From contig JANJGN010000052.1 of NCBI GenBank assembly GCA_026770705.1, positions 310,001 to 374,000 of the forward strand: a DNA stretch of 64,000 nucleotides. The letters are read 5' to 3'. This document shows, piece after piece, positions 1 to 64,000 of the stretch. The number at the start of each line of letters is the position of its first letter. Positions within the stretch are counted from its first letter, which is position 1. This DNA is from Isurus oxyrinchus. Lineage: Eukaryota. Made by a program: the position numbers and the translations under genes. The notes under the pieces are model-generated. The model saw only the letters and a program-made list of their open reading frames with translations, was not told the origin of the DNA and did no database searches.

Positions 1-303
1 CTATAGAAATGCGAATCTTTCTTTTGTCGATATGTAAAACTGTCAAACAGGGTTAGGGAGATCGATGGGAGTGGATAACCTGATAACATTGATGGACACA
101 GTCAATACTTTTAATCATTGATATTAAAGTGAGTATTAGAGGTTGCTTTAGGACTGAACTGGAAGCTATCACCAGGTTATTGAGAATCAGACAGTGTGCT
201 ATAATAAGCTGTGTTTTGTGTTAATATGTAAACGTCACAGTTTGCGTTATTTCCCATTGAGTGTTGAATGTGAATTGTTGAGTAATTATAACACAGCACT
301 TAC

Positions 304-672
304 CAGAAACGTGAAGCTGGGTTACAGGGTAATAGTTATGGCTCGGACCATTGTCAAATTCTATCCTGAAAAAATAAGGTCCTGCATCTTCCCGTCTGAT
401 GTTGTTTATAATCAGGGAACAGTCGCCATCTTTCAGGTTTCCAGACAGCCAGGTCCGATGGTGGAACCGTGGTAACTCGTGACTGTGATCCTTGGAGTGA
501 AAGGCAATGGGAGCCCAGGGAATCTGTTTCTCATTATTAAACCAGAGTCCACCTCGCGGTTGGTTTTCCAGACACGATGGATAACTGTAATGACAAGGAA
601 TCTGTACACACGAACCTTCCTGCGCTGTCACCTCTCGTGGAGTGTCACCGTTCCACTCTTGTGAGGGTTCAA
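304..672 (-). CDS. Gene A Siglec V-set exon V1 (second, internal V domain)
   Basis: TTTCTCTCCCCAG acceptor, GTAAGT donor, 369 nt, phase 1-1. Siglec motifs GSCVQIPCHYSYP and GDCSLIINNIRREDAGPYFFRIE, with the essential Arg in YFFR. Confidence 0.92.
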
Positions 673-734
673 CTGGGGAGAGAAATCTCAATATTTAACT
701 CTGGATGGTTTGTGGATCCACTAGACTCAAATTT

Positions 735-1562
735 ACAGATGAGGCTGAATTGGGGGGATGGTCAATACTGAGGAGGACTACAACAAATTATTTTGGCAGG
801 AAGAATAGAAAAACAGGATATTATTTAAATGGAGAGAGGCTGCTGAATGCAGTACAGAGGGATCTGGGTGTCCTTGTACATGAATCACAGAAAGTCAGCA
901 TTCAGGAACACCACGGAATGAGGAAGGCAAGTGGAACGTTGGCCTTTATTGCAAAGGGATGGAGTATAAAAGGAGGGAAGTCTTGCAACAGCTGCACAGG
1001 GTGAGATTATATCAGGAGCAGTGTGTACAGTTCTGGTCTCCTTACTTAGGGAGGGATAGACTCTGCATTGAAGGCAGTTCAGAGGACGTTCACTGGGCTG
1101 ATTCCTGGGATTAAAGGGTTTGTCCTGTGAGGAAATGTTGAGCAGGTTGGGCCTGTATCCATTGGAGTTTAGAAGAATGAGGGGTGACCTTATAGAAACA
1201 TATCCGATTCCGAGGGGGCTTGACAGGGTGGATGCTGGGAGGATGTTTCCCCCTCGTGGGGGAATCTAGAACCAGGGAGCACAGTTTCGGAATGAGGGCT
1301 CTCCCATTCAAGACTGAGATGAGGAGGAATTTCCTCTCTCAGAGGGGCGCTAGCCTGTGGAATTCTCTTCCCCAGACAGCAGTGGAGGCTGGGCCATTGA
1401 ATAGACTCAAGGCTGAGTGAGGCAGGTTTTTGATCGACAAGGGAGTCAAGGGTTTGGGGGACAGGCAGGAAAATGGAGTTAAGGCCACAACCAGATCAGT
1501 AGAGCAGGCTGGAGGGGCCGAATGGCCTGCTCCTGTCCCTATTTCTTATGTTCCTACATTCT
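735..1562 (+). mobile_element. CR1-type LINE 3' fragment (degenerate)
   Basis: RT C-terminal remnants (QRDLGVLVHES, LGLYPLEFRRMRGDLIETY, RRNFLSQR..LWNSLP) followed by a CR1-like tail. Confidence 0.85.
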
Positions 1563-1633
1563 TACCTTCTTAAAATATTAAAGCTGCAGAATAAACATGC
1601 AAGTGACTGACCCGCTCGACCCACCTTCCATCA

Positions 1634-2520
1634 GGGGCTGGAGGAGGTTACACAGATAGGGAGGTTTGTGGGGGCTGGAGGAGGTAACAGAGATAGGGAG
1701 GGCTGTAGATACTGGAGGAGGTTACGCAGATAGGGAGGGTGGTAGGACCTGGAGGAGGTTGCAGAGATAGGGAGGGCTATAGGGATTTGAGGAGTTTATG
1801 GAGATGGGGAGCGTGTAGGGACTGGAGGAGGCTGCAAGGGCAGAGAAGGTTTTAGGGGCAGGAGGAGTTTACAGGGATAGGAAGAGTTGTAGGGGCTGGA
1901 CGGATTGCAGAGGTAGGGAGGGTTGGAAAGGCTGGTGGAGGTTCCAGAGGTAGGGAAGGTTGCAGGGACTGGAGGAGTTTACAGAGATGGGGGAGTTTTT
2001 GGGGCAGGATGGGGTTACAGAAATAGGGAGGTTTGTAGGGGCAGGACGAGGTTAGATAGATATGGAGTGTGGCTGGGGCTGAGGGAGGCTACAGAGATAG
2101 GGAGGGTTATAATGGCTGGAGGAGGTTACAGAGATAAAGGAAACTCTTAGGGACTGGAGGAGGTTACAGAGATAGGGAGGGTTGTAGTGGGCTGGAGGAG
2201 GTTACAGAAATATGAAGGGTTGTAAGAGATGGAGCAGCTTACAGAGATAGGGAGAGGTATTCGGTCTGAAGGAGGTTGCAGAGATAGGGGAGGTTGTTAG
2301 GACTGAAGGAGGCTACAAATATCGCGAGGGTTATCGGGGCTTGAGGAGGTTAAAGAGATAGGGAGGGGTGTTGGGTCCGGAGGAGTTTGCAGTGATAGGA
2401 ATGGTTTTCGGGATTGGAAGAGAGTACTGAGATAGGAGGGTTGTAGGGACTGGAGGAGGCTCCTGAGATAGGGAATGTTGCCGTGGATGAAGAAAGAGGA
2501 GGAGATTACTGTAATAGGGA
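1634..2520. repeat. Degenerate ~37-bp minisatellite (GGGGCTGGAGGAGGTTACAGAGATAGGGAGGGTTGTA) from an L2-type LINE 3' region
   Basis: Visible periodicity. The same unit occurs at 33890-34180 and inverted at 61960-62265, always next to L2-like sequence. Confidence 0.8.
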
Positions 2521-3530
2521 GGAAAAATATTCAAAAATTGTGACATTGAGACTTTGCTTGACCAGGAGCCAGTCTCGGTCATCGAGCAGAGCGGGTGATA
2601 AGGGAACGGGACTTGGTGTGAGTAAGGACGTGGTCAGCAGTTTTGGATGGCCTCAAGTTTATGGAGTGTAGAGCGTGTGTTGGAACAGTCGAGACTGGAG
2701 GTAATGAAGGCGTGGATGAGGGTTTCAGCAGCAGATGAGCTGAGACAGGGTGACATCGTACAATGTTACGGAGGTGGAAATAGACGGTGTTAGTGAGGGC
2801 GCAGATATGAGGCCGGAAGCTCATCTCAGGATCAAATGGGACAACAAAGCTGTGAACAGATTGGCTTCAATCTCAGAGAGCTGCCAGGGAGAGGAATGGA
2901 GTTGGTAGCGAGGGAACAGAGTTTGGAATGGGGAATGAAGACAATGGCTTCAGTCTTTCCAATATTTAATTGGAGGGAATTTCTGCCCATCCAGTACTGG
3001 ATGTCGGATAAGCAGCCTGATAATTTAGCAGCAGTGGCGGAGTCGAGAGAGGTGGTGGTGAGGTAGAGCTGGGGATCCTCAGTGGACAGATGAAAACTAA
3101 AACTGTTCAGATGATGCTGCAAAGCCATTGCAAGTGATTCTCTGGCTACGATGAGATGGATAAGAATGGAGCCAGGGGAGAGCAGTTCCACCCAGCTGGA
3201 CGACAGTGGAGAGGTGTTGGAGGAGGATGGTGTGGTCGAGCGTGTCAAAGGCTGCAGACAGATCGAGAAGGACGAGGAGGGAAAGTTGACCTTTGTCACA
3301 GTCACACAGGATGCCATTTGTGACCTTGATAAGAGCTGTTTCAGCACAGTGGCTGGGGTGGGAACCTGATTGGAGGGATTCAAACATGGAGATCCGGGAA
3401 AGATGGGAACGGATTCGGGAGATGGAAACACGTTCAAGGACTTTGGAGGGGAAAGAGAGGCTGGAGATGGGACGGGGGTTTACACGGACAGTGTGAGGGG
3501 TGAAAGGTGTAGTGGGGAGGAGATACTTCA
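2520..3530 (-). mobile_element. L2-type LINE RT fragment
   Basis: RPISSLSFPSKVLER, HCAETALIKV, LVLLDLSAAFDT and LQLNIGKTEAI motifs in broken frames. Confidence 0.88.
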
Positions 3531-3751
3531 CTCAGGGGGGAGGTGTCATCACCCCTCAGCTCGGTTTACGTTACAGCTATGATGTGGATTCAATCACACA
3601 CAATAAGCTCATGGATCTGGGAGCAGAAATAGACAAATCATTAAAAATAGTGACGCTGGTTAACACGGCCAAAAAACAAGCAAATCAAACACTATTATTT
3701 CCCATTGAGTGTTGGATGTGAATTGTTGAGTAATTATAACACAGCACTTAC

Positions 3752-4129
3752 CAGAAACCTGAAGCTGGGTTACAGGGTAATAGTTATGGCTTGGACGATT
3801 GCCAAATTTTATCGTGAAAAAATAAGGTCCTGCATCTTCCCGTCTGATGTTGTTTATAATCAGGGAACAGTCGCCATCTTTCAGGTCTCCAGACAGCCGG
3901 GTCCGATGGCGGAACCGTGGTAACTCGTGACTGTGACCCTTGGAGTGAAAGGCTGTAGACCATTTAGACCATTTGTTCCGTATGTAGCTTCTCATTTTCC
4001 AGATTCCGACATGTGGTTTCTTTACCAAATCTGATGGATAACTGTAATGACATGGAATCTGTACACACGAACCTTTCTGCGCTGTCACCTCTCGTGGAGT
4101 GTCACCTTTCCACTCTTGTGACAATCCAA
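3752..4129 (-). CDS. Gene A Siglec V-set exon V2 (N-terminal V; essential Arg replaced by Thr)
   Basis: CAG acceptor, GTAAGT donor, 378 nt, phase 1-1. Open frame with Siglec Cys pattern; YFFT instead of YFFR. Confidence 0.92.
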
Positions 4130-4339
4130 CTGGGGAGAGAAATATCAATATTTAACTCTGGATGTTTTGTTGATCCACAAGACTCATTATCCACCCCCTC
4201 CATCACTCGGGCACAGTGGCTGCAGTGTGGACCATCTACAGGACACACAATGAACTCCACAAGGTATCACACCAGATGGAAGAGAATCCTGGACACAAAA
4301 GCGGAAAAGTTCATTCTACATTGGTTCATGGTCCTCAGG

Positions 4340-5180
4340 ACCCTGTTTGTGCAGAAGTCTGCTCTCCAACAGAACTGAAGTTGGGACAATGCATTTGGAA
4401 TTCCACTGTCCGGGGCATTGGGTTAACTTGCTGATTTTGTTTTGCCTAAAGCAAAATAGGCTTGCGAGAAGCCAGAAGATCCTAGGAGACACCACAGGTT
4501 GGTGACTCATTACTACGGCCATGTGAAGCCATGGTGTTCCATTGACACGGCTGAGCATTGGAGAGACAGGGCGTGGAAGGAAGGCTGAATGCACGTGGCG
4601 ATCCAGGGGGCAGGAACATGGGAAGGAGAGTTTGAAATAGTGAAAGTGGACCCTTGTGGAAGGTGTCTGAGTGAAAGTGTCATGTTGGAGGAGATTCCAA
4701 AGTGAGTTCTTGGAGAGTGGAGATTGGAAACTCTCATATGAAAGAAGCTTTTCAGTGAGACTGGTTGGCTCACAGTGTAACAAGCGTCTGGGGACAGATG
4801 AGACATAGAATTTGTTTCAAGTGGGCTCTGCCACTTGCTTTCAGAATGTGGTGTCCCTGACCACAGGTCGTCTATTGGTTTATATCGACTGTGCACTTAG
4901 TGTGAACATGAGAATATAAGATAGTTATTGTAACTTGTGTTCTACTTATGAATCTGCAAAGGTATAGATCTGGGTGAAGGTGTAATGTAATATAGTTTGT
5001 CTTTCCTAGTTTAATAAATGTTTTATTCTTTTGTTAGAAGATCATCAGATGACTCCTGTGACTCTGTTCAGTAGCCGCACTCCACATTCCTAAATAAAAA
5101 ATAAAAGTTAGGACCTATCAAGCTGAGTTCCACCCTGGGATCTGACTTGCCCAGTAGTAACATCAGCTGGGATGATAACA
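4340..5180 (+). mobile_element. LTR-like remnants (internally deleted relative to 36193-38437)
   Basis: Similar to parts of 36700-36800 and 37695-38437; contains AATAAA and ends in ..GATAACA. Confidence 0.55.
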
Positions 5181-7175
5181 CCATCCAGTCCAAGTTTCAC
5201 TTTGGCCTGTGAGCAGAACACAGCTCACACAGTTTGGCCGCAGGTGTCTCCCAGCTTTCTATCCTTGTATATCTGTTCTCATGTCCCTGTTCTAAATAAC
5301 TGAACCCACAATGTATTTACCCAATTCCGTATCAGTGGCTGGTGCCTTTATATCATTATAAAAACACAACATGGTGATCAGCGGTGGCCAAACATTCTGG
5401 CAGCAAGATTCAGTACAGGTATGACATGGTGAACAGCCTTAGATCGAACAACATGGCATGAGACGACCCTCGACGCTTTGGTCAGACCACAACAGAGACA
5501 CAGCATCAGAGAGGGTTGAAATTGCAGTGTACTGACTGCTCAGGAAACCTTTGAAGACACAGTGACGGGAAAGAGCTCAAGTAAAGAGCTGGGGAGCAGG
5601 CGGATCCCTCGTGGTGAGATTACAGCACACGGCCTGTAGGTCAGTGAGTGGGACAGTGTGTATCGCCAGGACCAGCAGCGGGTTAGCTCAGTCAGGGAAG
5701 GCGAGTGACCAGGGTGTGGGCTGGATCGATAGTGAGCGAGGGAGATTCAAACACACAAAAACCATTATAAAAATCAGCCCAGAGAAGTTAGTGATTATAA
5801 CGGGCGGCTTTGAGATTGATGAACAGCAAATTGAATAAAAAACAAAGACTCCATTACTCCGTGGTGTGTTCCTGCCACAACCCGTCTCCGTGGGCGGAGC
5901 TTCAGAAAAGCGCACAAAAGGGGCTAAAGCGACACTCATCCCAGGTCCTGTAGAAGAAGGAACGTCAAAGGAATATTGTCAGAATGTCCACGAAATTCCC
6001 CAGTTTGAACTGGGATGTAGCTGACCGACTATCTGAATTCAGAATGTTTAAACAGCGTACAGAGCTCTGGTTTCCTGATTCAGGTGTGACTGAACCAGAC
6101 GAACCACCCATAAAAATTCACCTCGCGATTGGGAATGAAGGTCTACACAGGCTGAACACGTCAGGATTAACAGCAGAAGAGCGAAAGGATCCCCAATAGA
6201 TATGGACGATATTGGAAGACAGGTTCAGAATCAGGTGAAACTCCATATTCATCAACTAGAGTTTATGTCATTTCATCAGCCTACACAATCCATAGACCAC
6301 TTCATCTGCCGATGTAGAGAAAAGGGTACGCACTGTGATTTCAAACACAGAGCCTGCAGACACAGTTGTTGAGTTGGTGATCGCATCCACTCCCATGGAA
6401 GCCTTCCAGAAAGATCTGCTAGATAAGACCAAAACCTATAGCATTGAAGAGTTACTCTAGGATGGACATAAATACGAAGTGATCCTCGCAGGTCAACGAA
6501 GCTTATAGGTCCTCAGTACAACATCAATTGTTGGCACACTCACTAGAACATCCAAACCTAGTGAGACGTGTGGAAGGTGTGGCCTTCTGCGGACACCAAG
6601 GAAATGCCCAGCTTTCCACCAATCCTGCAAGGCTTGTGGCAGAAAGGGCCATTGACAGCGGCAGGGCACTAGAGCAAAGGCTGATGCAGCTACAAAGAGC
6701 CGTGCGCTGATCCAAACAAACCCTGCACAACGGGGAACCTTCAAGCAATAAGAATGACCATCCGCTATCCCATCAGGAACATATACATGTGGTGACTGAC
6801 AAACCAGGAAATGGCGATGATGTACACGACGAGACGAGGAGCGGTGATCGATATTCCACCTCTCACACATATCCTGACGTGGCTTGCCAATAAATTGTGG
6901 ATTGTGGTCTTTATTGATCTCTCTGGGCACATCAAATAAACTGAAAATGTTCCCATAGGGGTGGGATTTTCTGGCCCCACCCACTTCCATGATTGTCCGG
7001 TCTGGCCGAAAACCAATGGATTTACGTCTGTCCCAGTCTCAGAAACTATCCCATCAGCTCAGTGCATGACATAACATTGAAATATGCAGAAAGATTCAAC
7101 AATATTGGCAGTTTCAAGGGAGCTGCAACATTACACCTGCAGGAGAATGCAAGTCTGTCAGACTCCTTGCATTAA
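5180..7175 (+). mobile_element. Gypsy-like LTR retrotransposon remnant (PBS, gag, pol pieces)
   Basis: ACAACA then TGGTGATCAGCGGTGG (tRNA-Leu-like PBS, 5372-5387). Broken gag from 5984 with a CGRCG..CPAFHQSCKACGRKGH knuckle region. Inverted integrase-like piece at ~6790-6960. Confidence 0.75.
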
Positions 7176-8546
7176 AATTAATACAATCCAACTTTGCCAT
7201 ACTATCTTGAGCCTTAAATGGCCAATAATTTCTATGCCTTCCAGGTTCATTTGCTCTCTCTTCTAATTTTGGCTGTGCATCTCTCTCTGTTGAACCTCCT
7301 CTCGGGATCCCATCCCCTGCCATATTAGTTTAAAGCCTCCTCAATTGCATCAAGGGTGTAATGTCAGTTGAAACCAGGGACAACATCGAAGAATGACAAT
7401 CCCACAGATCAATGTGAGCAATTAAAGAAACCTCCAGACAATTTTGCCACCACAAGATCTCGACATAACAGCAGATTACCTCTACGCTTTAGAGACTCAA
7501 ATATTCAACAGATCTATACACTTATGTAATTGTCAAGAAATATGAAAATGATACCAGGAACCTCTTGTTCCCTGTCCTTCTCAAAGATCCATCCCTGCAG
7601 CAGGAGCCTGAAGAGTTACTGATGCGGGGCTTAATTTATCAGATTGTAGAATGATCCGGAACAGAAGGATGCCATTTGGCCCATCGAGCCTGTGCTGGGC
7701 CTTTGAAAGATCTGTCCAATAAGTCCCACTCTAACCTCTACTCTCTCCTCCACAACCCTGCAAAATGTCTCCTTCAAGTATTTATCTAGTTCCCCTTCTG
7801 AAAGTTCCTGTTGAATCTGCTTCCACCGGCCTTTCAGGCAGTGAGTCAATGGTCTCTCTCTGAGCTGCAAAGTGCTAATGTTCTGAGAACTTTAAACTCT
7901 GCAGCAGATCAGAGACAATCATGATAACTCAGAATATTTGACAGTTTTACACACAGACAGCTTTGCCTTCCTTCTCTCTTTCAGTTATCTTGCTCCCTTA
8001 TTGAAGTATCTAGCATGGTGAGAATGGACAGGAAGTGTGACACTGAACAGCCTGTCTATTCTAGGAGCTGCTGTGTTGTCTTCATGGGAAATTCTGACAA
8101 AATCAGCAAAAGACACAAAATTTCAGGGCAATGTTATCCGAGTCCCAGCATCAGGATAGACTTCATCCCCCAGTTGGTATTCCTGATTCTCTATTCAGCT
8201 GATCGCTCCCCTGTCACTGGCTGAACTACACTGGTTCCCAGTCCAGCAATGACTCAAATTTCAAATTCTCATCATCGATTTCTTACCCCACCATCCCCCC
8301 TCTACACTCCCGATCCCTGTAACCTCCTCCAACCCTAAAACCCTCTGAGATCTCTGCTCTCCTCCAATTCTGCTGTCAGACAGGGAGTCAGTGTATATCA
8401 GTGAGCACAGGGGTGATGGGTGAATGGGACTTGGTGTGAGTTTGTACGCTGGCTCACTGCTGAATCGGTTCCCAATCACACTCAATAAGAATGATCTTTT
8501 ACAAAGACTATTAGCCATAAACTGTCCGAGCTGACGATGTTATTAC

Positions 8547-8586
8547 CTTGGAGAAGTGACAGGAGGAAGTAGGATTTCCCGATCAT
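8547..8586 (-). CDS. Gene A leader (signal peptide) exon, coding part
   Basis: ACAATG start, MIGKSYFLLSLLQ+G, GTAATA phase-1 donor. Joins VGLSQEW of the V exon. TTTCTCTTTCAG acceptor, exon start 8628. Confidence 0.88.
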
Positions 8587-9035
8587 TGTCCACTCCCAGA
8601 TATTTCATAAGCTTCTGACTCTCAAACTCTGAAAGAGAAAGGAGTTAATGAGACCTCACCTCTTGTCCGACAGCTCTCGAGAGATCAGAACTGTTTTTGG
8701 ACAATGTCTTGACAGACTAATTTGATTCTCTGTGGGATGATAGGTGCTCTGCAGAGAGTTACAAGGCTTTAAGAAAGAAAAACATTGAAGGATTTGCATT
8801 TCTATAGCACCTTTCACCACCTCAAGACGTCCCAAAGCTCATGTCTCTGCACTTCCCTCATCCCTTGAGCTAGAAAGATGTTCTGTACAACAGACTTGAG
8901 TCTCACACCCAGATCTCAATAACCAGTAGAAATCTTTCAAATGCATCAATCATTGGCTCTGTCTTTATAAAGTCACAACATCAACAAAGGACGGTGTTGG
9001 TGGTGGAAGTGAATTCCAATCGTTCCGTTACTTAC

Positions 9036-9120
9036 CCAGGACCTGTCCGACTGCTCGCCTGGGGAGGAACTGCCCACACGCTCTGCTTGGGCTGAATGAC
9101 CTCTTCCTGTGCTGCTCCCT
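9036..9120 (-). other. Gene A putative non-coding first exon (5' boundary approximate)
   Basis: CTGG|GTAAGT donor upstream of a leader exon that has an acceptor; conserved at 25777. Confidence 0.5.
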
Positions 9121-9162
9121 CTGTGTGTTTAATTAGAAAGAGTGGATGTGTCACTGTGAGAC

Positions 9163-9176
9163 AAAATGAGGAAGTG
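9163..9176 (+). promoter_or_regulatory. PU.1/Spi-B-type ETS site in putative gene A promoter
   Basis: AAAATGAGGAAGTG matches the PU.1 consensus; identical copy at 25904-25917. Confidence 0.55.
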
Positions 9177-9394
9177 GGTAACCAGTGAGAAGATCGAGGA
9201 TGTTTTGTGCTCTCAGCAAAACGTTTACCATGTGATGATCTGTCAGCTCATATTTGGGCAGCTGTAGTCATCAAGCTTCTCCATTGGCTCCGTGGGATTA
9301 GACTCCTGCCCCTCACCTCGGAGGCTGAAACTCAGGCGATAAGAGTTCCCAATACAGGTCTCTGGCCTTATGATACATTTCAACGATCCCTGTT

Positions 9395-12112
9395 ATCATT
9401 ACGGAGGGAGTGCTGCAATGTCAGCGGGAGTTTACTGTGGGAGTGCTGCACTATCAGAGGGTCAGTAATGTGGGAGGGCTGCACTGTCAGAGGGTCAGTA
9501 ATGTGGGAGTGCTGCAACATCAGAGCGTCAGTAATGAGGGAGTGCTGCACTATCAGAGGGTAAGTAATAAGGGAGTGCTGAACTGTCGGTGGGTCTGAAC
9601 TGAGTGAGTTCCGCACAGTTGGAGGGTCAGTATTGAGGGGGTGCCGGACTGTGGGAGGGTTAGTACTGAGGTAGAGTGGAGTGTGAGGAGATATCCTTTC
9701 ATGGCAAAGTTTAACTGGAATTTATTTAAACACAATTCTTGTACTGTGTGTTATTGCAAAAGAAAGGATTTGAGGAACTAAGTCTTGTTCCCGTAAGCCT
9801 AAAAATAATTTTCACGGATTTCAATGATTTAGCAATGAAACCTCCCTCTTTGTGCACCAGTCTTGATTGAAACAACTCGCTCAGCACAGTGGGAGGGTGA
9901 GTACTGAGGGAGTGCTGCACTGTGGGAGGGTGAGTACTGAGGGAGTGCTGCACTGTGGGAGTATGAGTACTGAGGGAGTGCTGCACTGTGGGAGAGTGAG
10001 TACTGAGGGAGTGCTGCACTGTCAGAGGTTCAGTAATGAGGGAGTGCTGCACTGTCAGAGGGTCAGTAATGTGGGAGGGCTGCACTGTCAGAGGGTCAGT
10101 AATGTGGGAGGGCTGCACTGTCAGAGGGTCAGTAATGTGGGAGGTCTGCACTGTCAGATGGTCAGTAATGAGGGAGTGCTGCACTGTCAGAGGGTCAGTA
10201 ATGTGGGAGGGCTGCACTGTCAGAGGGTCAGTAATGTGGGAGTGCTGCACTGTCGGAGGGTCAGTACTGAGTGAGTTCCGCACAGTTGGAGGGTCAGTAT
10301 TGAGGGGGTGCCGGACTGTGGGAGGGTTAGTACTGAGGTAGAGCGGAGCGTGAGGAGATATCCTTTCATGGCAAAGTTTAACTGGAATTTATTTAAACAG
10401 AATTCTTGTACTGTGTGTTATTGCAAAAGAAAGGATTTGAGGAACTAAGTCTTGTTCCCGTAAGCCTAAAAATAATTTTCACGGATTTCAATGATTTAGC
10501 AATGAAACCTCCCTCTTTGTGCACCAGTCTTGATTGAAACAACTCACACAGCACTGTGGGAGGGTGAGTACTGAGGGAGTGCTGCACTGTGGGAGGGTGA
10601 GTACTGAGGGAGTGCTGCACTGTGGGAGTGTGAGTACTGAGGGAGTGCTGCACTTCGGGAGAGTGAGTACTGAGGGAGTGCTGCACTGTGGGAGGGTGAG
10701 TACTGAGGGGTTGCTGCACTGTGGGAGTGTGAGTACTGAGGGAGTGCTGCACTGTGGTTTGTGAGTACTGAGGGAGTGCTGCACTGTGGGAGGGTGAGTA
10801 CTGAGGGAGTGCTGCACTGTCAGAGGATCAGTAATGAGGGAGTGCTGCACTGTCAGAGGGTCAGTAATGTGGGAGGGCTGCACTGTCAGAGGGTCAGTAA
10901 TGTGGGAGGTCTGCACTGTCACGTGGTCAGTAATGAGGGAGTGCTGCACTGTCAGAGGGTCAGTAATGTGGGAGCGCTGCACTGTCAGAGGGTCAGTAAT
11001 GTGGGAGGTCTGCACTGTCAGATGGTCAGTAATGAGGGATTGCTGCACTGTCAGAGGGTCAGTAATGTGGGAGTGCTGCACTGTCAGAGGGTCAGTAATG
11101 TGGGAGTGCTGCACTGTCGGAGGGTCTGTACTGAGTGATTTCCGCACAGTTGGAGGGTCAGTATTGAGGGGGTGCCGGACTGTGGGAGGGTTAGTACTGA
11201 GGTAGAGCGGAGAGATATCCTTTCATGGCAAAGTTTAACTGGAATTTATTTAAACACAATTCTTGTACTGTGTGTTATTGCAAAAGAAAGGATTTGAGGA
11301 ACTAAGTTTTGTTCCCGTAAGCCTAAAAATAATTTTCACGATTTCAATGATTTAGCATTGAAACCTCCCTCTTTGTGCACCAGTCTTGATTGAAACAACT
11401 CGCACAGCACAGTGGGAGGGTGAGTACTGAGGGAGGGCTGCACTGTGGGAGGGTGAGTCCTGAGGGAGTGCTGCACAGTGGGAGGGTGAGAATTGAGGGA
11501 GTGCTGCACTGTGGGAGGGTGAGTACTGAGGGAGGGCTGCACTGTGGGAGGGTGAGTCCTGAGGGAGTACTGCACTGTGGGAGGGTGAGAATTGAGGGAG
11601 TACTGCACTGTGGGAGGGTGAGTCCTGAGGGAGTGCTGCACTGTGGGAGGGTGAGAATTGAGGGAGTACTGCACTGTGGGAGCGTCAGTACTGAGGGAGT
11701 GCTGAACTGTCGGAAGGTCAGTAGTGAGGGAGGGATACAGTGTCAGAGGGTCAGTACTGAGGGAATGCTGCACTGTCAGTTTGTCAGCACTGTGGGAGTG
11801 CTGCACAGTCAGAAGGTGTGTACCGAGGGAGTGCCGAACTGTCGGAAGGTCAGTAGTGAGGGAGGGATACAGTATCAGAGGATCAGTACTGAGGTAATGC
11901 TGCACTGTGGGTGAGTGAGTACTGAGGGAGTGCTGCACTGTCAGATTGTCATCCATGAGGGAGTGCTGCACTGTCAGAAGGTCAGTGCTGACGGGGTGCT
12001 GCACTTGAAAAGGGTCAATAATGAGGTAGTGCAGCACTGTCAGAGGGACAGTAATGAGGGAGCGCTGCACTGACGGAGGGTCAGCACTGAGGAAACGCTG
12101 CACTGTCAGTTC
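9395..12112. repeat. 33-bp SINE-derived minisatellite interleaved with three copies of a ~220-bp block
   Basis: Unit GTCAGTACTGAGGGAGTGCTGCACTGTCAGAGG. The block GATATCCTTTCATGGCAAAG... starts near 9690, 10357 and 11214. Confidence 0.92.
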
Positions 12113-12465
12113 TGAGCGTGGTCTGCACTGTTCTAAGTGCATTCTAGGCACTGCCCAAGGTTCCGCCTGATGTCCGTGTAACAACAACATCATGTACACG
12201 TCGAGAATATTTCCCACTGTTCGGTGCAACAAGACAGCTTTGGAATGGCACCACCACTGGCAGGAGTGTGAAACTACAATGTGACATGTTTACATGGGAA
12301 ATTTCTATTATAAAGCTGGGCACAGCAATTCGTATGATAGAACAAATGTGACAACATGAAGTAATGTCTTTGAGCCAAAAATTTGGCTTCAAAATAAGAA
12401 TTTTAATCTATAAATATCTACAGAACAGGCTGAGCATTTTAATCACTTGTGTTAATCAATGTAAT

Positions 12466-12808
12466 TTTATTCATAACCCAAATGCTTCTTACAATCTATC
12501 GCAGCATGAAAAAGGTGCAGCATTCAGAAAGCACATTCCAATCAGAGAACAGAGTTTAGCAACGTCACATTTCTGTTCATTCCTATTTGACCATGTTGGC
12601 TGCACACAGCCAGACAATGCCGTGGTTATGATGTGTCCACACAGCAGGACTGGGGTGCACCAGGTATAAGGAAAAGTTTCAGCTTGCTGAGGAGAAGAAG
12701 GAGAATCTCTCGTTCCAGGATTCTCTCCGTACATTAAGAAGCAGGCATGCCGATGTTTCATTGCACTCTGTCTGCTGATGGGAGTCCGCTTGGAAATTGT
12801 TGTTTGTG
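12466..12808 (-). other. Gene B putative terminal/3'UTR exon with polyA signal
   Basis: TTCTTTCCATCAG acceptor; AATAAA at 12471-12466. Homologous to gene D sequence just past its stop (55100-55225). Confidence 0.5.
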
Positions 12809-12829
12809 CTGATGGAAAGAATAAGCTTT

Positions 12830-13430
12830 TCATAAATCGAGGGATTGAGTAAAAACACAGGGAGGTTATGCTGAACATTTATAAAGCTCTGGTTAGGTCA
12901 CAACTAGAGTATTGTGTCCAGTTCTGGTCTCTTCACTTTGGGAAGGAAGTGAGGGTCCTTGAGAGGGTGGGGAGGAGATTGAGCAGAATGGGTCCAGGGA
13001 TGAGGGATTTTAGCTACAAGGTTGGGTTGGAGAAGCTGGGGTTGTTCTCCTTGGAGCAAAGGAGATTGAGGGGGGATCTGATCGAGGTGTACAAGATGAT
13101 GATGGGTTTAGATAAGGCAGACAAAGAGAAGCTGTTGCCATTAGCTGATGGTACAAGGACTGGGGGACACAGATTGAAGGATTTGGACAGGGGGTGATGT
13201 GAGAAGGAACTTTTTTACACAGCGAGTGGTAATGAGCTGGAACTCGCTGCCTACGAGGATGGTGGAAGTGGAGACGATGAACGATTTCAAAAGGAAATTG
13301 GATGGACACATGAGGGGAAATAAACTCACAGGGATACGGGGATAGAGCGGGGGAAATGGGACTGAGTGGATTGCTCTACAGAGAGGCAGCATGGACTCAA
13401 TGGGCTGAATGGGCTCCTACTGTGCTGGAA
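12830..13430 (+). mobile_element. CR1-type LINE 3' fragment
   Basis: YKALVRSQLEYCVQFWS and LGLFSLEQRRLRGDLIEVYK; paralog at 28275-28880. Confidence 0.9.
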
Positions 13431-13548
13431 TACCTCTCTGATACGAAGGTGATTCTAACCAGGACACTGACCAGTTTCATTACAACTTAACCCAACATCA
13501 CACGTTATTTGTCCGCACTGACTGACCAGATTGTTGCTGTACAAAGCT

Positions 13549-13688
13549 TCAAACAGTCTGTCGACTTCCTTTCACTGTTTGTCTCTCCCAGACACAGACT
13601 CCAGTGATAGTGATAACCACAGCCACAAGGAATATCACAGCTCGTATTCCCAGGATCAGGATCACGTGCAGAATCTCTCCTCCACTGT
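13549..13688 (-). CDS. Gene B TM exon with charged Arg and short tail (activating type)
   Basis: TTCTCTAG acceptor, phase 1: SGGEILHVILILGIRAVIFLVAVVITITGVCVWERQTVKGSRQTV-stop. Arg codon at 13644-13642. Confidence 0.88.
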
Positions 13689-14808
13689 CTAGAGAACACA
13701 CAGAAAGAAATCATCACTGACTCTCCGCTTTCAATCTCTCACTGTGTTTGAACAATCAAGCTTCATATCACTGCAACATTTGCTGTAATATTGACTCATC
13801 CACTGGGATTCAATGTGGAATGAATGTTTTCATTGTAAACACTCTAAGAGTGGACAATCGGAACTTTCCCCTTAGCGTGGAACATTGGTGAGAATGGATC
13901 ATTGTGCTGTTGGACTCCCTGTCCAATGTTTCTCTCCATCGCCGTGTACAGGATTGTGCTGTAGAAAATTCTGGAAACGTTTAGTGCAGGGTGGAAATCC
14001 ATCTCGGACGCGTGTGTGATTCGGGCAGGATCGAGATGGACTCCCCCACGGACTTACACCCCCCGCTTAATAAACAGTTCCAATCTTTACCCAGAGAGAG
14101 GGGAGAATGTGGAACTCGCTCCCACTGGGAGTGGTTGAGGTGAGTAGTAGCGAATTAGGAAGTGAAATTGCTTGAAAAGCTGGGAGATGCAAGGGTTAAG
14201 TGCAACCGTGCCACCACTGGTGGGAGAGTGTAACTACAGCATAACGTTTACATAGGCAATCCCCATTATAAACAAGGACATTGGACATCATGTGAAATAT
14301 GTGCACTGGAAAGCTGAGAACATGATGTAAGCTTTTCACCAACAGGAATTCCCTTCCTAAACCTCTCCACCTCTCACTTACTCTCAGATACTCAAACAAA
14401 ATTTCACACAAAATCACATAAGGACGAGTTGGGACAGGTGACTGGTCAAAGGGTTAGGTTTCAGGAAGCTTCTTAAAGGAGGATAGAGAGTTGGAGAGGC
14501 AGAGTGTATCTGTGAGTATCCCTGTGCATCTGAGTGTCTGTAGTAGACTTTGAAATTTCCATATTCTTCCATTAATATGAAAGGGAACACAAATCCCAGA
14601 ATCCAGGTCAACTCTCCGGTGCAACACTGAAGGAGGTCAGGAAACCCACAGGGCACTATGTGATAGTGTATTTGTTTGTGAGTGTGTCTTTGTGTGTGCT
14701 CATAGATGTGGGATTGTGTGTCTGCAGCTGTCTATTTAGGTCTGTATATTTATGTGTGTTTGTGTAGTGTTTGAATCTAAGAGAGATGTTGAAGTCTGTG
14801 TAACTCAC

Positions 14809-14959
14809 GTTCCACAGTGATGGTTATGAACCCCTCCACTGCTCCATGTTCATTCTCTGCCACACACTGATAGTCTCCAGTGTCCATGGATGTAACATGA
14901 GGAATCACCAACCACAGCTCATTGTTGGAACTTGTTCTGTTCATTGGGACATTGAGATG
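14809..14959 (-). pseudogene. Gene B truncated Ig exon (C-terminal half only)
   Basis: ..ELWLVIPHVTSMDTGDYQCVAENEHGAVEGFITITVE with GTGAGT donor. In-frame TGA directly upstream; no in-phase acceptor found. Confidence 0.75.
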
Positions 14960-15282
14960 TCAGCGCAGGACTCAACAAGACAGATCGCAGGTTTACCACA
15001 GAAAATGAACAACAATTTATATTTAAAGGGAAGAGAGTGCTGATTGGGTGGCAAGTGATCTCTGATTGGAGGAGAGTTGCCATGGAAAATAATGTGTGCG
15101 AGCTGTAAAGTTTAGACAGCTTGTCCCTTCATTCAGCAATAATCAATTAAAGATCAGTTAATTGCTATCGACTGTGAAGCACTTTGAGAGGTCTGAGAAT
15201 GTGGACACTGAGAACGGGCTGCACTGTCAGAGGGTCAGCGCTGAGGGAGTGCTGATGTAGAATGAAAGGTGTATGTACTTAC

Positions 15283-15579
15283 CTTGCACAGTTAGTACGA
15301 GGGTCTGCTCCGATGAAACAGATGGATATCTCACTCTGCAGCTGAGAGTGTGTCCGTGGTGTTTGAGTGATGGGATCAGGGTCAGAACAGAAGTATAGGT
15401 CAGAGTGACACCATGCTGAGTTACAGTGTTTGAGACTGATCCAGGTACGTCAGTGGGAGTGTCCCAGGTTAAGACAGGTGCTGCTGTTCCATTGCACGTT
15501 GTGTTGAAGGTGCAGCTTACATCCACACGCTTTCCTGCAATAATTTCAGCAGGGAATATCGTGGGTTTATCTGTGAAAT
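15283..15579 (-). CDS. Gene B Siglec C2-set (domain 2 type) exon, second copy
   Basis: TAG acceptor, GTAAGT donor, 297 nt, phase 1-1. DFTDKPTI..VSCTFNTTCNG..LTW..GHTLSCRV..LTVQ. Confidence 0.9.
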
Positions 15580-16894
15580 CTAACAGACAGAGAATGGATC
15601 CTTTTAGAGAAATATAACGTGAAGCATCAGTTCAAATAGAAACCACAGTCCCACAAGAGAAAGCACTTTTACAAGGATGATATCAGAACTGAGAGGTTAC
15701 AACGATCATTTTAGAATTGTCTATTTTTACACTTGTTGAATCTCTGTCACTCAGATTAATACACTCTCACTCAGTGACCCTTGATTTGACCAGACTGGGT
15801 GAGGGTGGAGGAACAGCTCACAGCTCGGGGAGAACAGACTCAGCATTTGGAAAAGGATATAGAGACACTGGAGAGGGTGGTAAAAAGCTTCACAAGGATG
15901 ATCTCCGCAATGTGAGGCTTTACCTATCAGGAGAGGATGTACAGGCTGGGTCTCTGTTCTCTTGAACAGAGAAGGTTGAAGGGTGACATCATTTGACCTT
16001 TGAAGTAGTGAAAGGTTTTGATCGAGTAGACATGGAGAGAGTGTTTCCACTCATCACAATGAACAAAACCAGAGGCTGACAGTATAACATCCTCACTAAT
16101 AAATCCAATGGGGAATTCAGGAGAAACTTCTTTACCCAGAGAGTGGGGAGAATGTGTACTTCAAGAATCACTTCATTGGCTGTGAATTGATTTAGGATCG
16201 TCCTGAGGTGGTGAAAGGCGCTATAGAAATGTGAGACTTGGTTTTGTATTTTGAAAGCAGGTTTCCAAGGATGAGATGGGAACTGAGAGGTCACAACAAT
16301 CAGCAGCAACTTTCCTATTTTCAAACTTGGTGGGGAATGTGTCACTGAGCTGAATACACTTTCTCTCCCAGACCCTTGAATTGCCAACACTGGGGTGTGG
16401 GTGATGGAGCAGCCCACAGCTCATGGAACCCTGGCTCATCATTCTCTCAGAGATCTGGGTCACTGATCCCATTGCTCTCTGTGGGAGCTTCCTGTGTACA
16501 AACTCACTGCCACGTTAGACAGTGACTATACTTCAAGAATTTCTTCATTGTCTGTGAAGTGATTTGAAGTTTGTTGAGGTGGTGAAAGGTGCTATAGGAA
16601 TGCACGTCCTTCTTTTGTCAAATTGTTAGACTTTTAAACAGGATTAGAGAGACTGATGGGAGTGGATAGCCTGATAGCATTGATGGACACAGTCAATACA
16701 TTTAATCATTGACATTAAAGTGATTATTAGAGGTTGCTTTAAGACTGAACTGGAAGCAATCACCAGGTTATTGAGAATCAGACAGTGTGTAAAAATAAAC
16801 TGTGTTTTGTGTTAATATGTAAACGTCACAGTTTGTGTTATTTCCCATTGAGTGTTGAATGTGAATTGTTGAGTAATTATAACACAGCACTTAC

Positions 16895-17259
16895 CAGAAA
16901 CATGAAGCTGGGTTACAGGATAGTAGTTGTATCTTTTCCTGCCGTCAAATTCTATCCTGAAAAAATAAGGTCCTGCATCTTCCCGTCTGATGTTGTTTAT
17001 AATCAGGGAACAGTCGCCATCTTTCAGGTCTCCAGACAGCCGGGTCCGATGGTGGAACCATGGTAACTCGTGACTGTGATCCTTGGAGTGAAAGGCAATG
17101 GGAGAACCCAATTTGTGTGTTTCTTTATTAAACCAGATTCCATCTCGTGGTTTGTTTTCCAACTCTACTGGATAACTGTAACGAAATGGAATCTGTACAC
17201 AGATTCCTGCGCTGTCACCTCTCGTGGAGTGTCACCTTTCCACTCTTGTGACAGTCCAA
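16895..17259 (-). pseudogene. Gene B frameshifted V-set exon V3
   Basis: 365 nt versus 369 nt in paralogs (net 4-nt loss near 17210). TAG at 17167-17165, B-strand Cys changed to Phe, splice sites intact. Confidence 0.88.
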
Positions 17260-17419
17260 CTGGGGAGAGAAATATCAATATTTATCCCTGGATCCTCATT
17301 GTTTAATGAATCTCTTTGGATCTTCTTTGTCTAAGGAATCTTTTTGGATCCTCATTGTCTAAGGGATTATTTCTGATCCAAACCCCATATTGTTGTATTG
17401 TTGATTCCGATGCAGCATT

Positions 17420-20335
17420 GTAGACTGACTTGTCCCCCAAAAAACTGTGTATCTCAGCCTTGAATATAATTAATGACCCAGCCTCTGCAGCTCTCTGCGG
17501 TATAGAATTCCACACATTCACTACCCTCTGAGAGAAGAAACTCCTCATCTCTGTCTTAAATGGGTGACCCCTTACTCTGAGATTATGCCCTCTGGTCCTA
17601 GACTCTCCCACAAGGGGAAACAACCTCTCAGCATCTACCCTGTCAAGCACCCTAAGAATCTTATATGTTTCAATAAGGTCAGCTCTCATTCTCCTAAACT
17701 CCAATGAGTACAGGCCCATCCTACTCAACCTCTCCTCATATGAAAATCCCTCCATTACTGGGATCAACCTAGTGAACCTTCTCTGGACTGCCTCCAATGC
17801 CAGTACATCTTTCCTTAGATAAGGGAACCAAAACTGCGCACAGTATTCTAGGTGTGGTCTAACTAGTGCCTTGTATAGTTTTAGCAAGACTTCCCTATTT
17901 TTATACTCCATTCCCTTTGAAATAAAGGCCAACATTCCACCTGCCTTCCCTATTAACTGTTGAACTTGTATGTTATCTTTCTGATGACTCCCAAATTCCT
18001 CTATGCTTCACCTTTCCAATGTCTTTCTCCATTGAAATAATATTCAGCTCCTCTATACATCCTGCCACAGTGCAGCAGCTCACATTTTCCCACATTATAT
18101 TCCATCTGCCAAGTTGATGCCCACTCACTGAACCTGTCTATGTCCCTCTGTAGACTCTTCGTGTCACCCTCACCACTTGCCTTCCCATCTATTTTTGTGT
18201 CATCCGCAAACTTGGCGAAAGTACATTAATTTCCCTCATCCAAGTCATTAATATATATTGTAAATAATTGTGGCCCCAGCACTGATCCCTGTGGCACTCC
18301 ACAGGTTGACATCCTGAAAATGCCCCCCTTATCTCAAATCTCTGTCTTCTCTTAGTTAGTCGATCCTCTTTCCATGCTAATATACTGCCCCCAACACCAT
18401 GGGCTCTTATCTTATTAAGTAGCCTTATATGTGGTACTTTACTGAACGACTTTTGCAAATCCAAATATATTACATCTACTGGTTCCCCTTTATCTATCCT
18501 GTTTGTTACCTCCTCAAATAATTCTAATAAATTTGTCATGCATGATTTCCCCTTCATGAAGCCTATGTTTGTTTAAATTATGCATTTCTAAATAGTCTGC
18601 TATTACATCCTTTATAATGGACTCTAACATGCTCCCAATGACAGATGTTAAGCTAACTGGCCTATAGTTTCCTGTTTGTTGTCTCCCTCCCTTTTTGAAT
18701 ATGGGTGTTACTTTGGCAGATTTCCAATCCTCTGGGAGTTTCCCAGAATCTAAGGATTCTTGGAAGATTAAAACCAGTACATCCACTATCTCTGCATCTA
18801 CTTCCTTTAATATCCTAAAATGCAACCTATCAGGTCCAGGGGACCTATCAGACTTGAGACCCATTAGTTTCGCTAGCGTTATTCTCTAGTGATAGTTACT
18901 GTATTTATTTCCTCTCCCCACCCCCCTTTTGCTCCTTGATTATTTAGTATTTTTGGAATGATATTAGTGTGTTCTACCGTGAAGACTGATGCAAAGTATT
19001 TATTCAACTCCTCTGTCATTTCCTGGTTCCTCATTATTATTTCCCCAGCCTAGTTCTCTAAGGGGCCTATGAACACTTTGGTCTCTCTCTTCCTTTTTAT
19101 ATATTTAAAGGAGCTTTTATTGTCCTTTTTTATATCAATTGCTAGTTTACCTAGTTTTCTCCCTCTTTATTTATTTTTTGGTCATCTTCTGTTGGTTTTT
19201 AAAACTCTCTCAGTCCTCTGGCTTACCACTAATCTTTGTCGTGCTGCATGTTTTTTCCTTCAATTTGATACACACCTTAACTTCTTTGGGTAACCCAGGT
19301 TGGTTTATTCTCTTCCTACAATCCTTCTTTCTCACTGGGATATATCGTTGTTGTGAGTCATGAGCTATTTTCTTAAACATCTGCTATTGTTCATCCACCA
19401 TCTTTTCTGCTAAACCCCTTTCCCAGTCCACTCCAGACAACCCTGTCCTTATTCCTTTGTAATTACACTTATTTAAGTCCAGCACAGTTGTTTCCGACCC
19501 AGGTTTCTCAGTCTCAGAGGGAATGCTAAATTCTACCATGTTATGGTCACTGTTTTCCAGGGGATCATTTATTCTGAGATCATGTATGAAACCTGCCTCA
19601 TTACACATTACCAGATCCAAAATAGCCTGATCCCTGGTTAGATCCACGACATATTATTCCAGGAAACTGTCTTGAATAAACTCAATGAATTCTTGCTCAT
19701 GGCTACCTCTGCCAATTGGGTTTTCCCAATCTACATGAAGATTAATGTACTGCCTTTTTTACATGCCCTCATTATCTCATGATTTATTCTCTGTCCTACA
19801 GCCGAGCTACAGTCATGGGGCTGATAGACCACTCCCACCAGTTCCTTCCTCCACTTGTTATTCATTACCTCGAGCCATATGGATTCTATACCCTCCGATC
19901 CAAGATCATTTCTTGCTTTCGTACTTATTCCATCTCCTATTAACAAAGCTACCACACCACCTTTCCTTCCTGCCTGTCTTTTTGAAAAGTCACATACCCC
20001 TGAATATTTATTTCAAAGCTTTGATCTCCTTGTAACCATGTCTCCATAATGGCTATAAGATCAAACCCATTAACCTCTATTTGTGCCTTTAATTCATTTA
20101 TGTTGTTCCAAATACTATGTGCATTTAAGTCAAGAGCCATTAATTTTGTCTTTTTATCATTTTCCTCCCTCTGACACTATTTGCTGATGTATTTTAATGT
20201 TTGGACACTGTGTACCCACCTGTCACACGCTGGGTATCATCACCAAAACAGCTATCCTGCAATGCTGACAAATCCTTTTGATTTGTAAGCCTACATATAC
20301 CCTCTCCAGAACACTCTCCCCATCTATTTAGTTTA
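17420..20335 (-). mobile_element. Long degenerate CR1-type LINE (APE endonuclease and RT)
   Basis: LNAHSIWN..FDLIAIMETWLQ, KSDRSPGPD, GNYRPVSLTSV, DVIYLDLQKSF and YKALVRPHLEY across several frames. Confidence 0.92.
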
Positions 20336-20339
20336 AAGG

Positions 20340-22688
20340 CAATACTGAGGGAGAGCAGCACTGTCAAAGGGTCATTACTGAGGGAGTGTTGCACAGTTGG
20401 AAGCTCTGGAACAAGGGACTGCAGCATTATCTGAGGGTCAGTCGGGAGGGAGGTATTCAATGTTGGATTGTAAGATCTGAGGGAGCGCTGCAGAGTTGGA
20501 GCTTCAGTAGTGAAGGAGTGCTGCACTGTCAGAGGGTCAGTACTGAGGGAGTGCTGCACTGTCAGAGGGTCAGTACTGAGGGAGTGCTGCACTGTTGGAG
20601 GGTCTGTACTGTGGGAGTGCTGCACTGATGGAGGATCAGTACAGAGAGATTTCTAAACTGTTGGAGGATCAGTACTGAGAGAGTGCTGCACTGTCAGAGT
20701 GTCAGTACTGAGGGAGTGCTGCACTGTCAGTGGGTCAGTACTGAGAGAGTGTTGCACTATCAGAGGGACAGGACTGAGGGAGTGCTGCACTGTCAGAGGG
20801 TCAGTACTGAAGGAGTGCTGCACTGTCGGAGGGTCAGTACTGAGGGAGTGCTGCACGATCAGGGGGTCAGTACTGAGGGATTGCTACACTGTTGGAGGGT
20901 CTGTACTGATTGAGTGCTGCACTGTTGGAGGGTCAGTACTAAGGGAGTGCTGCACTGTCAGAGGGTCAGTACTGAAGGAGTGCTGCACTGTCGGAGAGTC
21001 AGTACTGAGGAGGTGCTGCACTGTCGGAGGATCAGAACTGAGGGGGTGCTGCACTGTCAGAGGGTCAGTACTGAGGGAGTGCTGCACTGTCAAAGGGTCA
21101 GTACTGAGGGAGTGCTGCCCTGTCAGAGGGTCAGTATTGAGGGAGTGCTGCACTGTCAGAGGGCCAGTACTGAGGGAGAGCTGCACTGTCGGAGGGTCAG
21201 TACTAAGGGAATGCTGTACAGTCAGAGGGTCAGTACTGAGGGAATGCTGTACAGTCAGAAGGTCAGTACTGAGTGAGTGCTGCACGGTCAGGGGGTCAGT
21301 ACTGAGGGAGTGCTGCACTGTCAGAGGGTCAGTACTGAGGGAGTGCTGCACTGTCAGAGGGTCAGTACTGAGGGAGTGCTGCACTGTCAGGGGGTCAGTA
21401 CTGAGGGAGTGCTGCACTGTCAGAGGGTCAGTACTGAGGGAGTGCTGCACTGTCAGAGGGACATTATTGAGGGAGTGCTGCGATGTCGGAGGATCAGTAC
21501 TGAGGGAGTGCTGCACGATCAGGGGTTCAGTACTGAGGGATTGCTACACTGTTGGAGGGTCTGTACTGATTGAGTGCTGCACTGTTGGAGGGTCAGTACT
21601 AAGGGAGTGCTGCACTGTCAGAGGGTCAGTACTGAAGGAGTGCTGCACTGTCGGAGAGTCAGTACTGAGGAGGTGCTGCACTGTCGGAGGATCAGAACTG
21701 AGGGGGTGCTGCACTGTCAGAGGGTCAGTACTGAGGGAGTGCTGCACTGTCAAAGGGTCAGTACTGAGGGAGTGCTGCCCTGTCAGAGAGTCAGTATTGA
21801 GGGAGTGCTGCACTGTCAGAGGGCCGGTACTGAGGGAGAGCTGCACTGTCGGAGGGTCAGTGCTAAGGGAATGCTGTACAGTCAGAGGGTCAGTACTGAG
21901 GGAATGCTGTACAGTCAGAAGGTCAGTACTGAGTGATTGCTGCACGGTCAGGGGGTCAGTACTGAGGGAGTGCTGCACTGTCAGAGGGTCAGTACTGAGG
22001 GAGTGCTGCACTGTCAGAGGGTCAGTACTGAGGGAGTGCTGCACTGTCGGGGGGTCAGTACTGAGGGAGTGCTGCACTGTCAGAGGGTCAGTACTGAGGG
22101 AGTGCTGCACTGTCAGAGGGTCAGTACTGAGGGAGTGCTGCACTGTCAGAGGGTCAGTACTGAGGGAGTGCTGCACTGTCAGGGGGTCAGTACTGAGGGA
22201 GTGCTGTACTGTCAGAGGTTCAGTATTGAGTGAGTGCTGCACTGTCAGAGGGTCAGTACTGAGGGAGTGCTGCACTGTCAGGGGGTCAGTACTGAGGGAG
22301 TGCTGCACTGTCAGAGGGTCAGTACTGAGGGAGTGCTGCACTGTCAGAGGGTCAGTACTGAGGGAGTGCTGCACTGTCGGAGGGTCAGTACTGAGGGAGT
22401 GCTGCACTGTCAGGGGGTGAGTACTGAGGGAGTGCTGCACTGTCAGAGGGTCAGTACTGAGGGTGTACTGCACTGTCAGAGGGTCAGTACTGAGTGAGTG
22501 CTGCACTGTCAGGGGGTCAGTACTGAGTGAGTGCTGCACTGTCAGAGGTTCAGTACTGAGGGAGTGCTGCACTGTCAGGGGGTCAGTACTGAGGGAGTGC
22601 TGCACTGTCAGAGGGTCAGTACTGAGGGAGTGCTGCACTGTCAGAGGGTCAGTACTGAGGGAGTGCTGCGCTGTCAGGGGGTGAGTAC
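20340..22688. repeat. 33-bp minisatellite array with a 660-bp higher-order duplication
   Basis: Near-perfect 33-bp period; the pattern of variant units at 20851 recurs at 21511. Confidence 0.95.
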
Positions 22689-22899
22689 ATTGCGATTCCT
22701 GCTCTGCTCTATCGGTCTCTTGGCTGGAAATAAAAGCCGCTGTGTTACTGTTCAGAAACTGTTATTAATTGTGTTCCGGTCACTATTTTCCCTAAAAAAC
22801 AGATTCTCTGATTCTCATCAGAATACCTTTCTATGGGATCCTGCTATGCATTATCTACACTGTTCTAGCTAATGTAGAATGAAAGGTGTCCATACTTAC

Positions 22900-23196
22900 C
22901 TTGCACAGTTAGTACGAGGGTCCGCTCCGATGAAACAGATGGATATCTCACTCTGCAGCTGAGAGTGTGTCCGTGGTGTTTGAGTGATGGGGTCAGGGTC
23001 AGAACAGAAGTATAGGTCAGAGTGACACCATGCTGAGTTACAGTGTTTGAGACTGATCCAGGTACGTCAGTGGGAGTGTCCCAGGTTAAGACAGGTGCTG
23101 CTGTTCCATTGCACGTTGTGTTGAAGGTGCAGCTTACATCCACACGCTTTCCTGCAATAATTTCAGCAGGGAATATCGTGGGTTTATCTGTGAAAT
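22900..23196 (-). CDS. Gene B Siglec C2-set exon, first copy
   Basis: 297 nt, phase 1-1, canonical splice sites; nearly identical to 15283-15579. Confidence 0.9.
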
Positions 23197-23449
23197 CTAA
23201 CAGACGGAGAATGGATCCTTTTAGAGAAATATAACGTGAAGCATCAGTTCAAATAGAAACCACAGTCCCACAAGAGAAAGCACTTTTACAAGGATGATAT
23301 CAGAACTGAGAGGTTACAATGATCAGGAAAGATTTTCTTGCTCTTTGGCAGTAGTGTTTCTGTCTCTCAGCTTAATACACGTTCACTCCGAGACATGTGA
23401 ATTGAGAACACTGGATGAGAGAAGAGGCTCAGACCAGAGATTGGAGTTA

Positions 23450-23582
23450 AAAGCAGAATACTGCGGATGCTGGAAATCTGAAACCAAAACAAAAATTGCT
23501 GGAAAGACTCAGCAGGTCTGACAGTATCAGTGGAGAGGAAGACAGGGTTAACGTTTCGAGTCTGTATGACTCTTCATCAGAC
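23450..23582 (-). mobile_element. Short Penelope-like terminal fragment
   Basis: TACTGCGGATGCTGGAAATCTGAAA..CTCAGCAGGTCTG, recognised from memory of fish/shark repeats; unverified. Confidence 0.45.
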
Positions 23583-24055
23583 CAGAGGTTTGAGTTCACT
23601 GGCTTCTCATTTCCTCAGCGATCTGGGTGATTTATTACATTGTGGTTTGCTGGATCTTGCTGTGCACAAACTGCCTGCTGTGTTTAACATCTGTGACCAC
23701 AATTCAGGAATAATTTCATTGGCTGTGAAGGGATTTGGATCCTCCTGAGGTGGTAAATTGCGCTGCAGAAATGCACATCTTTCTTTTATCGATAAGTCAG
23801 ACTTTTACACAGGACAGGAGAGATTGATGGGAGTGGATAACCTGATAATACAGTTAATGCTTTTCATCATTGATATTAAAGTGAGTATTAGAGGTTGCTT
23901 TAGGACTGAACTGGAAGCTATCAGCAGGTTATTGAGAATCAGACAGTGTGTTATAATAAGCTGCGTTTTGTGTTAATATGTAAACATCACAGTTTGTGTT
24001 ATTTCCCATTGAGTGTTGAATGTGAATTGTTGAGTAATTATAACACAGCACTTAC

Positions 24056-24424
24056 CAGAAACGTGAAGCTGGGTTACAGGGTAATAGTTATGGCTCGGAC
24101 CATTGTCAAATTCTATTCTGAAAAAATAAGGTCCTGCATCTTCCCGTCTGATGTTGTTTATAATCAGGGAACAGTCGCCATCTTTCAGGTCTCCAGACAG
24201 CCGGGTCCGATGGCGGAACCGTGGTAACTCGTGACTGTGATCCTTGGAGTGAAAGGCTATGGGAGCCCAGGGGATCTGTTCCTCATTATTAAACCAGACT
24301 CCACCTCGCGGTTGGCTTTCCAAATGTGCTGGATAACTGTAATGACATGGAATCTGTACACACGAACCTTCCTGCGCTGTCACCTCTCGTGGAGTGTCAC
24401 CTTTCCACTCTTGTGACAGTCCAA
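24056..24424 (-). CDS. Gene B Siglec V-set exon V4 (N-terminal V, Arg intact)
   Basis: 369 nt, phase 1-1, canonical splice sites, YFFRIE motif. Confidence 0.93.
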
Positions 24425-25286
24425 CTGGGGAGAGAAATATCAATATTTAACTCTGGATGGTTTGTAGATCCACTAGACTCGATATCCACCCCCTCCATCA
24501 CTGGGGCACATTGGCTGCAGTGTGGACCATCTACAGGACACACATGGAACTCCCCAGGGGTTTCATAATGGATGGAAGAGAATCCTGGACACACGAGTGG
24601 ACAACTTCATTCTACATTGGCTCATGGTCCTCAGGACCCTGTTTAGTGAAGCCAGTCTTCCACCCAACACAGTGTTTACAAGACACACAGGGAAACTGTG
24701 TAAACATCTCATCTCTCTAAACTGACTGGTTTGTCTTCGGTTTAACTTTCAGTTATTTTACTTCCTTATTATGGTTGCTATGGTGAAACTGTGCAGGAAG
24801 TGCGAGGGCTGGACTCTCTGTCTATTCTCACTGCAGCTGTGATGTAGTCGTGGTGGTTTTTAGTAAAATGAAACCCTCTGATCTCCTCCATCGCCGAGGT
24901 TTAGGGAGTGAATTCCAGAGCTCAGGCCCCAGGCAGCTGAAGGCCCGGCCGCCAGTATTGGAGTGATGGGAATCGGGGGATGGTCAAGAGGCCGGAATTG
25001 GAGTAACACAGAGATCTGGGACGTTGGTTGGGAGAGTTGCAGGAGGTTACAGAGATAAGGAGGCAGTGTGAGGCAATGGATGCATTTGAACAAAGAGATG
25101 TGAATTTTAAGTTTGAGATGTTGTAGGACCAGGAGTCAGATAGTTTAGGGGTGATGGGTGAATGGGACTTGGTGTGAGTTTGTACACTGGCTCACTGCTG
25201 AATCAGTTCCCAATCACAGCTCAATAAGAATGATCTTTTACAAAGACTATTCACCATAAATCTGTCTGAGCTGACGATGATATTAC

Positions 25287-25326
25287 CTTGGAGAAGTGAC
25301 AGGAGGAAGTAAGATTTCCCGATCAT
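25287..25326 (-). CDS. Gene B leader exon, coding part
   Basis: MIGKSYFLLSLLQ+G, GTAATA donor; acceptor gives exon start 25368. Confidence 0.88.
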
Positions 25327-25776
25327 TGTCCACTCCCAGATATTTCCTCAGCTTCTAACTCTGAAGTTCTGAAAGAGAAAGGAGTTAATGAGACCTCACC
25401 TCTTGTCCAACAGCTCTCAAGAGATCAGATCTGCTTTTAGACAATGTCTTCACAGAATAGTTTGATTCTCTGTGGGATGATAGGTGTTCTGCAGAGAGTT
25501 ACAAGGCTTTAAGAAGGAAAAACAATGAAGGACTTGCATTTCCATAGCACCTTTCACCACCTCCGGATATCCCAAAGCTCATGTCTCTGCACTTCCCTCA
25601 TCCCTTGAGCTCGAAAGATGTTCTGTACAACAGACTTGAGCCTCACACCCAGATCTCAATAATCAGTAGAAATCTTTCAAAGGCATCAATCATTGGAATC
25701 TGTCTTTATAAAGTCACAACATCAACAAAGGACGATGTTGGTGGTGGAAGTGAATTCCAATCGTTCCGTTACTTAC

Positions 25777-25860
25777 CCAGGATCTGTCCGACTGCTCGCC
25801 TGGGGAGGAACTGCCCACACGCTCTGCTTGGGCTGAATGACCTCTTCCTGTGCTGCTCCC
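25777..25860 (-). other. Gene B putative non-coding first exon (5' boundary approximate)
   Basis: CTGG|GTAAGT donor; paralog of 9036-9120. Confidence 0.5.
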
Positions 25861-25903
25861 TCTGTGTGTTTAATTAGAAAGGGCTGATGTGTCACTGTGA
25901 GAC

Positions 25904-25917
25904 AAAATGAGGAAGTG
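25904..25917 (+). promoter_or_regulatory. PU.1/Spi-B-type ETS site in putative gene B promoter
   Basis: AAAATGAGGAAGTG. Confidence 0.55.
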
Positions 25918-26134
25918 GGTAATCAGTGAGAAGATTGAGGATGTTTTGTGCTCTCAGCAAAACGTTTACCATGTGATGATCTGTCAGCTCATATTTGGGC
26001 AGCTGTAGTCATCAAGCTTCTCCATTGGCTCCGTGGGATTAGACCCCTCCCCCTCACCTCAGAGGCTGAAGCGCAGGCGATAGACTTCCCAATACAGGTC
26101 TCTGGCCGTATGATACATGTTGACAATCCCTGAT

Positions 26135-27560
26135 ATCATTACTGAAGGAGTGCTGCACTGTCAGGGGTATAGTACTGAGGGAGTGCTGCACTGTGTGAGG
26201 GTCAGTACTGAGTGAGTGCTGCACTATCAGAAGGTCAGTAATGTGGGATTGCTGCACTGTCAGAGGGCCAGTCGTGAAGTATTGCTGCAATGTCGGAGGG
26301 TCAGTACTGAGGGAGTGCTGCACTGTCAGAGGGACAGTAATGTGGGAGTGCTGCACTGTCAGTGTGTCAGTAATGTGGGAGTGCTGCATTGTCAGAGGGT
26401 CAGTAATGTGGGAGTTCTGCACTGGAAGAGGGTCATTAATAAGGGAGTGCTTCACTGTCGGGAGTATAGTACTGAGGGAGTGCTGCACTGTGGGAGGGTC
26501 AGTACTGAGTGAGTGCTGCACTATCAGAAGGTCAGTAATGTGGGAGTTCTGCACTGTCAGAGGGCCAGTAGTGAAGGAATGCTGCAATGTCGGAGGGTCA
26601 GTACTGAGGGAGTGCTGCACTGTCAGAGGGACAGTAATGTGGCAGTGCTGCACTGTCAGAGGGACAGTAATGTGGGAGTGTTGCACTGGAAGAGGGTCCT
26701 TAATGAGGGAGTGATGCACTGTCAGAGGATCAGTAATGAGGGAGTGCTGAACTGTCAGCGGGTCTGTACTGAGTGAGATTTGCACAGTCAGAGGGTCAGT
26801 ATTGAGGGGGTGCCAGACTGTGGGAGGGTTAGTACTGAGGTAGAGCGGAGTGTGAGAAGATATCCTTTCATGGCAAAGTTTAACTGGAATTTATTTAAAC
26901 AGAGATTCTAGTACTGTGTGTTATTGCTAAAGAAAGGATATGAGGAACTAAGTCTAGTTCCCCTCAGCCTAAAAATAATGTTCTCCGATTTCAATGATTT
27001 AGCATTGAAACCTCCCTCTTTGGGCATCAGTCTTGATTTAAACAACTCGCACAGCACTGTGGGAGGGTGAGTACTGAGGATGTGCTGCACTGTGGGAGGG
27101 GGAGTACTGAGGGAGTGCTGCACTGTGGGAGGGTGAGTACTGAGGGAGTGCTGCACTGTGGGAGGGTGAGTACTGAGGGAGTACTGCACTGTGGGAGGGA
27201 GAGTACTGAGGGAGTGCTGCACTGTGGGGGGGAGAATCCTGAGGGACAGCTGCATAGTGGGAGTTTGAATACTGAGGGAATGCTGCCCTGTCAGAGTGTC
27301 TGTACCTAGGGAGTGCTGAACTGTCGGAAAGTCATTAGTGATGGAGGGGTACAGTATCAGAGGGTCAGTATTCAGGGAGTGTTGCACTGTCAGATTGTCA
27401 GCCATGAGGGAATCCTGCATGGTCAGAAGGTCAATGATGACGGGGTGAAGCCCTTGAAAAGGGTCAATAATGAGGTAGTGCAGCACTGTCAGAGGGACAG
27501 TAATGAGGGAGCGCTGAACTGACGGAGGGTCAGCACTGAGGAAACGCTGCACTGTCAGTT
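26135..27560. repeat. 33-bp minisatellite with one copy of the ~220-bp block
   Basis: Paralog of 9395-12112. Confidence 0.9.
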
Positions 27561-27914
27561 CTGAGTGTGATCTGCACTGCCCTAAGTGCATTCTAGGCAC
27601 TGCCCAAGATTCCGCCTGATGTCCGTGTAACAACAACATCATGTACACGTCGAGAATATTTCTCACTGTGTCTGTGCAGCAAGACAGCTTTGGAATGGCA
27701 CCACCACTGGCAGGAGTGTGCAACTACAATGTGACATGTTTACATTGGAAGTTTCTATAATAAGGATGGGCACAGGAATTTATATAATAGAGAAAATGTG
27801 ACAACAAGAAGCTTTTCTTTGAGGCAAGAATTTGGCAGCAAAATAAGAATATTAATCTATAAATAGTTACAGAACAGGCTGAGCATTTTAATCACTTGTG
27901 TTAATCAATGTAAT

Positions 27915-28257
27915 TTTATTCATAACCCAAATGCTTCTTACAATCTATCGCAGCATGAAAAAGGTGCAGCATTCAGAAAGCACATTCCAATCAGAGAACA
28001 GAGTTTAGCAACGTCACATTTCTGTTCATTCCTATTCGACCATGTTGGCTGCACACAGCCAGACAATGCCGTGGTTATGATGTGTCCACACAGCAGGACT
28101 GGGGAGCACCAGGTATAAGGAAAAGTTTCAGCTTGCTGAGGAGAAGAAGGAGAATCTCTCGTTCCAGGTTTCTCTCCGTACATTAAGAAGCAGGCATGCC
28201 GATGTTTCATTGCACTCTGTCTGCTGATGGGAGTCCTCTTGGAAATTGCTGTTTGTG
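27915..28257 (-). other. Gene C putative terminal/3'UTR exon with polyA signal
   Basis: TTCTTTCCATCAG acceptor; AATAAA at 27920-27915; paralog of 12466-12808. Confidence 0.5.
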
Positions 28258-28274
28258 CTGATGGAAAGAATAAG

Positions 28275-28880
28275 CTTTTCATAAATCGAGGGATTGAGAA
28301 CAAACACAGGGAGGTTATGCTGAACATTTATAAAGCTCTGGTTAGGTCACAACTAGAGTATTGTGTCCAGTTCTGGTCTCCTCACTTTGGGAAGGAAGTG
28401 AGGGTCCTTGAGAGGGTGGGGAGGAGATTGAGCAGAATGGGTCCAGGGATGAGGGATTTTAGCTACAAGGTTGGGTTGGAGAAGCTGGGGTTGTTCTCCT
28501 TGGAGCAAAGGAGATTGAGGGGGTACTTGATTGAGGTGTACAAGATGATGATGGGTTTAGATCAGGTAGACAAAGAGAAGCTGTTGCCATTAGCTGATGG
28601 GTACAAGGACTGGGGGACACAGATTGAAGGTTTTGGGCAGAGGGGGGATGTGAGGAGGAACTTTTTTACACAGCGAGTGGTTATGAGCTGGAACTCGCTG
28701 CCTACGAGGATGGTGGAAGTGGAGACGATGAACGATTTCGAAAAGAAATTGGATGGACACTTGAGGGGAAATAAACTCACAGGGATACGGGGATAGAGCG
28801 GGGGAATGGGACTGACTGGATTACTCTACAGAGAGACAGCATGGAGTCGATGGGCCAAATGCCGTCCTTCTGTTCCATGA
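28275..28880 (+). mobile_element. CR1-type LINE 3' fragment
   Basis: ORF 28227-28796 carries CR1 RT C-terminal motifs. Confidence 0.9.
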
Positions 28881-28903
28881 TGAGATTGTTGCTGTACAAA
28901 GCT

Positions 28904-29043
28904 TCAAACAGGCTGTCGACTTCCTTTCACTGTTTGTCTCTCCCAGACACAGACTCCAGCGATAGTGATAACCACAGCCACAAGGAATATCACAGCTCGT
29001 ATTCCCAGGATCAGGATCACGTGCAGAATCTCTCCTCCACTGT
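28904..29043 (-). CDS. Gene C TM exon with charged Arg and short tail (activating type)
   Basis: Phase 1: SGGEILHVILILGIRAVIFLVAVVITIAGVCVWERQTVKGSRQPV-stop. Confidence 0.88.
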
Positions 29044-30161
29044 CTAGAGAACACACAGAAAGAAATCATCACTGACTCTCCGCTTTCAATCTCTCACTCT
29101 GGCTGAACAATTAAGCTTCATATCACTGCAACATTTGCTGTAATATTGACCCATCCACTGGGATTCAATGTGGAATGAATGTTTTCATTGTAAACACTCT
29201 AAGAGTGGACAATCGGAACTTTCCCCTTAGCGTGGAACATTGGTGAGAATGGATCATTGTGCTGTTGGACTCCCTGTCCAATGTTTCTCTCCATCGCTCT
29301 GTACAGGATTGTGCTGTAGAAAATTCTGGAAACGTTTAGTGCAGGGTGGAAATCCATCTCGGACGTGTGTGCGAATCGGGCAGGATCGAGATGGACTCCC
29401 CCACGGACTTACACCCCCCGCTTAATAAACAGTTCCAATCTTTACCCAGAGAGAGGGGAGAATGTGGAACTCGCTCCCACAGGGAGTGGTTCAGGTGAGT
29501 AGTAGCAAATTGGGAAGTGAAATTGCTTGAAAAGCTGGGAGATGCAAGGGTTAAGTGCTACCATGCCACCACTGGTGGGAGAGTGTAACTGCAGCGTGAC
29601 GTTTACATAGGCAATCCCCATTATGAACAGGGACATTGGACATCATGTGCAAAATGGGCTCTGGAAAGATGAGAACATGATGTAAGCTTTTCACCAACAG
29701 AAATGTCTTCGTAAACCTCTCCATCTCTCTCTTACTGTCAGATACTCAAACAACATTTCACACAGAATTACATAAGGAGGAGTTGGGACAGGTGACTGGT
29801 CAAAGGGTTAGGTTTCAGGAAGCTTTTTAAAGGAGGATAGAGAGTTAGAGAGGCAGAGAGTATCTGTGAGAATCTCTGTGCATCTGGGTGTCTAATAGAC
29901 TTTGCAATTTCCGCGTTCTTCCATAAACTTGAAAGGGAATACAACTCCCAGAATCCATGTCAACTCTCCGGTGCAGCACTGAGGGAGGTCAGGTAACCCA
30001 TGGGGGAGAATGTGTTAGTGTGTTTGTTTGTGAGTGTGTCCTTTTGTGTGCTCATACATGTGGGATTGTGTGTCTGCACGTGTCTATTTAGGTTTGTATA
30101 ATTGTGTGTGTTTGTTTAGTGTTTGAATCTGAGAGAGCTGTTGAAGTCTGTGTACACTCAC

Positions 30162-30312
30162 ATTCCACAGTGATGGTTATGAAACCCTCCACTGCTCCAT
30201 GATCATTCTCTGCCACACACTGATAGTCTCCAGTGTCCCTGGATGTAACATGAGGAATCACGAACCACAGCTCATTGTTGGAACTTGTTCTGTTCATTGT
30301 GATATTCAGATG
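30162..30312 (-). pseudogene. Gene C truncated Ig exon (C-terminal half only)
   Basis: ..VTSRDTGDYQCVAENDHG..ITVE with GTGAGT donor; in-frame TGA upstream. Confidence 0.75.
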
Positions 30313-30637
30313 TCAGGGCAGGACTCAACATGACAGATCACAGGTTTACCAACAGGAAGTGAACAACAATTTATATTTAATGGGAAGAGAGTGCTGATTG
30401 ATTGGCAAGTGGTCTCTGATTGGAGGCGGTGTTGCCATGGAAAATAATGTGTGCGAGCTGTAAACTTTAGACAGATTGTCTCTTCATTCAGTAATAATCA
30501 TATAAAGATCAGTTAACTTCTATCGACTGTGAAGCACTTTGAGAGGTCTGAGAATGTAGATACTGAGAACGGGCTGCACTGTCAGAGGGTCAGCGCTGAG
30601 GGAGTGCTGATGTAGAATGAAAGGTGTCGGTACTTAC

Positions 30638-30934
30638 CTTGCACAGTTAGTACGAGGGTCCGCTCCGATGAAACAGATGGATATCTCACTCTGCAGCTGA
30701 GAGTGTGTCCGTGGTGTTTGAGTGATGGGATCAGGGTCAGAACAGAAGTATAGGTCAGAGTGACACCATGCTGAGTTACAGTGTTTGAGACTGATCCAGG
30801 TACGTCAGTGGGAGTGTCCCAGGTTAAGACAGGTGCTGCTGTTCCATTGCACGTTGTGTTGAAGGTGCAGCTTACATCCACACACTTTCCTGCTATAATT
30901 TCAGCAGGGAATATCGTGGGTTTATCTGTGAAAT
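30638..30934 (-). CDS. Gene C Siglec C2-set exon
   Basis: 297 nt, phase 1-1, canonical splice sites; extra Cys (GKCVDVSC). Confidence 0.9.
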
Positions 30935-31747
30935 CTAACAGACAGAGAATGGATCCTTTTAGAGAAATATAACGTGAAACATCAGTTCAAATAGAAACCA
31001 CAGTCCCACAAGAGAAAGCACTTTTACAAGGATGATATCAGAACTGAGAGGTTACAATGATCAGGAGAGAATTTCCTAATTTCAGACTTAGTGGAGTTTC
31101 TGTCTCTCAGATGAATTCACTTCCACTTTGAGACAATTGAATTGACAATCCCAGGTGAGGGTGGGGGAGCAGCTCACAGTTCCTGACACACTGGCTTGTT
31201 ACTTTCTCCGAAATCTGCCAGATTAAAATTCTATCCTGTTCCCAGCAGGAGAGAATCCATTTGAACCAATCACTGAACCGGCATCTAAAACAGATGATCA
31301 GGTTATTGATCACATTGCTGTTTCTGGGAGCTTCCTGTGAATAAATTGGCTGCTGTGTGTCCCATATTACAACAAGGGCAACATTTCAAGAATTATTTCA
31401 TTGGTTGTGAATCCATTTGCAACGTACAGAGGTGTTGAACGGCGCTATAGAAATGCAAATCTTTCTTTTGTCGATATGTAAGACTGTCATACAGGGTTAG
31501 GGAGATCGATGGGAGTGGATAACCTGATAACATTGATGGACACAGTCAATACATTTAATCATTCATGTTAAAGTGAGTAGTAGAGGTTGCTTTAGGACTG
31601 AACTGGAAGCTATCACCAGGTTATTGAGAATCAGACAGTGTGTTATAATAAGCCGTGTTTTGTGTTAATATGTAAGCGTCACAGTTTGTGTTATTTCCCA
31701 TTGAGTGTTGAATGTGAATTGTTGAGTAATTATAACACAGCACTTAC

Positions 31748-32116
31748 CAGAAACGTGAAGCTGGGTTACAGGGTAATAGTTATGGCTCGGACCATTGTCA
31801 AATTCTATTCTGAAAAAATAAGGTCCTGCATCTTCCCGTCTTACGTTGTTTATAATCAGGGAACAGTCGCCATCTTTCAGGTCTCCAGACAGCCGGGTCC
31901 GATGGTGGAACCGTGGTAACTCGTGACTGTGATCCTCGGAGTGAAAGGCAATGGGAGCCCAGGGAATCTGATTCTCATTATTAAACCAGACTCCACCTCG
32001 CGGTTGGTTTTCCAGACACGATGGATAACTGTAATGACATGGAATCTGTACACACGAACCTTCCTGCGCTGTCACCTCTCGTGGAGTGTCACCTTTCCAC
32101 TCTTGTGACAGTCCAA
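31748..32116 (-). CDS. Gene C Siglec V-set exon V5 (second, internal V)
   Basis: 369 nt, phase 1-1, YFFRIE; extra Cys in YPSCL. Confidence 0.93.
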
Positions 32117-32178
32117 CTGGGGAGAGAAATATCAATATTTAACTCTGGATGGTTTGTGGATCCACTAGACTCAAATTT

Positions 32179-33000
32179 ACAGATGAGGCTGAATTGGGGG
32201 GATGGTCAATACTGAGGAGGACTACAACAAATTATTTTGGCATGAAGAATAGAAAAACAGGATATTATTTAAATGGAGAGAGGCTGCAGAATGCAGTACA
32301 GAGGGATCTGGGTGTCCTTGTACATGAATCACAGAAAGTCAGCATTCACGGAATGAGGAAGGCAAGTGGAATGTTGGCCTTTATTGCAAAGGGATGGAGT
32401 ATAAAAGGAGGGAAGTCTTGCAACAGCTGCACAGGGTGAGATTGTATCAGGAGCAGTGTGTACAGTTCTGGTCTCATTACTTAGGGAGGGATAGACTCTG
32501 CATTGGAGGCAGTTCAGAGGAGGTTCACTGGGCTGATTCCTGGGATGAAGGGGGTTTGTCCTGTGAGGAAATGTTGAGCAGGTTGGGCCTGTATCCATTG
32601 GAGTTTAGAAGAATGAGGGGTGACCTTATTGAAACATATCTGATTCCGAGGGGGCTTGACAGGGTGGATGCTGGGAGGATGTTTCCCCCTCGTGGGGGAA
32701 TCTAGAACCAGGGAGCACAGTTTCGGAATGAGGGCTCTCCCATTTAAGACTGAGATGAGGAGGAATTTCCTCTCTCAGAGGGGCGCTAGCCTGTGGAATT
32801 CTCTTCCCCAGAGAGCAGTGGAGGCTGGGCCATTGAATAGACTCAAGGCTGAGTGAGGCAGGTTTTTGATCGACAAGGGAGTCAAGGGTTTGGGGGACAG
32901 GCAGGAAAATGGAGTTAAGGCCACAACCAGATCAGTGAGAGCAGGCTGGAGGGGCCGAATGGCCTGCTCCTGTCCCTATTTCTTATGTTCCTACATTCTT
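32179..33000 (+). mobile_element. CR1-type LINE 3' fragment
   Basis: Paralog of 735-1562. Confidence 0.85.
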
Positions 33001-33074
33001 ACCTTCTTAAAATTTTAAAGCTGCAGAATAAACATGCAAGTGACTGACCCGCTCGACCCACCTTCCATCTGGGG

Positions 33075-33460
33075 GTCCCATGGGGAGGACCCTTCCTGAG
33101 CCAGATCCACCAGCCAACATGGTCTGGATCCGAGCACAGGAGACACGGTGGGGAGTGACTAACAGGCTCCTTGTGACAGGCCCCATCTGTCCAATGGCTG
33201 GCTTTCAGCTGCCAAGGCCAGAGTGGTCCTTGCTAAAACCGGCTCAGGACAGGCCAGGACCCCTGTGCAGACCCCCTCCAGCGCTGCAGCCTCTGTACAA
33301 ACCCCTCATGCGCTTGTGGAGAGACACAAACAAGGCTGCGCATTACCGAGGAGAATCCCCTCTACGGACTAAGGTGCTGACTCATCACCTTAAACTCCGC
33401 AAATGAGGAGGCTCTCGCTCGGTATCGGGGCTTGGCATTCGCTCAATAAAAATAATCAAA
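33075..33460 (+). mobile_element. RTE-like LINE 3' fragment
   Basis: GFQLPRPEWSLL followed by frameshifted RLRTG, then an A-rich tail; absent from the gene A intron. Confidence 0.5.
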
Positions 33461-33539
33461 TTACATTTTGGTCAGAAATCTAAGGAGGTTGTACATTCCC
33501 TCAAAAATAAGACTCGAGCTGGGGTCTAGGGTCAAAGGG

Positions 33540-35195
33540 CAACAACTTATATTTACACAACAACTTGAACATGACAAATCACCCCAAGGTGCTACACAGG
33601 AGTGTCATAAAACAAAGTATGTCACCCAGACACATGTGGAGATATTAGCGATAGCTGACCAGAAGAGGTCGGTGTTATGGAGAATCTTCAAAGGGGGATG
33701 AAATGGATAGTGAGAGAGAGACAGAGCGATAGAGAGAGTGAGAGAGAGGGACGGAGAGGGGTTGAGGGAGGGTATTACAGAGCTCGGGTCCCAGGCAGCT
33801 GAAGGCACGGCCGCCGATGTTGGAGTGATGGGATCGGGGGATGGTCAAGAGGCTGGAATTGGAGGAGAGCAGAGACCTCAGAGGGTTGGAGGGGCTGGAG
33901 GAGGTTACAGAGATAGGGAGGGTTGTAGGGGCTGGAGGAGTTACAGAGATAGGGAGGGTTGTAGGGGCTGGAAAATTTAAGAGAGATTGGGAGAGTGTAG
34001 GGTATGGAGGAGTTCGCAGAGCTAGGGAGGGTTGTAGTGGCTGGAGGAGGTTGCAGAGATTGGTAGGTTTGTTGGGCAGGATGAATTTACAGATATAGGG
34101 AAGCGGTAGAGGCTTGAAGAGGTTACAGAGAATGGGATGGTTGTAGGTACTGGAGGAGGACGAGAAGATTACAGAGATAGTGAGGAAACAAAGATGAAAA
34201 TTTGGACGTTGACATTTTGCTTGACCAGGAGCCAGTCTCGGTCATCGAGCAGAGCGGGTGATAAGGGAACGGGACTTGGTGTGAGTAAGGACGTGGTCAG
34301 CAGTTTTGGATGGCCTCAAGTTTATGGAGTGTAGAGCGTGTGTTGGAACAGTCGAGACTGGAGGTAATGAAGGCATGGATGAGGGTTTCAGCAGCAGATG
34401 AGCTGAGACAGGGTGATGTCGTGCGATGTTATGGAGGTGGAAATAGACGGTGTTAGTGAGGGCGCAGATATGAGGCCGGAAGCTCATCTCAGGATCAAAT
34501 GGGACAACAAAGCTGTGAACAGATTGGCTTCAATCTCAGAGACCTGCCAGGGAGAGGAATGGAGTTGGTAGCGAGGGAACAGAGTTTGGAGTGGGGAATG
34601 AAGACAATGGCTTCAGTCTTTCCAATATTTAATTGGAGGGAATTTCTGCCCATCCAGTACTGGATGTCGGATAAGCAGCCTGATAATTTAGCAGCAGTGG
34701 AGGAGTCGAGAGAGGTGGTGGTGAGGTAGAGCTGGGGATCCTCAGTGGACAGGTGAAAACTAACACTGTTCAGATGATGCTGCAAAGCCATTGCAAGTGA
34801 TTCTCTGGCTACGATGAGATGGATAAGAATGGAGCCAGGGGAGAGCAGTCCCACCCAGCTGGACGACAGTGGAGAGGGGTTGGAGGAGGATGGTGTGGTC
34901 GAGCGTGTCAAAGGCTGCAGACAGATCGAGAAGGACGAGGAGGGAAAGTTGACCTTTGTCACAGTCACACAGGATGCCATTTGTGACCTTGATAAGAGCT
35001 GTTTCAGCACAGTGGCTGGGGTGGGAACCTGATTGGAGGGATTCAAACATGGAGTTCCGGGAAAGATGGGAAAGGATTTGGGAGATGGAAACACGTTCAA
35101 GGACTTTGCGGGGGAAAGAGAGGCTGGAGATGGGACGGGAGTTTACACGGACAGTGTGAGGGGTGGAAGGTGTAGCGGGGAGGAGACACTTCACT
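33540..35195 (-). mobile_element. L2-type LINE fragment with internal 37-bp tandem expansion
   Basis: LVLLDLSAAFDT motif; paralog of 1634-3530. Confidence 0.85.
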
Positions 35196-35414
35196 CAGGG
35201 GGGAGGTGTCATCACCCCTCAGCTCGGTTTACGTTACAGCTTTGATGTGGATTCAATCACACACAATAAGCTCATGGATCTGGGAGCAGAAATAGACAAA
35301 TCATTAAAAATAGTGACGCTGGTTACCACGGCCAAAAAACAAGCAAATCAAACACTATTATTTCCCATTGAGTGTTGGATGTGAATTGTTGAGTAATTAT
35401 AACACAGCACTTAC

Positions 35415-35789
35415 CAGAAACGTGAAGCTGGGTTTCAGGACGCTCGTTGTATCTATTCCTGCTGTCAAAATCTGTTCTGAATAAATAATATCCTGCATCT
35501 TCCCATCTGACATTGTTTATAATCAGGGAACAGTCACCATCTTTCAGGTCTCCAGACAGCCAGGTCCGATGGTGGAACCGTGTTAACTTGCGATTGTGAT
35601 TCTTGGAGTGAAAGGCTATAGACCGTTCATTCCATGTTTCCCAATTCCTTCTCATATACCAGATTCCGACTGGTGATCTCGCTACTAAATATGATGGATA
35701 ACTGTAATTACATGGAATCTGTACACACGAACCTTCCTGCGCTGTCACCTCTCGTGGAGTGTTGACTTTCCACACTTGTGATAGTCCAA
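35415..35789 (-). CDS. Gene C Siglec V-set exon V6 (N-terminal, divergent V)
   Basis: TAG acceptor, GTAAGT donor, 375 nt, phase 1-1. DAGYYLFRTDF retains the Arg. Confidence 0.92.
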
Positions 35790-36192
35790 CTACGGAGAGA
35801 AATATCAATATTTAACTCTGAATGTTTTCTCAATCCACTATACTCAATATCCACCCCCTCCATCACTGGGGCACAGTGGCTGCAGTCTGGATAATCCACA
35901 GGTCACACAATGAATGCCCCAAGGTTTTACCACAGATCGAAGAGAATTCTGGACACAGGAGTGGACAAGTTCATTCTACATTGGCTCATGGCCCTCAGGA
36001 ACCTATTTAGTGAAGTCAGTCTGCCACCCAACATAGTGTCTACAAGACGCACTGATTGAAGTGAGTTCACTGCTGATTTACAATGTAGGACAATGGATTT
36101 GGAGCCTTCAGAATTCCCCCATTATCACCATCATGAATCACTAATTGGCCTAGCTGTCCTAGATCCTCAGTGTCTAATGCAGTGGTTCCTAT

Positions 36193-37117
36193 TGTGATGT
36201 AAGTATAATAATTTTCATAATATTTTATAGTATATTGTGAAGTAGGTTTATGGGGGTACGCATGATGGGTCTGCATGTGATTTAAGTACATTTGGAGTTA
36301 ATTAGATTGGAAGTTTAAAATGATCAAAAGGAGCTAGGTGCTTGACATGCTATTGAGGAAACATGGATGCTGCTTAGCATGGAAGGTATGAAGAGAATTT
36401 GCATTTTTATTTCAATGAAGGGGTTGTTGGATTTCAAAGGAATCTTAGCTTGTTTACAACTAGCCAGATAAGCAAGACTAAGGAATGTGCTTATTTTTCT
36501 CAAAGGCTCCTGGCAATATGGGCACCACGAAAGAGTTTGTTATGTGGAATATACAGTTTCAAAAACATATGGAACAATAGAATTTTCATGTTACAAAGAG
36601 AGAAATATATATCTATCAGGGAGAATGAAAGGCTATGTGTCAGAATGCCATGTAAGATCTAACACGAGTGTGTGATATAGTCTTAATGAAACCACTAGCA
36701 TTTGTGCACAAGCCTGCTATCCAACAGAACTGAAGTTGGGGAAAAGCCACTTGGAATTCCTCTGTGCAGGGTATTGCTATTATATTGTGTTAACTTGCTG
36801 AGTTGTTTTAAATCTAACATCTATTTTTAGTCTGTTGCCTTAAAGGGAGTGTAACTGGGAGTCAGGTTAATTAGGAATTTTAAGAATTATTATAGTGGTA
36901 ATTGTAGAGTTATGTATGTGCTTCAAATCTTTTATTTTGAGAGCAAGAATTTTAATTTAATTTTCAAATCGCTAAAGGTCTTTGTGTAATTATTGCTTCT
37001 GAATTCAGTGCACACATCTCATAATAAATACAAATTGCAAAATCATTATGATCGTGTGACCACCTTTCTCTCATGGACTTGGTCTGCCTGGCACACATCA
37101 CCTGCCAAGTGATAACA
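36193..37117 (+). mobile_element. Solo LTR-like element
   Basis: TG...CA termini; similar to the inverted element at 53999-54960. Confidence 0.6.
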
Positions 37118-37121
37118 CTGT

Positions 37122-38437
37122 TGTAATATGCCTTTCAGGGACAGCAGCATGACATCACTCGAGGGGAAGTGTGTCATGTGATTTTAGGAATTGGGTATAG
37201 CTTAAGTAAGTTCTATGTGTATTTGTGTGTGTTAGGGATAAGGTATATGTTTAAGTTCAAGTTTAGTTTGATTTCTGTATTTGTGTGTTAAGAAAGGGGG
37301 AAACTTCAGTTTTGGTTTCATTTTCGTTTAGCAATCTAATGGGGTTTGATGTCTCTTGAAGGAAAGTCAAAACAAACACAATGTGTAAGAAACTGTGCTA
37401 TTGCTAAGTAACAGTGATCCAGAGGGACGGACCCATAGAGACAGAGAAAAACAGAAATGTGCTTTCAGTTCTGTTGAAAGGAGTTGCCAGGAGAAGCAGC
37501 AAAGGAGCGGGACAGATAGTCAGTCCCAAAGTAAAGAAGAAGCCAAAGCCATCGAGTGGAACAGGAGAAAGGGCCAAGAAGACCTTCTACTCCAAAGAAG
37601 ATCAGGAATCTGAAAAAGGTCCTGTTAAGTCGAGATAAGATTGAGGAGCAGAGGAGGGATCCAAGCTAAAAGAGAAAAAGCAAAAGGACACAGACCTAAA
37701 GCAAAAAAGGCTTATTAGAAGCCAGAAGATCACAGGAGACAGCCAAATGTTGATGTCTCTTACTATGACCATGTGAAGCCATGGTGTTCCATTGGCATGA
37801 CTGAGCATTGGAGAGACAACGCGTAGAAGGAAGGCTGAATGCACGTGGCGATCCAGGGGGCAGGAACATGGGAAGGAGAGTTTGAAATCGTGGACGTGGA
37901 CCCTTGTGGAAGGTCTCTGAGTGAAAGTGTCATGTTAGAGAAGATTCCAAAGAGAGCACTTGACGAGTAGAGATTGGAAACTCTCATGTGAAAGATACAG
38001 TTTTGTAAGACCAGTTGCCTCATGGTGTAACAAGTGTCTGGAGTCAGTTGAGCTGAAACCCATAGCATTTGTTCCAATTGGGGTCTATCACTTGGTTACA
38101 GAATGTGGTGTCCCTGACACCAGGTCGTCTATTGGTTTGCATGAACTGTGTACTTAGTGTGAACATGAGAGTATAAGATAGTTATTGTAACTTGTATTCT
38201 ACTTATGAATCTGTAAATGTATAGGTCTGGGTGAAGGAGTAATGTAATATAGTTTGTCTTTCCTAGTTTAATAAATGTTTTATTCTTTTGTTAGAAGGTC
38301 ATCAGATGATTCCTGTGACTCTGTTCAGTAGCAGCACTCCACATTCCTAAATAAAAAATAAAAGTTAGGACCTATCAAGCTGAGTTCCACGCTGGGATCT
38401 GACTTGCCCAGTAGAAACATCAGCTGGGATGATAACA
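37122..38437 (+). mobile_element. Solo LTR-like element
   Basis: TGTAAT...GATAACA termini with internal AATAAA. Confidence 0.55.
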
Positions 38438-38439
38438 CC

Positions 38440-40430
38440 ATCCAGTCCAAGTTTCACTTTGGCCTGTGAGCAGAACACAGCTCACACAGTTTGGCTGCAG
38501 GTGTCTCCCAGCTTTCTATCCTTGTATATCTGTTCTCATGTCCCCATTCTAAATAACTGAACCCACAATGTATTTACCCAATTCCGTATCAGTGGCTGGT
38601 GCCTTTATATCATTATAAAAACACAACATGGTGATCAGCGGTGGCCAAACATTCTGGCAGCAAGATTCAGTACAGGTATGACGTGGTGAACAGCCTGAGA
38701 TCGAGCTACATGACATGAGACGACCCTCGATGCTTTGGTCAGACCACAACAGAGACACAGCATCAGAGAGGGTTGAAATTGCAGTGTACTGACTGCTCAG
38801 GAAACCTTTGAAGACACAGTGACGGGAAAGAGCTCAAGTAAAGAGCTGGGGAGCAGACGGATCCCTCGTGGTGAGATTACAGCACACGGCCTGTAGGTCA
38901 GTGAGTGGGACAGTGTGTATCGCCAGGACCAGCAGCGGGTTAGCTCAGTCAGGGAAGGCGAGTGACCAGGGTGTGGGCTGGATCGATAGTGAGCGAGGGA
39001 GAGTCAAACACACAAAAACCATTATAAAAATCAGCCCAGAGAAGTTAGTGATTATAACGGGCGGCTTTGAGATTGCTGAACAGCAAATTGAATAAAAACA
39101 AAGACTTCATTACTCCGTGGTGTGTTCCTGCCACAACCCGTCTTCGTGGGCGGAGCTTCGGAAAAGCACACAAAAAGGGCTAAAGCGACACTCATCCCAG
39201 ATCCTGTAGGAGAAGGAAGGTCAAAGGAATATTGTCAGAATGTCCACGAAATTCCCCAGTTTGAACTGGGATGTAGCTGACCGACTATCTGAATTCAGAA
39301 TGTTTAAACAGCGTACAGAGCTCTGGTTTCCTGATTCAGGTGTGACTGAACCAGACGAACCGCCCATAAAAATTCACCTCGCGATTGGGAATGAAGGTCT
39401 ACACAGGCTGAACACGTCAGGATTAACAGCAGAAGAGCGAAAGGATCCCCAATAGATATGGACGACATTGGAAGACAGGTTCAGAATCAGGTGAAACTCC
39501 ATATTCATCAACTAGAGTTTATGTCATTTCATCAGCCTACACAATCCATAGACCACTTCATCAGCCGATGTAGAGAAAAGGGTACGCACTGTGATTTCAA
39601 ACACAGAGCCTGCAGACACAGTTGTTGAGTTGGTGATCGCTTCCATTCCCATGGAAGCCTTCCAGAAAGATCTGCTAGATAAGACCAAAACCTATAGCAT
39701 TGAAGAGCTACTCAAGGATGGACATAAATACGAAGTGATCCTCGCAGGTCAACGAAGCTTACAGGTCCTCAGTACAACATCAATTGTTGACACACTCACT
39801 AGAACATCCAAACCTAGTGAGACGTGTGGAAGGTGTGGCCTTCGGCAGGCACCAAGGAAATGCCCAGCTTTCCACCAATCCTGCAAGGCTTGTGGCAGAA
39901 AGGGCCATTGACAGCGGCAGGGCACGAGAGCAAAGGCTGATGCAGTTACAAAGAGCCGTGCGCTGATCCAAACAGACCCTACACAATGGGGAACCTTCAA
40001 GCAATAAGAATGACCAGCCGCTATCCCATCAGGAACATATACATGTGGTGATTGACAAACCAGGAAATGGCGATGATGTGCATGGCGAGACGAGGAGCGG
40101 TGATCGATATTCCACCTCTCACACATATCCTGACGTGGCTTGCCAATAAATTGTGGATTGTGGTCTTTATTGATCTTTCTGGGCACATCGAATAAACTGA
40201 AAATGTCCCATAGGGGTGGGATTTTCTGGCCCCACCCACTGCCAGGATTGTCCGGTCCGGCCGAAAGCTAATGGATTTATGTCTGTCCCAGTCTCAGAAA
40301 CTACCCCATTACCTCTGTTCATGACATAACATTGAAATATGCAGAAAGTTTCAACAATATTGGCAGTTTCAAGGGAGCTGCATCATTACACCTGCAGGAG
40401 AATGCAAGTCTGTCAGACTCCTTGCATTCA
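38440..40430 (+). mobile_element. Gypsy-like LTR retrotransposon remnant
   Basis: Paralog of 5180-7175; PBS-like 38629-38644; gag knuckle in ORF 39591-39911. Confidence 0.75.
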
Positions 40431-41802
40431 AATAAATACAATCCAACTTTGTCACACTATCTTGTGCCTTAACTGGCCAATAATTTCTATGCCTTCCAGT
40501 TTCATTTGCTCTCTCTTCTAATTTTGGCTGTGCCTCTCCCTCTGCTGAACCTCCTCTCGGGATCCCATCCCCTGCCATGTTAGTTTAAAGCCTCCCCAAT
40601 TGCATCAAGGGCAAAATGCCAATTGAAACCAGGGACAACATCCAAGAATGACAATCCCACAGATCACTGTGAGCTTTTAAAGACACCTCCAGACAAGGTT
40701 ACCACCACAAGATCTGGGCGTCACAGCAGATCACGTCAATGCGTTAGAGACTCAAATATTAGCAGATCTAAACACTTGTATAATTGTCAAGAAATTTGAA
40801 AATGATACCAGAAACCTCTTGTTCCCTGTCCTTCTCAAAGATCCATCCCTGCAGCGGTAGCCTTAAGAGTTATTGATGTGGGGCTTAATTTATCAGATTG
40901 TAGAATGATCTGGAACAGAAGGAAGCCATTTGCCCATCGAACATGTGCTGGGCCTTTGAAAGTTCTGTCCAATTAGTCCCACTCTAACCTCTGCTCTCTC
41001 CCCCACAGCCCTGCAAAATGTCCCCTTCAAGTATTTATCCAGTTCCCCTTCTGAAAGTTCCTGTTGAATCTGCTTCCACCGCCCTTTCAGGCAGTGACTC
41101 AATGGTCTCTCTCTGAGCTGCAAAGTGCTAATATTCTGTGAATTTAAAATTCTGCAGCAGGTCAGAGACAATCATGATAACTCAGAATATTTGACAGTTT
41201 TACACACGGACAGCTTTACCTTCCTTCTCTCTTTCAGTTATCTTGCTCCCTTATTGAAGTATCTAGCAAGGTGAGAATGGACAGGAAGTGTGACACTGAA
41301 CAGCCTGTCTATTCTAGGAGCTGCTGTGTTGTCTTCATGGGAAATTCTGATTAAAATCAGCAAAAGACACAAAATTACAGCGCATTGTTATCCGTGTCCT
41401 AGCATCGGGATAGACTTCATCCCCCAGTTTTTATCCCTGATTCTCTATGCAGCCGATCGCTCCCCTGTCACTCACTGACCTACACTGACTCCCAGTACAG
41501 CAATGACTCAAATTTCAAATTCTCATCATTGATTTCTTACCCCACCATTCCCCCTCTACACTCTCTATCTGTGTAACCTCCTCCAACCCTAAAACCCTCT
41601 GAGATCTCTGCTCTCCTCCAAATCTACTGTCAGACAGGGAGTCAGTGTATATCAGTGAGCACAGGGGTGATGGGTGAATGGGACTTGGTGTGAGTTTGTA
41701 CACTGCCTCACTGCTGAATCAGTTCCCAATCAGAGCTCAATAAGAATGATCTTTTACAAAGACTATTCACCATGAATCTGTCCGAGCTGACGATGATATT
41801 AC

Positions 41803-41842
41803 CTTGGAGAAGCGACAGGAGGAAGTAAGATTTCCCGATCAT
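41803..41842 (-). CDS. Gene C leader exon, coding part
   Basis: MIGKSYFLLSLLQ+G, GTAATA donor, upstream TTTCTCTTTCAG acceptor. Confidence 0.88.
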
Positions 41843-42124
41843 TGTCCACTCCCAGATATTTCCTCAGCTTCTAACTCTGAAATTCTGAAAGAGAAAGGAG
41901 TTAATGAGACTTCACCTCTTGTCCTACAGCTCTCGAGAGATCAGAACTGATTTTAGACAGTATCTTCACAGACTAATTTGATTCTCTGTGGGATGATAGG
42001 TGCTCTGCAGAGAGTTACAAGGCTTTAAGAAAGAAAAGCAAGGAAGGACTTGCATTTCCATAGCACCTTTCACCTCCTCAGGGTGTCCCAAAGCTCATGT
42101 CTCTGCAATTCCTCATCCCTTTGG

Positions 42125-42378
42125 TGCCAAGACTGTGGTTGAATGGCCTCATCCTGTTCCCGTGTAACAGATTCAAGGTGGCTAAATAGGCCTCTTCCTT
42201 TTCCTGTGTGACAGGCCCGAGGGGGCTGAATGGCCTCCTCCTGTTCCTGTGTAACAGGCTCGAGGGGCTGAATGGCCTCCTCCTGATCCTGTGTAACAGG
42301 CTCGAGGGACTGTATGGCCTCCTTCTGTTCCTTTGTAACAGGCTCGAGGGACTGAATGGCCTCCTTCTGTACTGTAAC
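42125..42378. repeat. 42-bp tandem repeat resembling the CR1 3' tail
   Basis: TAACAGG recurs at 42252, 42294 and 42336; the unit contains GGGCTGAATGGCCTCCTCCTG. Confidence 0.8.
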
Positions 42379-42452
42379 CTTGTTGCTGTAACTGCCTCTT
42401 TTGTTTCATTCAGCTGAATCTTCAGCTCTTTAGTCTATTCCTTTTATCTCTT

Positions 42453-42810
42453 GGGTCAGTACTGAGGGAGTGCTGCACTGTCGGAGGGTCAGTACTGAGG
42501 TGGTGCTGCACTGTCAGAGTGTCAGTACTGAGGGAGTGCTGCACTGTCAGAGGGTCAGTACTGAGGGAGTGCTGCACTGTCAGAGGGTCAGTACTGAGGG
42601 TGTGCTGCACTGTCAGAGTGTCAGTACTGAGGGAGTGCTGCACTGTCAGAGTGTCAGTACTGAGGGAGCGCTGCACTGTCGGAGTGTCAGTACTGAGGGA
42701 GTGCTGCACTGTCGGAGGGTCAGTCCTGAGGGAGTGCTGCACTGTCGGAGGGTCAGTACTGAGGGAGTGCTGCACTGTCAGAACTGCCATACTTCAGATG
42801 ATGTTTGAAA
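42453..42810 (+). repeat. 33-bp minisatellite running into SINE core sequence
   Basis: The array ends in ..GCACTGTCAGAACTGCCATACTTCAGATG; array plus flank is duplicated at ~45228-45695. Confidence 0.88.
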
Positions 42811-43549
42811 TTAGCAACATGCCTCGTTTAAAATTCTAAATCATCAGCTCAATATAAATGGATTAGTCCTGTACGTTTCACTTTACTGCAAATTGTTCAT
42901 GGTTTCATTTCCTTGTTAACCAGGCTCATGTGATGACTATTTTTAAATAATGTTTGTTATTTGGAACAAGGGGCCATGCCTGAACAGATAACTGTCGGAT
43001 CAAGCAGCTGGGATTTTTCTTGAACCTGGCTTCATTCAGATGTTTGCTGCTGGACATGAGATCATTAATGTGTGAATGTAGAATCGGAGTCACCTCAGTG
43101 AACAGCAGCACTGGTTGAACAGCCTGATCTGCAATAAGAACTGCTGAACACAATGTCCGTTCAGAACAGCTCGGTCCCCGATCAGAGAAACAGCCTCAGA
43201 CAGAACCAACTGACGCTGGAATCCATACAATTCATCAACGTGTTGGGAGTTAGTTTGATGTCGGAGTTGGAGTGTTCCTGGGAAGGATGGAACCCGTCAG
43301 GATGAACAGCTCGATGTACGACAAGGAAAGGATGAGCTAAGAGGGGTTGGTCACGGACAGACGGAGCATGTGAAGACTCAACAAGCTAATGGCAGGTGAA
43401 GAGCTGGAAAGGTGTCTTTTCAACACAAGGTTTAGACACAGAACTCGATGTTTGATCGGGTATTTCAAACCAGAGAAACTCTTTACAGGGTGAATGGACC
43501 TTGTCAATAATCCATCCAGCCAACCTCGCCTGGAGATTAGTCCAATATT

Positions 43550-43780
43550 AGACATTAAACCGAGACCCCCGTCTGCCCTCTCGGGCGGGTGTGAAAGATC
43601 CCACAGCCACTATTTGGAGGAAGAGCAGGGGGGAGATCTCCCCGGTGTCCTGGGACCAGTATTTATCCCTCAACCAACATCACTGAAAACAGATGCTCAC
43701 ATTGCTGTTTGTGGGAGCTTGCTGTGCGCTAATTGGCTGCTGCGTTTCCTACATTACAACAGTAACCACACTTCAAAAAA
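43550..43780 (+). mobile_element. Deu-domain-type SINE 3' portion
   Basis: TTAAACCGAG..CCCGTCTGCCCTCTC..GAAGAGCAGGGG..CACATTGCTGTTTGTGGGAGCTTGCTGTGCG; related fragments are scattered through the window. Confidence 0.7.
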
Positions 43781-44291
43781 AGGGTGAACTCTATTGTAAA
43801 GTGTTCTGGGACATCCAGAGACCATGCTGTACAGAAGAGATTTGACAGGAGCAGCAAATGTTTTACTTACAGGAGAATGAGTCCCCAGGGTTGTAGAGTC
43901 AATCCTGTCAGATGAATGTCTAACTGGAGACACTTCAGGGAGCTGATCTAATTCTGGAAATGTTCAGTTTAGCAGGATCGGAGGAGAGATGATCTTCCTC
44001 TCCTGACTGCATCGGACACGAGGTGAACTGGCTCTGGGAGGAGGGTCAGTGTTAACCCAGTTTTTCTGTGTTTGAGGGAGATGTGAAACTGGGGAAGTCA
44101 CGTGGTTTTTTGGTGTGGTCACTCCATGTCTTTATTTGGTGCAGCACTCATTTAGTTCATGTCGTTGTTTCAATGCTACAAAACCACAGTGCATTCTGGA
44201 CTATTTCTGCCTGACCTGCTGTCAGATACACACAGTCTGACAGAGAGGCGGAAAAGTGGTCCCTAGCAACGTGTGAAACTGTGAACTCGAC

Positions 44292-44560
44292 NNNNNNNNN
44301 NNNNNNNNNNNNNNNNNNNNNNNNNNNNNNNNNNNNNNNNNNNNNNNNNNNNNNNNNNNNNNNNNNNNNNNNNNNNNNNNNNNNNNNNNNNNNNNNNNNN
44401 NNNNNNNNNNNNNNNNNNNNNNNNNNNNNNNNNNNNNNNNNNNNNNNNNNNNNNNNNNNNNNNNNNNNNNNNNNNNNNNNNNNNNNNNNNNNNNNNNNNN
44501 NNNNNNNNNNNNNNNNNNNNNNNNNNNNNNNNNNNNNNNNNNNNNNNNNNNNNNNNNNNN
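44292..44560. other. Assembly gap
   Basis: Run of N. Confidence 1.
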
Positions 44561-45155
44561 ACATCAACGTTCACTCTCACTCCCTCTCTCAAATGCACAA
44601 TCTCCCTCTCTCTCAGACACGCACACCACCTCTCTCTCGCACACTCCCTTTCTCAAACACACACACCCTCTCTCTCACACACACACACATACACACATTT
44701 TCACTCGTTCACTCTCTTAAACACACCCACACTCCCTATCTCAAACACACACTCTCTCACATACTCAAACTCTCTCACAGACACACTCTCTCTTTCGCAC
44801 ACACACTATCTCACACACACATTCTCTCTCTACCTTTCTCTCTCACACATAAACTCTCTCTCACTCTCACACAGATATTCTCTTTCTCTCACACACACTC
44901 TCTCTCTCACACACACAAGCTACCTCCCTCTCTCATGCACACACACTCTACCTCTCTCATGCTCTCTCACACACACTCTCTCTCTCACACACACAAGCTA
45001 CCTCCCTCTCTCATGCACACACACTCTACCTCTCTCATGCTCTCTCACACACATTTTCTCTTTCTCTCTATCCTTCTCTCTCTCAAACATACACACTCTC
45101 ACTGTCTCACACGCGCATTGTCTCTCTCTCTCACACACTCACTCTTTCTTTCTGT
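44561..45155. repeat. CT/CA-rich low-complexity microsatellite
   Basis: Direct inspection. Confidence 0.9.
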
Positions 45156-45227
45156 CTCCGAGACGGAAGTTTGGGGTTTTGAGGCCATCTCAAGGTTTCA
45201 GCTCAAAACGCAGATGGACACTCACCA

Positions 45228-45545
45228 GTGAGGGAGTGCTGAGGGAGTGCTGCACTGTTGGAGGGTCTGCACTGAGGGAGTGCTGCACTCCCATACAGTC
45301 AGTATTGAGGGAGTGCTGCAATCCCAGAGGGTTAGTACTGAGGGAGTGCTGCACTGTCGGAGGGTCAGTACTGAGGGAATGCTGCACTGTCAGAGGGTCA
45401 GTACTGAGGGACCGCTGCACTGTCAGAGGGTCGGTAGTGAGGGAGTGCTGCACTGTCAGAGGCTCAGTGCTGAGTGAGTGCTGCACTGTCAGAGGATGAG
45501 CACTGAGGGAATGTTGCTCTGTCAGAACTGCCATATTTCAATTGA
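45228..45545 (+). repeat. 33-bp minisatellite
   Basis: Same unit as the other arrays. Confidence 0.88.
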
Positions 45546-45715
45546 TGTTTGAAATTAACAACATGCCTCATGTATAATTATATATCATCAGCTCAAAATA
45601 AATAGAGTATTCTTGTACATTTCACTTTACTGTAAATTGTTTGCAGTTTCATTTCCTTAGAAACCAGGCTTGTGTGATCACTATTTTTAAATAACGTTAA
45701 TAATAAAGATGCGAC

Positions 45716-46093
45716 AATACACACACACACAGGTACACACACACACACGCACATACACAGACACACACACACACACACATAGACACAGACACACACACAC
45801 TCACACACGTTCACAGAGACGCAGACACACACATACTCACACACATTCACACATGTTCACACAGACAGACACACACACACTCACACAAGTTCACACAGAC
45901 ACACGCAGACACATACACACAGACACATAGACACACGCAGACACACAAAAACACTCACACACGTTCACACTGACACACGCTTCCACAGGCAGACACACCC
46001 ACACACTGACACAGACAGACATACACACACACACTCACATAAATTCGCACAGACAGGCACACAGACAGACACACACACACACACACATAGGCA

Positions 46094-46133
<40 letters not shown>

Positions 46134-46135
46134 CC
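45716..46135. repeat. CA-rich microsatellite
   Basis: Direct inspection. Confidence 0.92.
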
Positions 46136-46139
46136 CAGA

Positions 46140-46940
46140 CAAACGTCAGAATTAAAAAGTTAGAGTCTAATAAAAATTTAAAAGAATATATGATTAATAC
46201 CTTTGCTTGTCTTTGAGAAATAAATTGTTGAAGGTTGCAGCTGTTCAAGGTTAATTGGTTTCCTGTGGCATCCTGGTGGTGATTTGATTCAGATTTGCAC
46301 TTTGTTGAAGATGCTCTGTTAGCTTCAGAAAGAGAGAGAGAGAGAGAGAGAATTTCTGCTCTTTTCCAGCAGTGTTTTTGGGTGACTGCCATCTTTCTTT
46401 TTCCTCCTACTTTCTCTTATATCTGCTTGACAGAACCTGTTGTTAAACTCCTGTCTGTATATCCCAAAAGGGAATTCGATCAGCATGTCTTGCATTCATT
46501 GTTACAGACCAAGTTATCCCATTTTTTGATCTTTGCATCTCTGAAACATTTGATGCATTTCAAGATATAAATCAACACGAGATGGAGGCATTTCATCCTC
46601 CACAAGGGGTTTTGAATGGTTGATGAATATCTGCATGCTGAGCAGATCCCATTACCTTGATAGACCTACAGTGATCAGAGTCCAGCGCTTTGCATTTTTA
46701 AGGGAGCCCCTGTTTCAAGTGGACCCTGACACACCTCAGTGAGAACTTTCATGCAACATGTCTGTAGTGCAATTCATTTGAAACTTTCCAGAGAAGTGAT
46801 CAAGTTTGCAGTATCAGCAATCAGGTGACTCGTGACAGCCATTTTTGATCAATGTCTAATCTTGTACTTTTGAAAAACAGGTCTCTTTTAAACAGTTCAA
46901 TACATTTTTGGCTCATTGGCTAAGTTGAAGGAAGCTCTGT
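46140..46940. repeat. ~800-bp interspersed repeat, direct copy at ~49065-49910
   Basis: Shared blocks such as GGGAATTCGATCAGCATG and AAGTGGACCCTGACACACC. Confidence 0.7.
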
Positions 46941-48113
46941 TATGACATAACAGATGGTAAATGCTGAGCTGTTCAAATCCTGGAGGGAAACTTGAAACAA
47001 CTGACACAACTAATTTCCAACTTGTATGTTTTGAGATGTGGGCTTTGAATTCAGTAGTAATGAGATTAAGAGGTTTAACAGGTAATTCTGTTCACCTCAA
47101 CAGGTTCACCACTTGTCTGATGCAGTCAGGAGAGGAAGATCATCTCTCCTCCGATCCTGGTAAACTGAACATTTCCAGAATTAGATCAGCTCCCTGAAGT
47201 GTCTCCAGTTAGACATTCATCTGACAGGATTGACTCTACAACCCTGGGGACTCATTCTCCTGTAAGTAAAACACTTGCTGCTCCTGTCAAATCTCTTCTG
47301 TACAGCATGGTCTCTGGATGTCCCAGAACACTTTACAATAGAGTTCACCCTTTCTTTGAAGCGCAAGAGGTTTTTATAAAACTAAATTAAACATTGATTA
47401 ACAAGAAAAATGATTTTTAAGCATTCACATATGTCTATAAATTACCACGATAATAACTTCTAAATCTCTTAATTAATCTAACTTCCATTTACACTTTTGT
47501 TAAGGCAGCAGTAAAACACAGAGACTTTAAAAGTCCCAGGAAAAGTAAATGATACTCTGAATAGTAGTGTTCAAAGTGAGTTTTCTTAACTTCAGTCCCT
47601 GGAGGCAGCAGTTTGGTACATGCAGTCTGAAGGCTTTTCACCGTTGCTAGTTCTTAAAAACACCAACCCTTACACACAGCCTTCACTCCTTGATACATAT
47701 TTTCTCCTCTGAACGCAAATTCCCATTGTTTCACTATGTCTTTGGACTTTATCTTTGTAATAATACAAATCTCTCATAGCCCTAACTTTTACCTGAGCTT
47801 TGGCAAAAATAAACACACTGTTTCTTATCTTGACCTGGCTCGGTGACACATTTCTCTCCTTCTTTGAAAACAATCTAGTTTGGTTTAATTTAAAATGCAA
47901 ATTGCTTCCTTTACACTTCACATTCTAAAACTTCCCCATGTTTACCTAATAAACAGTTTACGAACTTCTCACATCAAAAAACCCGGACCAGCTTCCTCTA
48001 ATTCAAATAAGTCTCACACAAACACATCACAGACACATGTGGACACAGAGACCTGGACTCTATTTTACAATAAATTCCAATAACATTATGGAGATTATTA
48101 TATATTCCTGACA
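46940..48113 (-). mobile_element. LTR-like element carrying a 288-bp insert
   Basis: TGTTATGA...CCTGACA ends; patchy similarity to 53999-54960. Confidence 0.55.
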
Positions 48114-48140
48114 TGCTGTCACTCAGTCGCAGTTTCCTGT

Positions 48141-48363
48141 NNNNNNNNNNNNNNNNNNNNNNNNNNNNNNNNNNNNNNNNNNNNNNNNNNNNNNNNNNNN
48201 NNNNNNNNNNNNNNNNNNNNNNNNNNNNNNNNNNNNNNNNNNNNNNNNNNNNNNNNNNNNNNNNNNNNNNNNNNNNNNNNNNNNNNNNNNNNNNNNNNNN
48301 NNNNNNNNNNNNNNNNNNNNNNNNNNNNNNNNNNNNNNNNNNNNNNNNNNNNNNNNNNNNNNN
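48141..48363. other. Assembly gap
   Basis: Run of N. Confidence 1.
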
Positions 48364-48580
48364 CGGGGAGTGAACTGGCTCCCTTTCTATTCAAACCCCA
48401 TGGTTGGTCGCAAAAAAGCGTTTTAAAATATATTTTCCCCCAAATGCAATTTCCAAAACAAGTGTCTTTGGTTGTTAAGAGTGAACCAATTAAACCATGT
48501 TTGGTTGAGTCAAAGAAAGAGTAATTTTATTAGTTACCTAACTGGAGAAAAAATAATAAAACTGTGACAAAACACACACA

Positions 48581-48773
48581 NNNNNNNNNNNNNNNNNNNN
48601 NNNNNNNNNNNNNNNNNNNNNNNNNNNNNNNNNNNNNNNNNNNNNNNNNNNNNNNNNNNNNNNNNNNNNNNNNNNNNNNNNNNNNNNNNNNNNNNNNNNN
48701 NNNNNNNNNNNNNNNNNNNNNNNNNNNNNNNNNNNNNNNNNNNNNNNNNNNNNNNNNNNNNNNNNNNNNNNNN
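48581..48773. other. Assembly gap
   Basis: Run of N. Confidence 1.
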
Positions 48774-49062
48774 ATGCATACACAAACAAACGCACACACG
48801 CACACATAAACACACACACACACACACTCACAGACAGGTACACAGAAATGCATAGTCATACACAAAGGCACACACACACACAGACAGGCTCACACACACA
48901 CAGACAAATGCATGCACACACACAAGCTCACACAGACAAGTACAAAGACACTACTCATACACACAGACAGGCACAGACACACACACACACACGCTCACAC
49001 AGGAAGGCACACACACACACACACACACATACACAAACACACACATACTCACAAACACAGAC
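48774..49062. repeat. CA-rich microsatellite
   Basis: Direct inspection. Confidence 0.9.
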
Positions 49063-49945
49063 AGATATCAGAGGTAATATAATTATAGAGTGCAATAAAA
49101 ATTTAAAAGAGGATATGATTAAATTGTTTGCTTGTCTTTGTGGTGTCGGTTGTGAATGTTGAAGCTGTTTTAAATTAGTTGGTTTGCTCTAGAATCCTGT
49201 AGTTCATCTAGCTCAGACTTGGATGTGTTTGAAGACATTCTGTTAGCTTCAGACAGAGAGAGAGAGAAAGCGAAAGAGAGACAGAGAGAGAGAGAGAGAA
49301 GGAAAAATCATTTCTGTTCTTTTCTAGCAGGGTTTTTAGATGACTGCCATATTTCTTTTTCCCCTCCTTTCTCTTATATCTGCTTGGCAGAACCATTTGT
49401 TAAACTTCTGTCTGTATATTCCTGAGAGGGAATTCGATCAGCATGTTTTACATTCATTGTTATAGTCCAAGTATTCCCATTTTTTATCTTTGCATCTCCA
49501 AAACATTTGATGCATTTCAAGATATAAATCAACAGGAGATGGGGGTATTGCATCCTCCACAGGGGGTTTTGAATGGCTGATGATTATCCGCTTGGTGAGC
49601 AGTTCCCAATGTTTTGACAGAACTACAGCTGATCAAAGTCCAGCACTTTGCATTTTAATACCTTCCTTTGAAGAGTGTCCCTGTTTGAAGTGGACCCTGA
49701 CACACCGCAGGCGTGAATTTCCATGCAACAGGACTGAAGTGCAATTCATTTGAACTTTTCCAGAGAAGTGATCAACTTCACAGTATCAGCAATCAGATCA
49801 CTTGTGTCAGCCATTTTTCACCTGTGCACAATCTTGTATTTCTTTTAAAAATAGGTCACTTTTAGACGGTTCAATACATCTTTGGTCTGTTAGCTAAGTT
49901 GTAGGAAGCTCTTAATCGCAGTTTGCTGTCGTTGGGATATTATCT

Positions 49946-50140
49946 TTGTGTGTGTGTTTGTACATGCGTGTGAGTGAGTGTGTGAGTGAGTGTGTTTGTG
50001 TGTGAATGTGAGTGTGTTTGTTTGTGTATGTGTGTGTGCATGTCTATGTGTGTGAGTGTGAGTGTGCCTGTGTGTATGTGTGTCTGTCTGTATGTGTGTG
50101 TGTGTGTGTCTGTGTGTGTGTTTTTGTGTGAGAGAGAGAG
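49946..50140. repeat. GT-rich microsatellite
   Basis: Direct inspection. Confidence 0.9.
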
Positions 50141-50589
50141 CATTTCACAGAGTGAAACTTCCCTGAGTGTGGCCGGTGTGTTTAACATTAAAGCCACACA
50201 GACAGGATGTGGTTAAAAGGTGAAACCACAAGGAATGAGTGTGTTTCTCAGTGACTGTCTCTCTGTGGGTTTCCTGTGGGTTTCTGTGAACTGCCTGTGG
50301 TTTTAAAAAGAATCTTCCAACCCCACATGCACGGCATCAAATAAGGAATTGGAAGCTGCTGCTCAGAGAGTAACTAGTCCCCCGAGAATTCACAGCCCCT
50401 CAAACACAGATTAACAGCATTAATCCTGACCGTCAGCCCACTCACTCATTGCCTCTTGTCTCAGACACTAGAAAGTGGAAGTTAAGGACGGATTTTCACT
50501 CCCGGGTCGGGGGTCACAGAGACGGCAGAATTCCCGGCTCCGCCAACTCGACCTCTAAACATGTCAGTCCCAGATTCCGATGTATGTCC

Positions 50590-51410
50590 CGGGGGTCAGG
50601 GGCTGTGGGTGGGTCGGTCATGGTGGTGGGGGTGGGGGAGGGGGGTGGTAGGGATGGTTGGGGAGGGGGGTGGGTTGGTCGGACATGGTGGTGGGGGTGG
50701 GGGTGTGGATGGTGGGGGTGGAGGTGGGGAAGAGGGTGGGGGTCTGGATGTGGGTGTCGGTGGGAGTGTGGGTGGGGCTGGGGGTGGGGGTGGGGGTGGT
50801 GGGGGTGGGGGTGGGGGTTGTGGGGGTGGTAGCATGGGTGATGGTGGGGGTGGAGGTGGTAGGGGTGGGGGAGGGGGTGGGGGTGGTGATGGGGTGTGGG
50901 TGTGGGTGGGGGCGGTGGGGGTGGGGGCAGGGGAGGGGGTGGTGGTGGGGGTGGTGGGGATGGGGGTGCGGTGGGGGTGGGGATGTTGGGGGTGTGGGTG
51001 GGGGAGGGGGTGGTGGGGGTGGTGGGGGTGCATGTGGGGGTGGGTGTGGGGGTGGGGGTGTGGGGTTGGGGAGGGGTAGGGTGTGGGGTTGGGGGGGGTG
51101 GGGGTGGGGGAGGGAGTGGTGAGGGTGGGGGAGGGGGAGGGTTTGGAGGTGGTGGTGGGGGTGGGGGAGGGGGTGGGTTTGGGGGTGGGTGTGGGGGAGC
51201 TGGTGGGGTGGTGGTGGGGGAGGGTGTGGGTGCTGGGCGTGGGGGTGGGCGTGGGGGTGTGGGGGTGGGGGTGGGGTGTGGGGGTGGGGGTGGGGTGTGG
51301 GTGGTGGGCGTGGGGGTGGGTGAGGTGGAGGGGGTGGGGGTATGGGGGAGGGGGTGGTGGGGATGGGGGTGTGGGGGTGGGGTTGGTTGTGGGGGTGGGG
51401 AGGGGGTGAT
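50590..51410. repeat. G-rich (GGGGGT-like) low-complexity tract
   Basis: About 800 bp dominated by G-runs. Confidence 0.95.
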
Positions 51411-52974
51411 GTGGTCTAGAATAGCAGTCCGACTGGGTGACCCCGGAGCGGTGAGGGGTCAGGGGAGGGCCCGGTGGGGGTCGGGTCCCTCAGGCACCGA
51501 TAAAAAGCGGGGCCTTCAGAAAGGCCCATTTGAGAGGTGGGTGGTCAATGGTGAAGACCCTGTGCCTCGGGGGAGACGTCGTCGTCTTGTCAGGCGAGTG
51601 TCCGACTGTAAACTCTGTCCGCCTGTTACCTGAGCCTGGAACGTTCGGCCCATCATGGGCTTTCCCATCAATGGTGAAGTCCCTGTGGGGGAGGGGCAGT
51701 CCCTTGAGTCATGGTGGGGACAATGGACGAGCTTCTTTATGTGGGAGGGTCTCACCAGGGATTGGCTGAGAGCAATTGGGAGATGGGAGGAGCTTATGAG
51801 AATCTGTTTTTACACAAGGAGCGTCTGGCGATGACCCCGCCCCACACAGGGGCAGCCCTGGCTACATGGCCACGCCCCCCAGCTGCTCTGTCATTGGCCG
51901 CTTCCTCATCCTCATCCCTTCCAGAATCTTCCAAACGGACAGAGGAGCAGGCAGCACATTCTTCATACCCTTGCTGGGGCAGATTGCAGAGCTCCACCTG
52001 GGGCCAATATTTACCCCCAACTAACACCCTAAAAACAGATGGTCTGGCTCATTCTCACATTGCTGTTTGTGGGAGCTTGCTGTGCGTAAATTGACTGTGG
52101 TGTTTCCTACATTACAACGGGGATCTGCACTTCACAGATAGTCCTTCATTCCCTGAGAAATGGTTTTGAACAGTGGATGCTGTGGAACAGTAGGAAACAT
52201 GGCAGACAATTTCTGCACAGCAGGATCCCACAAACAGCAGTGAGATACAGACCCAGAACATCTGTTTTTTTTTAATGATGTTGGTTTAGGGATAAATATT
52301 GGTCCCAGGACACTGGGGATAACTGCCCCACCCGACTCCATACCCACCCCCTACACTTCACCCAAAAAGTGTCCATGGGGTTTTTGACATCCATCCGAGG
52401 TGTCCACTCTGTGCCTGTTCCAGGATCTTGAGGCTCAAGACCCAACATTGGGTTCACTTTGAGCCTATCCAATCAGGCACAGGGACTGTTCCCACAAACT
52501 GCCAGGCCCTGACTTAAGGCTATTGTTCCCTCGCGGCATGAGAGGGATGATGGGTTGAAGGTCATCTTTCACCCGAATCCTGTCTTAACAACATTGTAAA
52601 CGCAGTAGGAAAAATCCCACTGGCCCCTTGTATCTTAACAACATCGTAAACATGACCTAAAGAATCCCCTGGTCACCCCTGAGTGTTTCTAATATTGTAA
52701 ACACAGTGGGCATATTTCCTCCAGCCTCTGAGAGGTAAAACTATGACACTAGAGCATCGCCACTGGCAGGAGGGTGTAACTACAGTGTGACATGTTTACA
52801 TGGGAATGTTACATTACAAATGAAGGTACATGATTGTAAATAATGAAAAGGGCATGTGATAACAGGAAATGGTGCCTTGAGAATGGAATTATTCACCAGA
52901 GAATGGTATTCACATTTGAAAAACAATGTACAGAAATGTCTGAGCATTTTAATTGCTTGTTTTTTATATTCATT

Positions 52975-53998
52975 TATGGGATGTGGGTGGCGCTGTCTAG
53001 GCCAGAATTATTGCCCATCTCTAATAGCCCTTGAGAATGTGGTAGTGAGCTGCCGTCTTGAACTGTTGCAGTCCATGTGGGGTAGGTACACCCACAGTGC
53101 TGTTAGGGAGGGAATTGCAGGATTTGGACCCAGTGACAGTGCAGGAACGGCCGTATATTTCCAAGTCAGGATGGGGGTGAGTGACTCTGAGGGTAACTTC
53201 CAGGTGGTGCTGTTACCATGTATCTGCTGCCCTGTAATTCGAGATGGTAGTGGTTGTGTGTTTGAAGGTGCTGCCTAAGGAGTCTTGGTGAGTTCCTGCA
53301 GTGCACCTTGTAGATGGTACACACTGCTGCTACTGTGTGTCGGTTGTGCAGAGAGTGGATCTAGCGGGGCTGCTTTGTCCTGAGTGGTGTTGAGTTTACT
53401 GAATCTTGTTGGAGCTGCACTCATCCAGGCAAGTGGAGAGTCTTCCATCACACTCCTGACCTGTGCCTTGAAGGTGGTGGACAGGCTTTGGGGAGTCTGG
53501 AGTGAGTTACTCACTGCATGATTCCCAGACACTGATCTGCTCTTGTAGCCACAGTGTTTATATGGCTAGTCCAGTTCAGTTTCTGGTCAATGGTAATCCC
53601 CAGGATGTTGATAGTGGGGGATTCAGCAATGGTAATGCCATTGAACATTAAAGGGCGATGGTTAGATTCTCTCTTATTGGAGATGGTCATTGCCTGACAC
53701 TTGTCAGCGCAAGCCTGGATATTGTCCAGGTCTTGCTGCATTTGGACAAGGACTGTTTCAGTATCTGAGGAGCCGTGAACGGTGCTGAACATTGTGCAAT
53801 CATCAGTGAACATCCACACTTCTGTCCTTATGATGGAAGGAAGGTCATTGATGAAGCAGCTGAAGATGGTTGGGCCGAGGACACTACTCTGAGTAACTCC
53901 TGCAGTGAAGTCTTGGAACTGAGATGATTGACCTCCAACATCCACAACTATCTTCCTTTGTGCTGGGTATGGCTCCAACCAGTGGAGAGTTTTCCCTC
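52975..53998 (-). mobile_element. LINE RT fragment (CR1/L2 group), continuing at 54961-55060
   Basis: GVTQSSVLGPTIFSCFINDLP..MFTDD and LGITIDQKLNW. Confidence 0.88.
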
Positions 53999-54960
53999 TG
54001 TTATGATGTGGTAGATGATGTGTGCCAGGGGGACAAAATCCACAAGGGAAACTTGGTCACACTATTACAACGGTTTTGCAATTTGTATTTATTATGAGAT
54101 GTGTGCACTGAATTCAGGAGTAATGTGTCAACCAAGACATTTAGAGATCTTAAAAATTAAATTTCAATATTTATTAACAAAATACAAGATTTCAAGCACA
54201 CACATAAGGATACGGTTACTACTATAACAAATCCTAAACTTCCTAATTAACCTTAAAGATGGTGGACAGGCATTGGGAAGTCTGGAGATGAGTAGTACAA
54301 CCCCATTTAAGGCAACAGTCCAAAATAGATTTTAGATTTAAAAACAAAACCAGCAAGTTAACACAGAACACACTTGAGAGTGGAATTCCAAATGGCTTTC
54401 TCAATCTATAGTCACTGAACATAACAGACCTATGGAGAAATGCCTGGAGGCTTCTTCAAGGCTGATTCACACACTCTTGTTAGATTTTACATGGTCCCCA
54501 AAATAGCCTTTCATTCTCCTTTGTTTATGTTCCTCTCTCTTTGATATGTAAATTTCATTGTTCCATATGTCTTTGGAATGATACATTTCCCATAATATAA
54601 AAACTTTCATGTTGCCAATGTTGTCAATAACCTTTGGGAAAAATAAACACACTCCTTTGCCTTGCATATCGGCCTCGTTGTAAACAGACCAACAGCCCTT
54701 TGAAATCCAAACAATCCCGTCACTTATCTAAAAATGCAAATTCCCCTCACACCTTACATGCTAAGTCAGCCTCCATGTGTTCTCATTAGCATTTCAAGTA
54801 CATTTCTACATCTAGCTTCTTTTGATAATCTCAAACTTGCAGTCTACCTGACTCCAGATGTAATTAAACCACACAGACAGACCCATCTACACTCACACCC
54901 ATAAACCTAGTTTACAACAAACCAGGAAAATATTAAGCAAATTATTATACTTTCGTACCA
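53999..54960 (-). mobile_element. Solo LTR-like element nested in the LINE
   Basis: TG...CA ends, C-rich imperfect flanking repeat, LINE sequence on both sides. Confidence 0.65.
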
Positions 54961-55251
54961 CCCCTGATTCCCATTGACTCCAGTTTTACTCGGGCTCCTA
55001 GATGCCACACTCGGTCAAATGCAGCCTTGATGTCAAAGGCAGTCACTCTCACCTCACCTTGTATTAACAGATGTAACATTATACATAATTCATAAGCTTC
55101 TCACAATCTTTTACAGCATGGAAAAAGGTGCAGCATTCAGAAAGCTCACTCAGAACTAATAAAAAAAAGTTGAGCAACATCATATTTCTGTTCATTACTA
55201 TTTGGCCATGTTGGCTGCACACACCCCACAGCCCCGCTCCCTGTTTCACAC

Positions 55252-55500
55252 TCAGTTTTTCTGGAACCTGATCTGTGCGTATTCCGTGTCCTCGCTCCTG
55301 TGCACAGTCCTGTCACCGCTGGGCAGCTTTGAAAAGTTGATGTTGGCGTAGAGAATCTCGTCGGGTTTGTCAGGATTCCCATGTCCAACATCGCCTCCTA
55401 CTGGACCTTCAGAGAGATCCCGGGGAGCTGGGGTCTCCCCCTCACTAGTTGTGTCTCTGGTTGTGTCCCGGGGCTCAGTAATCAGCACGTTCTGTTTACC
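55252..55500 (-). CDS. Gene D distal terminal exon: ITIM (ILYANI) plus ITSM (TEYAQI)
   Basis: TCTCTGTAG acceptor, phase 0: GKQNVLITEP..DEILYANINF..EDTEYAQIRFQKN-stop. Confidence 0.9.
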   Translation of the reverse strand, partial: GKQNVLITEPRDTTRDTTSEGETPAPRDLSEGPVGGDVGHGNPDKPDEILYANINFSKLPSGDRTVHRSEDTEYAQIRFQKN

Positions 55501-55574
55501 CTACAGAGAAATGGAAACAGAAGACATCCTCACATCAATTACTGGCACTGATAGGGTTAAATTATTGTGCAGAC

Positions 55575-56090
55575 TTGTTTAATTCTCTGTCTCCTATCGG
55601 ATAAAAGGCACCACCTATGGCAGTGCAGCACTCCCTCAGTACTGACCCTCCAACAGTGCAGCACTCCCTCAGTGCTGACCCTCCGACAATACAGCGCTCC
55701 CTCAGTACTGACCCATCGACAGTGCAGCACTCCCTCAGTACTGACCCTCTGTCAGTGCAGCACTCCCTCAGTACTGACCCTCCAACAGTGCAGCACTCCC
55801 TCAGTGCTGACCCTCCGACAATACAGCGCTCCCTTAGTACTGACCCTCTGTCAGTGCAGCACTCCCTCAGTACTGACCCTCCAACAGTGCAGCACTCCCT
55901 CAGTACTGTCCCTCTGACAGTGCAGCACTCCCTCAGTACTGACCCTCCGACAGTGCAGCACTCCTTCAGTACTGACCCGCTGTCAGTCCCGCACTCCCTC
56001 GGTAATGGCTCTGGTGAGTGACGGCTTGGATTCTGCACTCAGGTGCCTGGTGTGAGGCTCAATAACATGAACCTTGTAATCAGAGAGAGA
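55575..56090 (-). mobile_element. SINE with internal 33-bp tandem expansion
   Basis: The array is flanked by SINE-like sequence on both sides; a shorter paralog lies at ~58780-59030. Confidence 0.75.
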
Positions 56091-57199
56091 GGATGAGAGA
56101 GAGAGATAGAGATGAAGGGACAGAGACAGAGTGTTATTAATCTATTAATGTTTGTATTATAAATGCAAACTGTCTTTTTAAACAGAGGTTTAGTCTGTGT
56201 GTGTGTCTGTGTGTATTTAAATTGGATTAAAGACAGCCAGTCTGTGTGCTTTGATGTATAGTAGTTTTGAGATGCAAACAAAGAGGTAAAGTGGTAATTT
56301 GCATTTTTAAATAAAACATTCAAAGTCTGAGAGTGAAATCTTAAACCAATCAACGTTTATATTACTAATAAAATTGATACGATGAAAGGGGATTTATTAT
56401 TGGAAGAGATGGAGTTCAAAGGTCCTGATGATACATTGCGAATTTACCTTCAAACAGAAGCCATAAGACCATAAGACATAGGATGAGAAATTAGACCATT
56501 CGGTCCATCGAGTCTGCTCCACCATTCATACATGGCTGATATGTTTCACAAACCCCATTCTCCCACCTTCTCTCCTAACCATTGATCCCCTGACCAATCA
56601 AGAGCCCATCAATCTCCATCTTCTTCACACTCAAGAGCTGGGTATAACTTGAGCAGTTTTGTGTGTGCAGAGCAGAGGCTTGTAACATCAAAGCAGCTGT
56701 AATACTTCACCTGTCTGCAAAGGAACCAAAGTGAAAGGAACCTCATTTGGAATTTGTGAGGTGAAAATGCTTTGCCTAGTGTCTGCTTAAAGTCTATGGG
56801 TTGTCTTGGAGGAGATTAGTTTGAGAATTTGTTATAAAGTTATGATAATACTAGTTTGTAGCCATGTGCATATGTTTAACTTGTGAAAATTAATAAATGT
56901 CTCATTTAGATTGATATAAAATCATCTTGAGAACTGGTGGTCTTATTCCTGAATTTAGAGCTGCATCTCAAACATTCCACTGGGAAATATAGGTTACGAC
57001 AGCTGTTTAAAGTTTCCCTCTGGGATTTTAAGCAACAGCCTTTACCAGTTGCTGTGTCATAACAGAGAGACAGCATGATACTGAACCATTGCTGACCCCA
57101 CAGGTACAAATCAGTGGGTAACTGGGCTGGGAATCTGGGACATATGTTGTCTACACACTGAGATTGAAGCTTTGGAGTGAGTGTAAACAGCTCCTGTAC

Positions 57200-57281
57200 C
57201 TGGTGCTTCACAGAGAGTGGACTGGGGGTCAATGCAATGTCACTGGTCCCTGAAACTCTCTCCTCCATCGCTGTCTTTCTC
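57200..57281 (-). CDS. Gene D cytoplasmic exon 1, distal copy
   Basis: CAG acceptor, CAG|GTACAG donor, 82 nt, phase 2-0: RKTAMEERVSGTSDIALTPSPLSVKHQ. Confidence 0.82.
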
Positions 57282-57411
57282 CTGCAATAACAAAATATCA
57301 CACTGTGGTTATCATATAGCAGAGAGTCAGTGCAGCACAGACACAGAGCCCACTGTAACCTTACACCAATGACTGGACTCTCTCTTTAAATCACCTCTGC
57401 ACAAAGCACAG

Positions 57412-57880
57412 AATCAAGACGCTCGACACCATCCAGGACAAAGCAGCCCGATTGATCCATACCACATCCACCACATTAAACATTCACTCCCTCCACCATG
57501 AACACACAGTGGCAGCAGTGTGTGTACCATCTACAAGATGCACTGCAGCAACTCAGCAAGGCTCCTTCAACAGCACCTTCCAAATACGCGACCTCTACCA
57601 TCCAGAAGGACAAGGACAGCAGACACATGGGAACACCACCACCTGGAAGTTCCCCTCCAAGTCACTCACCATCCTGACTTGGAAATATATCACCGTTCCT
57701 TCACTGTCGCTGGGTTAACATCCTGGAATTCCCTCTCTAACAGCACTGTGGGTGTACCTACACCACATGGACTGCAGCGGGTGAAGAAGGCAGCTCACCA
57801 CCACCTTCTCAAGGGCAGTTAGAGATTGGCATCAATGCGGACATCATCAGTGACAGCCACATTCGATGTAAGAATTAAAA
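57412..57880 (+). mobile_element. LINE 3' fragment (paralog at ~59747-60217)
   Basis: LDTIQDKA..IYKMHCSNS..SWNSL..KKAAHHHLLKG; same family as 52975-53998. Confidence 0.8.
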
Positions 57881-57898
57881 ACCTCACAGCTCAATGTA

Positions 57899-57904
57899 TT
57901 TATT
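57899..57904 (-). terminator. Candidate polyA signal for the proximal tail of gene D
   Basis: Minus-strand AATAAA ~530 nt after the stop at 58433, next to the duplication junction. Confidence 0.45.
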
Positions 57905-58432
57905 GTGACCCTGCTGCACACACGCCCTGTCGAAGGAACCTCTGTGGTTCCATTGTTAATCGAAGCAGATCAGAGTTACTGCAACAACTTGCATTTATAT
58001 AGCACCTTCAATGTAGCAAAATGTCCCAAGGCTCATCCGGGGATTGTTAGTCACATTTCACCTGACTCTGAGGCACATGAGGAGATATTAGGGACAGGAG
58101 ACCAACTGCTGAGTCAACAAAGTCAGTTATTAACGGGCATCTTAAAGGAGGAGCTGGAGATAGAGAATGAGAGACAGACACAGAAAGAAAGAGAGAGACA
58201 GAGAGGAAGAGAGAGAGAGAAAGAGAGAGAGACAGTGAATCTCACTCCCCAATGGCTCAGCATCCAGTCCTCTCTGGAGAAGCATTTCATTCCAAACCAC
58301 ACCAACCGTAGCCCAATTCCATCCCTTCCTCCCTCTCTCCCCCTCTCCCCCAGTGGGTTGTTTCCTGTTCCCAGGAATCTCAATCCCTACCCGCACACCC
58401 ACATTTCCTCACTCCCACTCCCCATTTCTCAT

Positions 58433-58681
58433 TCAGTTATGCTCAAACCTGATCTGTGCGTATTCCGTCTCCTCTTCCCTGTGGACAGACCCATCACCAC
58501 TGGACACCCTCAAAACTTGGGGATTGGCGTAGAGAAACTCTTCAGGTTTGCCGGGGTTCCCAAGTCCAGCATCGCCTCCCACTGCACCTTCAGAGGGACC
58601 CCGGGGAGCTGGGGTCTCCCCCTCGCTAGTTGTGTCTCTGGTTGTGTTCCGGGGCTCAGTAATCAGCACGTTCTGTTTACC
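58433..58681 (-). CDS. Gene D proximal terminal exon: degenerate ITIM (FLYANP) plus ITSM (TEYAQI)
   Basis: TAG acceptor, phase 0, 249 nt open to the stop, same length as the distal copy. Confidence 0.85.
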   Translation of the reverse strand, partial: GKQNVLITEPRNTTRDTTSEGETPAPRGPSEGAVGGDAGLGNPGKPEEFLYANPQVLRVSSGDGSVHREEETEYAQIRFEHN

Positions 58682-59534
58682 CTACAGAGAAATGGAAACA
58701 GAAGACATCCTCACATTATTTACTGGCACTGATAGGGTTAAATTATTGTGCAGCTTCGTTAATGTCAGTCGTGTCTCAGTGGGTTTAACTCTCTCTCCCA
58801 TGTCTTATGAAAGAAACCACCTATGGCAGTGCAGTGCTCCCTCAGGACTGACCCTCCAACAGTGCAGCACATCCTCAATAGTGACCCTCTGTCAGTCTCG
58901 CACTCCCTCAGTACTGACCCGCTGTCAGTCTCGCACTCCCTCGGTAATGGCTCTGGTGAGTGACGGCTTGGATTCTTCACTCAAGTTTCTGGTGTGAAGC
59001 TCATTAACGTGCACCTTGTAATCAGAGAGAGGATGAGAGAGAGAGAAAGAGAGAGAAAGAAAGGGAGGTTGAGATAGAGAGAGAGACTGGAATTTGAGAG
59101 GTGAAAATGCCTGGAATCTGCTTAAAGACTATGGGTTGTCTTAGAGGAGATTAGTTTGAGAATTTGTTAAAAAGTTATGATAATACTAGTTTGTAGCCAT
59201 GTGCATATGTTTAACTTGTGTAAATTAATATATGTCTCATTTAGTTTGATATAAACCCATCTCGAGAACTGGTGGTCTTATTCCTGAATTTAGAGATGCA
59301 TCTCAAACATTCCACTGGGAAATATAGTTTATGACAGTTGTTTAAAGTTTCCCTCTGGGATTTTAAACAACAGCCTTTACCAGTTGCTGTGTCATAACAG
59401 AGAGACAGCATGATACTGAACCATTGCTGACTCCACAGGTACAAATCAGTGGGTAACAGGGCTGGGAATCTGGGACATGTGTTGTCTACACACTGAGATT
59501 GAAGCTTTGGAGTGAGTGTAAACAGCTCCTGTAC

Positions 59535-59616
59535 CTGGTGCTTCACAGAGAGTGGACTGGGGGTCAATGCAATGTCACTGGTCCCCGAAACTCTCTCCTC
59601 CATCGCTGTCTTTCTC
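59535..59616 (-). CDS. Gene D cytoplasmic exon 1, proximal copy
   Basis: 82 nt, phase 2-0; same peptide as 57200-57281. Confidence 0.85.
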
Positions 59617-60339
59617 CTGAAATAACACAATATCACACTGTGGTTATCATATAGCAGAGAGTCAGTGCAGCACAGACACAGAGCCCAGTGTAACCTTACA
59701 CCAATGACTGGACTGTCACTTTCAATCACTTCTGCACAAAGCACAGAATCAAGAAGCTTGACACCATCCAGGACAAAGCAGCCCGATTGATCTACACCCC
59801 ATCCCCCACATTAAACATTTACTCCCTCCACCATGAACACACAGTGGCAGCAGTGTGTGTACCATCTACAAGATGCACTGCGGCAACTCAGCAAGGCTCC
59901 TTCAACAGCACCTTCCAAACCCACGACCTCTACCATCTAGAAGGACAAGGGCAGCAGACACATGGGAACACCACCACCTGGAAGTTCCCCTCCAAGTCAC
60001 TCACCATCCTGACTTGGAAATATATCACCGTTCCTTCACTGTCGCTGGGTCAAAATCCTGGAACTCCCTCTCTAACAGCACTGTGGGTGTACCTACACCA
60101 CATGGACTGCAGCGGGTCAAGAAGGCATCTCACTACCTCATTCTCAAGGGGCAATTAGGGAATGGGCAATTAGTATTGGCCACGCCAGTGACAGTCACAT
60201 TCGATGAAAGAATTTAAAATCTCACAGCTCAGGAGGAAGCCACTCAGCCCATCGTGCCTGTGCTGGCCCTTTGTAAAAACTGTCCAATTAATCCTAAACA
60301 AATGTTTATATTAAAATCAAGTTAAATCTTCAGACTTAC

Positions 60340-60436
60340 TTTCTCACACAGATGAAGATGAAGATTCCAGCCAGGAAAACACTCAACATGATCCCAGCCG
60401 TGAACAATCCTACTGTCCATTTACTGGAGTCTCTAC
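60340..60436 (-). CDS. Gene D TM exon (uncharged)
   Basis: TTTTTACAG acceptor, GTAAGT donor, phase 1-2: GRDSSKWTVGLFTAGIMLSVFLAGIFIFICVR(K). Confidence 0.9.
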
Positions 60437-60865
60437 CTGTAAAAACAGCCATTAATTACTGCACTACAGGTTTACAATGATGCTCCGATGTATCTCGAGA
60501 AGCGATACACTCACTCAGTGTTTAAATACTCATTCTCGGGCAATGCTGACATTTATTGTCCATCCCTAGTTTCCCTTGAGAAGGTGGTGGGGGGTCTTCC
60601 TCCTGAACCACTGGTTTGTCCCAAACTGGGAGACCAGTTCAGAGGGCAGGTAAGAGTTAACCATGTTGGTGTTTGAGACTGGAGTCACATATACACCCAG
60701 ACCTGTTAAAATGGACAGGTTTCCCTCACTAAATGTGTAATTATATCTTTAATTTCTATATATATGTATCAACTAACATGACTAAAATAATCATTTATCA
60801 CCTCATCTTCACACTGTTGTTTGTGGGATCTTGCTCTGCACAAATCAGCTGTTGCGTTTCTCAAC

Positions 60866-60986
60866 GTAATCTATGTAACATTTATATATAATATTTATCA
60901 ATGTAATCTATGTAACATTTATATATAATATTTATCAATGTAATCTATGTAACATTTATATATAATATTTATCAATGTAATCTATG
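60866..60986. repeat. 37-bp AT-rich tandem repeat (~3.3 copies)
   Basis: GTAATCTATG recurs at 60866, 60903, 60940 and 60977. Confidence 0.95.
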
Positions 60987-61356
60987 AAATGTTTATATAA
61001 AATATTTTATCGTTTGGGAGGAGAACCTGAGTATTGCTGAGAAAGGACATTTTGTCAAAGCTTTCTGTCTTGCACCCAATGAAGCAGCTTATCTGGGGGA
61101 GAGGGTTCCAGATTTCCACTCCCCTTTGTGTGAAGAAGTGCTTCCTGACATCACCCACTGAACGGCCTGGCTCCAATTTGACCAAGAGTTGCCATTGTCA
61201 CATGAGGTCAGGCGATTCAAAGCTTGGTCAAAGGGGTCAATTGTAAAGAGCATCTTAGAGGAGGTAGAGAGAGAGGTGGAGAGGTTGAGGGAGGGAATTC
61301 TCGAGTTTAGGGATCAATCCAGCTGAGTGGAGATCGATCCTGAGCGAGTCTCTCAC

Positions 61357-61650
61357 CTTTGACCCACAGATACATCTTGAACATGGCTTCCCCGTGTGGG
61401 TTTTGAACCGAGCAGGATGCCATCACTCCCCCCTCATCCTGGGGTCTCATCAGGGTGAGGGAACCAGTCACCAGATGCCCATCTCTGACCTGCCACGACA
61501 CAAAACCTCCGTGTGTTTGGTTACCACTGATTTTGGCACTGGGCAGGTGCCAGGTGAGGTCTCCGGGTGGGTTGGAGTTGGCCACACAGACGCAGGTGAC
61601 CCCCTCTGACCTCCGAGTGCACTCCAACTGCTGGGAAATCTCCGGCTTAT
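61357..61650 (-). CDS. Gene D membrane-proximal Ig exon (MAG D5 / CD33-related type)
   Basis: 294 nt, phase 1-1: YKPEISQQLECTRRSEGVTCVCVANSNP, with the C..CxC pattern of Siglec membrane-proximal domains. Confidence 0.9.
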
Positions 61651-61779
61651 CTGAGGAGGGAAGGACAACAATGAGACAACTTCATAGCAAAGTTAGAGCG
61701 TAAGATAGAATCTTAACACTGAAACACTCATTCCCTCCTTTGTTACCTCCGCACTCGACTATCCCAACACTCTCCTGCC

Positions 61780-62480
61780 CGACCTCCCATCTTCCACTCT
61801 CCGGAAACATCAGCTCATCCCAAACTCTGCTGTCCCCATGTCCTAACTCACACCGAGTCCCGTTCACACATCACTCCCTGTTGGTCACTGAGCTACACTG
61901 GCTCCCGGTCCGACAATGCCACAATTTTAAAATTTACATCGTTTCAAATTCCTCCTTACTCCCTCCCTATCTCTGTTACCTCCTCCAGCATCTACAACCC
62001 TCCCTATCTCTGTAACCTCCTCCAGCCCCTTCAACCCTCCCTATCTCTGTAACCTCCTCCAGACCCCACAACCCTCCCTATCTCTGTAACCTCCTCCAGC
62101 CCCTACACACCTCCCTATCTCTGTTACCTCCTCCAGCATCTACAACCCTCCCTATCTCTGTTACCTCCTCCAGCCCCTACAACCCTCCCTATCTCTGTAA
62201 CCTCCTCCAGCCATCACAACCCTCCCTATCTCTGTAACCTCCTCCAGCCTCTACAACCCTCCGAGATCTCTGTGTTCCTCCAATTCCGGCCTCTTGACCA
62301 TCCCCCGATTCCTATCGCTCCACCATTGGCGGCCGTGCCTTCAGCTGCCTGGGCCCCGAGCTCTAGAATTCCCACCGTAAACCTCTCCATGTCTATCTCT
62401 CTCCTCATTTCAGACACTCCTTAAAATCTGGCCTCTTTCTCTGAGCTTTCAGTCCCTGTTCTGATATCTCCTTATGTATC
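61780..62480 (+). mobile_element. L2-type LINE 3' region with 37-bp tandem expansion (61960-62265)
   Basis: LHWLPV and PPYLCYLLQ motifs; unit CCCTCCCTATCTCTGTAACCTCCTCCAGCCCCTACAA. Confidence 0.8.
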
Positions 62481-62606
62481 TCGGAGAGGCGCAGGGTGAA
62501 AAAAGCAGGGAGGTGATGCTAGTTATGCTAAACCACAGCAAGGAAGCTGCCCTCAGACAGAAAGTGTTTGAGTTTTAAGCAGAGACAGGGGGAGTAAAAT
62601 GCTTAC

Positions 62607-62882
62607 ATTGTACGTTCAGGTGGGTGATGTTGGAGATGCTGTTACCCATTGGGTTCCTCGCTGTGCAGTAGAAACCTGCATCATTCTCCCGTGTTACAGG
62701 AGTGAAGGAGAGAGTGCGGCTACTTGTGTTTAACTGGGTGCTGGTGTTCCCCTCGATCCTGAACCAGGTGTAATGAGATATCGGTGGGACACTTTCACTG
62801 GAGCAGGTTAATGTGATATTGCTTCCCTCTCTTATCCCACCTGAGGATCTGCTGATGGACACCATCGTCTCCTGTGGGGGAT
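62607..62882 (-). CDS. Gene D C2-type Ig exon (CD22/sialoadhesin-like)
   Basis: 276 nt, phase 1-1: PPQETMV..REGSNITLTCSSESVPP..YTWF..DAGFYCTARNPMG..LNVQ. Confidence 0.92.
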
Positions 62883-63209
62883 CTGGAACAAAGACAGAGA
62901 ACAATCAGCAGGTAATCCCCACACCCCACAGCTCTCCGAAATCTCTGCGCTCCTCCAATTCTGAACTCTTGGACATTCTCCCATTCCCATCTCTCCACCA
63001 TTGGCGGCCGTGCCTTAAGCTGCCTGGACCCTAACCTCTGGAATTCCCTCCATCATTTCTCACCTCCTTCGGACAAAATCTGACCCTGAGTCACATTAGG
63101 AGATATTAGGAAAGGTGAGCAAAAGCTCGCTGAAAGCAGGAGGTTTTAACGGTGTGTCTTAATGGTTTTAAGGAGCATCTTAATGGTTGAGAAAGAGTTG
63201 GAGATTGTG

Positions 63210-63906
63210 TATCTCCCGCGCATCCCCCCTTGCAAATTCCTCTTCCTCCCAGAGCAATGTAAGGGTCCCTCCTGTCTTCACTTTTCACCCCACCAGCCTC
63301 CTCATTCAAAGGATCATTCTCCGCCATTTCCGCCAACTCCAGCATGATGCCACCACCAAACACATCTTCCCTTCACCACATCCGCCCCCCCCCACCCCCA
63401 CCCCATTGGCATTCCACAGGGATCATTCCCTCGAGGACACCCTGGTCCACTCCTCCATCACCCCTAGCACCTCAACCCTCTCCGATGACATCTTCCCATG
63501 TATTTACAGAAGGTGCAACACCTGCCCCTTTACTTCCTCCCCCCTCACTGTCCAATGACCCAAACACTCCTTCCAGGTGAAGCAGCGCTTCATGCAGACT
63601 TCCTTCAATTTAATCTACTGCATTCACTGCTCCCAATGTGGTCTCCTCTACATTGGAGACACCAAACACAGACTGGGTGATCGCTCTGATGAACACCTTC
63701 GGTCTGTCCACAAGCATGACCCAGACCTCCCTGTCGCTTGCCATTTTAACACCCCACCCTGCTCTCATGCCCACATGTCCGTCCTTGGCCTGCTGCATTG
63801 TTCCAGTGAAGCCCAACGCAAACTGGAGGAACAGCACCTCATCTTCCGACCTGGCACTTTACAGCCTTCCCGACTGAATATTGAGTTCAACACTTTCAGA
63901 TCATGA
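63210..63906 (+). mobile_element. Penelope-like retroelement fragment (GIY-YIG endonuclease)
   Basis: NLIYCIHCSQCGLLYIGDTK..EHLRSV..PVACHFN..TLQPSRLN. Confidence 0.9.
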
Positions 63907-64000
63907 ACTCTCTCCTCGATCTTCACTGCTTTTTGAACACTTTTTTATATATTCATTTTAATTGTTTTATTTGTTGACTGTTTTCCACTTATTTTTATTA

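Follow-up and report, generated by a model that had tools for sequence, protein, structure and literature searches.

A tandem cluster of Siglec-like receptor genes with activating-type and inhibitory-type builds in a shark genome

The host-pathogen arms race has a textbook example in paired Siglecs, which have, to our knowledge, been studied almost only in mammals. The locus described here, a stretch of 64,000 nucleotides (the window), raises the question of whether a shark carries linked Siglec-like receptors of opposing types. The initial annotation of this DNA proposed four same-strand genes (A to D) from a probable chondrichthyan, with activating-type and inhibitory-type members side by side; the elements of all four genes were located on the minus strand, members of both kinds were found among them and the chondrichthyan origin was upheld. 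We consider it probable (about 0.8) that the window belongs to a tandem cluster, formed by segmental duplication in a lamniform-like shark, of Siglec-like type I receptors with activating-type and inhibitory-type builds.

Organization of the receptor genes

The minus strand of the window holds three leader, six Siglec-type V-set, three C2-set and two arginine-transmembrane (Arg-TM) exons, together with the 3' half of gene D. The leader exons, starting at 41842, 25326 and 8586, read MIGKSYFLLSLLQ followed by a gt donor, canonical phase-1 acceptors and donors flank 6/6 V and 3/3 C2 exons, and exon borders are canonical and in phase throughout. Paralogous C2 and TM exons share 98.5-99% identity, compared with 93.5% for the block around them. 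Read-through from a C2 exon runs into a stop 11-12 codons on. Three N gaps (44292-44560, 48141-48363 and 48581-48773) lie in intergenic, low-complexity DNA of the spacer between genes D and C, in whose readable sequence no family exons were found; no claim made here rests on continuity across the gaps. No adaptor gene was seen within the window.

Gene C (minus strand, like all features below) opens with a leader exon (41803..41842) that has a phase-1 donor and matches the N-termini of shark models. It is followed by a distal V-set exon, V35 (35415..35789; Pfam V-set 2.5e-13, Ig_CD22, splice sites present), which retains the canonical arginine in the form YLFR and groups in the "distal V" clade of the V-domain tree, and by a proximal V-set exon, V32 (31748..32116), with the canonical arginine in YFFRIEF, 97% identity to the V domain of Carcharodon P0018 and a donor used in spliced contigs. 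The C2-set exon (30638..30934), assigned from Pfam C2-set_2 matches of paralogous C2 exons and from contig joints, contains an odd Arg-to-Cys change. The coding part of the Arg-TM exon with its stop (28904..29043; DSGGEILHVILILGIRAVIFLVAVVITIAGVCVWERQTVKGSRQPV and stop) shares 93% identity with the P0004 C-terminus, and its acceptor is used in contigs. All of these exons are open, with intact splice sites. The intron between C2 and TM exons also contains a decayed third Ig exon of the CVAENDHG type (30163..30330), detected by tblastn through a 50-aa match to P0113 at 92%; upstream of this match it has a frameshift and stops, yet its donor is still in use in one contig (X4, joint 29043->30163).

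Gene B is composite. An intact segment comprising a leader exon (25287..25326, from its splice reading), the V-set exon V24 with the canonical arginine (24056..24424, from Pfam and splice sites) and a first C2 exon (22900..23196) is followed directly by a 33-bp satellite, which extends over 2.2 kb and, together with a LINE, splits this segment from the V17 pseudo-exon (16895..17259). V17 carries a 4-nt deletion and stops and has lost both B-strand cysteines; the LINE, with RT-like ORFs at 17303-19647, lies just upstream of it. Beyond V17 follow a second, intact C2 exon (15283..15579, Pfam and splice sites) and the coding part of an Arg-TM exon with its stop (13549..13688), which differs from the gene C copy at 2/137 coding bases. 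Because the dead V17, the LINE and the satellite intervene, gene B must skip about 9 kb to reach its Arg-TM exon.

The motif ILILGIRAVIF occupies 28985-29017 in gene C and 13630-13662 in gene B. Entered through a phase-1 ctctag acceptor, the two exons read DSGGEILHVILILGIRAVIFLVAVVITI(A/T)GVCVW and then ERQTVKGSRQ(P/T)V and a stop, the tail being 12 residues long and free of tyrosine, just as had been proposed for B and C. Both genes thus combine a basic residue inside the TM with a short, motif-free tail, the build by which an activating member was defined. Gene A contributes a leader exon (8547..8586, from its splice reading), a distal V exon, V4 (3752..4129), in which threonine replaces the canonical arginine (YFFTIKF), and a proximal V exon, V0, with the arginine in place (304..672, Pfam and splice sites); past V0 it leaves the start of the window at 304, in keeping with the earlier statement that its TM lies outside.

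Gene D, by contrast with the two- or three-domain Arg-TM genes, has five Ig domains; only its 3' half falls in the window, its V exon being beyond the edge, and as seen here it is not supported as a partner of B or C with a matched ectodomain. Its first Ig exon here (PPQETMVSISRSSGG; 62607..62882; Pfam Ig_3 1.8e-12) agrees almost completely, side by side, with residues 359-449 of P0113; a tblastn piece over the same region (P0113 306-451, 69%) extends into non-exon sequence. The membrane-proximal Ig exon (61357..61650) is 96% identical to P0113. An uncharged TM exon (WTVGLFTAGIMLSVFLAGIFIFIC; 60339..60436) measures 98 nt where orthologues imply 97 nt: it ends in GTGAGAAAG followed by gtaagt, one base more than the following exon and every orthologue require, and gene D as assembled is frame shifted at the TM/cytoplasmic junction. 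Downstream are cytoplasmic exon A (RKTAMEERVSGTSDIALTPSPLSVKHQ; 59535..59616, phase-2 acceptor), a first tail cassette with FLYANP, TEYAQI and a stop (58433..58681), exon B, a duplicate of exon A (57200..57281), and a second cassette with the canonical ITIM ILYANI, TEYAQI and a stop (55252..55500), 93% identical to the C-terminus of P0113. The first cassette has an internal donor after 58449 that in the orthologue is spliced to exon B, and P0113, a five-Ig protein named MAG-like, reads both cassettes in one chain. The uncharged TM and tyrosine motifs previously ascribed to gene D were accordingly recovered (ILYANI and two TEYAQI), so that D combines an uncharged TM with an ITIM/ITSM tail, the inhibitory build, with the TM-to-cytoplasmic junction off by one base.

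Siglec character of the V and C2 domains

The V exons matched Pfam V-set and Ig_CD22, as expected of homologues of Siglec domain 1. In phmmer searches against the PDB they retrieved Siglec-5/7/8, CD33, MAG, Siglec-10 and sialoadhesin at E values of 1e-15 to 1e-11, V32 matching Siglec-5/7/8/CD33/MAG at 1e-15 to 1e-13 with the arginine and the cysteines aligned. The cysteine pattern examined was that of Siglecs, namely CxxxxC in strand B, one cysteine in strand E and none in strand F, with C-x5-C in domain 2 (SCTFNTTC in the C2 exon). YFFR(I/V)E, both B-strand cysteines and the E-strand cysteine line up with solved Siglec structures; GSCVQIPC corresponds to LCVLVPC and DCSLII to NCSLSI in Siglec-5, giving the Siglec cysteine pattern, and the C2 exon can be aligned with domain 2 in both MAG and CD33. 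The strand F arginine (YFFRxE), the residue that contacts sialic acid in Siglecs, is aligned with FFRVE of Siglec-5; it is kept in V0, V24, V32, V35 and the V17 pseudo-exon and is threonine in V4. Pfam, phmmer and the arginine and cysteine alignments thus agree on the Siglec-type V domains originally claimed, and these sequence features suggest that the shark V domains may bind sialic acid.

Transcripts, orthologues and phylogeny

Transcript data consisted of assembled contigs, not reads, from public runs presumed to be RNA. Spliced contigs (X1, X6, X7) contain the joints 30934->31748 (V-C2) and 29043->30638 (C2-Arg-TM), both GT..AG on the minus strand; the contig joints, from three public runs, fall exactly on predicted exon borders, and V/C2-to-Arg-TM joins, on which the initial annotation had made its reading depend, are seen in these contigs. 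A contig joining V24 to C2 (X7 record 28) has the gene B letters exactly at the diagnostic sites, and the letters particular to gene C at 31842, 31844 and 30884 were in no contig. The TM contigs fit more than one paralogue, and further paralogues exist outside the window.

RefSeq models with the same joins and TM were found in Carcharodon (P0004, V-C2-ArgTM; P0018 and P0019, V-V-C2-ArgTM), S. canicula (P0005, P0008) and S. torazame (P0088). ILILGIRAVIF is shared by P0004, P0005, P0008, P0088 and both window copies, P0018 and P0019 read IQILGIRAVIF, and LGIRAVIF is invariant in all six Arg-TM models from these three other species. The window TM exons match orthologues at 89-93%, and the Carcharodon and Scyliorhinus models place the conserved module in different shark orders; a ray model, P0093, has a related short-tail TM (ISLAVRGVLF). 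Inhibitory models that share the ectodomain build of the Arg-TM models are P0123, P0077 and P0021, and ectodomain-matched pairs occurred only among orthologues, namely P0123 versus P0018/P0019 in Carcharodon and P0025 versus P0005 in S. canicula.

A quick V-domain tree was built on 122 columns, with long-branch warnings and a set holding no bona fide MAG, CD22, Siglec-1 or Siglec-15 references. The elasmobranch V domains formed one clade (support 95), apart from mammalian CD33-related Siglecs, within which Arg-TM and ITIM receptors are interleaved and P0005 and P0025 of S. canicula are sisters (97). In this quick tree the clade came out as sister (SH-aLRT 92) to a frog and mammal CD33-related group; a separate long-branch "MAG-like" Mustelus protein fell outside it. 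The single elasmobranch clade with both receptor types interleaved is consistent with a family that expanded and acquired pairing separately from Siglec-5/14 and Siglec-11/16, as the initial annotation had inferred. Whether the system was undescribed had been left open: no paper describing shark Siglec-like activating/inhibitory genes was found in the searchable literature, but RefSeq already names more than 200 automatic models of the family in sharks and rays, where it is large in elasmobranchs.

Could the window then hold Siglec relatives by descent only, a paired IgSF family that kept the fold without being sialic-acid lectins and that recognizes protein or other ligands? Threonine at the canonical position of V4, distal V exons only ~80% identical to proximal ones and length changes in the C-C' region would suit such a loss, and mammalian Siglecs that have lost the arginine are known. 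Yet YFFR/YLFR and the Siglec cysteine pattern persist in five of six V exons and in most orthologues, and the top matches, at E 1e-15, are Siglecs that bind sialic acid, which makes this alternative unlikely. That the Arg-TM units of the window are decaying relics, the observed transcripts stemming from paralogues elsewhere, is in our judgement distinctly unlikely. The dead V exon, the LINE and satellite insertions of the B region, the decayed third Ig exon, gene C diagnostic letters missing from the contigs, the odd Arg-to-Cys change and further Arg-TM exons elsewhere in the same genome are compatible with decay; they are countered by the open exons and intact splice sites of gene C, by the V24-C2 contig identical to gene B at the diagnostic sites, and by TM exons that are nearly identical to each other and well matched in orthologues.

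Activating, inhibitory and soluble forms might instead be isoforms of shared units with alternative 3' exons, rather than separate paired genes. Cetorhinus P0015 and P0021 share one V-V head, the former ending in C2 plus read-through and the latter in a TM and ITIM tail, in Mobula a single locus gives rise to isoforms that bear the names Siglec-12, Siglec-16 and CD33-like, and the early stop in C2 read-through points the same way. In the window, however, no uncharged TM/ITIM exon lies between the B or C leader and the next leader, and the gene D tail exons are upstream of the gene C leader, leaving this explanation very improbable and separate genes as the reading preferred here.

Proposed signalling and comparison with known receptors

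The heads of genes A, B and C consist of a leader, then a single or double Siglec-type V-set exon and then a C2 exon. At their 3' ends, B and C have a TM helix with the arginine in its outer third ahead of the 12-residue Tyr-free tail, the build of an activating receptor; as such they would signal solely through an ITAM adaptor whose TM aspartate pairs with this arginine, candidates being DAP12-, CD3zeta- or FcRgamma-like proteins. Gene D, with its uncharged TM and duplicated-cassette tail (an ILYANI ITIM and two ITSM-like TEYAQI), has the build of an inhibitory receptor and would recruit SH2 phosphatases. From this build we infer adaptor pairing, phosphatase recruitment and opposing function. 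A large elasmobranch expansion with Arg-TM members would also prompt one to ask through which ITAM adaptor sharks signal; FcRgamma was not found in cartilaginous fish in a 2014 survey (PMC4016189).

Like mammalian Siglec-5/14 and Siglec-11/16, the shark cluster consists of linked genes with Siglec V-set heads in which an ITIM/ITSM-like tail is set against a basic TM residue (arginine in Siglec-14) and a stub tail, and the S. canicula Arg-TM and ITIM models with sister V domains extend the likeness. Unlike the mammalian pairs, the shark genes belong to an elasmobranch-only clade, which points to a separate origin of the pairing, and the ITIM gene of the window has five Ig domains versus two or three in the Arg-TM genes. 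Tandem V-V heads recall Siglec-12, the name given by NCBI to several shark models, but every shark V exon retains a leader-type acceptor and a VGLSQ signal-peptide end, and other elasmobranch models chain up to four V domains. MAG (Siglec-4) is resembled by the five-Ig, MAG-like-named orthologue of gene D, and the window has a V exon matching MAG at E 2e-13, whereas gene D differs in its ITIM/ITSM-like tails and its place in a multigene expansion. PILRalpha/beta, teleost NITR and LITR, and KIR/LILR follow the same logic of ITIM versus charged TM plus adaptor, with tandem duplication and fast turnover, but their V domains are of another family, PILR matching V32 only at E 1e-3.

The design is thus a familiar one, and the genes were already visible, unremarked, in automatic annotation, which limits the importance of the finding. 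A large elasmobranch expansion with ITIM and Arg-TM members would nevertheless let the evolution of pairing be studied in an independent replicate, and it would offer natural variants in the form of canonical arginine loss, tandem V heads and doubled tails. A bolder and tentative reading, to which we give somewhat less than even odds, is that the ancestor of elasmobranchs already had a Siglec lineage of CD33/MAG type equipped with a dedicated and conserved activating Arg-TM module. This lineage, which may even date from the base of jawed vertebrates, would be the sister group of the CD33-related Siglecs of tetrapods and would signal through an adaptor other than FcRgamma. Fish genomes have been said to lack CD33-related inhibitory Siglecs (PMC7226832); if true, an ancestral Arg-TM lineage would overturn the published absence of CD33-related, ITIM-bearing Siglecs in fishes and would mean that Siglec pairing arose independently a second time, for comparison with the primate pairs.

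Organisation of the cluster

Every coding feature in the window lies on the minus strand, in agreement with the same-strand arrangement proposed in the initial annotation. Three leader exons, starting at 41842, 25326 and 8586, encode MIGKSYFLLSLLQ with a phase-1 donor and define genes C, B and A, respectively. The remaining exons of these units, also on the minus strand, comprise six V-set exons (named by kb position as V35 and V32 in gene C, V24 in gene B, V17, and V4 and V0 in gene A) each with ...ctccccag|TTGGA as acceptor and TCTG|gtaagt as donor, three C2 exons with the run DFTDKP...LTVQ, and two exons encoding an arginine-bearing transmembrane segment and short tail (Arg-TM). Gene D enters from beyond 64000 and contributes two Ig exons, a TM exon and a cytoplasmic exon pair in duplicate, likewise on the minus strand. 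Self-BLAST revealed a segmental duplication in which 1-8866 is paralogous to 31445-42121 (89-97% identity) and 11602-15823 to 27051-31179 (91-93%), with a shorter V-C2 copy at 22868-24480.

The spacer between the last tail exon of gene D (55252) and the gene C leader (41842), 13 kb as assembled, holds three N runs (44292-44560, 48141-48363 and 48581-48773) surrounded by (TG)n-like and G-rich low-complexity DNA. That these gaps break a gene was rejected, as no frame or exon of the cluster spans an N run and tblastn with family proteins detected no exon in the spacer. An 800-bp G-rich array of the TGGGGG type (50621-51408) also lies in the spacer near the gaps. Every unit has, in its introns and spacers, arrays of a 33-bp minisatellite and of a 37-bp repeat (9884-12106, 20477-22688, 26136-26840, 42453-42782 and 55621-56004; 1633-2474 and 61961-62262), and one of them directly adjoins C2_23, the first C2 exon of gene B (22900-23196), at the position expected for the TM exon of this copy. 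Because the 33-bp minisatellite is open in several frames, it gives rise to long false ORFs. An open orphan cytoplasmic exon, RGSSTGRGHSAQAERVGSSSPGEQSDRSW, was found about 450 bp upstream of the B and A leaders (25777-25863 and 9036-9122, minus strand); it is of the type seen in the YENC/VYGNV-tailed elasmobranch protein models P0022 and P0024, and no tail exons matching it were detected within the window.

Siglec identity and phylogeny of the V domains

In homology searches run exon by exon, the V exons matched V-set in Pfam as well as the first Ig domain of the CD22 type. Among solved structures, V32 matched Siglec-5, Siglec-7, Siglec-8, CD33, MAG, Siglec-10 and sialoadhesin with E values of 1e-15 to 1e-11, and those of Siglec-15 and CD22 more weakly. 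The canonical sugar-binding Arg (YFFRIE vs YFFRVE) and the three Siglec cysteines of V32 were in register with solved Siglecs, and we regard these matches as decisive at the level of sequence. The C2 exon could be aligned to domain 2 of MAG and CD33 and carries a C-x5-C pattern. In V4, the distal V exon of gene A, the canonical sialic-acid Arg is replaced by Thr (YFFTIKF; 3813-3824, minus strand). All six V exons, internal ones included, keep the signal-peptide end VGLSQ/VEPSQ and a leader-type acceptor, and chains of two to four V domains occur in gene models of other elasmobranchs (P0105, P0115 and P0131).

An exhaustive search with the V32 exon returned 1317 relatives at E <= 1e-3, with gar and catfish 'MAG-like', osteoglossiform 'Siglec-6', turtle and frog proteins and mammalian CD33-related Siglecs among the named samples. 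Single V domains (109 rows, 122 columns) were placed in a quick maximum-likelihood tree, with outgroups taken from this search and from cluster names. One clade held all 76 elasmobranch V domains with an SH-aLRT of 95, in a tree of 122 columns that carried long-branch warnings. Its sister was a frog and mammal CD33-related group (92), among rows with no curated MAG, CD22, Siglec-1 or Siglec-15, and the bony-fish V group was placed outside. Receptors of the Arg-TM and ITIM types were intermixed inside the elasmobranch clade: Scyliorhinus canicula P0005 and P0025 were sisters at 97, and V32, V24 and V0 clustered with Carcharodon Arg-TM models and with Cetorhinus P0021, scored as ITIM in the tree. 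Carcharodon P0109, unscored in the tree, also grouped with V32, V24 and V0 and has a tail of the tail-cassette-1 type (LLYANP...AEYAQI). On this tree, with its few columns and long branches, it is likely that the elasmobranch group is monophyletic and independent of the mammalian pairs.

Splicing onto the Arg-TM exon and the state of genes A, B and C

Read with the phase-1 base that the C2 donor supplies, the two Arg-TM copies translate as DSGGEILHVILILGIRAVIFLVAVVITI(A/T)GVCVW ERQTVKGSRQ(P/T)V followed by a stop, and the tail has the 12 residues and zero Tyr originally claimed for it. The Arg is placed within the outer third of the TM helix, an FcRgamma-type position. A further exon bypassing the stop was considered and rejected, as the models P0004, P0018 and P0019 of Carcharodon and P0088 of S. 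torazame have their C terminus at this same ...RQ(P/T)V residue; in S. canicula P0005 and P0008 the protein stops a few residues short of it, at ...WERRTV. In P0004 (V-C2-ArgTM) the Arg-TM exon is joined to C2 exactly as predicted, and the predicted joint is also found in P0018 and P0019 (V-V-C2-ArgTM, with the V-V junction LHVS|VGLSQEW), P0005, P0008 and P0088. The motif ILILGIRAVIF is identical in P0004, P0005, P0008 and P0088 and reads IQILGIRAVIF in P0018 and P0019, LGIRAVIF being common to all six models; stingray P0093 has a related short-tail anchor, ISLAVRGVLF.

Logan contigs from four public sequence runs, whose RNA nature is a guess, were aligned to 28700-34699. The joints 30934->31748 (V to C2) and 29043->30638 (C2 to Arg-TM) were each present in runs X1, X6 and X7 with CT..AC ends, equivalent to GT..AG on the minus strand. 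As far as contigs of guessed RNA nature can tell, the proposed joining of V/C2 to Arg-TM was thereby borne out at exactly the borders derived from the sequence. At 31842, 31844 and 30884, which separate gene C from its paralogues, every contig carried the other letter; the X7 V-to-C2 contig agreed with gene B V24 and C2_23, and the TM contigs match each of the two TM copies at about 97% and are unassignable. The V-to-C2 and C2-to-Arg-TM junctions are therefore shown at the level of the family and probably for gene B, not for gene C specifically.

Gene C (41842-28904) is open from end to end. In its C2 exon an Arg is changed to Cys, giving AGKC at 30884 (A on the plus strand), where both paralogues and all contigs of the four runs have AGKR, which represents either an added cysteine or a private allele. 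The leader, V24 and C2_23 of gene B are all intact. C2_23 is followed by 2.2 kb of 33-bp satellite and a LINE with RT-like ORFs (17303-19647), inserted just upstream of V17 (16895-17259, minus strand), a dead V exon that contains in-frame stops, has a deletion of 4 nt and no longer encodes either B-strand cysteine. V17 is followed by an intact C2 exon and then by the Arg-TM exon, and an Arg-TM product of gene B needs a splice from C2_23 across about 9 kb. Gene A runs out of the window past V0.

In both C2-to-Arg-TM introns a third Ig exon of the CVAENEHG type survives as a decayed rear half (30163-30330 and 14810-14980, minus strand), 92-98% identical to Carcharodon P0113, and in one X4 contig the donor of this exon (30163) is joined to the Arg-TM exon. 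This remnant and its splicing suggest that the short activating genes descended from a longer relative. Read-through of the C2 donor (22865-22900, 15227-15283 and 30582-30638, minus strand) meets a stop after at least 11 codons (GKYGHLSFYIS); since several RefSeq models (P0006, P0011 and P0015) have this ending, soluble receptor forms are possible.

Gene D, proposed pairing and predicted signalling

The orthologue of gene D is Carcharodon P0113, a 794-aa model named 'MAG-like' with the domain order V-C2-Ig-Ig-Ig-TM-cyt-tail-cyt-tail. By tblastn, the membrane-proximal Ig exon, the TM exon and tail 2 were 96, 88 and 93% identical to P0113; the 69% piece obtained for the other Ig exon runs into non-exon sequence, but the residues of that exon, set side by side with those of P0113, agree almost throughout. 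The cytoplasmic and tail exon pair is duplicated in tandem (55252-59616, minus strand). Because P0113 splices from an internal donor of tail cassette 1, reading ...TEYAQIR|RKTAMEE..., it carries both cassettes in a single tail with four tyrosine motifs, and the window has the same donor (ATCAG|gtttga, after 58449). The motifs of D follow the order FLYANP, TEYAQI, ILYANI, TEYAQI, in which ILYANI is a canonical ITIM and FLYANP is non-canonical. All orthologues read ICVRK|RKTAMEE, a join to the following 82-nt exon that requires the TM exon to finish with ...GTGAGAAA|gt in phase 2. In the window it ends ...GTGAGAAAG|gtaagt (60339-60345, minus strand), with one base extra; canonical splicing of the exon as assembled gives EKDSDGGESFGDQ and then a stop, and the frame is kept only if 59535-59616 is skipped. 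Either a one-base error of the assembly or a true frameshift could account for the extra base.

Word searches retrieved only elasmobranch proteins and one frog protein among the matches listed, and in one search the best 120 matches listed were elasmobranch throughout and supplied no outgroup. The family is already widely present in automatic annotation, with over 200 models under names such as Siglec-5 to Siglec-14, CD33-like and MAG-like, spread over more than 20 species of shark, ray and skate; the closest species were Carcharodon carcharias and Cetorhinus maximus, with up to 97% identity in V32, which assigns the window to a lamniform-like shark. Our literature search gave no dedicated paper on shark or cartilaginous-fish Siglecs, and CD33-related inhibitory Siglecs are described as absent from fish genomes (PMC7226832).

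Activating-type and inhibitory-type members are both present in the window, as the initial annotation had it; gene D with its five Ig domains is, inside the window, no matched partner for B or C. The proposed independent expansion is likely, all 76 elasmobranch V domains falling in one clade. Matched builds are found across species, as between Carcharodon P0123 (V-V-C2, uncharged TM, double tail) and P0018/P0019.

By analogy with established paired receptors, the Arg-TM forms would depend on an ITAM adaptor with an Asp in its TM to reach the cell surface and to signal. The Arg position would point to an adaptor of FcRgamma type; however, FcRgamma was not recovered from cartilaginous fish in a survey of 2014 (PMC4016189), and a DAP12- or CD3zeta-like partner is equally possible. 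By the same analogy, D-type tails, once phosphorylated, would recruit SHP-type phosphatases.

What the first reader, a model, noticed from the sequence alone, without database searches (positions are those of the whole stretch)
31748..35789. Tandem V-V ectodomain with an extra Cys found only in internal V domains
Seen: genes A and C each have two V exons after one leader. The internal ones (V1 codon 574-572, V5 codon 32018-32016) read CHYSYPSC. The others have H (V4), D (V2), Y (V6) or E (V3) there, although V4 is otherwise very close to V1/V5. Known: the first V-domain Cys (GSCV) bonds to a B-C loop Cys of domain 2 (here CTFNTTC). Inference: the internal V gained a Cys at nearly the same position (7 versus 6 residues after the B-strand Cys), restoring the interdomain disulfide. 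That points to a real disulfide-linked V-V-C2 receptor. Two V domains are known in Siglec-12, so this would be a separate origin.
Basis: partly seen in the sequence, partly recalled or inferred. Interest (0 to 1): 0.85.

Follow-up and report, generated by a model that had tools for sequence, protein, structure and literature searches.

The report
Shark double-headed Siglec, extra cysteine
Two shark immune-receptor genes of the sialic-acid-sensing Siglec family carry two sugar-binding "head" exons in a row. The second head has one extra cysteine that, across sharks and rays, occurs only in heads that sit behind another head, so the two heads are probably stapled together by a disulfide bond, though the bond itself is not shown.

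Summary
The minus strand holds three leaders and six V-set exons of a Siglec/CD22-like cluster. Genes A (V2-V1) and C (V6-V5) each have two phase 1-1 V exons after one leader. Only the inner exons V1 and V5 read CHYSYPSC.

New evidence:
- Contigs of runs guessed to be RNA, probably from the same species, contain a V-donor to V-acceptor joint (35415 to 32116) and a V5-to-C2 joint. The V exons are therefore not only mutually exclusive.
- Among 119 non-redundant elasmobranch V domains, this Cys is in 28 of 38 internal domains and 0 of 81 first or sole domains.
- AU tests reject a single clade for the Cys-bearing domains, so the Cys follows position rather than descent alone.
- Cys parity fits: 3+4+3 across V-V-C2.

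The disulfide itself stays inferred. The AlphaFold2 model of a great-white-shark relative has a low-confidence V-V linker, and no coordinates were available. RefSeq already predicts such 2-4-V proteins, auto-named Siglec-12, -8 or -13. I found no paper on them.

Mammalian Siglec-12 lacks this Cys, so the shark arrangement has a separate origin.

The scan found the same rule before on other DNA of this genome (s1-870795, s1-865395). My tests agree with those notes.

Verdict: a new variant of a known kind, of moderate interest.

The parts
41803..41842 (-). Gene C leader exon, coding part (MIGKSYFLLSLLQ + first base of next codon); GT donor at 41802-41801
   Evidence: The same leader is joined to V-exon starts in RNA-like contigs (loose ends at 32118).
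35415..35789 (-). V6: outer (first) V-set exon of gene C, phase 1-1. Reads GSCV..IPC..DCS (3 Cys), Tyr at the position of the extra Cys, Arg kept in YLFR
   Evidence: (Pfam V-set 1.2e-13, Ig_CD22 1.4e-09). The exon is covered by RNA-like contigs.
31748..32116 (-). V5: inner V-set exon of gene C, phase 1-1, 4 Cys, essential Arg in YFFR
   Evidence: Joints 35415->32116 and 31748->30934.
32016..32018 (-). TGT codon of the extra Cys (position 33 of the V domain, 7 residues after the B-strand Cys)
30638..30934 (-). First C2-set exon of gene C, with CTFNTTC (B-strand Cys plus the B-C-loop Cys that accepts the Siglec interdomain disulfide)
   Evidence: (C2-set_2 2.2e-08). Spliced to V5 in 3 runs.
28904..29043 (-). 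Transmembrane exon of gene C with an Arg in the membrane span (LGIRAVIF) and a short Tyr-free tail, i.e. an activating-type end. Assignment to gene C is by colinearity and by the great-white-shark model P0175
8547..8586 (-). Gene A leader exon, coding part
3752..4129 (-). V2: outer V-set exon of gene A. Asp at position 33; Thr replaces the essential Arg (YFFT)
304..672 (-). V1: inner V-set exon of gene A, with the extra Cys (codon 574-572). The rest of gene A lies beyond the window start
24056..24424 (-). V4: sole V exon of gene B (leader at about 25326-25287, placed by homology). Comparison case: 94% identical to V5 but reads Ala-His where V5 reads Ser-Cys
16895..17259 (-). V3: V pseudo-exon without its own leader. 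It has a 4-nt deletion and the B-strand Cys replaced by Phe

Best explanation
Genes A and C encode Siglec-type receptors whose ectodomain starts with two V-set (sialic-acid-binding type) domains in tandem, followed by a C2 domain. Gene C most likely ends in an activating-type transmembrane segment with an Arg in the membrane span.

The inner V arose by duplication of a roughly 490-bp V-exon unit. In ordinary Siglecs the Cys at the start of the V-domain B strand (GSCV) is disulfide-bonded to a B-C-loop Cys of the next domain (CTFNTTC in the C2 exon). When a V domain became the next domain, it needed an acceptor. The Cys in CHYSYPSC sits in the B-C loop, at the N-terminal end of the inner V that faces the outer V. 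It most likely accepts the outer V's GSCV Cys, and the inner V's own GSCV Cys keeps the bond to C2. This would give a rigid, stapled V-V-C2 stalk.

Shown:
- the exon anatomy;
- V-to-V and V-to-C2 splice joints in RNA-like contigs;
- the strict restriction of this Cys to non-first V domains in sharks and rays;
- that this pattern is not explained by single descent.

Inferred: the bond itself and its partner.
For: - Anatomy: three leaders for six V exons, all V exons phase 1-1 with intact splice sites.
- Transcripts: joints with GT..AG ends for V6 donor to V5 acceptor (runs X1 and X2) and V5 donor to C2 acceptor (X1-X3), absent from the DNA-like run X16. No V6-to-C2 joint is among those listed.
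- Relatives: RefSeq models with 2-4 tandem V domains in Scyliorhinus, Mustelus, Cetorhinus, Carcharodon, Chiloscyllium, Hemiscyllium, Rhincodon, Hypanus, Mobula and Hemitrygon.
- Position rule: Cys33 is in 28 of 38 non-redundant internal V domains and 0 of 81 first or sole V domains. Fisher p = 3.5e-19, not corrected for kinship.
- Not simple descent: AU tests reject one clade for all Cys33 domains (p 0.0003) and for the shark ones alone (p 0.00035).
- V4 against V5: 94% identical, yet 5 of about 14 exon differences fall in the 9 nt around this codon, and TGT to CAT needs two changes.
- Parity: the outer V has 3 Cys, the inner V 4 and C2 3, so the total is even only with the extra Cys.
- Topology: the B-C loop of a V domain lies at its N-terminal end, where the preceding domain attaches (Ig-fold knowledge). 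The spacing is 7 residues against 6 in C2.
- The canonical V-C2 disulfide is real and needed in Siglec-6, where it joins Cys46 and Cys172 (PMC10122656).
- Fold: the model of the great-white-shark protein P0170 matches CD33, MAG and Siglec-10.
Against: - No structural or chemical evidence for the bond. The AlphaFold2 model of P0170 has pTM 0.53 and pLDDT below 50 in the V-V linker (141-147), and no coordinates were available.
- The joint contigs have only 20-28 letters on the shorter side, below the tool's own 31-letter rule. V-exon ends are nearly identical among paralogues, so the joint shows V-to-V splicing in this family rather than in this locus specifically.
- The runs hold only 26-36% of the sampled V6 words, and the V6-like contig shown differs by 4%.
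- Leader joined directly to a V5-like start is also seen. This could be gene B or V6 skipping.
- 10 of 38 internal V domains lack Cys33. Two of these (P0151 d2, P0166 d2) have no fourth Cys at all.
- Ray domains carry a fourth Cys in the C-C' loop instead, at the opposite end of the domain, which does not fit a simple single rule.
- V-V Siglec-like models in tree shrew, turtles and frogs have no acceptor Cys, so a free GSCV Cys may be tolerated.
- The tree is poorly resolved (121 columns). Only 3 phylogenetically independent contrasts sit on supported branches, and the sign test is not significant.
Confidence: 0.55

Rival explanations
1. The V-V receptor is real and the extra Cys is functional, but its partner is not the outer V's first Cys. 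It might form an inter-chain disulfide (a covalent dimer) or pair with another loop Cys, while the outer V's GSCV Cys stays free or is capped.
For: - In rays the fourth Cys of internal domains 2 and 4 sits in the C-C' loop (position 48), at the far end of the domain. Extra cysteines in stacked V domains therefore do not all sit in an acceptor position.
- V-V models in tree shrew Siglec-12, turtles and frogs lack any acceptor.
- The AlphaFold2 linker is unconfident.
Against: - A dimerising Cys has no reason to be absent from all 81 first or sole V domains.
- The 3+4+3 parity and the location in the B-C loop, beside the attachment point of the preceding domain, fit an intrachain staple.
Confidence: 0.2
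2. V6 and V5 (and V2 and V1) are mainly alternative first exons, or the outer exons are decaying. The V-V form would then be a minor or unproductive isoform, and the Cys would be incidental.
For: - Leader-to-V5-like junction contigs are seen in X2 and X3.
- V5-like exons have about 20 times the depth of V6 in X3, though paralogues pile up there.
- The outer V exons evolve with dN/dS of about 0.9.
- V2 lacks the essential Arg.
Against: - The V-to-V joint has a depth (84-92) close to the V6 exon depth (about 120-190) in the same runs. No V6-to-C2 joint is listed.
- V6 and V2 keep their reading frames, all three canonical Cys and their splice sites, unlike the truly decayed V3.
- Outer-V counterparts are kept in great white and basking shark models.
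- The leader-to-V5-like contigs are explained equally well by gene B, whose V4 start is identical.
Confidence: 0.15
3. The link between the Cys and internal position is only shared ancestry. One ancestral inner V exon happened to carry a Cys, which is neutrally retained.
For: - Within the window V1 and V5 are copies from one block duplication.
- The tree forces only at least 3 changes on well-supported branches, and the independent-pairs test is not significant.
Against: - AU tests reject a single clade.
- Inner V domains group with first V domains of their own taxon, for example V5 and V1 with V4 and the Mustelus inner domains with Mustelus outer ones. The rest of the exon has therefore been exchanged or re-duplicated while the Cys stayed tied to position.
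- An unpaired extracellular Cys is rarely neutral (general protein knowledge).
Confidence: 0.1

Closest known systems
Mammalian Siglec-12 (Siglec-XII in humans): the known Siglec with two V-set domains (PMC6288428)
   Same: It has two tandem V-set domains ahead of the C2 domains, and RefSeq auto-names many of the shark models 'Siglec-12'. In both, one of the two V domains can lose the essential Arg (V2 here; R122C in human).
   Different: The origins are independent. Shark inner and outer V domains are 63-78% identical to each other, while Rhinopithecus and Tupaia Siglec-12 are 34-39% identical to the V5 query. Their second V domain has no B-C-loop Cys: Tupaia has 3 Cys, and Rhinopithecus has an extra one in the C-C' loop. 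The shark genes lie in a cluster next to hepcidin according to scan note s1-863611. By my own knowledge of the human map that would suggest the MAG/CD22 neighbourhood rather than the CD33-related cluster. I did not test this.
Canonical V-C2 Siglecs with the interdomain disulfide (CD33 5IHB, MAG 5LFR, Siglec-10 9O6N; Siglec-6 Cys46-Cys172)
   Same: - The V-set motif G-x-C-x4-C is the same, as is the B-E intrasheet Cys pair.
- The F-strand Arg and the C2 motif C-x5-C are also shared.
- The best structural matches of the model are CD33, MAG and Siglec-10.
   Different: Here a second V domain is inserted between the V and C2 domains. The acceptor Cys is re-created in a V-domain B-C loop at +7 instead of +6.
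RefSeq gene models of elasmobranch 'Siglec-8/10/12/13/14, CD33-like, MAG-like' proteins (e.g. XP_038670873 Scyliorhinus canicula, XP_078389734 Cetorhinus maximus, XP_059815055 Hypanus sabinus)
   Same: They belong to the same family, have 2-4 tandem V domains, and carry the same Cys in non-first V domains.
   Different: They are automatic predictions with borrowed mammalian names. No paper in the searched library describes them or the position-specific Cys.
Activating Siglecs with a charged transmembrane residue (Siglec-14, -15, -16)
   Same: The transmembrane exon assigned to gene C has an Arg in the membrane span and a short tail without Tyr.
   Different: No adaptor pairing has been tested. 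The ectodomain has two V domains.

Membership tests
Siglec family (sialic acid-binding Ig-like lectins) | N-terminal V-set Ig domain | tested here: met
   Pfam V-set (E 1e-11 to 1e-13) and Ig_CD22 first-domain model (E 1e-7 to 1e-9), above the curated cut-offs for V1, V2, V4, V5 and V6.
Siglec family (sialic acid-binding Ig-like lectins) | Unusual intrasheet B-E disulfide pair, plus a third Cys at the start of strand B | tested here: met
   Cys at domain positions 21, 26 and 84 in all five intact V exons and in 117 of the 119 non-redundant relatives (P0051, whose d1 and d2 lack Cys21, is among the distant vertebrate proteins, not this set). The bonds themselves were not observed.
Siglec family (sialic acid-binding Ig-like lectins) | Essential Arg on strand F (Y-x-F-R) | tested here: met
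   Present in V6, V5, V4 and V1. Replaced by Thr in V2.
Siglec family (sialic acid-binding Ig-like lectins) | C2-set domain 2 with a B-C-loop Cys (C-x5-C) for the interdomain disulfide | tested here: met
   CTFNTTC in the exon 30934-30638; Pfam C2-set_2 E 2.2e-08.
Siglec family (sialic acid-binding Ig-like lectins) | Fold resembles solved Siglec ectodomains | tested here: met
   Foldseek on the model of relative P0170 gives CD33 5IHB (E 4e-18, TMt 0.71), MAG 5LFR and Siglec-10 9O6N. The window's own spliced product was not modelled.
Siglec family (sialic acid-binding Ig-like lectins) | Binds sialylated glycans | not testable with these tools
   Needs glycan-array or cell-binding assays.
Orthologue of mammalian Siglec-12 | The two V-set domains descend from the same duplication as in mammals | tested here: not met
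   - Shark inner V domains group with shark first V domains.
- Primate and tree-shrew Siglec-12 are only 34-39% identical to V5.
- Their second V domain lacks the B-C-loop Cys.
   GSCV in V6 and V2; CHYSYPSC in V5 and V1.
   V-donor to V-acceptor joint in 2 RNA-like runs. It is weak by the tool's 31-letter rule and cannot be assigned to one paralogue.
   28 of 38 internal against 0 of 81 first or sole V domains. A single clade is rejected.
   In the AlphaFold2 model the linker has pLDDT below 50 and pTM is 0.53. No coordinates were handed out.
   Needs mass-spectrometric disulfide mapping.

The most novel reading that the evidence does not exclude
Elasmobranch Siglecs may use a modular stapling rule. 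Any V domain placed behind another V domain acquires or keeps one acceptor cysteine: Cys33 in sharks and rays, and a C-C'-loop Cys in alternate ray domains. This would let chains of two to four lectin heads be built as rigid, disulfide-linked rods. Gene conversion homogenises the V exons while selection holds this single codon to its position. That would be an independent, structurally different route to multi-headed Siglecs from mammalian Siglec-12. It would also be a natural example of how Ig-domain order is encoded in one residue.
Probability: 0.35. Interest if true: 0.7.

Novelty: new variant of a known kind. Interest (0 to 1): 0.55.

Why it matters
Siglecs are the main vertebrate sensors of sialic acid as a marker of self. 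Their ectodomain plan, one V head stapled to a C2 stalk, is treated as fixed, with mammalian Siglec-12 as the odd exception.

A cartilaginous-fish lineage that repeatedly builds 2-4-headed Siglecs would do three things:
- It would show how domain duplication is accommodated structurally, since a compensating cysteine appears exactly in the non-first heads.
- It would give a testable case of position-specific selection against a background of concerted evolution.
- It would point to rigid, multivalent or dual-specificity lectin heads in early jawed-vertebrate immunity.

The finding also warns that the RefSeq names for these genes (Siglec-12, -8, -13) do not reflect orthology.

Tried and rejected
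- **Leader position.** My first guess for gene C's leader, a hydrophobic ORF at about 37780-37700, was wrong. RNA-contig loose ends and a pattern search place the true leader at 41842-41803.
- **Complex prediction.** Outer V against inner V plus C2 of P0170 returned "no answer" (score 0.00). This is no evidence either way.
- **AlphaFold2 model of P0170.** The domains fold, but the V-V linker is unconfident and no coordinate file is reachable.
- **Joined product not modelled.** Exons were searched one by one by reference, and a database protein stood in for the joined product.
- **Independent pairs.** The test on the tree found only 3 contrasts on supported branches and was not significant.
- **Xenopus.** I considered Xenopus laevis "Siglec-12" as an independent replicate, because its internal V domains show an extra N-terminal Cys. 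Its first V domain has the same Cys, so it is not position-specific and I dropped it.
- **Literature.** Searches for shark or elasmobranch Siglecs found nothing on this point. The library lacks most subscription journals.
- **Sequencing runs.** No run held half of the sampled V6 words, so locus-specific expression of V6 is not shown.
- **N runs.** The runs at 44292-44560, 48141-48363 and 48581-48773 were left untouched.
Full report
**What is in the window.** The minus strand carries a cluster of Siglec/CD22-like genes. A tblastn of the V5 exon against the window finds six V-set exons:
- V6: 35789-35415
- V5: 32116-31748
- V4: 24424-24056
- V3: about 17259-16895
- V2: 4129-3752
- V1: 672-304

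Pfam scores the five intact exons as V-set and as the CD22-like first Ig domain. The exon at 30934-30638 scores as C2-set.

All V exons begin after an AG with two bases of a split codon and end with one base before GT. They are therefore phase 1-1, and any of them can be included or skipped without breaking the frame.

A leader sequence recovered from RNA-contig overhangs occurs only three times, at about 41842-41803, 25326-25287 and 8586-8547. Gene C is therefore L-V6-V5-C2..., gene B is L-V4-C2..., and gene A is L-V2-V1 and then runs off the window.

V3 has no leader of its own. It carries a 4-nt deletion and a Phe in place of the B-strand Cys, so it is a pseudo-exon.

Downstream of gene C's C2 exon lies a transmembrane exon (29043-28904) with an Arg in the membrane span and a short tail. 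A great-white-shark model (P0175) joins the equivalent exons directly.

**The observation.** The inner exons V5 and V1 read CHYSYPSC, with TGT at 32018-32016 and 574-572. The same codon is CAT in V4, GAT in V2, TAT in V6 and GAG in V3. The C2 exon reads CTFNTTC.

There is one caveat. The V6-V5 unit (31445-36033) is colinear with the V2-V1 unit (1-4371), at 97% identity around the inner V and 89% around the outer V. The two Cys-bearing exons in this window are therefore copies of one event.

**Are both V exons in one transcript?** No run held half of the sampled V6 words. The best were three small runs from one sample, labelled as a guess at RNA. I laid their contigs, and those of one large run of another organism label, on 30560-36100.

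Intron contigs match at about 99%, so the sample is probably the same species.

Joints with CT..AC ends on the plus strand, which are GT..AG on the gene's strand, link two pairs of exons:
- 31748 to 30934 (V5 donor to C2 acceptor) in all three runs;
- 35415 to 32116 (V6 donor to V5 acceptor) in two of them, at depth 84-92. This is close to the V6 exon depth in those runs (about 120-190).

The large run shows neither joint and looks like DNA. No V6-to-C2 joint is among those listed, although many joints were not shown.

Limits of this evidence:
- The shorter side of the V-V joint is only 20-28 letters.
- V-exon ends are almost identical among paralogues.
- A V6-like contig differs from the window by 4%.

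The result therefore shows V-to-V splicing in this gene family in this or a very close species. It does not show it strictly for this locus.

Contigs joining the leader directly to a V5-like start also exist. Gene B (L-V4) explains them as well as V6 skipping does.

**Relatives.** A full HMMER scan with V5 and a word-indexed search returned 217 proteins. The close ones are all RefSeq or UniProt predictions from sharks and rays, auto-named Siglec-8, -10, -12, -13, -14, CD33-like or MAG-like.

Models with two to four tandem V domains occur in Scyliorhinus canicula and S. torazame, Mustelus asterias, Cetorhinus maximus, Carcharodon carcharias, Chiloscyllium punctatum, Hemiscyllium ocellatum, Rhincodon typus, Hypanus sabinus, Mobula hypostoma and Hemitrygon akajei.

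I cut out every V domain with a profile built from the window's exons and read the residue aligned to the extra Cys, position 33. The counts among 119 non-redundant domains are:

| Domain position | With Cys33 | Total |
|---|---|---|
| Internal | 28 | 38 |
| First or sole | 0 | 81 |

Fisher p is 3.5e-19, uncorrected for kinship.

Of the ten internal domains without Cys33:
- seven, in ray domains 2 and 4, have a fourth Cys at position 48 in the C-C' loop;
- one has it at position 70 and one at position 108;
- two have none.

First or sole V domains have only scattered extra cysteines, never at 33 or 48.

**Descent or selection?** I built a maximum-likelihood tree of the domains with column 33 left out. 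It is poorly resolved, but it places inner V domains with first V domains of their own taxon. Examples are V5 and V1 with V4 and great-white inner domains, Mustelus inner with Mustelus outer domains, and ray domain 3 with ray domain 1.

AU tests reject the best tree in which all Cys33 domains form one clade (lnL difference 139, p 0.0003). They also reject the tree in which the shark ones alone form one clade (lnL difference 112, p 0.00035).

So either the Cys was gained repeatedly, or gene conversion has homogenised V exons while the Cys stayed tied to internal position. Both readings imply selection on the position rule.

The window gives a local example. V4 and V5 differ at about 14 of 369 exon bases, and five of those lie within the nine bases around codon 33.

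The formal independent-contrast test has too few supported contrasts to be significant.

**Is it a disulfide to the outer V?** Several lines support this.
- The canonical Siglec bond joins the first V Cys to a B-C-loop Cys of domain 2. In Siglec-6 this is Cys46-Cys172, and mutating either residue abolishes a binding function (PMC10122656).
- The outer V domains of V-V proteins keep that first Cys.
- The inner V adds one Cys in its own B-C loop, at the N-terminal end of the domain where the outer V attaches.
- The cysteine count is 3+4+3, which is even only with the extra Cys.

Several points count against it, or remain open.
- The AlphaFold2 model of the great-white L-V-V-C2 protein P0170 folds each domain (mean pLDDT 77.5). 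Its pTM is only 0.53, the V-V linker is below pLDDT 50, and no coordinates were available to me.
- The model's best matches are CD33, MAG and Siglec-10, which confirms the fold but not the V-V geometry.
- The ray pattern of alternating Cys48 and Cys33 is not explained by a single simple rule.
- V-V Siglec-like models in tree shrew (Siglec-12), turtles and frogs have no acceptor Cys.

The modelling used a database relative instead.

**Comparison with Siglec-12.** Siglec-12 is the known two-V Siglec (PMC6288428). Rhinopithecus and Tupaia Siglec-12 appeared among the distant hits, at 34-39% identity to V5. Their second V domain has no B-C-loop Cys. Tupaia has three Cys, and Rhinopithecus has an extra one in the C-C' loop.

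Shark inner and outer V domains are 63-78% identical to each other. The shark arrangement is thus an independent origin, and the RefSeq name "Siglec-12" for shark genes is not orthology.

**Novelty and verdict.** The multi-V gene models are already public as automatic predictions. I found no paper on elasmobranch Siglecs or on this cysteine in the searched library.

The same rule was noted and followed up earlier in this scan on other DNA of this genome (s1-870795, s1-865395). My independent tests agree with those notes. They add the splice joints, the AU tests and the Siglec-12 comparison.

My estimates are:
- about 0.8 that a V-V-C2 receptor is really made;
- about 0.55 for the whole explanation, including the V-V disulfide.

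Noticed in passing
window 28904-29043 (-): A transmembrane exon downstream of gene C's C2 exon has an Arg inside the membrane span and a short Tyr-free tail, which is the activating type. The upstream gene D has ITIM- and ITSM-like tail exons (about 58681-58436 and 55500-55255). The cluster may therefore hold paired activating and inhibitory receptors.
   Followed up: partly
window 16895-17259 (-), and 17306-18007 (-): V3 is a V pseudo-exon: it has a 4-nt deletion, the B-strand Cys is Phe, and it has no leader. It sits just downstream of a reverse-transcriptase-like ORF of a LINE. It is followed by intact-looking C2 and transmembrane exons (15631-13500) that are colinear with gene C's 3' half at 93-96%.
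   Followed up: partly
window 30160-30330 (-) and 14780-14959 (-): A second Ig-like exon after the C2 exon is readable only in its C-terminal half (NRTSSNNELW...YQCVAEN). The N-terminal half is in another frame, with stops, in both copies. The great-white model P0175 skips it.
   Followed up: no
window 35415-35789 vs 3752-4129: The outer V exons V6 and V2 differ at about 18% of bases (dN/dS about 0.9). Their flanking introns differ by about 11%. The inner V exons differ by about 4% (dN/dS about 0.6). The outer head evolves much faster than the inner one. V2 has also lost the essential Arg.
   Followed up: partly
P0002, P0155 (Hypanus sabinus), P0164 (Mobula hypostoma): Ray models have four V domains in a row. 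The fourth Cys alternates: C-C' loop (position 48) in domains 2 and 4, B-C loop (position 33) in domain 3. The pairing scheme is unexplained.
   Followed up: partly
window 31691-32174 vs 35358-35847: The duplicated V-exon unit is only about 490 bp: the exon plus about 58 bp on each side, at 82.6% identity. The 3.3-kb intron between V6 and V5 is filled with transposon-derived and tandem-like repeats (e.g. 33880-34190).
   Followed up: no
window 32118 (loose ends): RNA-like contigs join the leader directly to a V5-like exon start. This could be gene B (V4 has an identical start) or a V6-skipping isoform of gene C. The contigs cannot tell them apart.
   Followed up: no
window 35623: One contig in run X2 has a 9-base deletion inside the V6 C-C' loop region, and another V6-like contig differs by 4%. 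These suggest a polymorphic or paralogous outer V exon.
   Followed up: no
window 44292-44560, 48141-48363, 48581-48773: Three runs of N (gaps or masked).
   Followed up: no

What the first reader, a model, noticed from the sequence alone, without database searches (positions are those of the whole stretch)
55243..60231. Gene D has two cytoplasmic tail cassettes with different signalling motifs
Seen: both cytoplasmic exons are tandemly duplicated (~55243-57892 and ~58424-60231) after a single TM exon, with frames and splice sites intact. The distal tail has ILYANI+TEYAQI. The proximal tail has FLYANP+TEYAQI and its own AATAAA (57904-57899). Exon 1 is identical in protein, while changes cluster around the ITIM. 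Known: ITIM+ITSM recruits SHP-1/2, and TxYxxI can bind SAP/EAT-2 or SHP-2. Inference: choice of last exon could tune one receptor between strongly inhibitory and ITSM-only signalling.
Basis: partly seen in the sequence, partly recalled or inferred. Interest (0 to 1): 0.78.

Follow-up and report, generated by a model that had tools for sequence, protein, structure and literature searches.

The report
Shark Siglec gene, doubled tail module
A shark immune-receptor gene of the sialic-acid-sensing Siglec family carries two copies in a row of the two exons that encode its inner signalling tail; the copies are real, old and both kept intact, and they are more likely strung into one long tail than used as two alternative endings.

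Summary
Behind one TM exon (60340-60436, minus strand), gene D has two copies of a two-exon tail module.

- The two modules are not a fresh duplicate with changes at the ITIM. They belong to two old tail types: A (YANP, no ITIM) and B (YANI, ITIM). Both occur in great white and basking shark Siglec-like proteins.
- Four automatic RefSeq models in those two species read two modules in series. One of them (P0017) has the same A-then-B order as gene D.
- The same join is possible in the window. A GT directly behind the TEYAQI codons of the proximal module (exon end 58449) is in frame with the distal module's first exon.

RNA contigs show that the distal end is expressed and that a c1-c2 splice exists. 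No listed junction tells the isoforms apart, and paralogues contaminate the signal.

My best reading, at about 0.5, is a serial four-tyrosine tail with an optional short ITIM-less form. This scan had already noted a fourfold tail module in another Siglec gene of this genome (s1-872013).

The parts
62607..62882 (-). Ig (C2/I-type) exon of gene D, phase 1 in and out
   Evidence: Read from the sequence. Pfam Ig_3 E 1.8e-12. Best solved-structure matches are CEA, contactin-2, CD22 d6-d7 and MAG.
61357..61650 (-). Last Ig exon of gene D (…CVCVANSNPPGDLTWHLP…LWVK)
   Evidence: Boundaries read. 91.5% identical over 106 residues to P0021, which NCBI names Siglec-13 of Carcharodon.
60340..60436 (-). 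Single transmembrane exon, 97 nt, donor AAA|GTAAGT, leaves in phase 2
   Evidence: Only one copy in the window.
57894..60231 (-). Proximal duplication unit, including a 520-nt spacer that has no counterpart behind c2b
59535..59616 (-). c1a, first cytoplasmic exon of the proximal module (phase 2 in, phase 0 out)
58433..58681 (-). c2a, second cytoplasmic exon of the proximal module, type A tail: FLYANP … TEYAQI RFEHN stop
58447..58448 (-). GT of a candidate internal 5' splice site in c2a (CAG|GTTTGA). Used as an internal exon, c2a would end at 58449, in phase 2, in frame with c1b.
   Evidence: The same join (TEYAQI-R-RKTA…) appears in P0001, P0015, P0016 and P0017.
57899..57904 (-). AATAAA, 529 nt behind the c2a stop, followed by TGTGAGGTTTTT, at the junction of the two units
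55233..57893 (-). Distal duplication unit. Its intron 2 is about 1 kb longer and holds a 33-nt tandem array.
57200..57281 (-). c1b, first cytoplasmic exon of the distal module, same protein as c1a
55252..55500 (-). c2b, second cytoplasmic exon of the distal module, type B tail: ILYANI … TEYAQI RFQKN stop
54093..55251 (-). Probable distal 3' untranslated region, with AATAAA at 54175 and 54093
   Evidence: RNA-type contigs lie on 55004-55156 (0 differences), 54590-54810 and 55024-55499.

Best explanation
Gene D is a shark Siglec-type receptor gene whose two-exon signalling module was duplicated in tandem long ago.

The proximal module is of tail type A (YANP, no ITIM). The distal module is of the ancestral type B (ILYANI, an ITIM). 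Both keep TEYAQI, and both are kept intact by selection. These points are shown.

The following is inferred. The main mRNA most likely reads the modules in series. TM joins c1a, and c1a joins c2a. A weak 5' splice site directly behind the TEYAQI codons of c2a then joins c1b, and c1b joins c2b. The product is one tail with four tyrosine motifs: FLYANP, TEYAQI, ILYANI, TEYAQI.

If cleavage at the proximal AATAAA wins over that weak splice site, the result is a short tail that ends at the c2a stop and lacks the ITIM. In this reading c2a is a composite internal/terminal exon. The variable is whether the ITIM module is added, not which of two tails is chosen.
For: The duplication is real and old:
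- Identity is 91.8-95.3% in introns and 80.7% in c2 nt 83-249.
- The 3' flanks cannot be aligned: local score 23, against a shuffle mean of 21.

Both copies look constrained:
- Neither has a stop or frameshift.
- c2 nt 1-82 differ at 2 of 82 positions, against 19 of 125 in the adjoining intron (p=0.002). c1 differs at 1 of 82, against 72 of 1067 in the flanking introns (p=0.056).

The same order occurs in another shark:
- P0017 of Carcharodon has the same A-then-B order.
- Its modules share 68 of 77 and 74 of 82 residues with gene D's.
- WIN_c2a pairs with the P0017 proximal module with support 87/83.

Relatives are modelled in series:
- 4 of 18 hits cover 98-100% of a two-module query: P0001 and P0016 from Cetorhinus, P0015 and P0017 from Carcharodon.
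- All four read TEYAQI-R-(R/K)KTA….

The join is possible in the window:
- CAG|GTTTGA at c2a nt 234 is the only CAG|GT among its four phase-2 GTs. It leaves phase 2, which is what c1b needs.
- It has G at +5, while the same site in c2b (CAG|GTTCCA) does not.

RNA contigs:
- The distal UTR is covered by perfect or near-perfect RNA-type contigs (X2: 55004-55156, depth 1166.6).
- The spacer behind c2a shows 0 and 33.1 in X2's bins.
Against: - No serial junction (58449 to 57281) is among the 15 joints listed. 544 further rows were not shown.
- By consensus the internal donor is weak, with T at +3 and +4.
- The four RefSeq models are automatic. I could not see their evidence, and one may have seeded the others.
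- c2a keeps its stop at the same codon as c2b. It also has a canonical AATAAA with a GU-rich stretch behind it.
- dN/dS between c2a and c2b is 0.71 and does not differ from 1 (p=0.41).
- The reads tool warns that contig depth cannot rank parts of a gene. Contigs from paralogues were laid on these exons (13 contigs at one site in X1).
Confidence: 0.5

Rival explanations
1. Mutually exclusive last exons. One mRNA ends with TM-c1a-c2a at the proximal poly(A) site and gives an ITIM-less tail. Another skips to the distal module (TM-c1b-c2b or c1a-c2b, which give the same protein) and gives an ITIM+ITSM tail.
For: - All of these joins are in frame, and c1a and c1b encode the same peptide.
- The proximal module has its own stop and AATAAA.
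- A c1a-to-c2a joint (58680/1 to 59534/5, ends CT..AC) stands in X1 (depth 5.07) and X2 (depth 940.9).
- c2b with its UTR is in RNA-type contigs of X2 and X4.
Against: - Skipping c1a and c2a would have to bypass splice sites that match those of the distal module. The last 20 nt before c2a and c2b are identical.
- No TM-to-c1b or c1a-to-c2b joint is among the listed rows.
- The spacer that would be the proximal 3' UTR has intron-like contig depth in X2 (0 and 33.1). The tool warns against reading depth.
- Of the 9 stored proteins whose modules fell in type A, 5 have one module (P0004, P0013, P0018, P0019, P0021). The 4 with two modules are all modelled in series.
Confidence: 0.2
2. Only one module is ever translated. 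The other is a silent leftover of the duplication: either a distal relic behind a gene that ends at 57904, or a proximal relic that is always skipped.
For: No isoform-specific junction was seen. dN/dS between the two copies is not below 1 with significance.
Against: - Both reading frames, all splice sites and both TEYAQI motifs are intact despite 6-19% DNA divergence.
- The exons are more alike than the adjoining introns.
- The same pair, in the same order, has conserved motifs in Carcharodon P0017.
- The distal UTR is in RNA-type contigs. Contigs on c1b run on into c2 (3 records in X1).
Confidence: 0.12
3. The duplication is an assembly artefact, such as a haplotype placed twice.
For: None found. 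I could not check independent genomic long reads. In the probable DNA run X18, no listed piece bridges the unit junction.
Against: - The copies differ by 6-19%.
- They differ by a roughly 1-kb insertion and by unrelated 3' flanks.
- They are of two different tail types.
- An independent species has the same order in one gene model.
Confidence: 0.02

Closest known systems
RefSeq models with two tail modules in series: LOC121274124 (P0017) and LOC121274079 (P0015) of Carcharodon carcharias; XP_078389619.1 (P0001) and LOC144671602 (P0016) of Cetorhinus maximus
   Same: Same TM, c1 and c2 exon types. P0017 has the same order: FLYANP module first, then the ITIM module. All four join directly behind TEYAQI.
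   Different: These are automatic predictions from other species or loci. P0001, P0015 and P0016 have two type A modules and no ITIM. Identity to gene D's modules is 88-90%, so none is this gene's own product.
Fourfold tail module in another Siglec-type gene of this genome
   Same: Tandem copies of the same kind of two-exon tail module behind one TM exon. Its follow-up also preferred in-frame stringing over alternative endings.
   Different: It has four copies rather than two and lies on other DNA. I did not see its sequence.
Myelin-associated glycoprotein (Siglec-4), L-MAG and S-MAG
   Same: A Siglec whose two isoforms differ only in the cytoplasmic tail, set by use of an exon that carries a stop codon (PMC3683929, abstract and introduction passages).
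   Different: In MAG a small cassette exon is included or skipped. There is no duplicated module and no ITIM choice.
CD22 and Siglec-10/Siglec-G tails
   Same: Several tyrosine motifs in one tail. Siglec-G/10 has an ITIM, an ITIM-like motif and a Grb2 site. CD22 binds Grb2 at YENV and SHP-1 at its ITIMs (PMC6286995, passages). Gene D's YAN cores fit YxN.
   Different: The mammalian tails are not built from a recent exon-pair duplication. No binding has been tested for the shark motifs.
IgM heavy chain, secreted versus membrane mRNA (recalled, no call)
   Same: A weak 5' splice site inside a terminal exon competes with a proximal poly(A) site.
   Different: That switch changes membrane anchoring, not signalling motifs. 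For gene D the competition is inferred only.

Membership tests
Siglec family (CD33-related type) | N-terminal V-set domain with the sialic-acid-binding arginine (…YFFR.E…) | not testable with these tools
   Gene D's V exons lie beyond the window end. A paralogue's V exon in the window (31749-32117, minus strand) has its 17 best solved-structure matches all among Siglecs, and its FFRIE aligns with FFRVE of Siglec-5.
Siglec family (CD33-related type) | C2-type Ig domains, then a single TM | tested here: met
   Pfam Ig_3/Ig_2. CD22 and MAG are among the structure matches. The TM exon was read.
Siglec family (CD33-related type) | Homology to proteins named Siglec | tested here: met
   P0006, named Siglec-10 of Stegostoma, matches both Ig exons at 64-68% and the tail. 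P0021, named Siglec-13 of Carcharodon, matches at 91.5%. The names are automatic.
ITIM, consensus (S/I/V/L)xYxx(I/V/L) (recalled) | Sequence fits the consensus | tested here: met
   ILYANI in c2b fits. FLYANP in c2a does not, because of F at -2 and P at +3.
ITIM | Phosphotyrosine-dependent binding of SHP-1/SHP-2 | not testable with these tools
   Needs phosphopeptide pull-downs.
ITSM, consensus TxYxx(V/I) (recalled); the 'ITIM-like' motif of Siglecs | Sequence fits the consensus | tested here: met
   TEYAQI is present in both modules. It lies within a 23-nt stretch that is identical in the two copies.
Grb2 SH2 site, pYxN (YENV of CD22: PMC6286995) | Asn at +2 of the tyrosine | tested here: met
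   YAN is present in both modules. In the list, most relatives keep N at +2 of the membrane-proximal tail tyrosine (YANP, YANI, YTNI, YINV, YVNP, YANA, YANT), but several have S (YASI, YASP). Binding is untested.
Alternative last exon / composite terminal exon | Proximal stop codon with its own poly(A) signal | tested here: met
   TGA at 58433-58435 and AATAAA at 57904-57899.
Alternative last exon / composite terminal exon | Both mRNA forms seen | tested here: inconclusive
   One search shows a c1-c2 joint and distal UTR contigs. No listed joint separates the isoforms, and paralogues are mixed in.

The most novel reading that the evidence does not exclude
c2a is a composite internal/terminal exon. 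Competition between its weak internal 5' splice site and the proximal poly(A) site would let a cell switch one Siglec between two forms: a short ITIM-less tail (YxN + ITSM) and a long tail that adds an ITIM and a second ITSM. This would be an IgM-like RNA-processing switch applied to the strength of an inhibitory receptor. It would have been made possible by exon-pair duplication and reused in several lamniform Siglec genes (two and four modules).
Probability: 0.25. Interest if true: 0.6.

Novelty: new variant of a known kind. Interest (0 to 1): 0.42.

Why it matters
It would show how an immune receptor's signalling strength can evolve by copying a whole two-exon tyrosine-motif module that can be spliced in frame. 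That is a simple route to tails with many motifs, such as those of CD22.

It also points to a Siglec tail type (YANP) seen here only in great white and basking shark proteins. This type lost the ITIM fit but stays conserved.

I found nothing on shark Siglec tails in three paper searches, so the system is open to study. The general ideas, modular tyrosine motifs and alternative tails, are well known.

Tried and rejected
- Pfam on both tail exons gave no family.
- A word search with the c2a peptide gave no candidate. This search only sees proteins of 45-143 residues.
- A search for further copies of the TM or tail exons in the window found none. A donor paralogue for the proximal module could therefore not be sought here.
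- A local alignment of the two 3' flanks was no better than shuffles: 23, against a mean of 21 and a maximum of 38.
- Positive selection at the ITIM is not supported. dN/dS is 0.71 overall and 0.49 in the diverged half, and synonymous sites are diverged too. dN against dS gives p=0.41.
- A compensated +1/-1 frameshift over 12 nt could have turned INFSKL into PQVLRV. A gapped alignment saves 4 mismatches for 2 gaps (score 316 against 308). That is too weak to claim.
- A search with the P0006 tail region gave 17 hits, none a long lamniform protein. I did not find gene D's own annotated product.
- I considered taking contig depth as expression level. The tool warns against it, so I use it only as a weak hint.
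- The organism is not established. Ig exons are 90-97% identical to Carcharodon proteins. The run organisms are coded.
- I did not ask for any paper supplements.
Full report
ANATOMY. Gene D runs on the minus strand. The window holds the following parts.
- Two Ig exons, 62607-62882 and 61357-61650, both in phase 1.
- One TM exon, 60340-60436.
- Two copies of a two-exon cytoplasmic module: c1a 59535-59616 with c2a 58433-58681, and c1b 57200-57281 with c2b 55252-55500.

Every acceptor ends in AG and every donor starts with GT. TM leaves in phase 2, c1 takes phase 2 and leaves in phase 0, and c2 runs to TGA. c2a encodes …EEFLYANPQVLRVSSGDGSVHREEETEYAQIRFEHN. c2b encodes …DEILYANINFSKLPSGDRTVHRSEDTEYAQIRFQKN. 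The window holds no further copy of the TM or tail exons.

THE DUPLICATION IS REAL.
- 60231..59088 matches 57893..56748 at 93.6% over 1150 columns, and 58946..58414 matches 55740..55233 at 81.5%.
- Identity by part is given below.

| Part | Identity |
|---|---|
| 5' block | 91.8% |
| c1 | 98.8% (81 of 82) |
| first part of intron 2 | 95.3% |
| last 130 nt of intron 2 | 84.8% |
| c2 nt 1-82 | 97.6% |
| c2 nt 83-249 | 80.7% |

- Behind the stop codons the flanks cannot be aligned: local score 23, shuffle mean 21, maximum 38.
- The distal intron 2 is about 1 kb longer.
- Copies this different cannot be a haplotype placed twice.
- I could not test independent genomic long reads. In the probable DNA run X18 no listed piece bridges the unit junction.

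SELECTION AND HISTORY.
- The exons are more alike than the neighbouring introns. c2 nt 1-82 differ at 2 of 82, against 19 of 125 in the intron (p=0.002). c1 differs at 1 of 82, against 72 of 1067 (p=0.056).
- The diverged part of c2 is diverged at silent sites too. dS is 0.51 in codons 42-82 and 0.06 in codons 1-41. dN/dS is 0.49 there and 0.71 overall, not different from 1 (p=0.41).
- So the cluster of changes around the ITIM is not a sign of recent adaptive change. It marks a block of older origin.

FAMILY.
- The tails match no Pfam family. The Ig exons are ordinary Ig_3/Ig_2, with CEA, contactin-2, CD22 and MAG among the best solved relatives.
- A V exon of a neighbouring paralogue (31749-32117) has its 17 best solved matches all among Siglecs, with the FFR.E arginine aligned.
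- Gene D's own V exons lie beyond the window. Its Siglec membership therefore rests on its C2 exons and tail.
- Those match proteins that NCBI names Siglec-10, -13, -8 and CD33-like in sharks. The names are automatic.

RELATIVES. The word search with c2a found nothing, so I ran the exhaustive profile search with the two c2 peptides aligned. It gave 12 proteins at E up to 0.001. Two further word searches, with stored proteins as queries, gave 18 and 17 hits.
- Of 40 stored proteins, my TM pattern found a tail in 29. Of these 29, 4 have two modules in series: P0001 and P0016 of Cetorhinus maximus, and P0015 and P0017 of Carcharodon carcharias (names).
- All four read …TEYAQI-R-(R/K)KTA…. That means they leave the first c2 directly behind TEYAQI and enter a second c1.
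- P0017 has gene D's arrangement: FLYANP…TEYAQI first, then LLYANI…TEYAQI. It shares 68 of 77 and 74 of 82 residues with c2a and c2b. The crosswise values are 55 of 77 and 56 of 82.
- I built a tree of 24 rows: the 2 window peptides plus 22 segments from 18 proteins.
  - P0022 and P0038 dropped out because my pattern missed them.
  - P0007, P0009-P0012, P0014, P0026-P0037, P0039 and P0040 were not entered.
- The tree puts all 13 YxNP-type rows on one side of a branch with support 99/96. It pairs c2a with the proximal module of P0017 at 87/83.
- The label was defined by residues inside the alignment, so part of this clustering is built in.
- The four rows from other shark orders (Stegostoma, Hemiscyllium, and two from Scyliorhinus torazame) are all on the type B side. 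In this sample, type A is therefore derived and seen only in the two lamniform species.

THE SERIAL ROUTE IN THE WINDOW.
- c2a has four GTs in phase 2. Only one has CAG in front: CAG|GTTTGA at nt 234, which makes the exon end at 58449.
- It leaves two bases of a codon (AG). c1b supplies the third base (G), as it does behind the TM exon, so the join is in frame and gives Arg, as in the four models.
- By the usual consensus (recalled) the site is weak, with T at +3 and +4, but it has G at +5. The same site in c2b (CAG|GTTCCA) lacks that G.
- Four proteins are therefore possible from this gene: short A, short B (by two routes that give the same protein), and long A+B.
- I did not build or search the joined model.

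RNA. One call laid Logan contigs of four coded runs on 54550-60500 at 92% likeness.

Seen:
- A joint 58680/1 to 59534/5 with ends CT..AC, which is the c1a-c2a splice. X1 has one contig at depth 5.07 and X2 has one at depth 940.9.
- Loose ends at 57199 in X1 (3 records), whose 17 letters are the start of c2.
- Loose ends at 60339 (X1 2 records, X2 1 record) that are the start of c1.
- Contigs on c2b and the distal UTR:
  - X2 on 55004-55156, no differences, depth 1166.6.
  - X2 on 55189-55434, 8 differences.
  - X4, a 497-letter record laid on 55024-55499 with 21 differences, whose last 21 letters leave the genome at the c2b acceptor.
- Low-depth contigs in the spacer: X1 on 58004-58145 and 57848-58002, the latter crossing the AATAAA, and X4 on 58246-58363.

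Not seen among the 15 listed joints (544 were not shown): 58449-57281, 60340-57281, 59535-55500 and 57200-55500.

Caveats:
- c1a and c1b differ at one base, and the first 82 nt of c2 differ at two. Short contigs therefore fit both places.
- Paralogues are clearly laid here. There are 13 contigs at one c2b site in X1. X2 also has a TM contig preceded by a …GFITITVE exon end, which matches 14809-14836 and 30162-30189 rather than gene D.
- The tool states that contig depth cannot rank parts of a gene.

The RNA data show that c1-c2 splicing and the distal end are expressed. They do not show which isoforms gene D makes.

READING. The following are shown:
- an old tandem duplication;
- two tail types;
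- both modules intact and conserved;
- an in-frame internal donor;
- the same architecture modelled in series in two other species.

It is inferred that gene D's main product is the long A+B tail, with a short A form when the proximal poly(A) site is used (0.5). A silent relic is unlikely (0.12), and an artefact very unlikely (0.02).

In functional terms (recalled consensus rules):
- the long tail would carry one ITIM, two ITSM-like motifs and two YxN cores;
- the short A tail would carry no ITIM.

YxN is the kind of site that binds Grb2 in CD22, and Siglec-G/10 combines an ITIM, an ITIM-like motif and a Grb2 site (PMC6286995, passages). No binding is shown for the shark motifs.

KNOWN THINGS.
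- Alternative tails in a Siglec are known from MAG, where an exon with a stop codon gives S-MAG and its skipping gives L-MAG (PMC3683929, abstract and introduction passages; PMC2116301, abstract start in the listing).
- CEACAM1-L/S, the 2B4 long and short forms, and the IgM secreted/membrane switch are recalled, not checked.
- Three searches for papers on shark or cartilaginous-fish Siglecs listed none about their tails, judging by titles and abstract starts.
- Within this scan, a fourfold tail module in another Siglec-type gene of the same genome was already noted and read as in-frame stringing (s1-872013). I reached the serial reading, before I saw that note.

LIMITS.
- The evidence behind the RefSeq models is unknown to me.

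Noticed in passing
window 55620-56000; also about 9880-12110, 20340-22690 and 26140-27560: Long tandem arrays with a 33-nt period (…GTCAGTACTGAGGGAGTGCTGCACTG…) lie in introns of the receptor genes. The one in the distal intron 2 accounts for part of the size difference between the two modules. In the probable DNA run, depth there is in the tens of millions.
   Followed up: no
window 14809-14836 and 30162-30189 (minus strand): The upstream exon end joined to a gene-D-like TM exon in an RNA contig of run X2 (…GFITITVE) matches these two Ig exons of other genes with one mismatch each, not gene D's last Ig exon. Paralogues with gene-D-like TM exons are therefore expressed, and they contaminate read laying on gene D.
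   Followed up: partly
window 55320-55399 (c2b): Expressed c2b-like contigs of runs X1, X2 and X4 differ from the window at seven listed sites within 80 nt, while the adjoining UTR contig is identical. By my hand comparison with the alignment, at three of the sites (55399, 55375, 55372) the read letter equals the c2a state. This hints at sequence exchange between modules or at paralogue or allele variation.
   Followed up: no
window 58511-58523 against 55331-55342: A gapped alignment places a 1-nt gap in each copy, 12 nt apart. Type A's PQVLRV could therefore be type B's INFSKL read in a shifted frame (the shifted c2b reads QLFKA). The score gain is small, 316 against 308.
   Followed up: partly
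window 58441-58448: The residue behind RF is E (GAG) in c2a. In the type A tails that end their protein it is K, apart from one model cut short at RFK, and in the type B tails that reach that position it is Q. The G of that codon supplies +5 G of the candidate internal donor. This would fit selection for donor use, or it may be chance.
   Followed up: no
window 1-1637 / 31445-33074; 4445-8866 / 37695-42121; 13528-15823 / 28883-31179: Large direct segmental duplications (96.9%, 93.9% and 93.5% identity) cover the other Siglec-type genes of the window.
   Followed up: no
stored proteins P0030-P0033 (Chiloscyllium, Hemiscyllium, Rhincodon): Carpet-shark relatives have IVYANA, VVYANT or LVYANT at the first tail motif. 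The ITIM +3 position is lost there too, while YAN is kept. This suggests that the conserved core is YxN rather than the ITIM.
   Followed up: no
window 44292-44560, 48141-48363, 48581-48773: There are three runs of N. They were left untouched.
   Followed up: no
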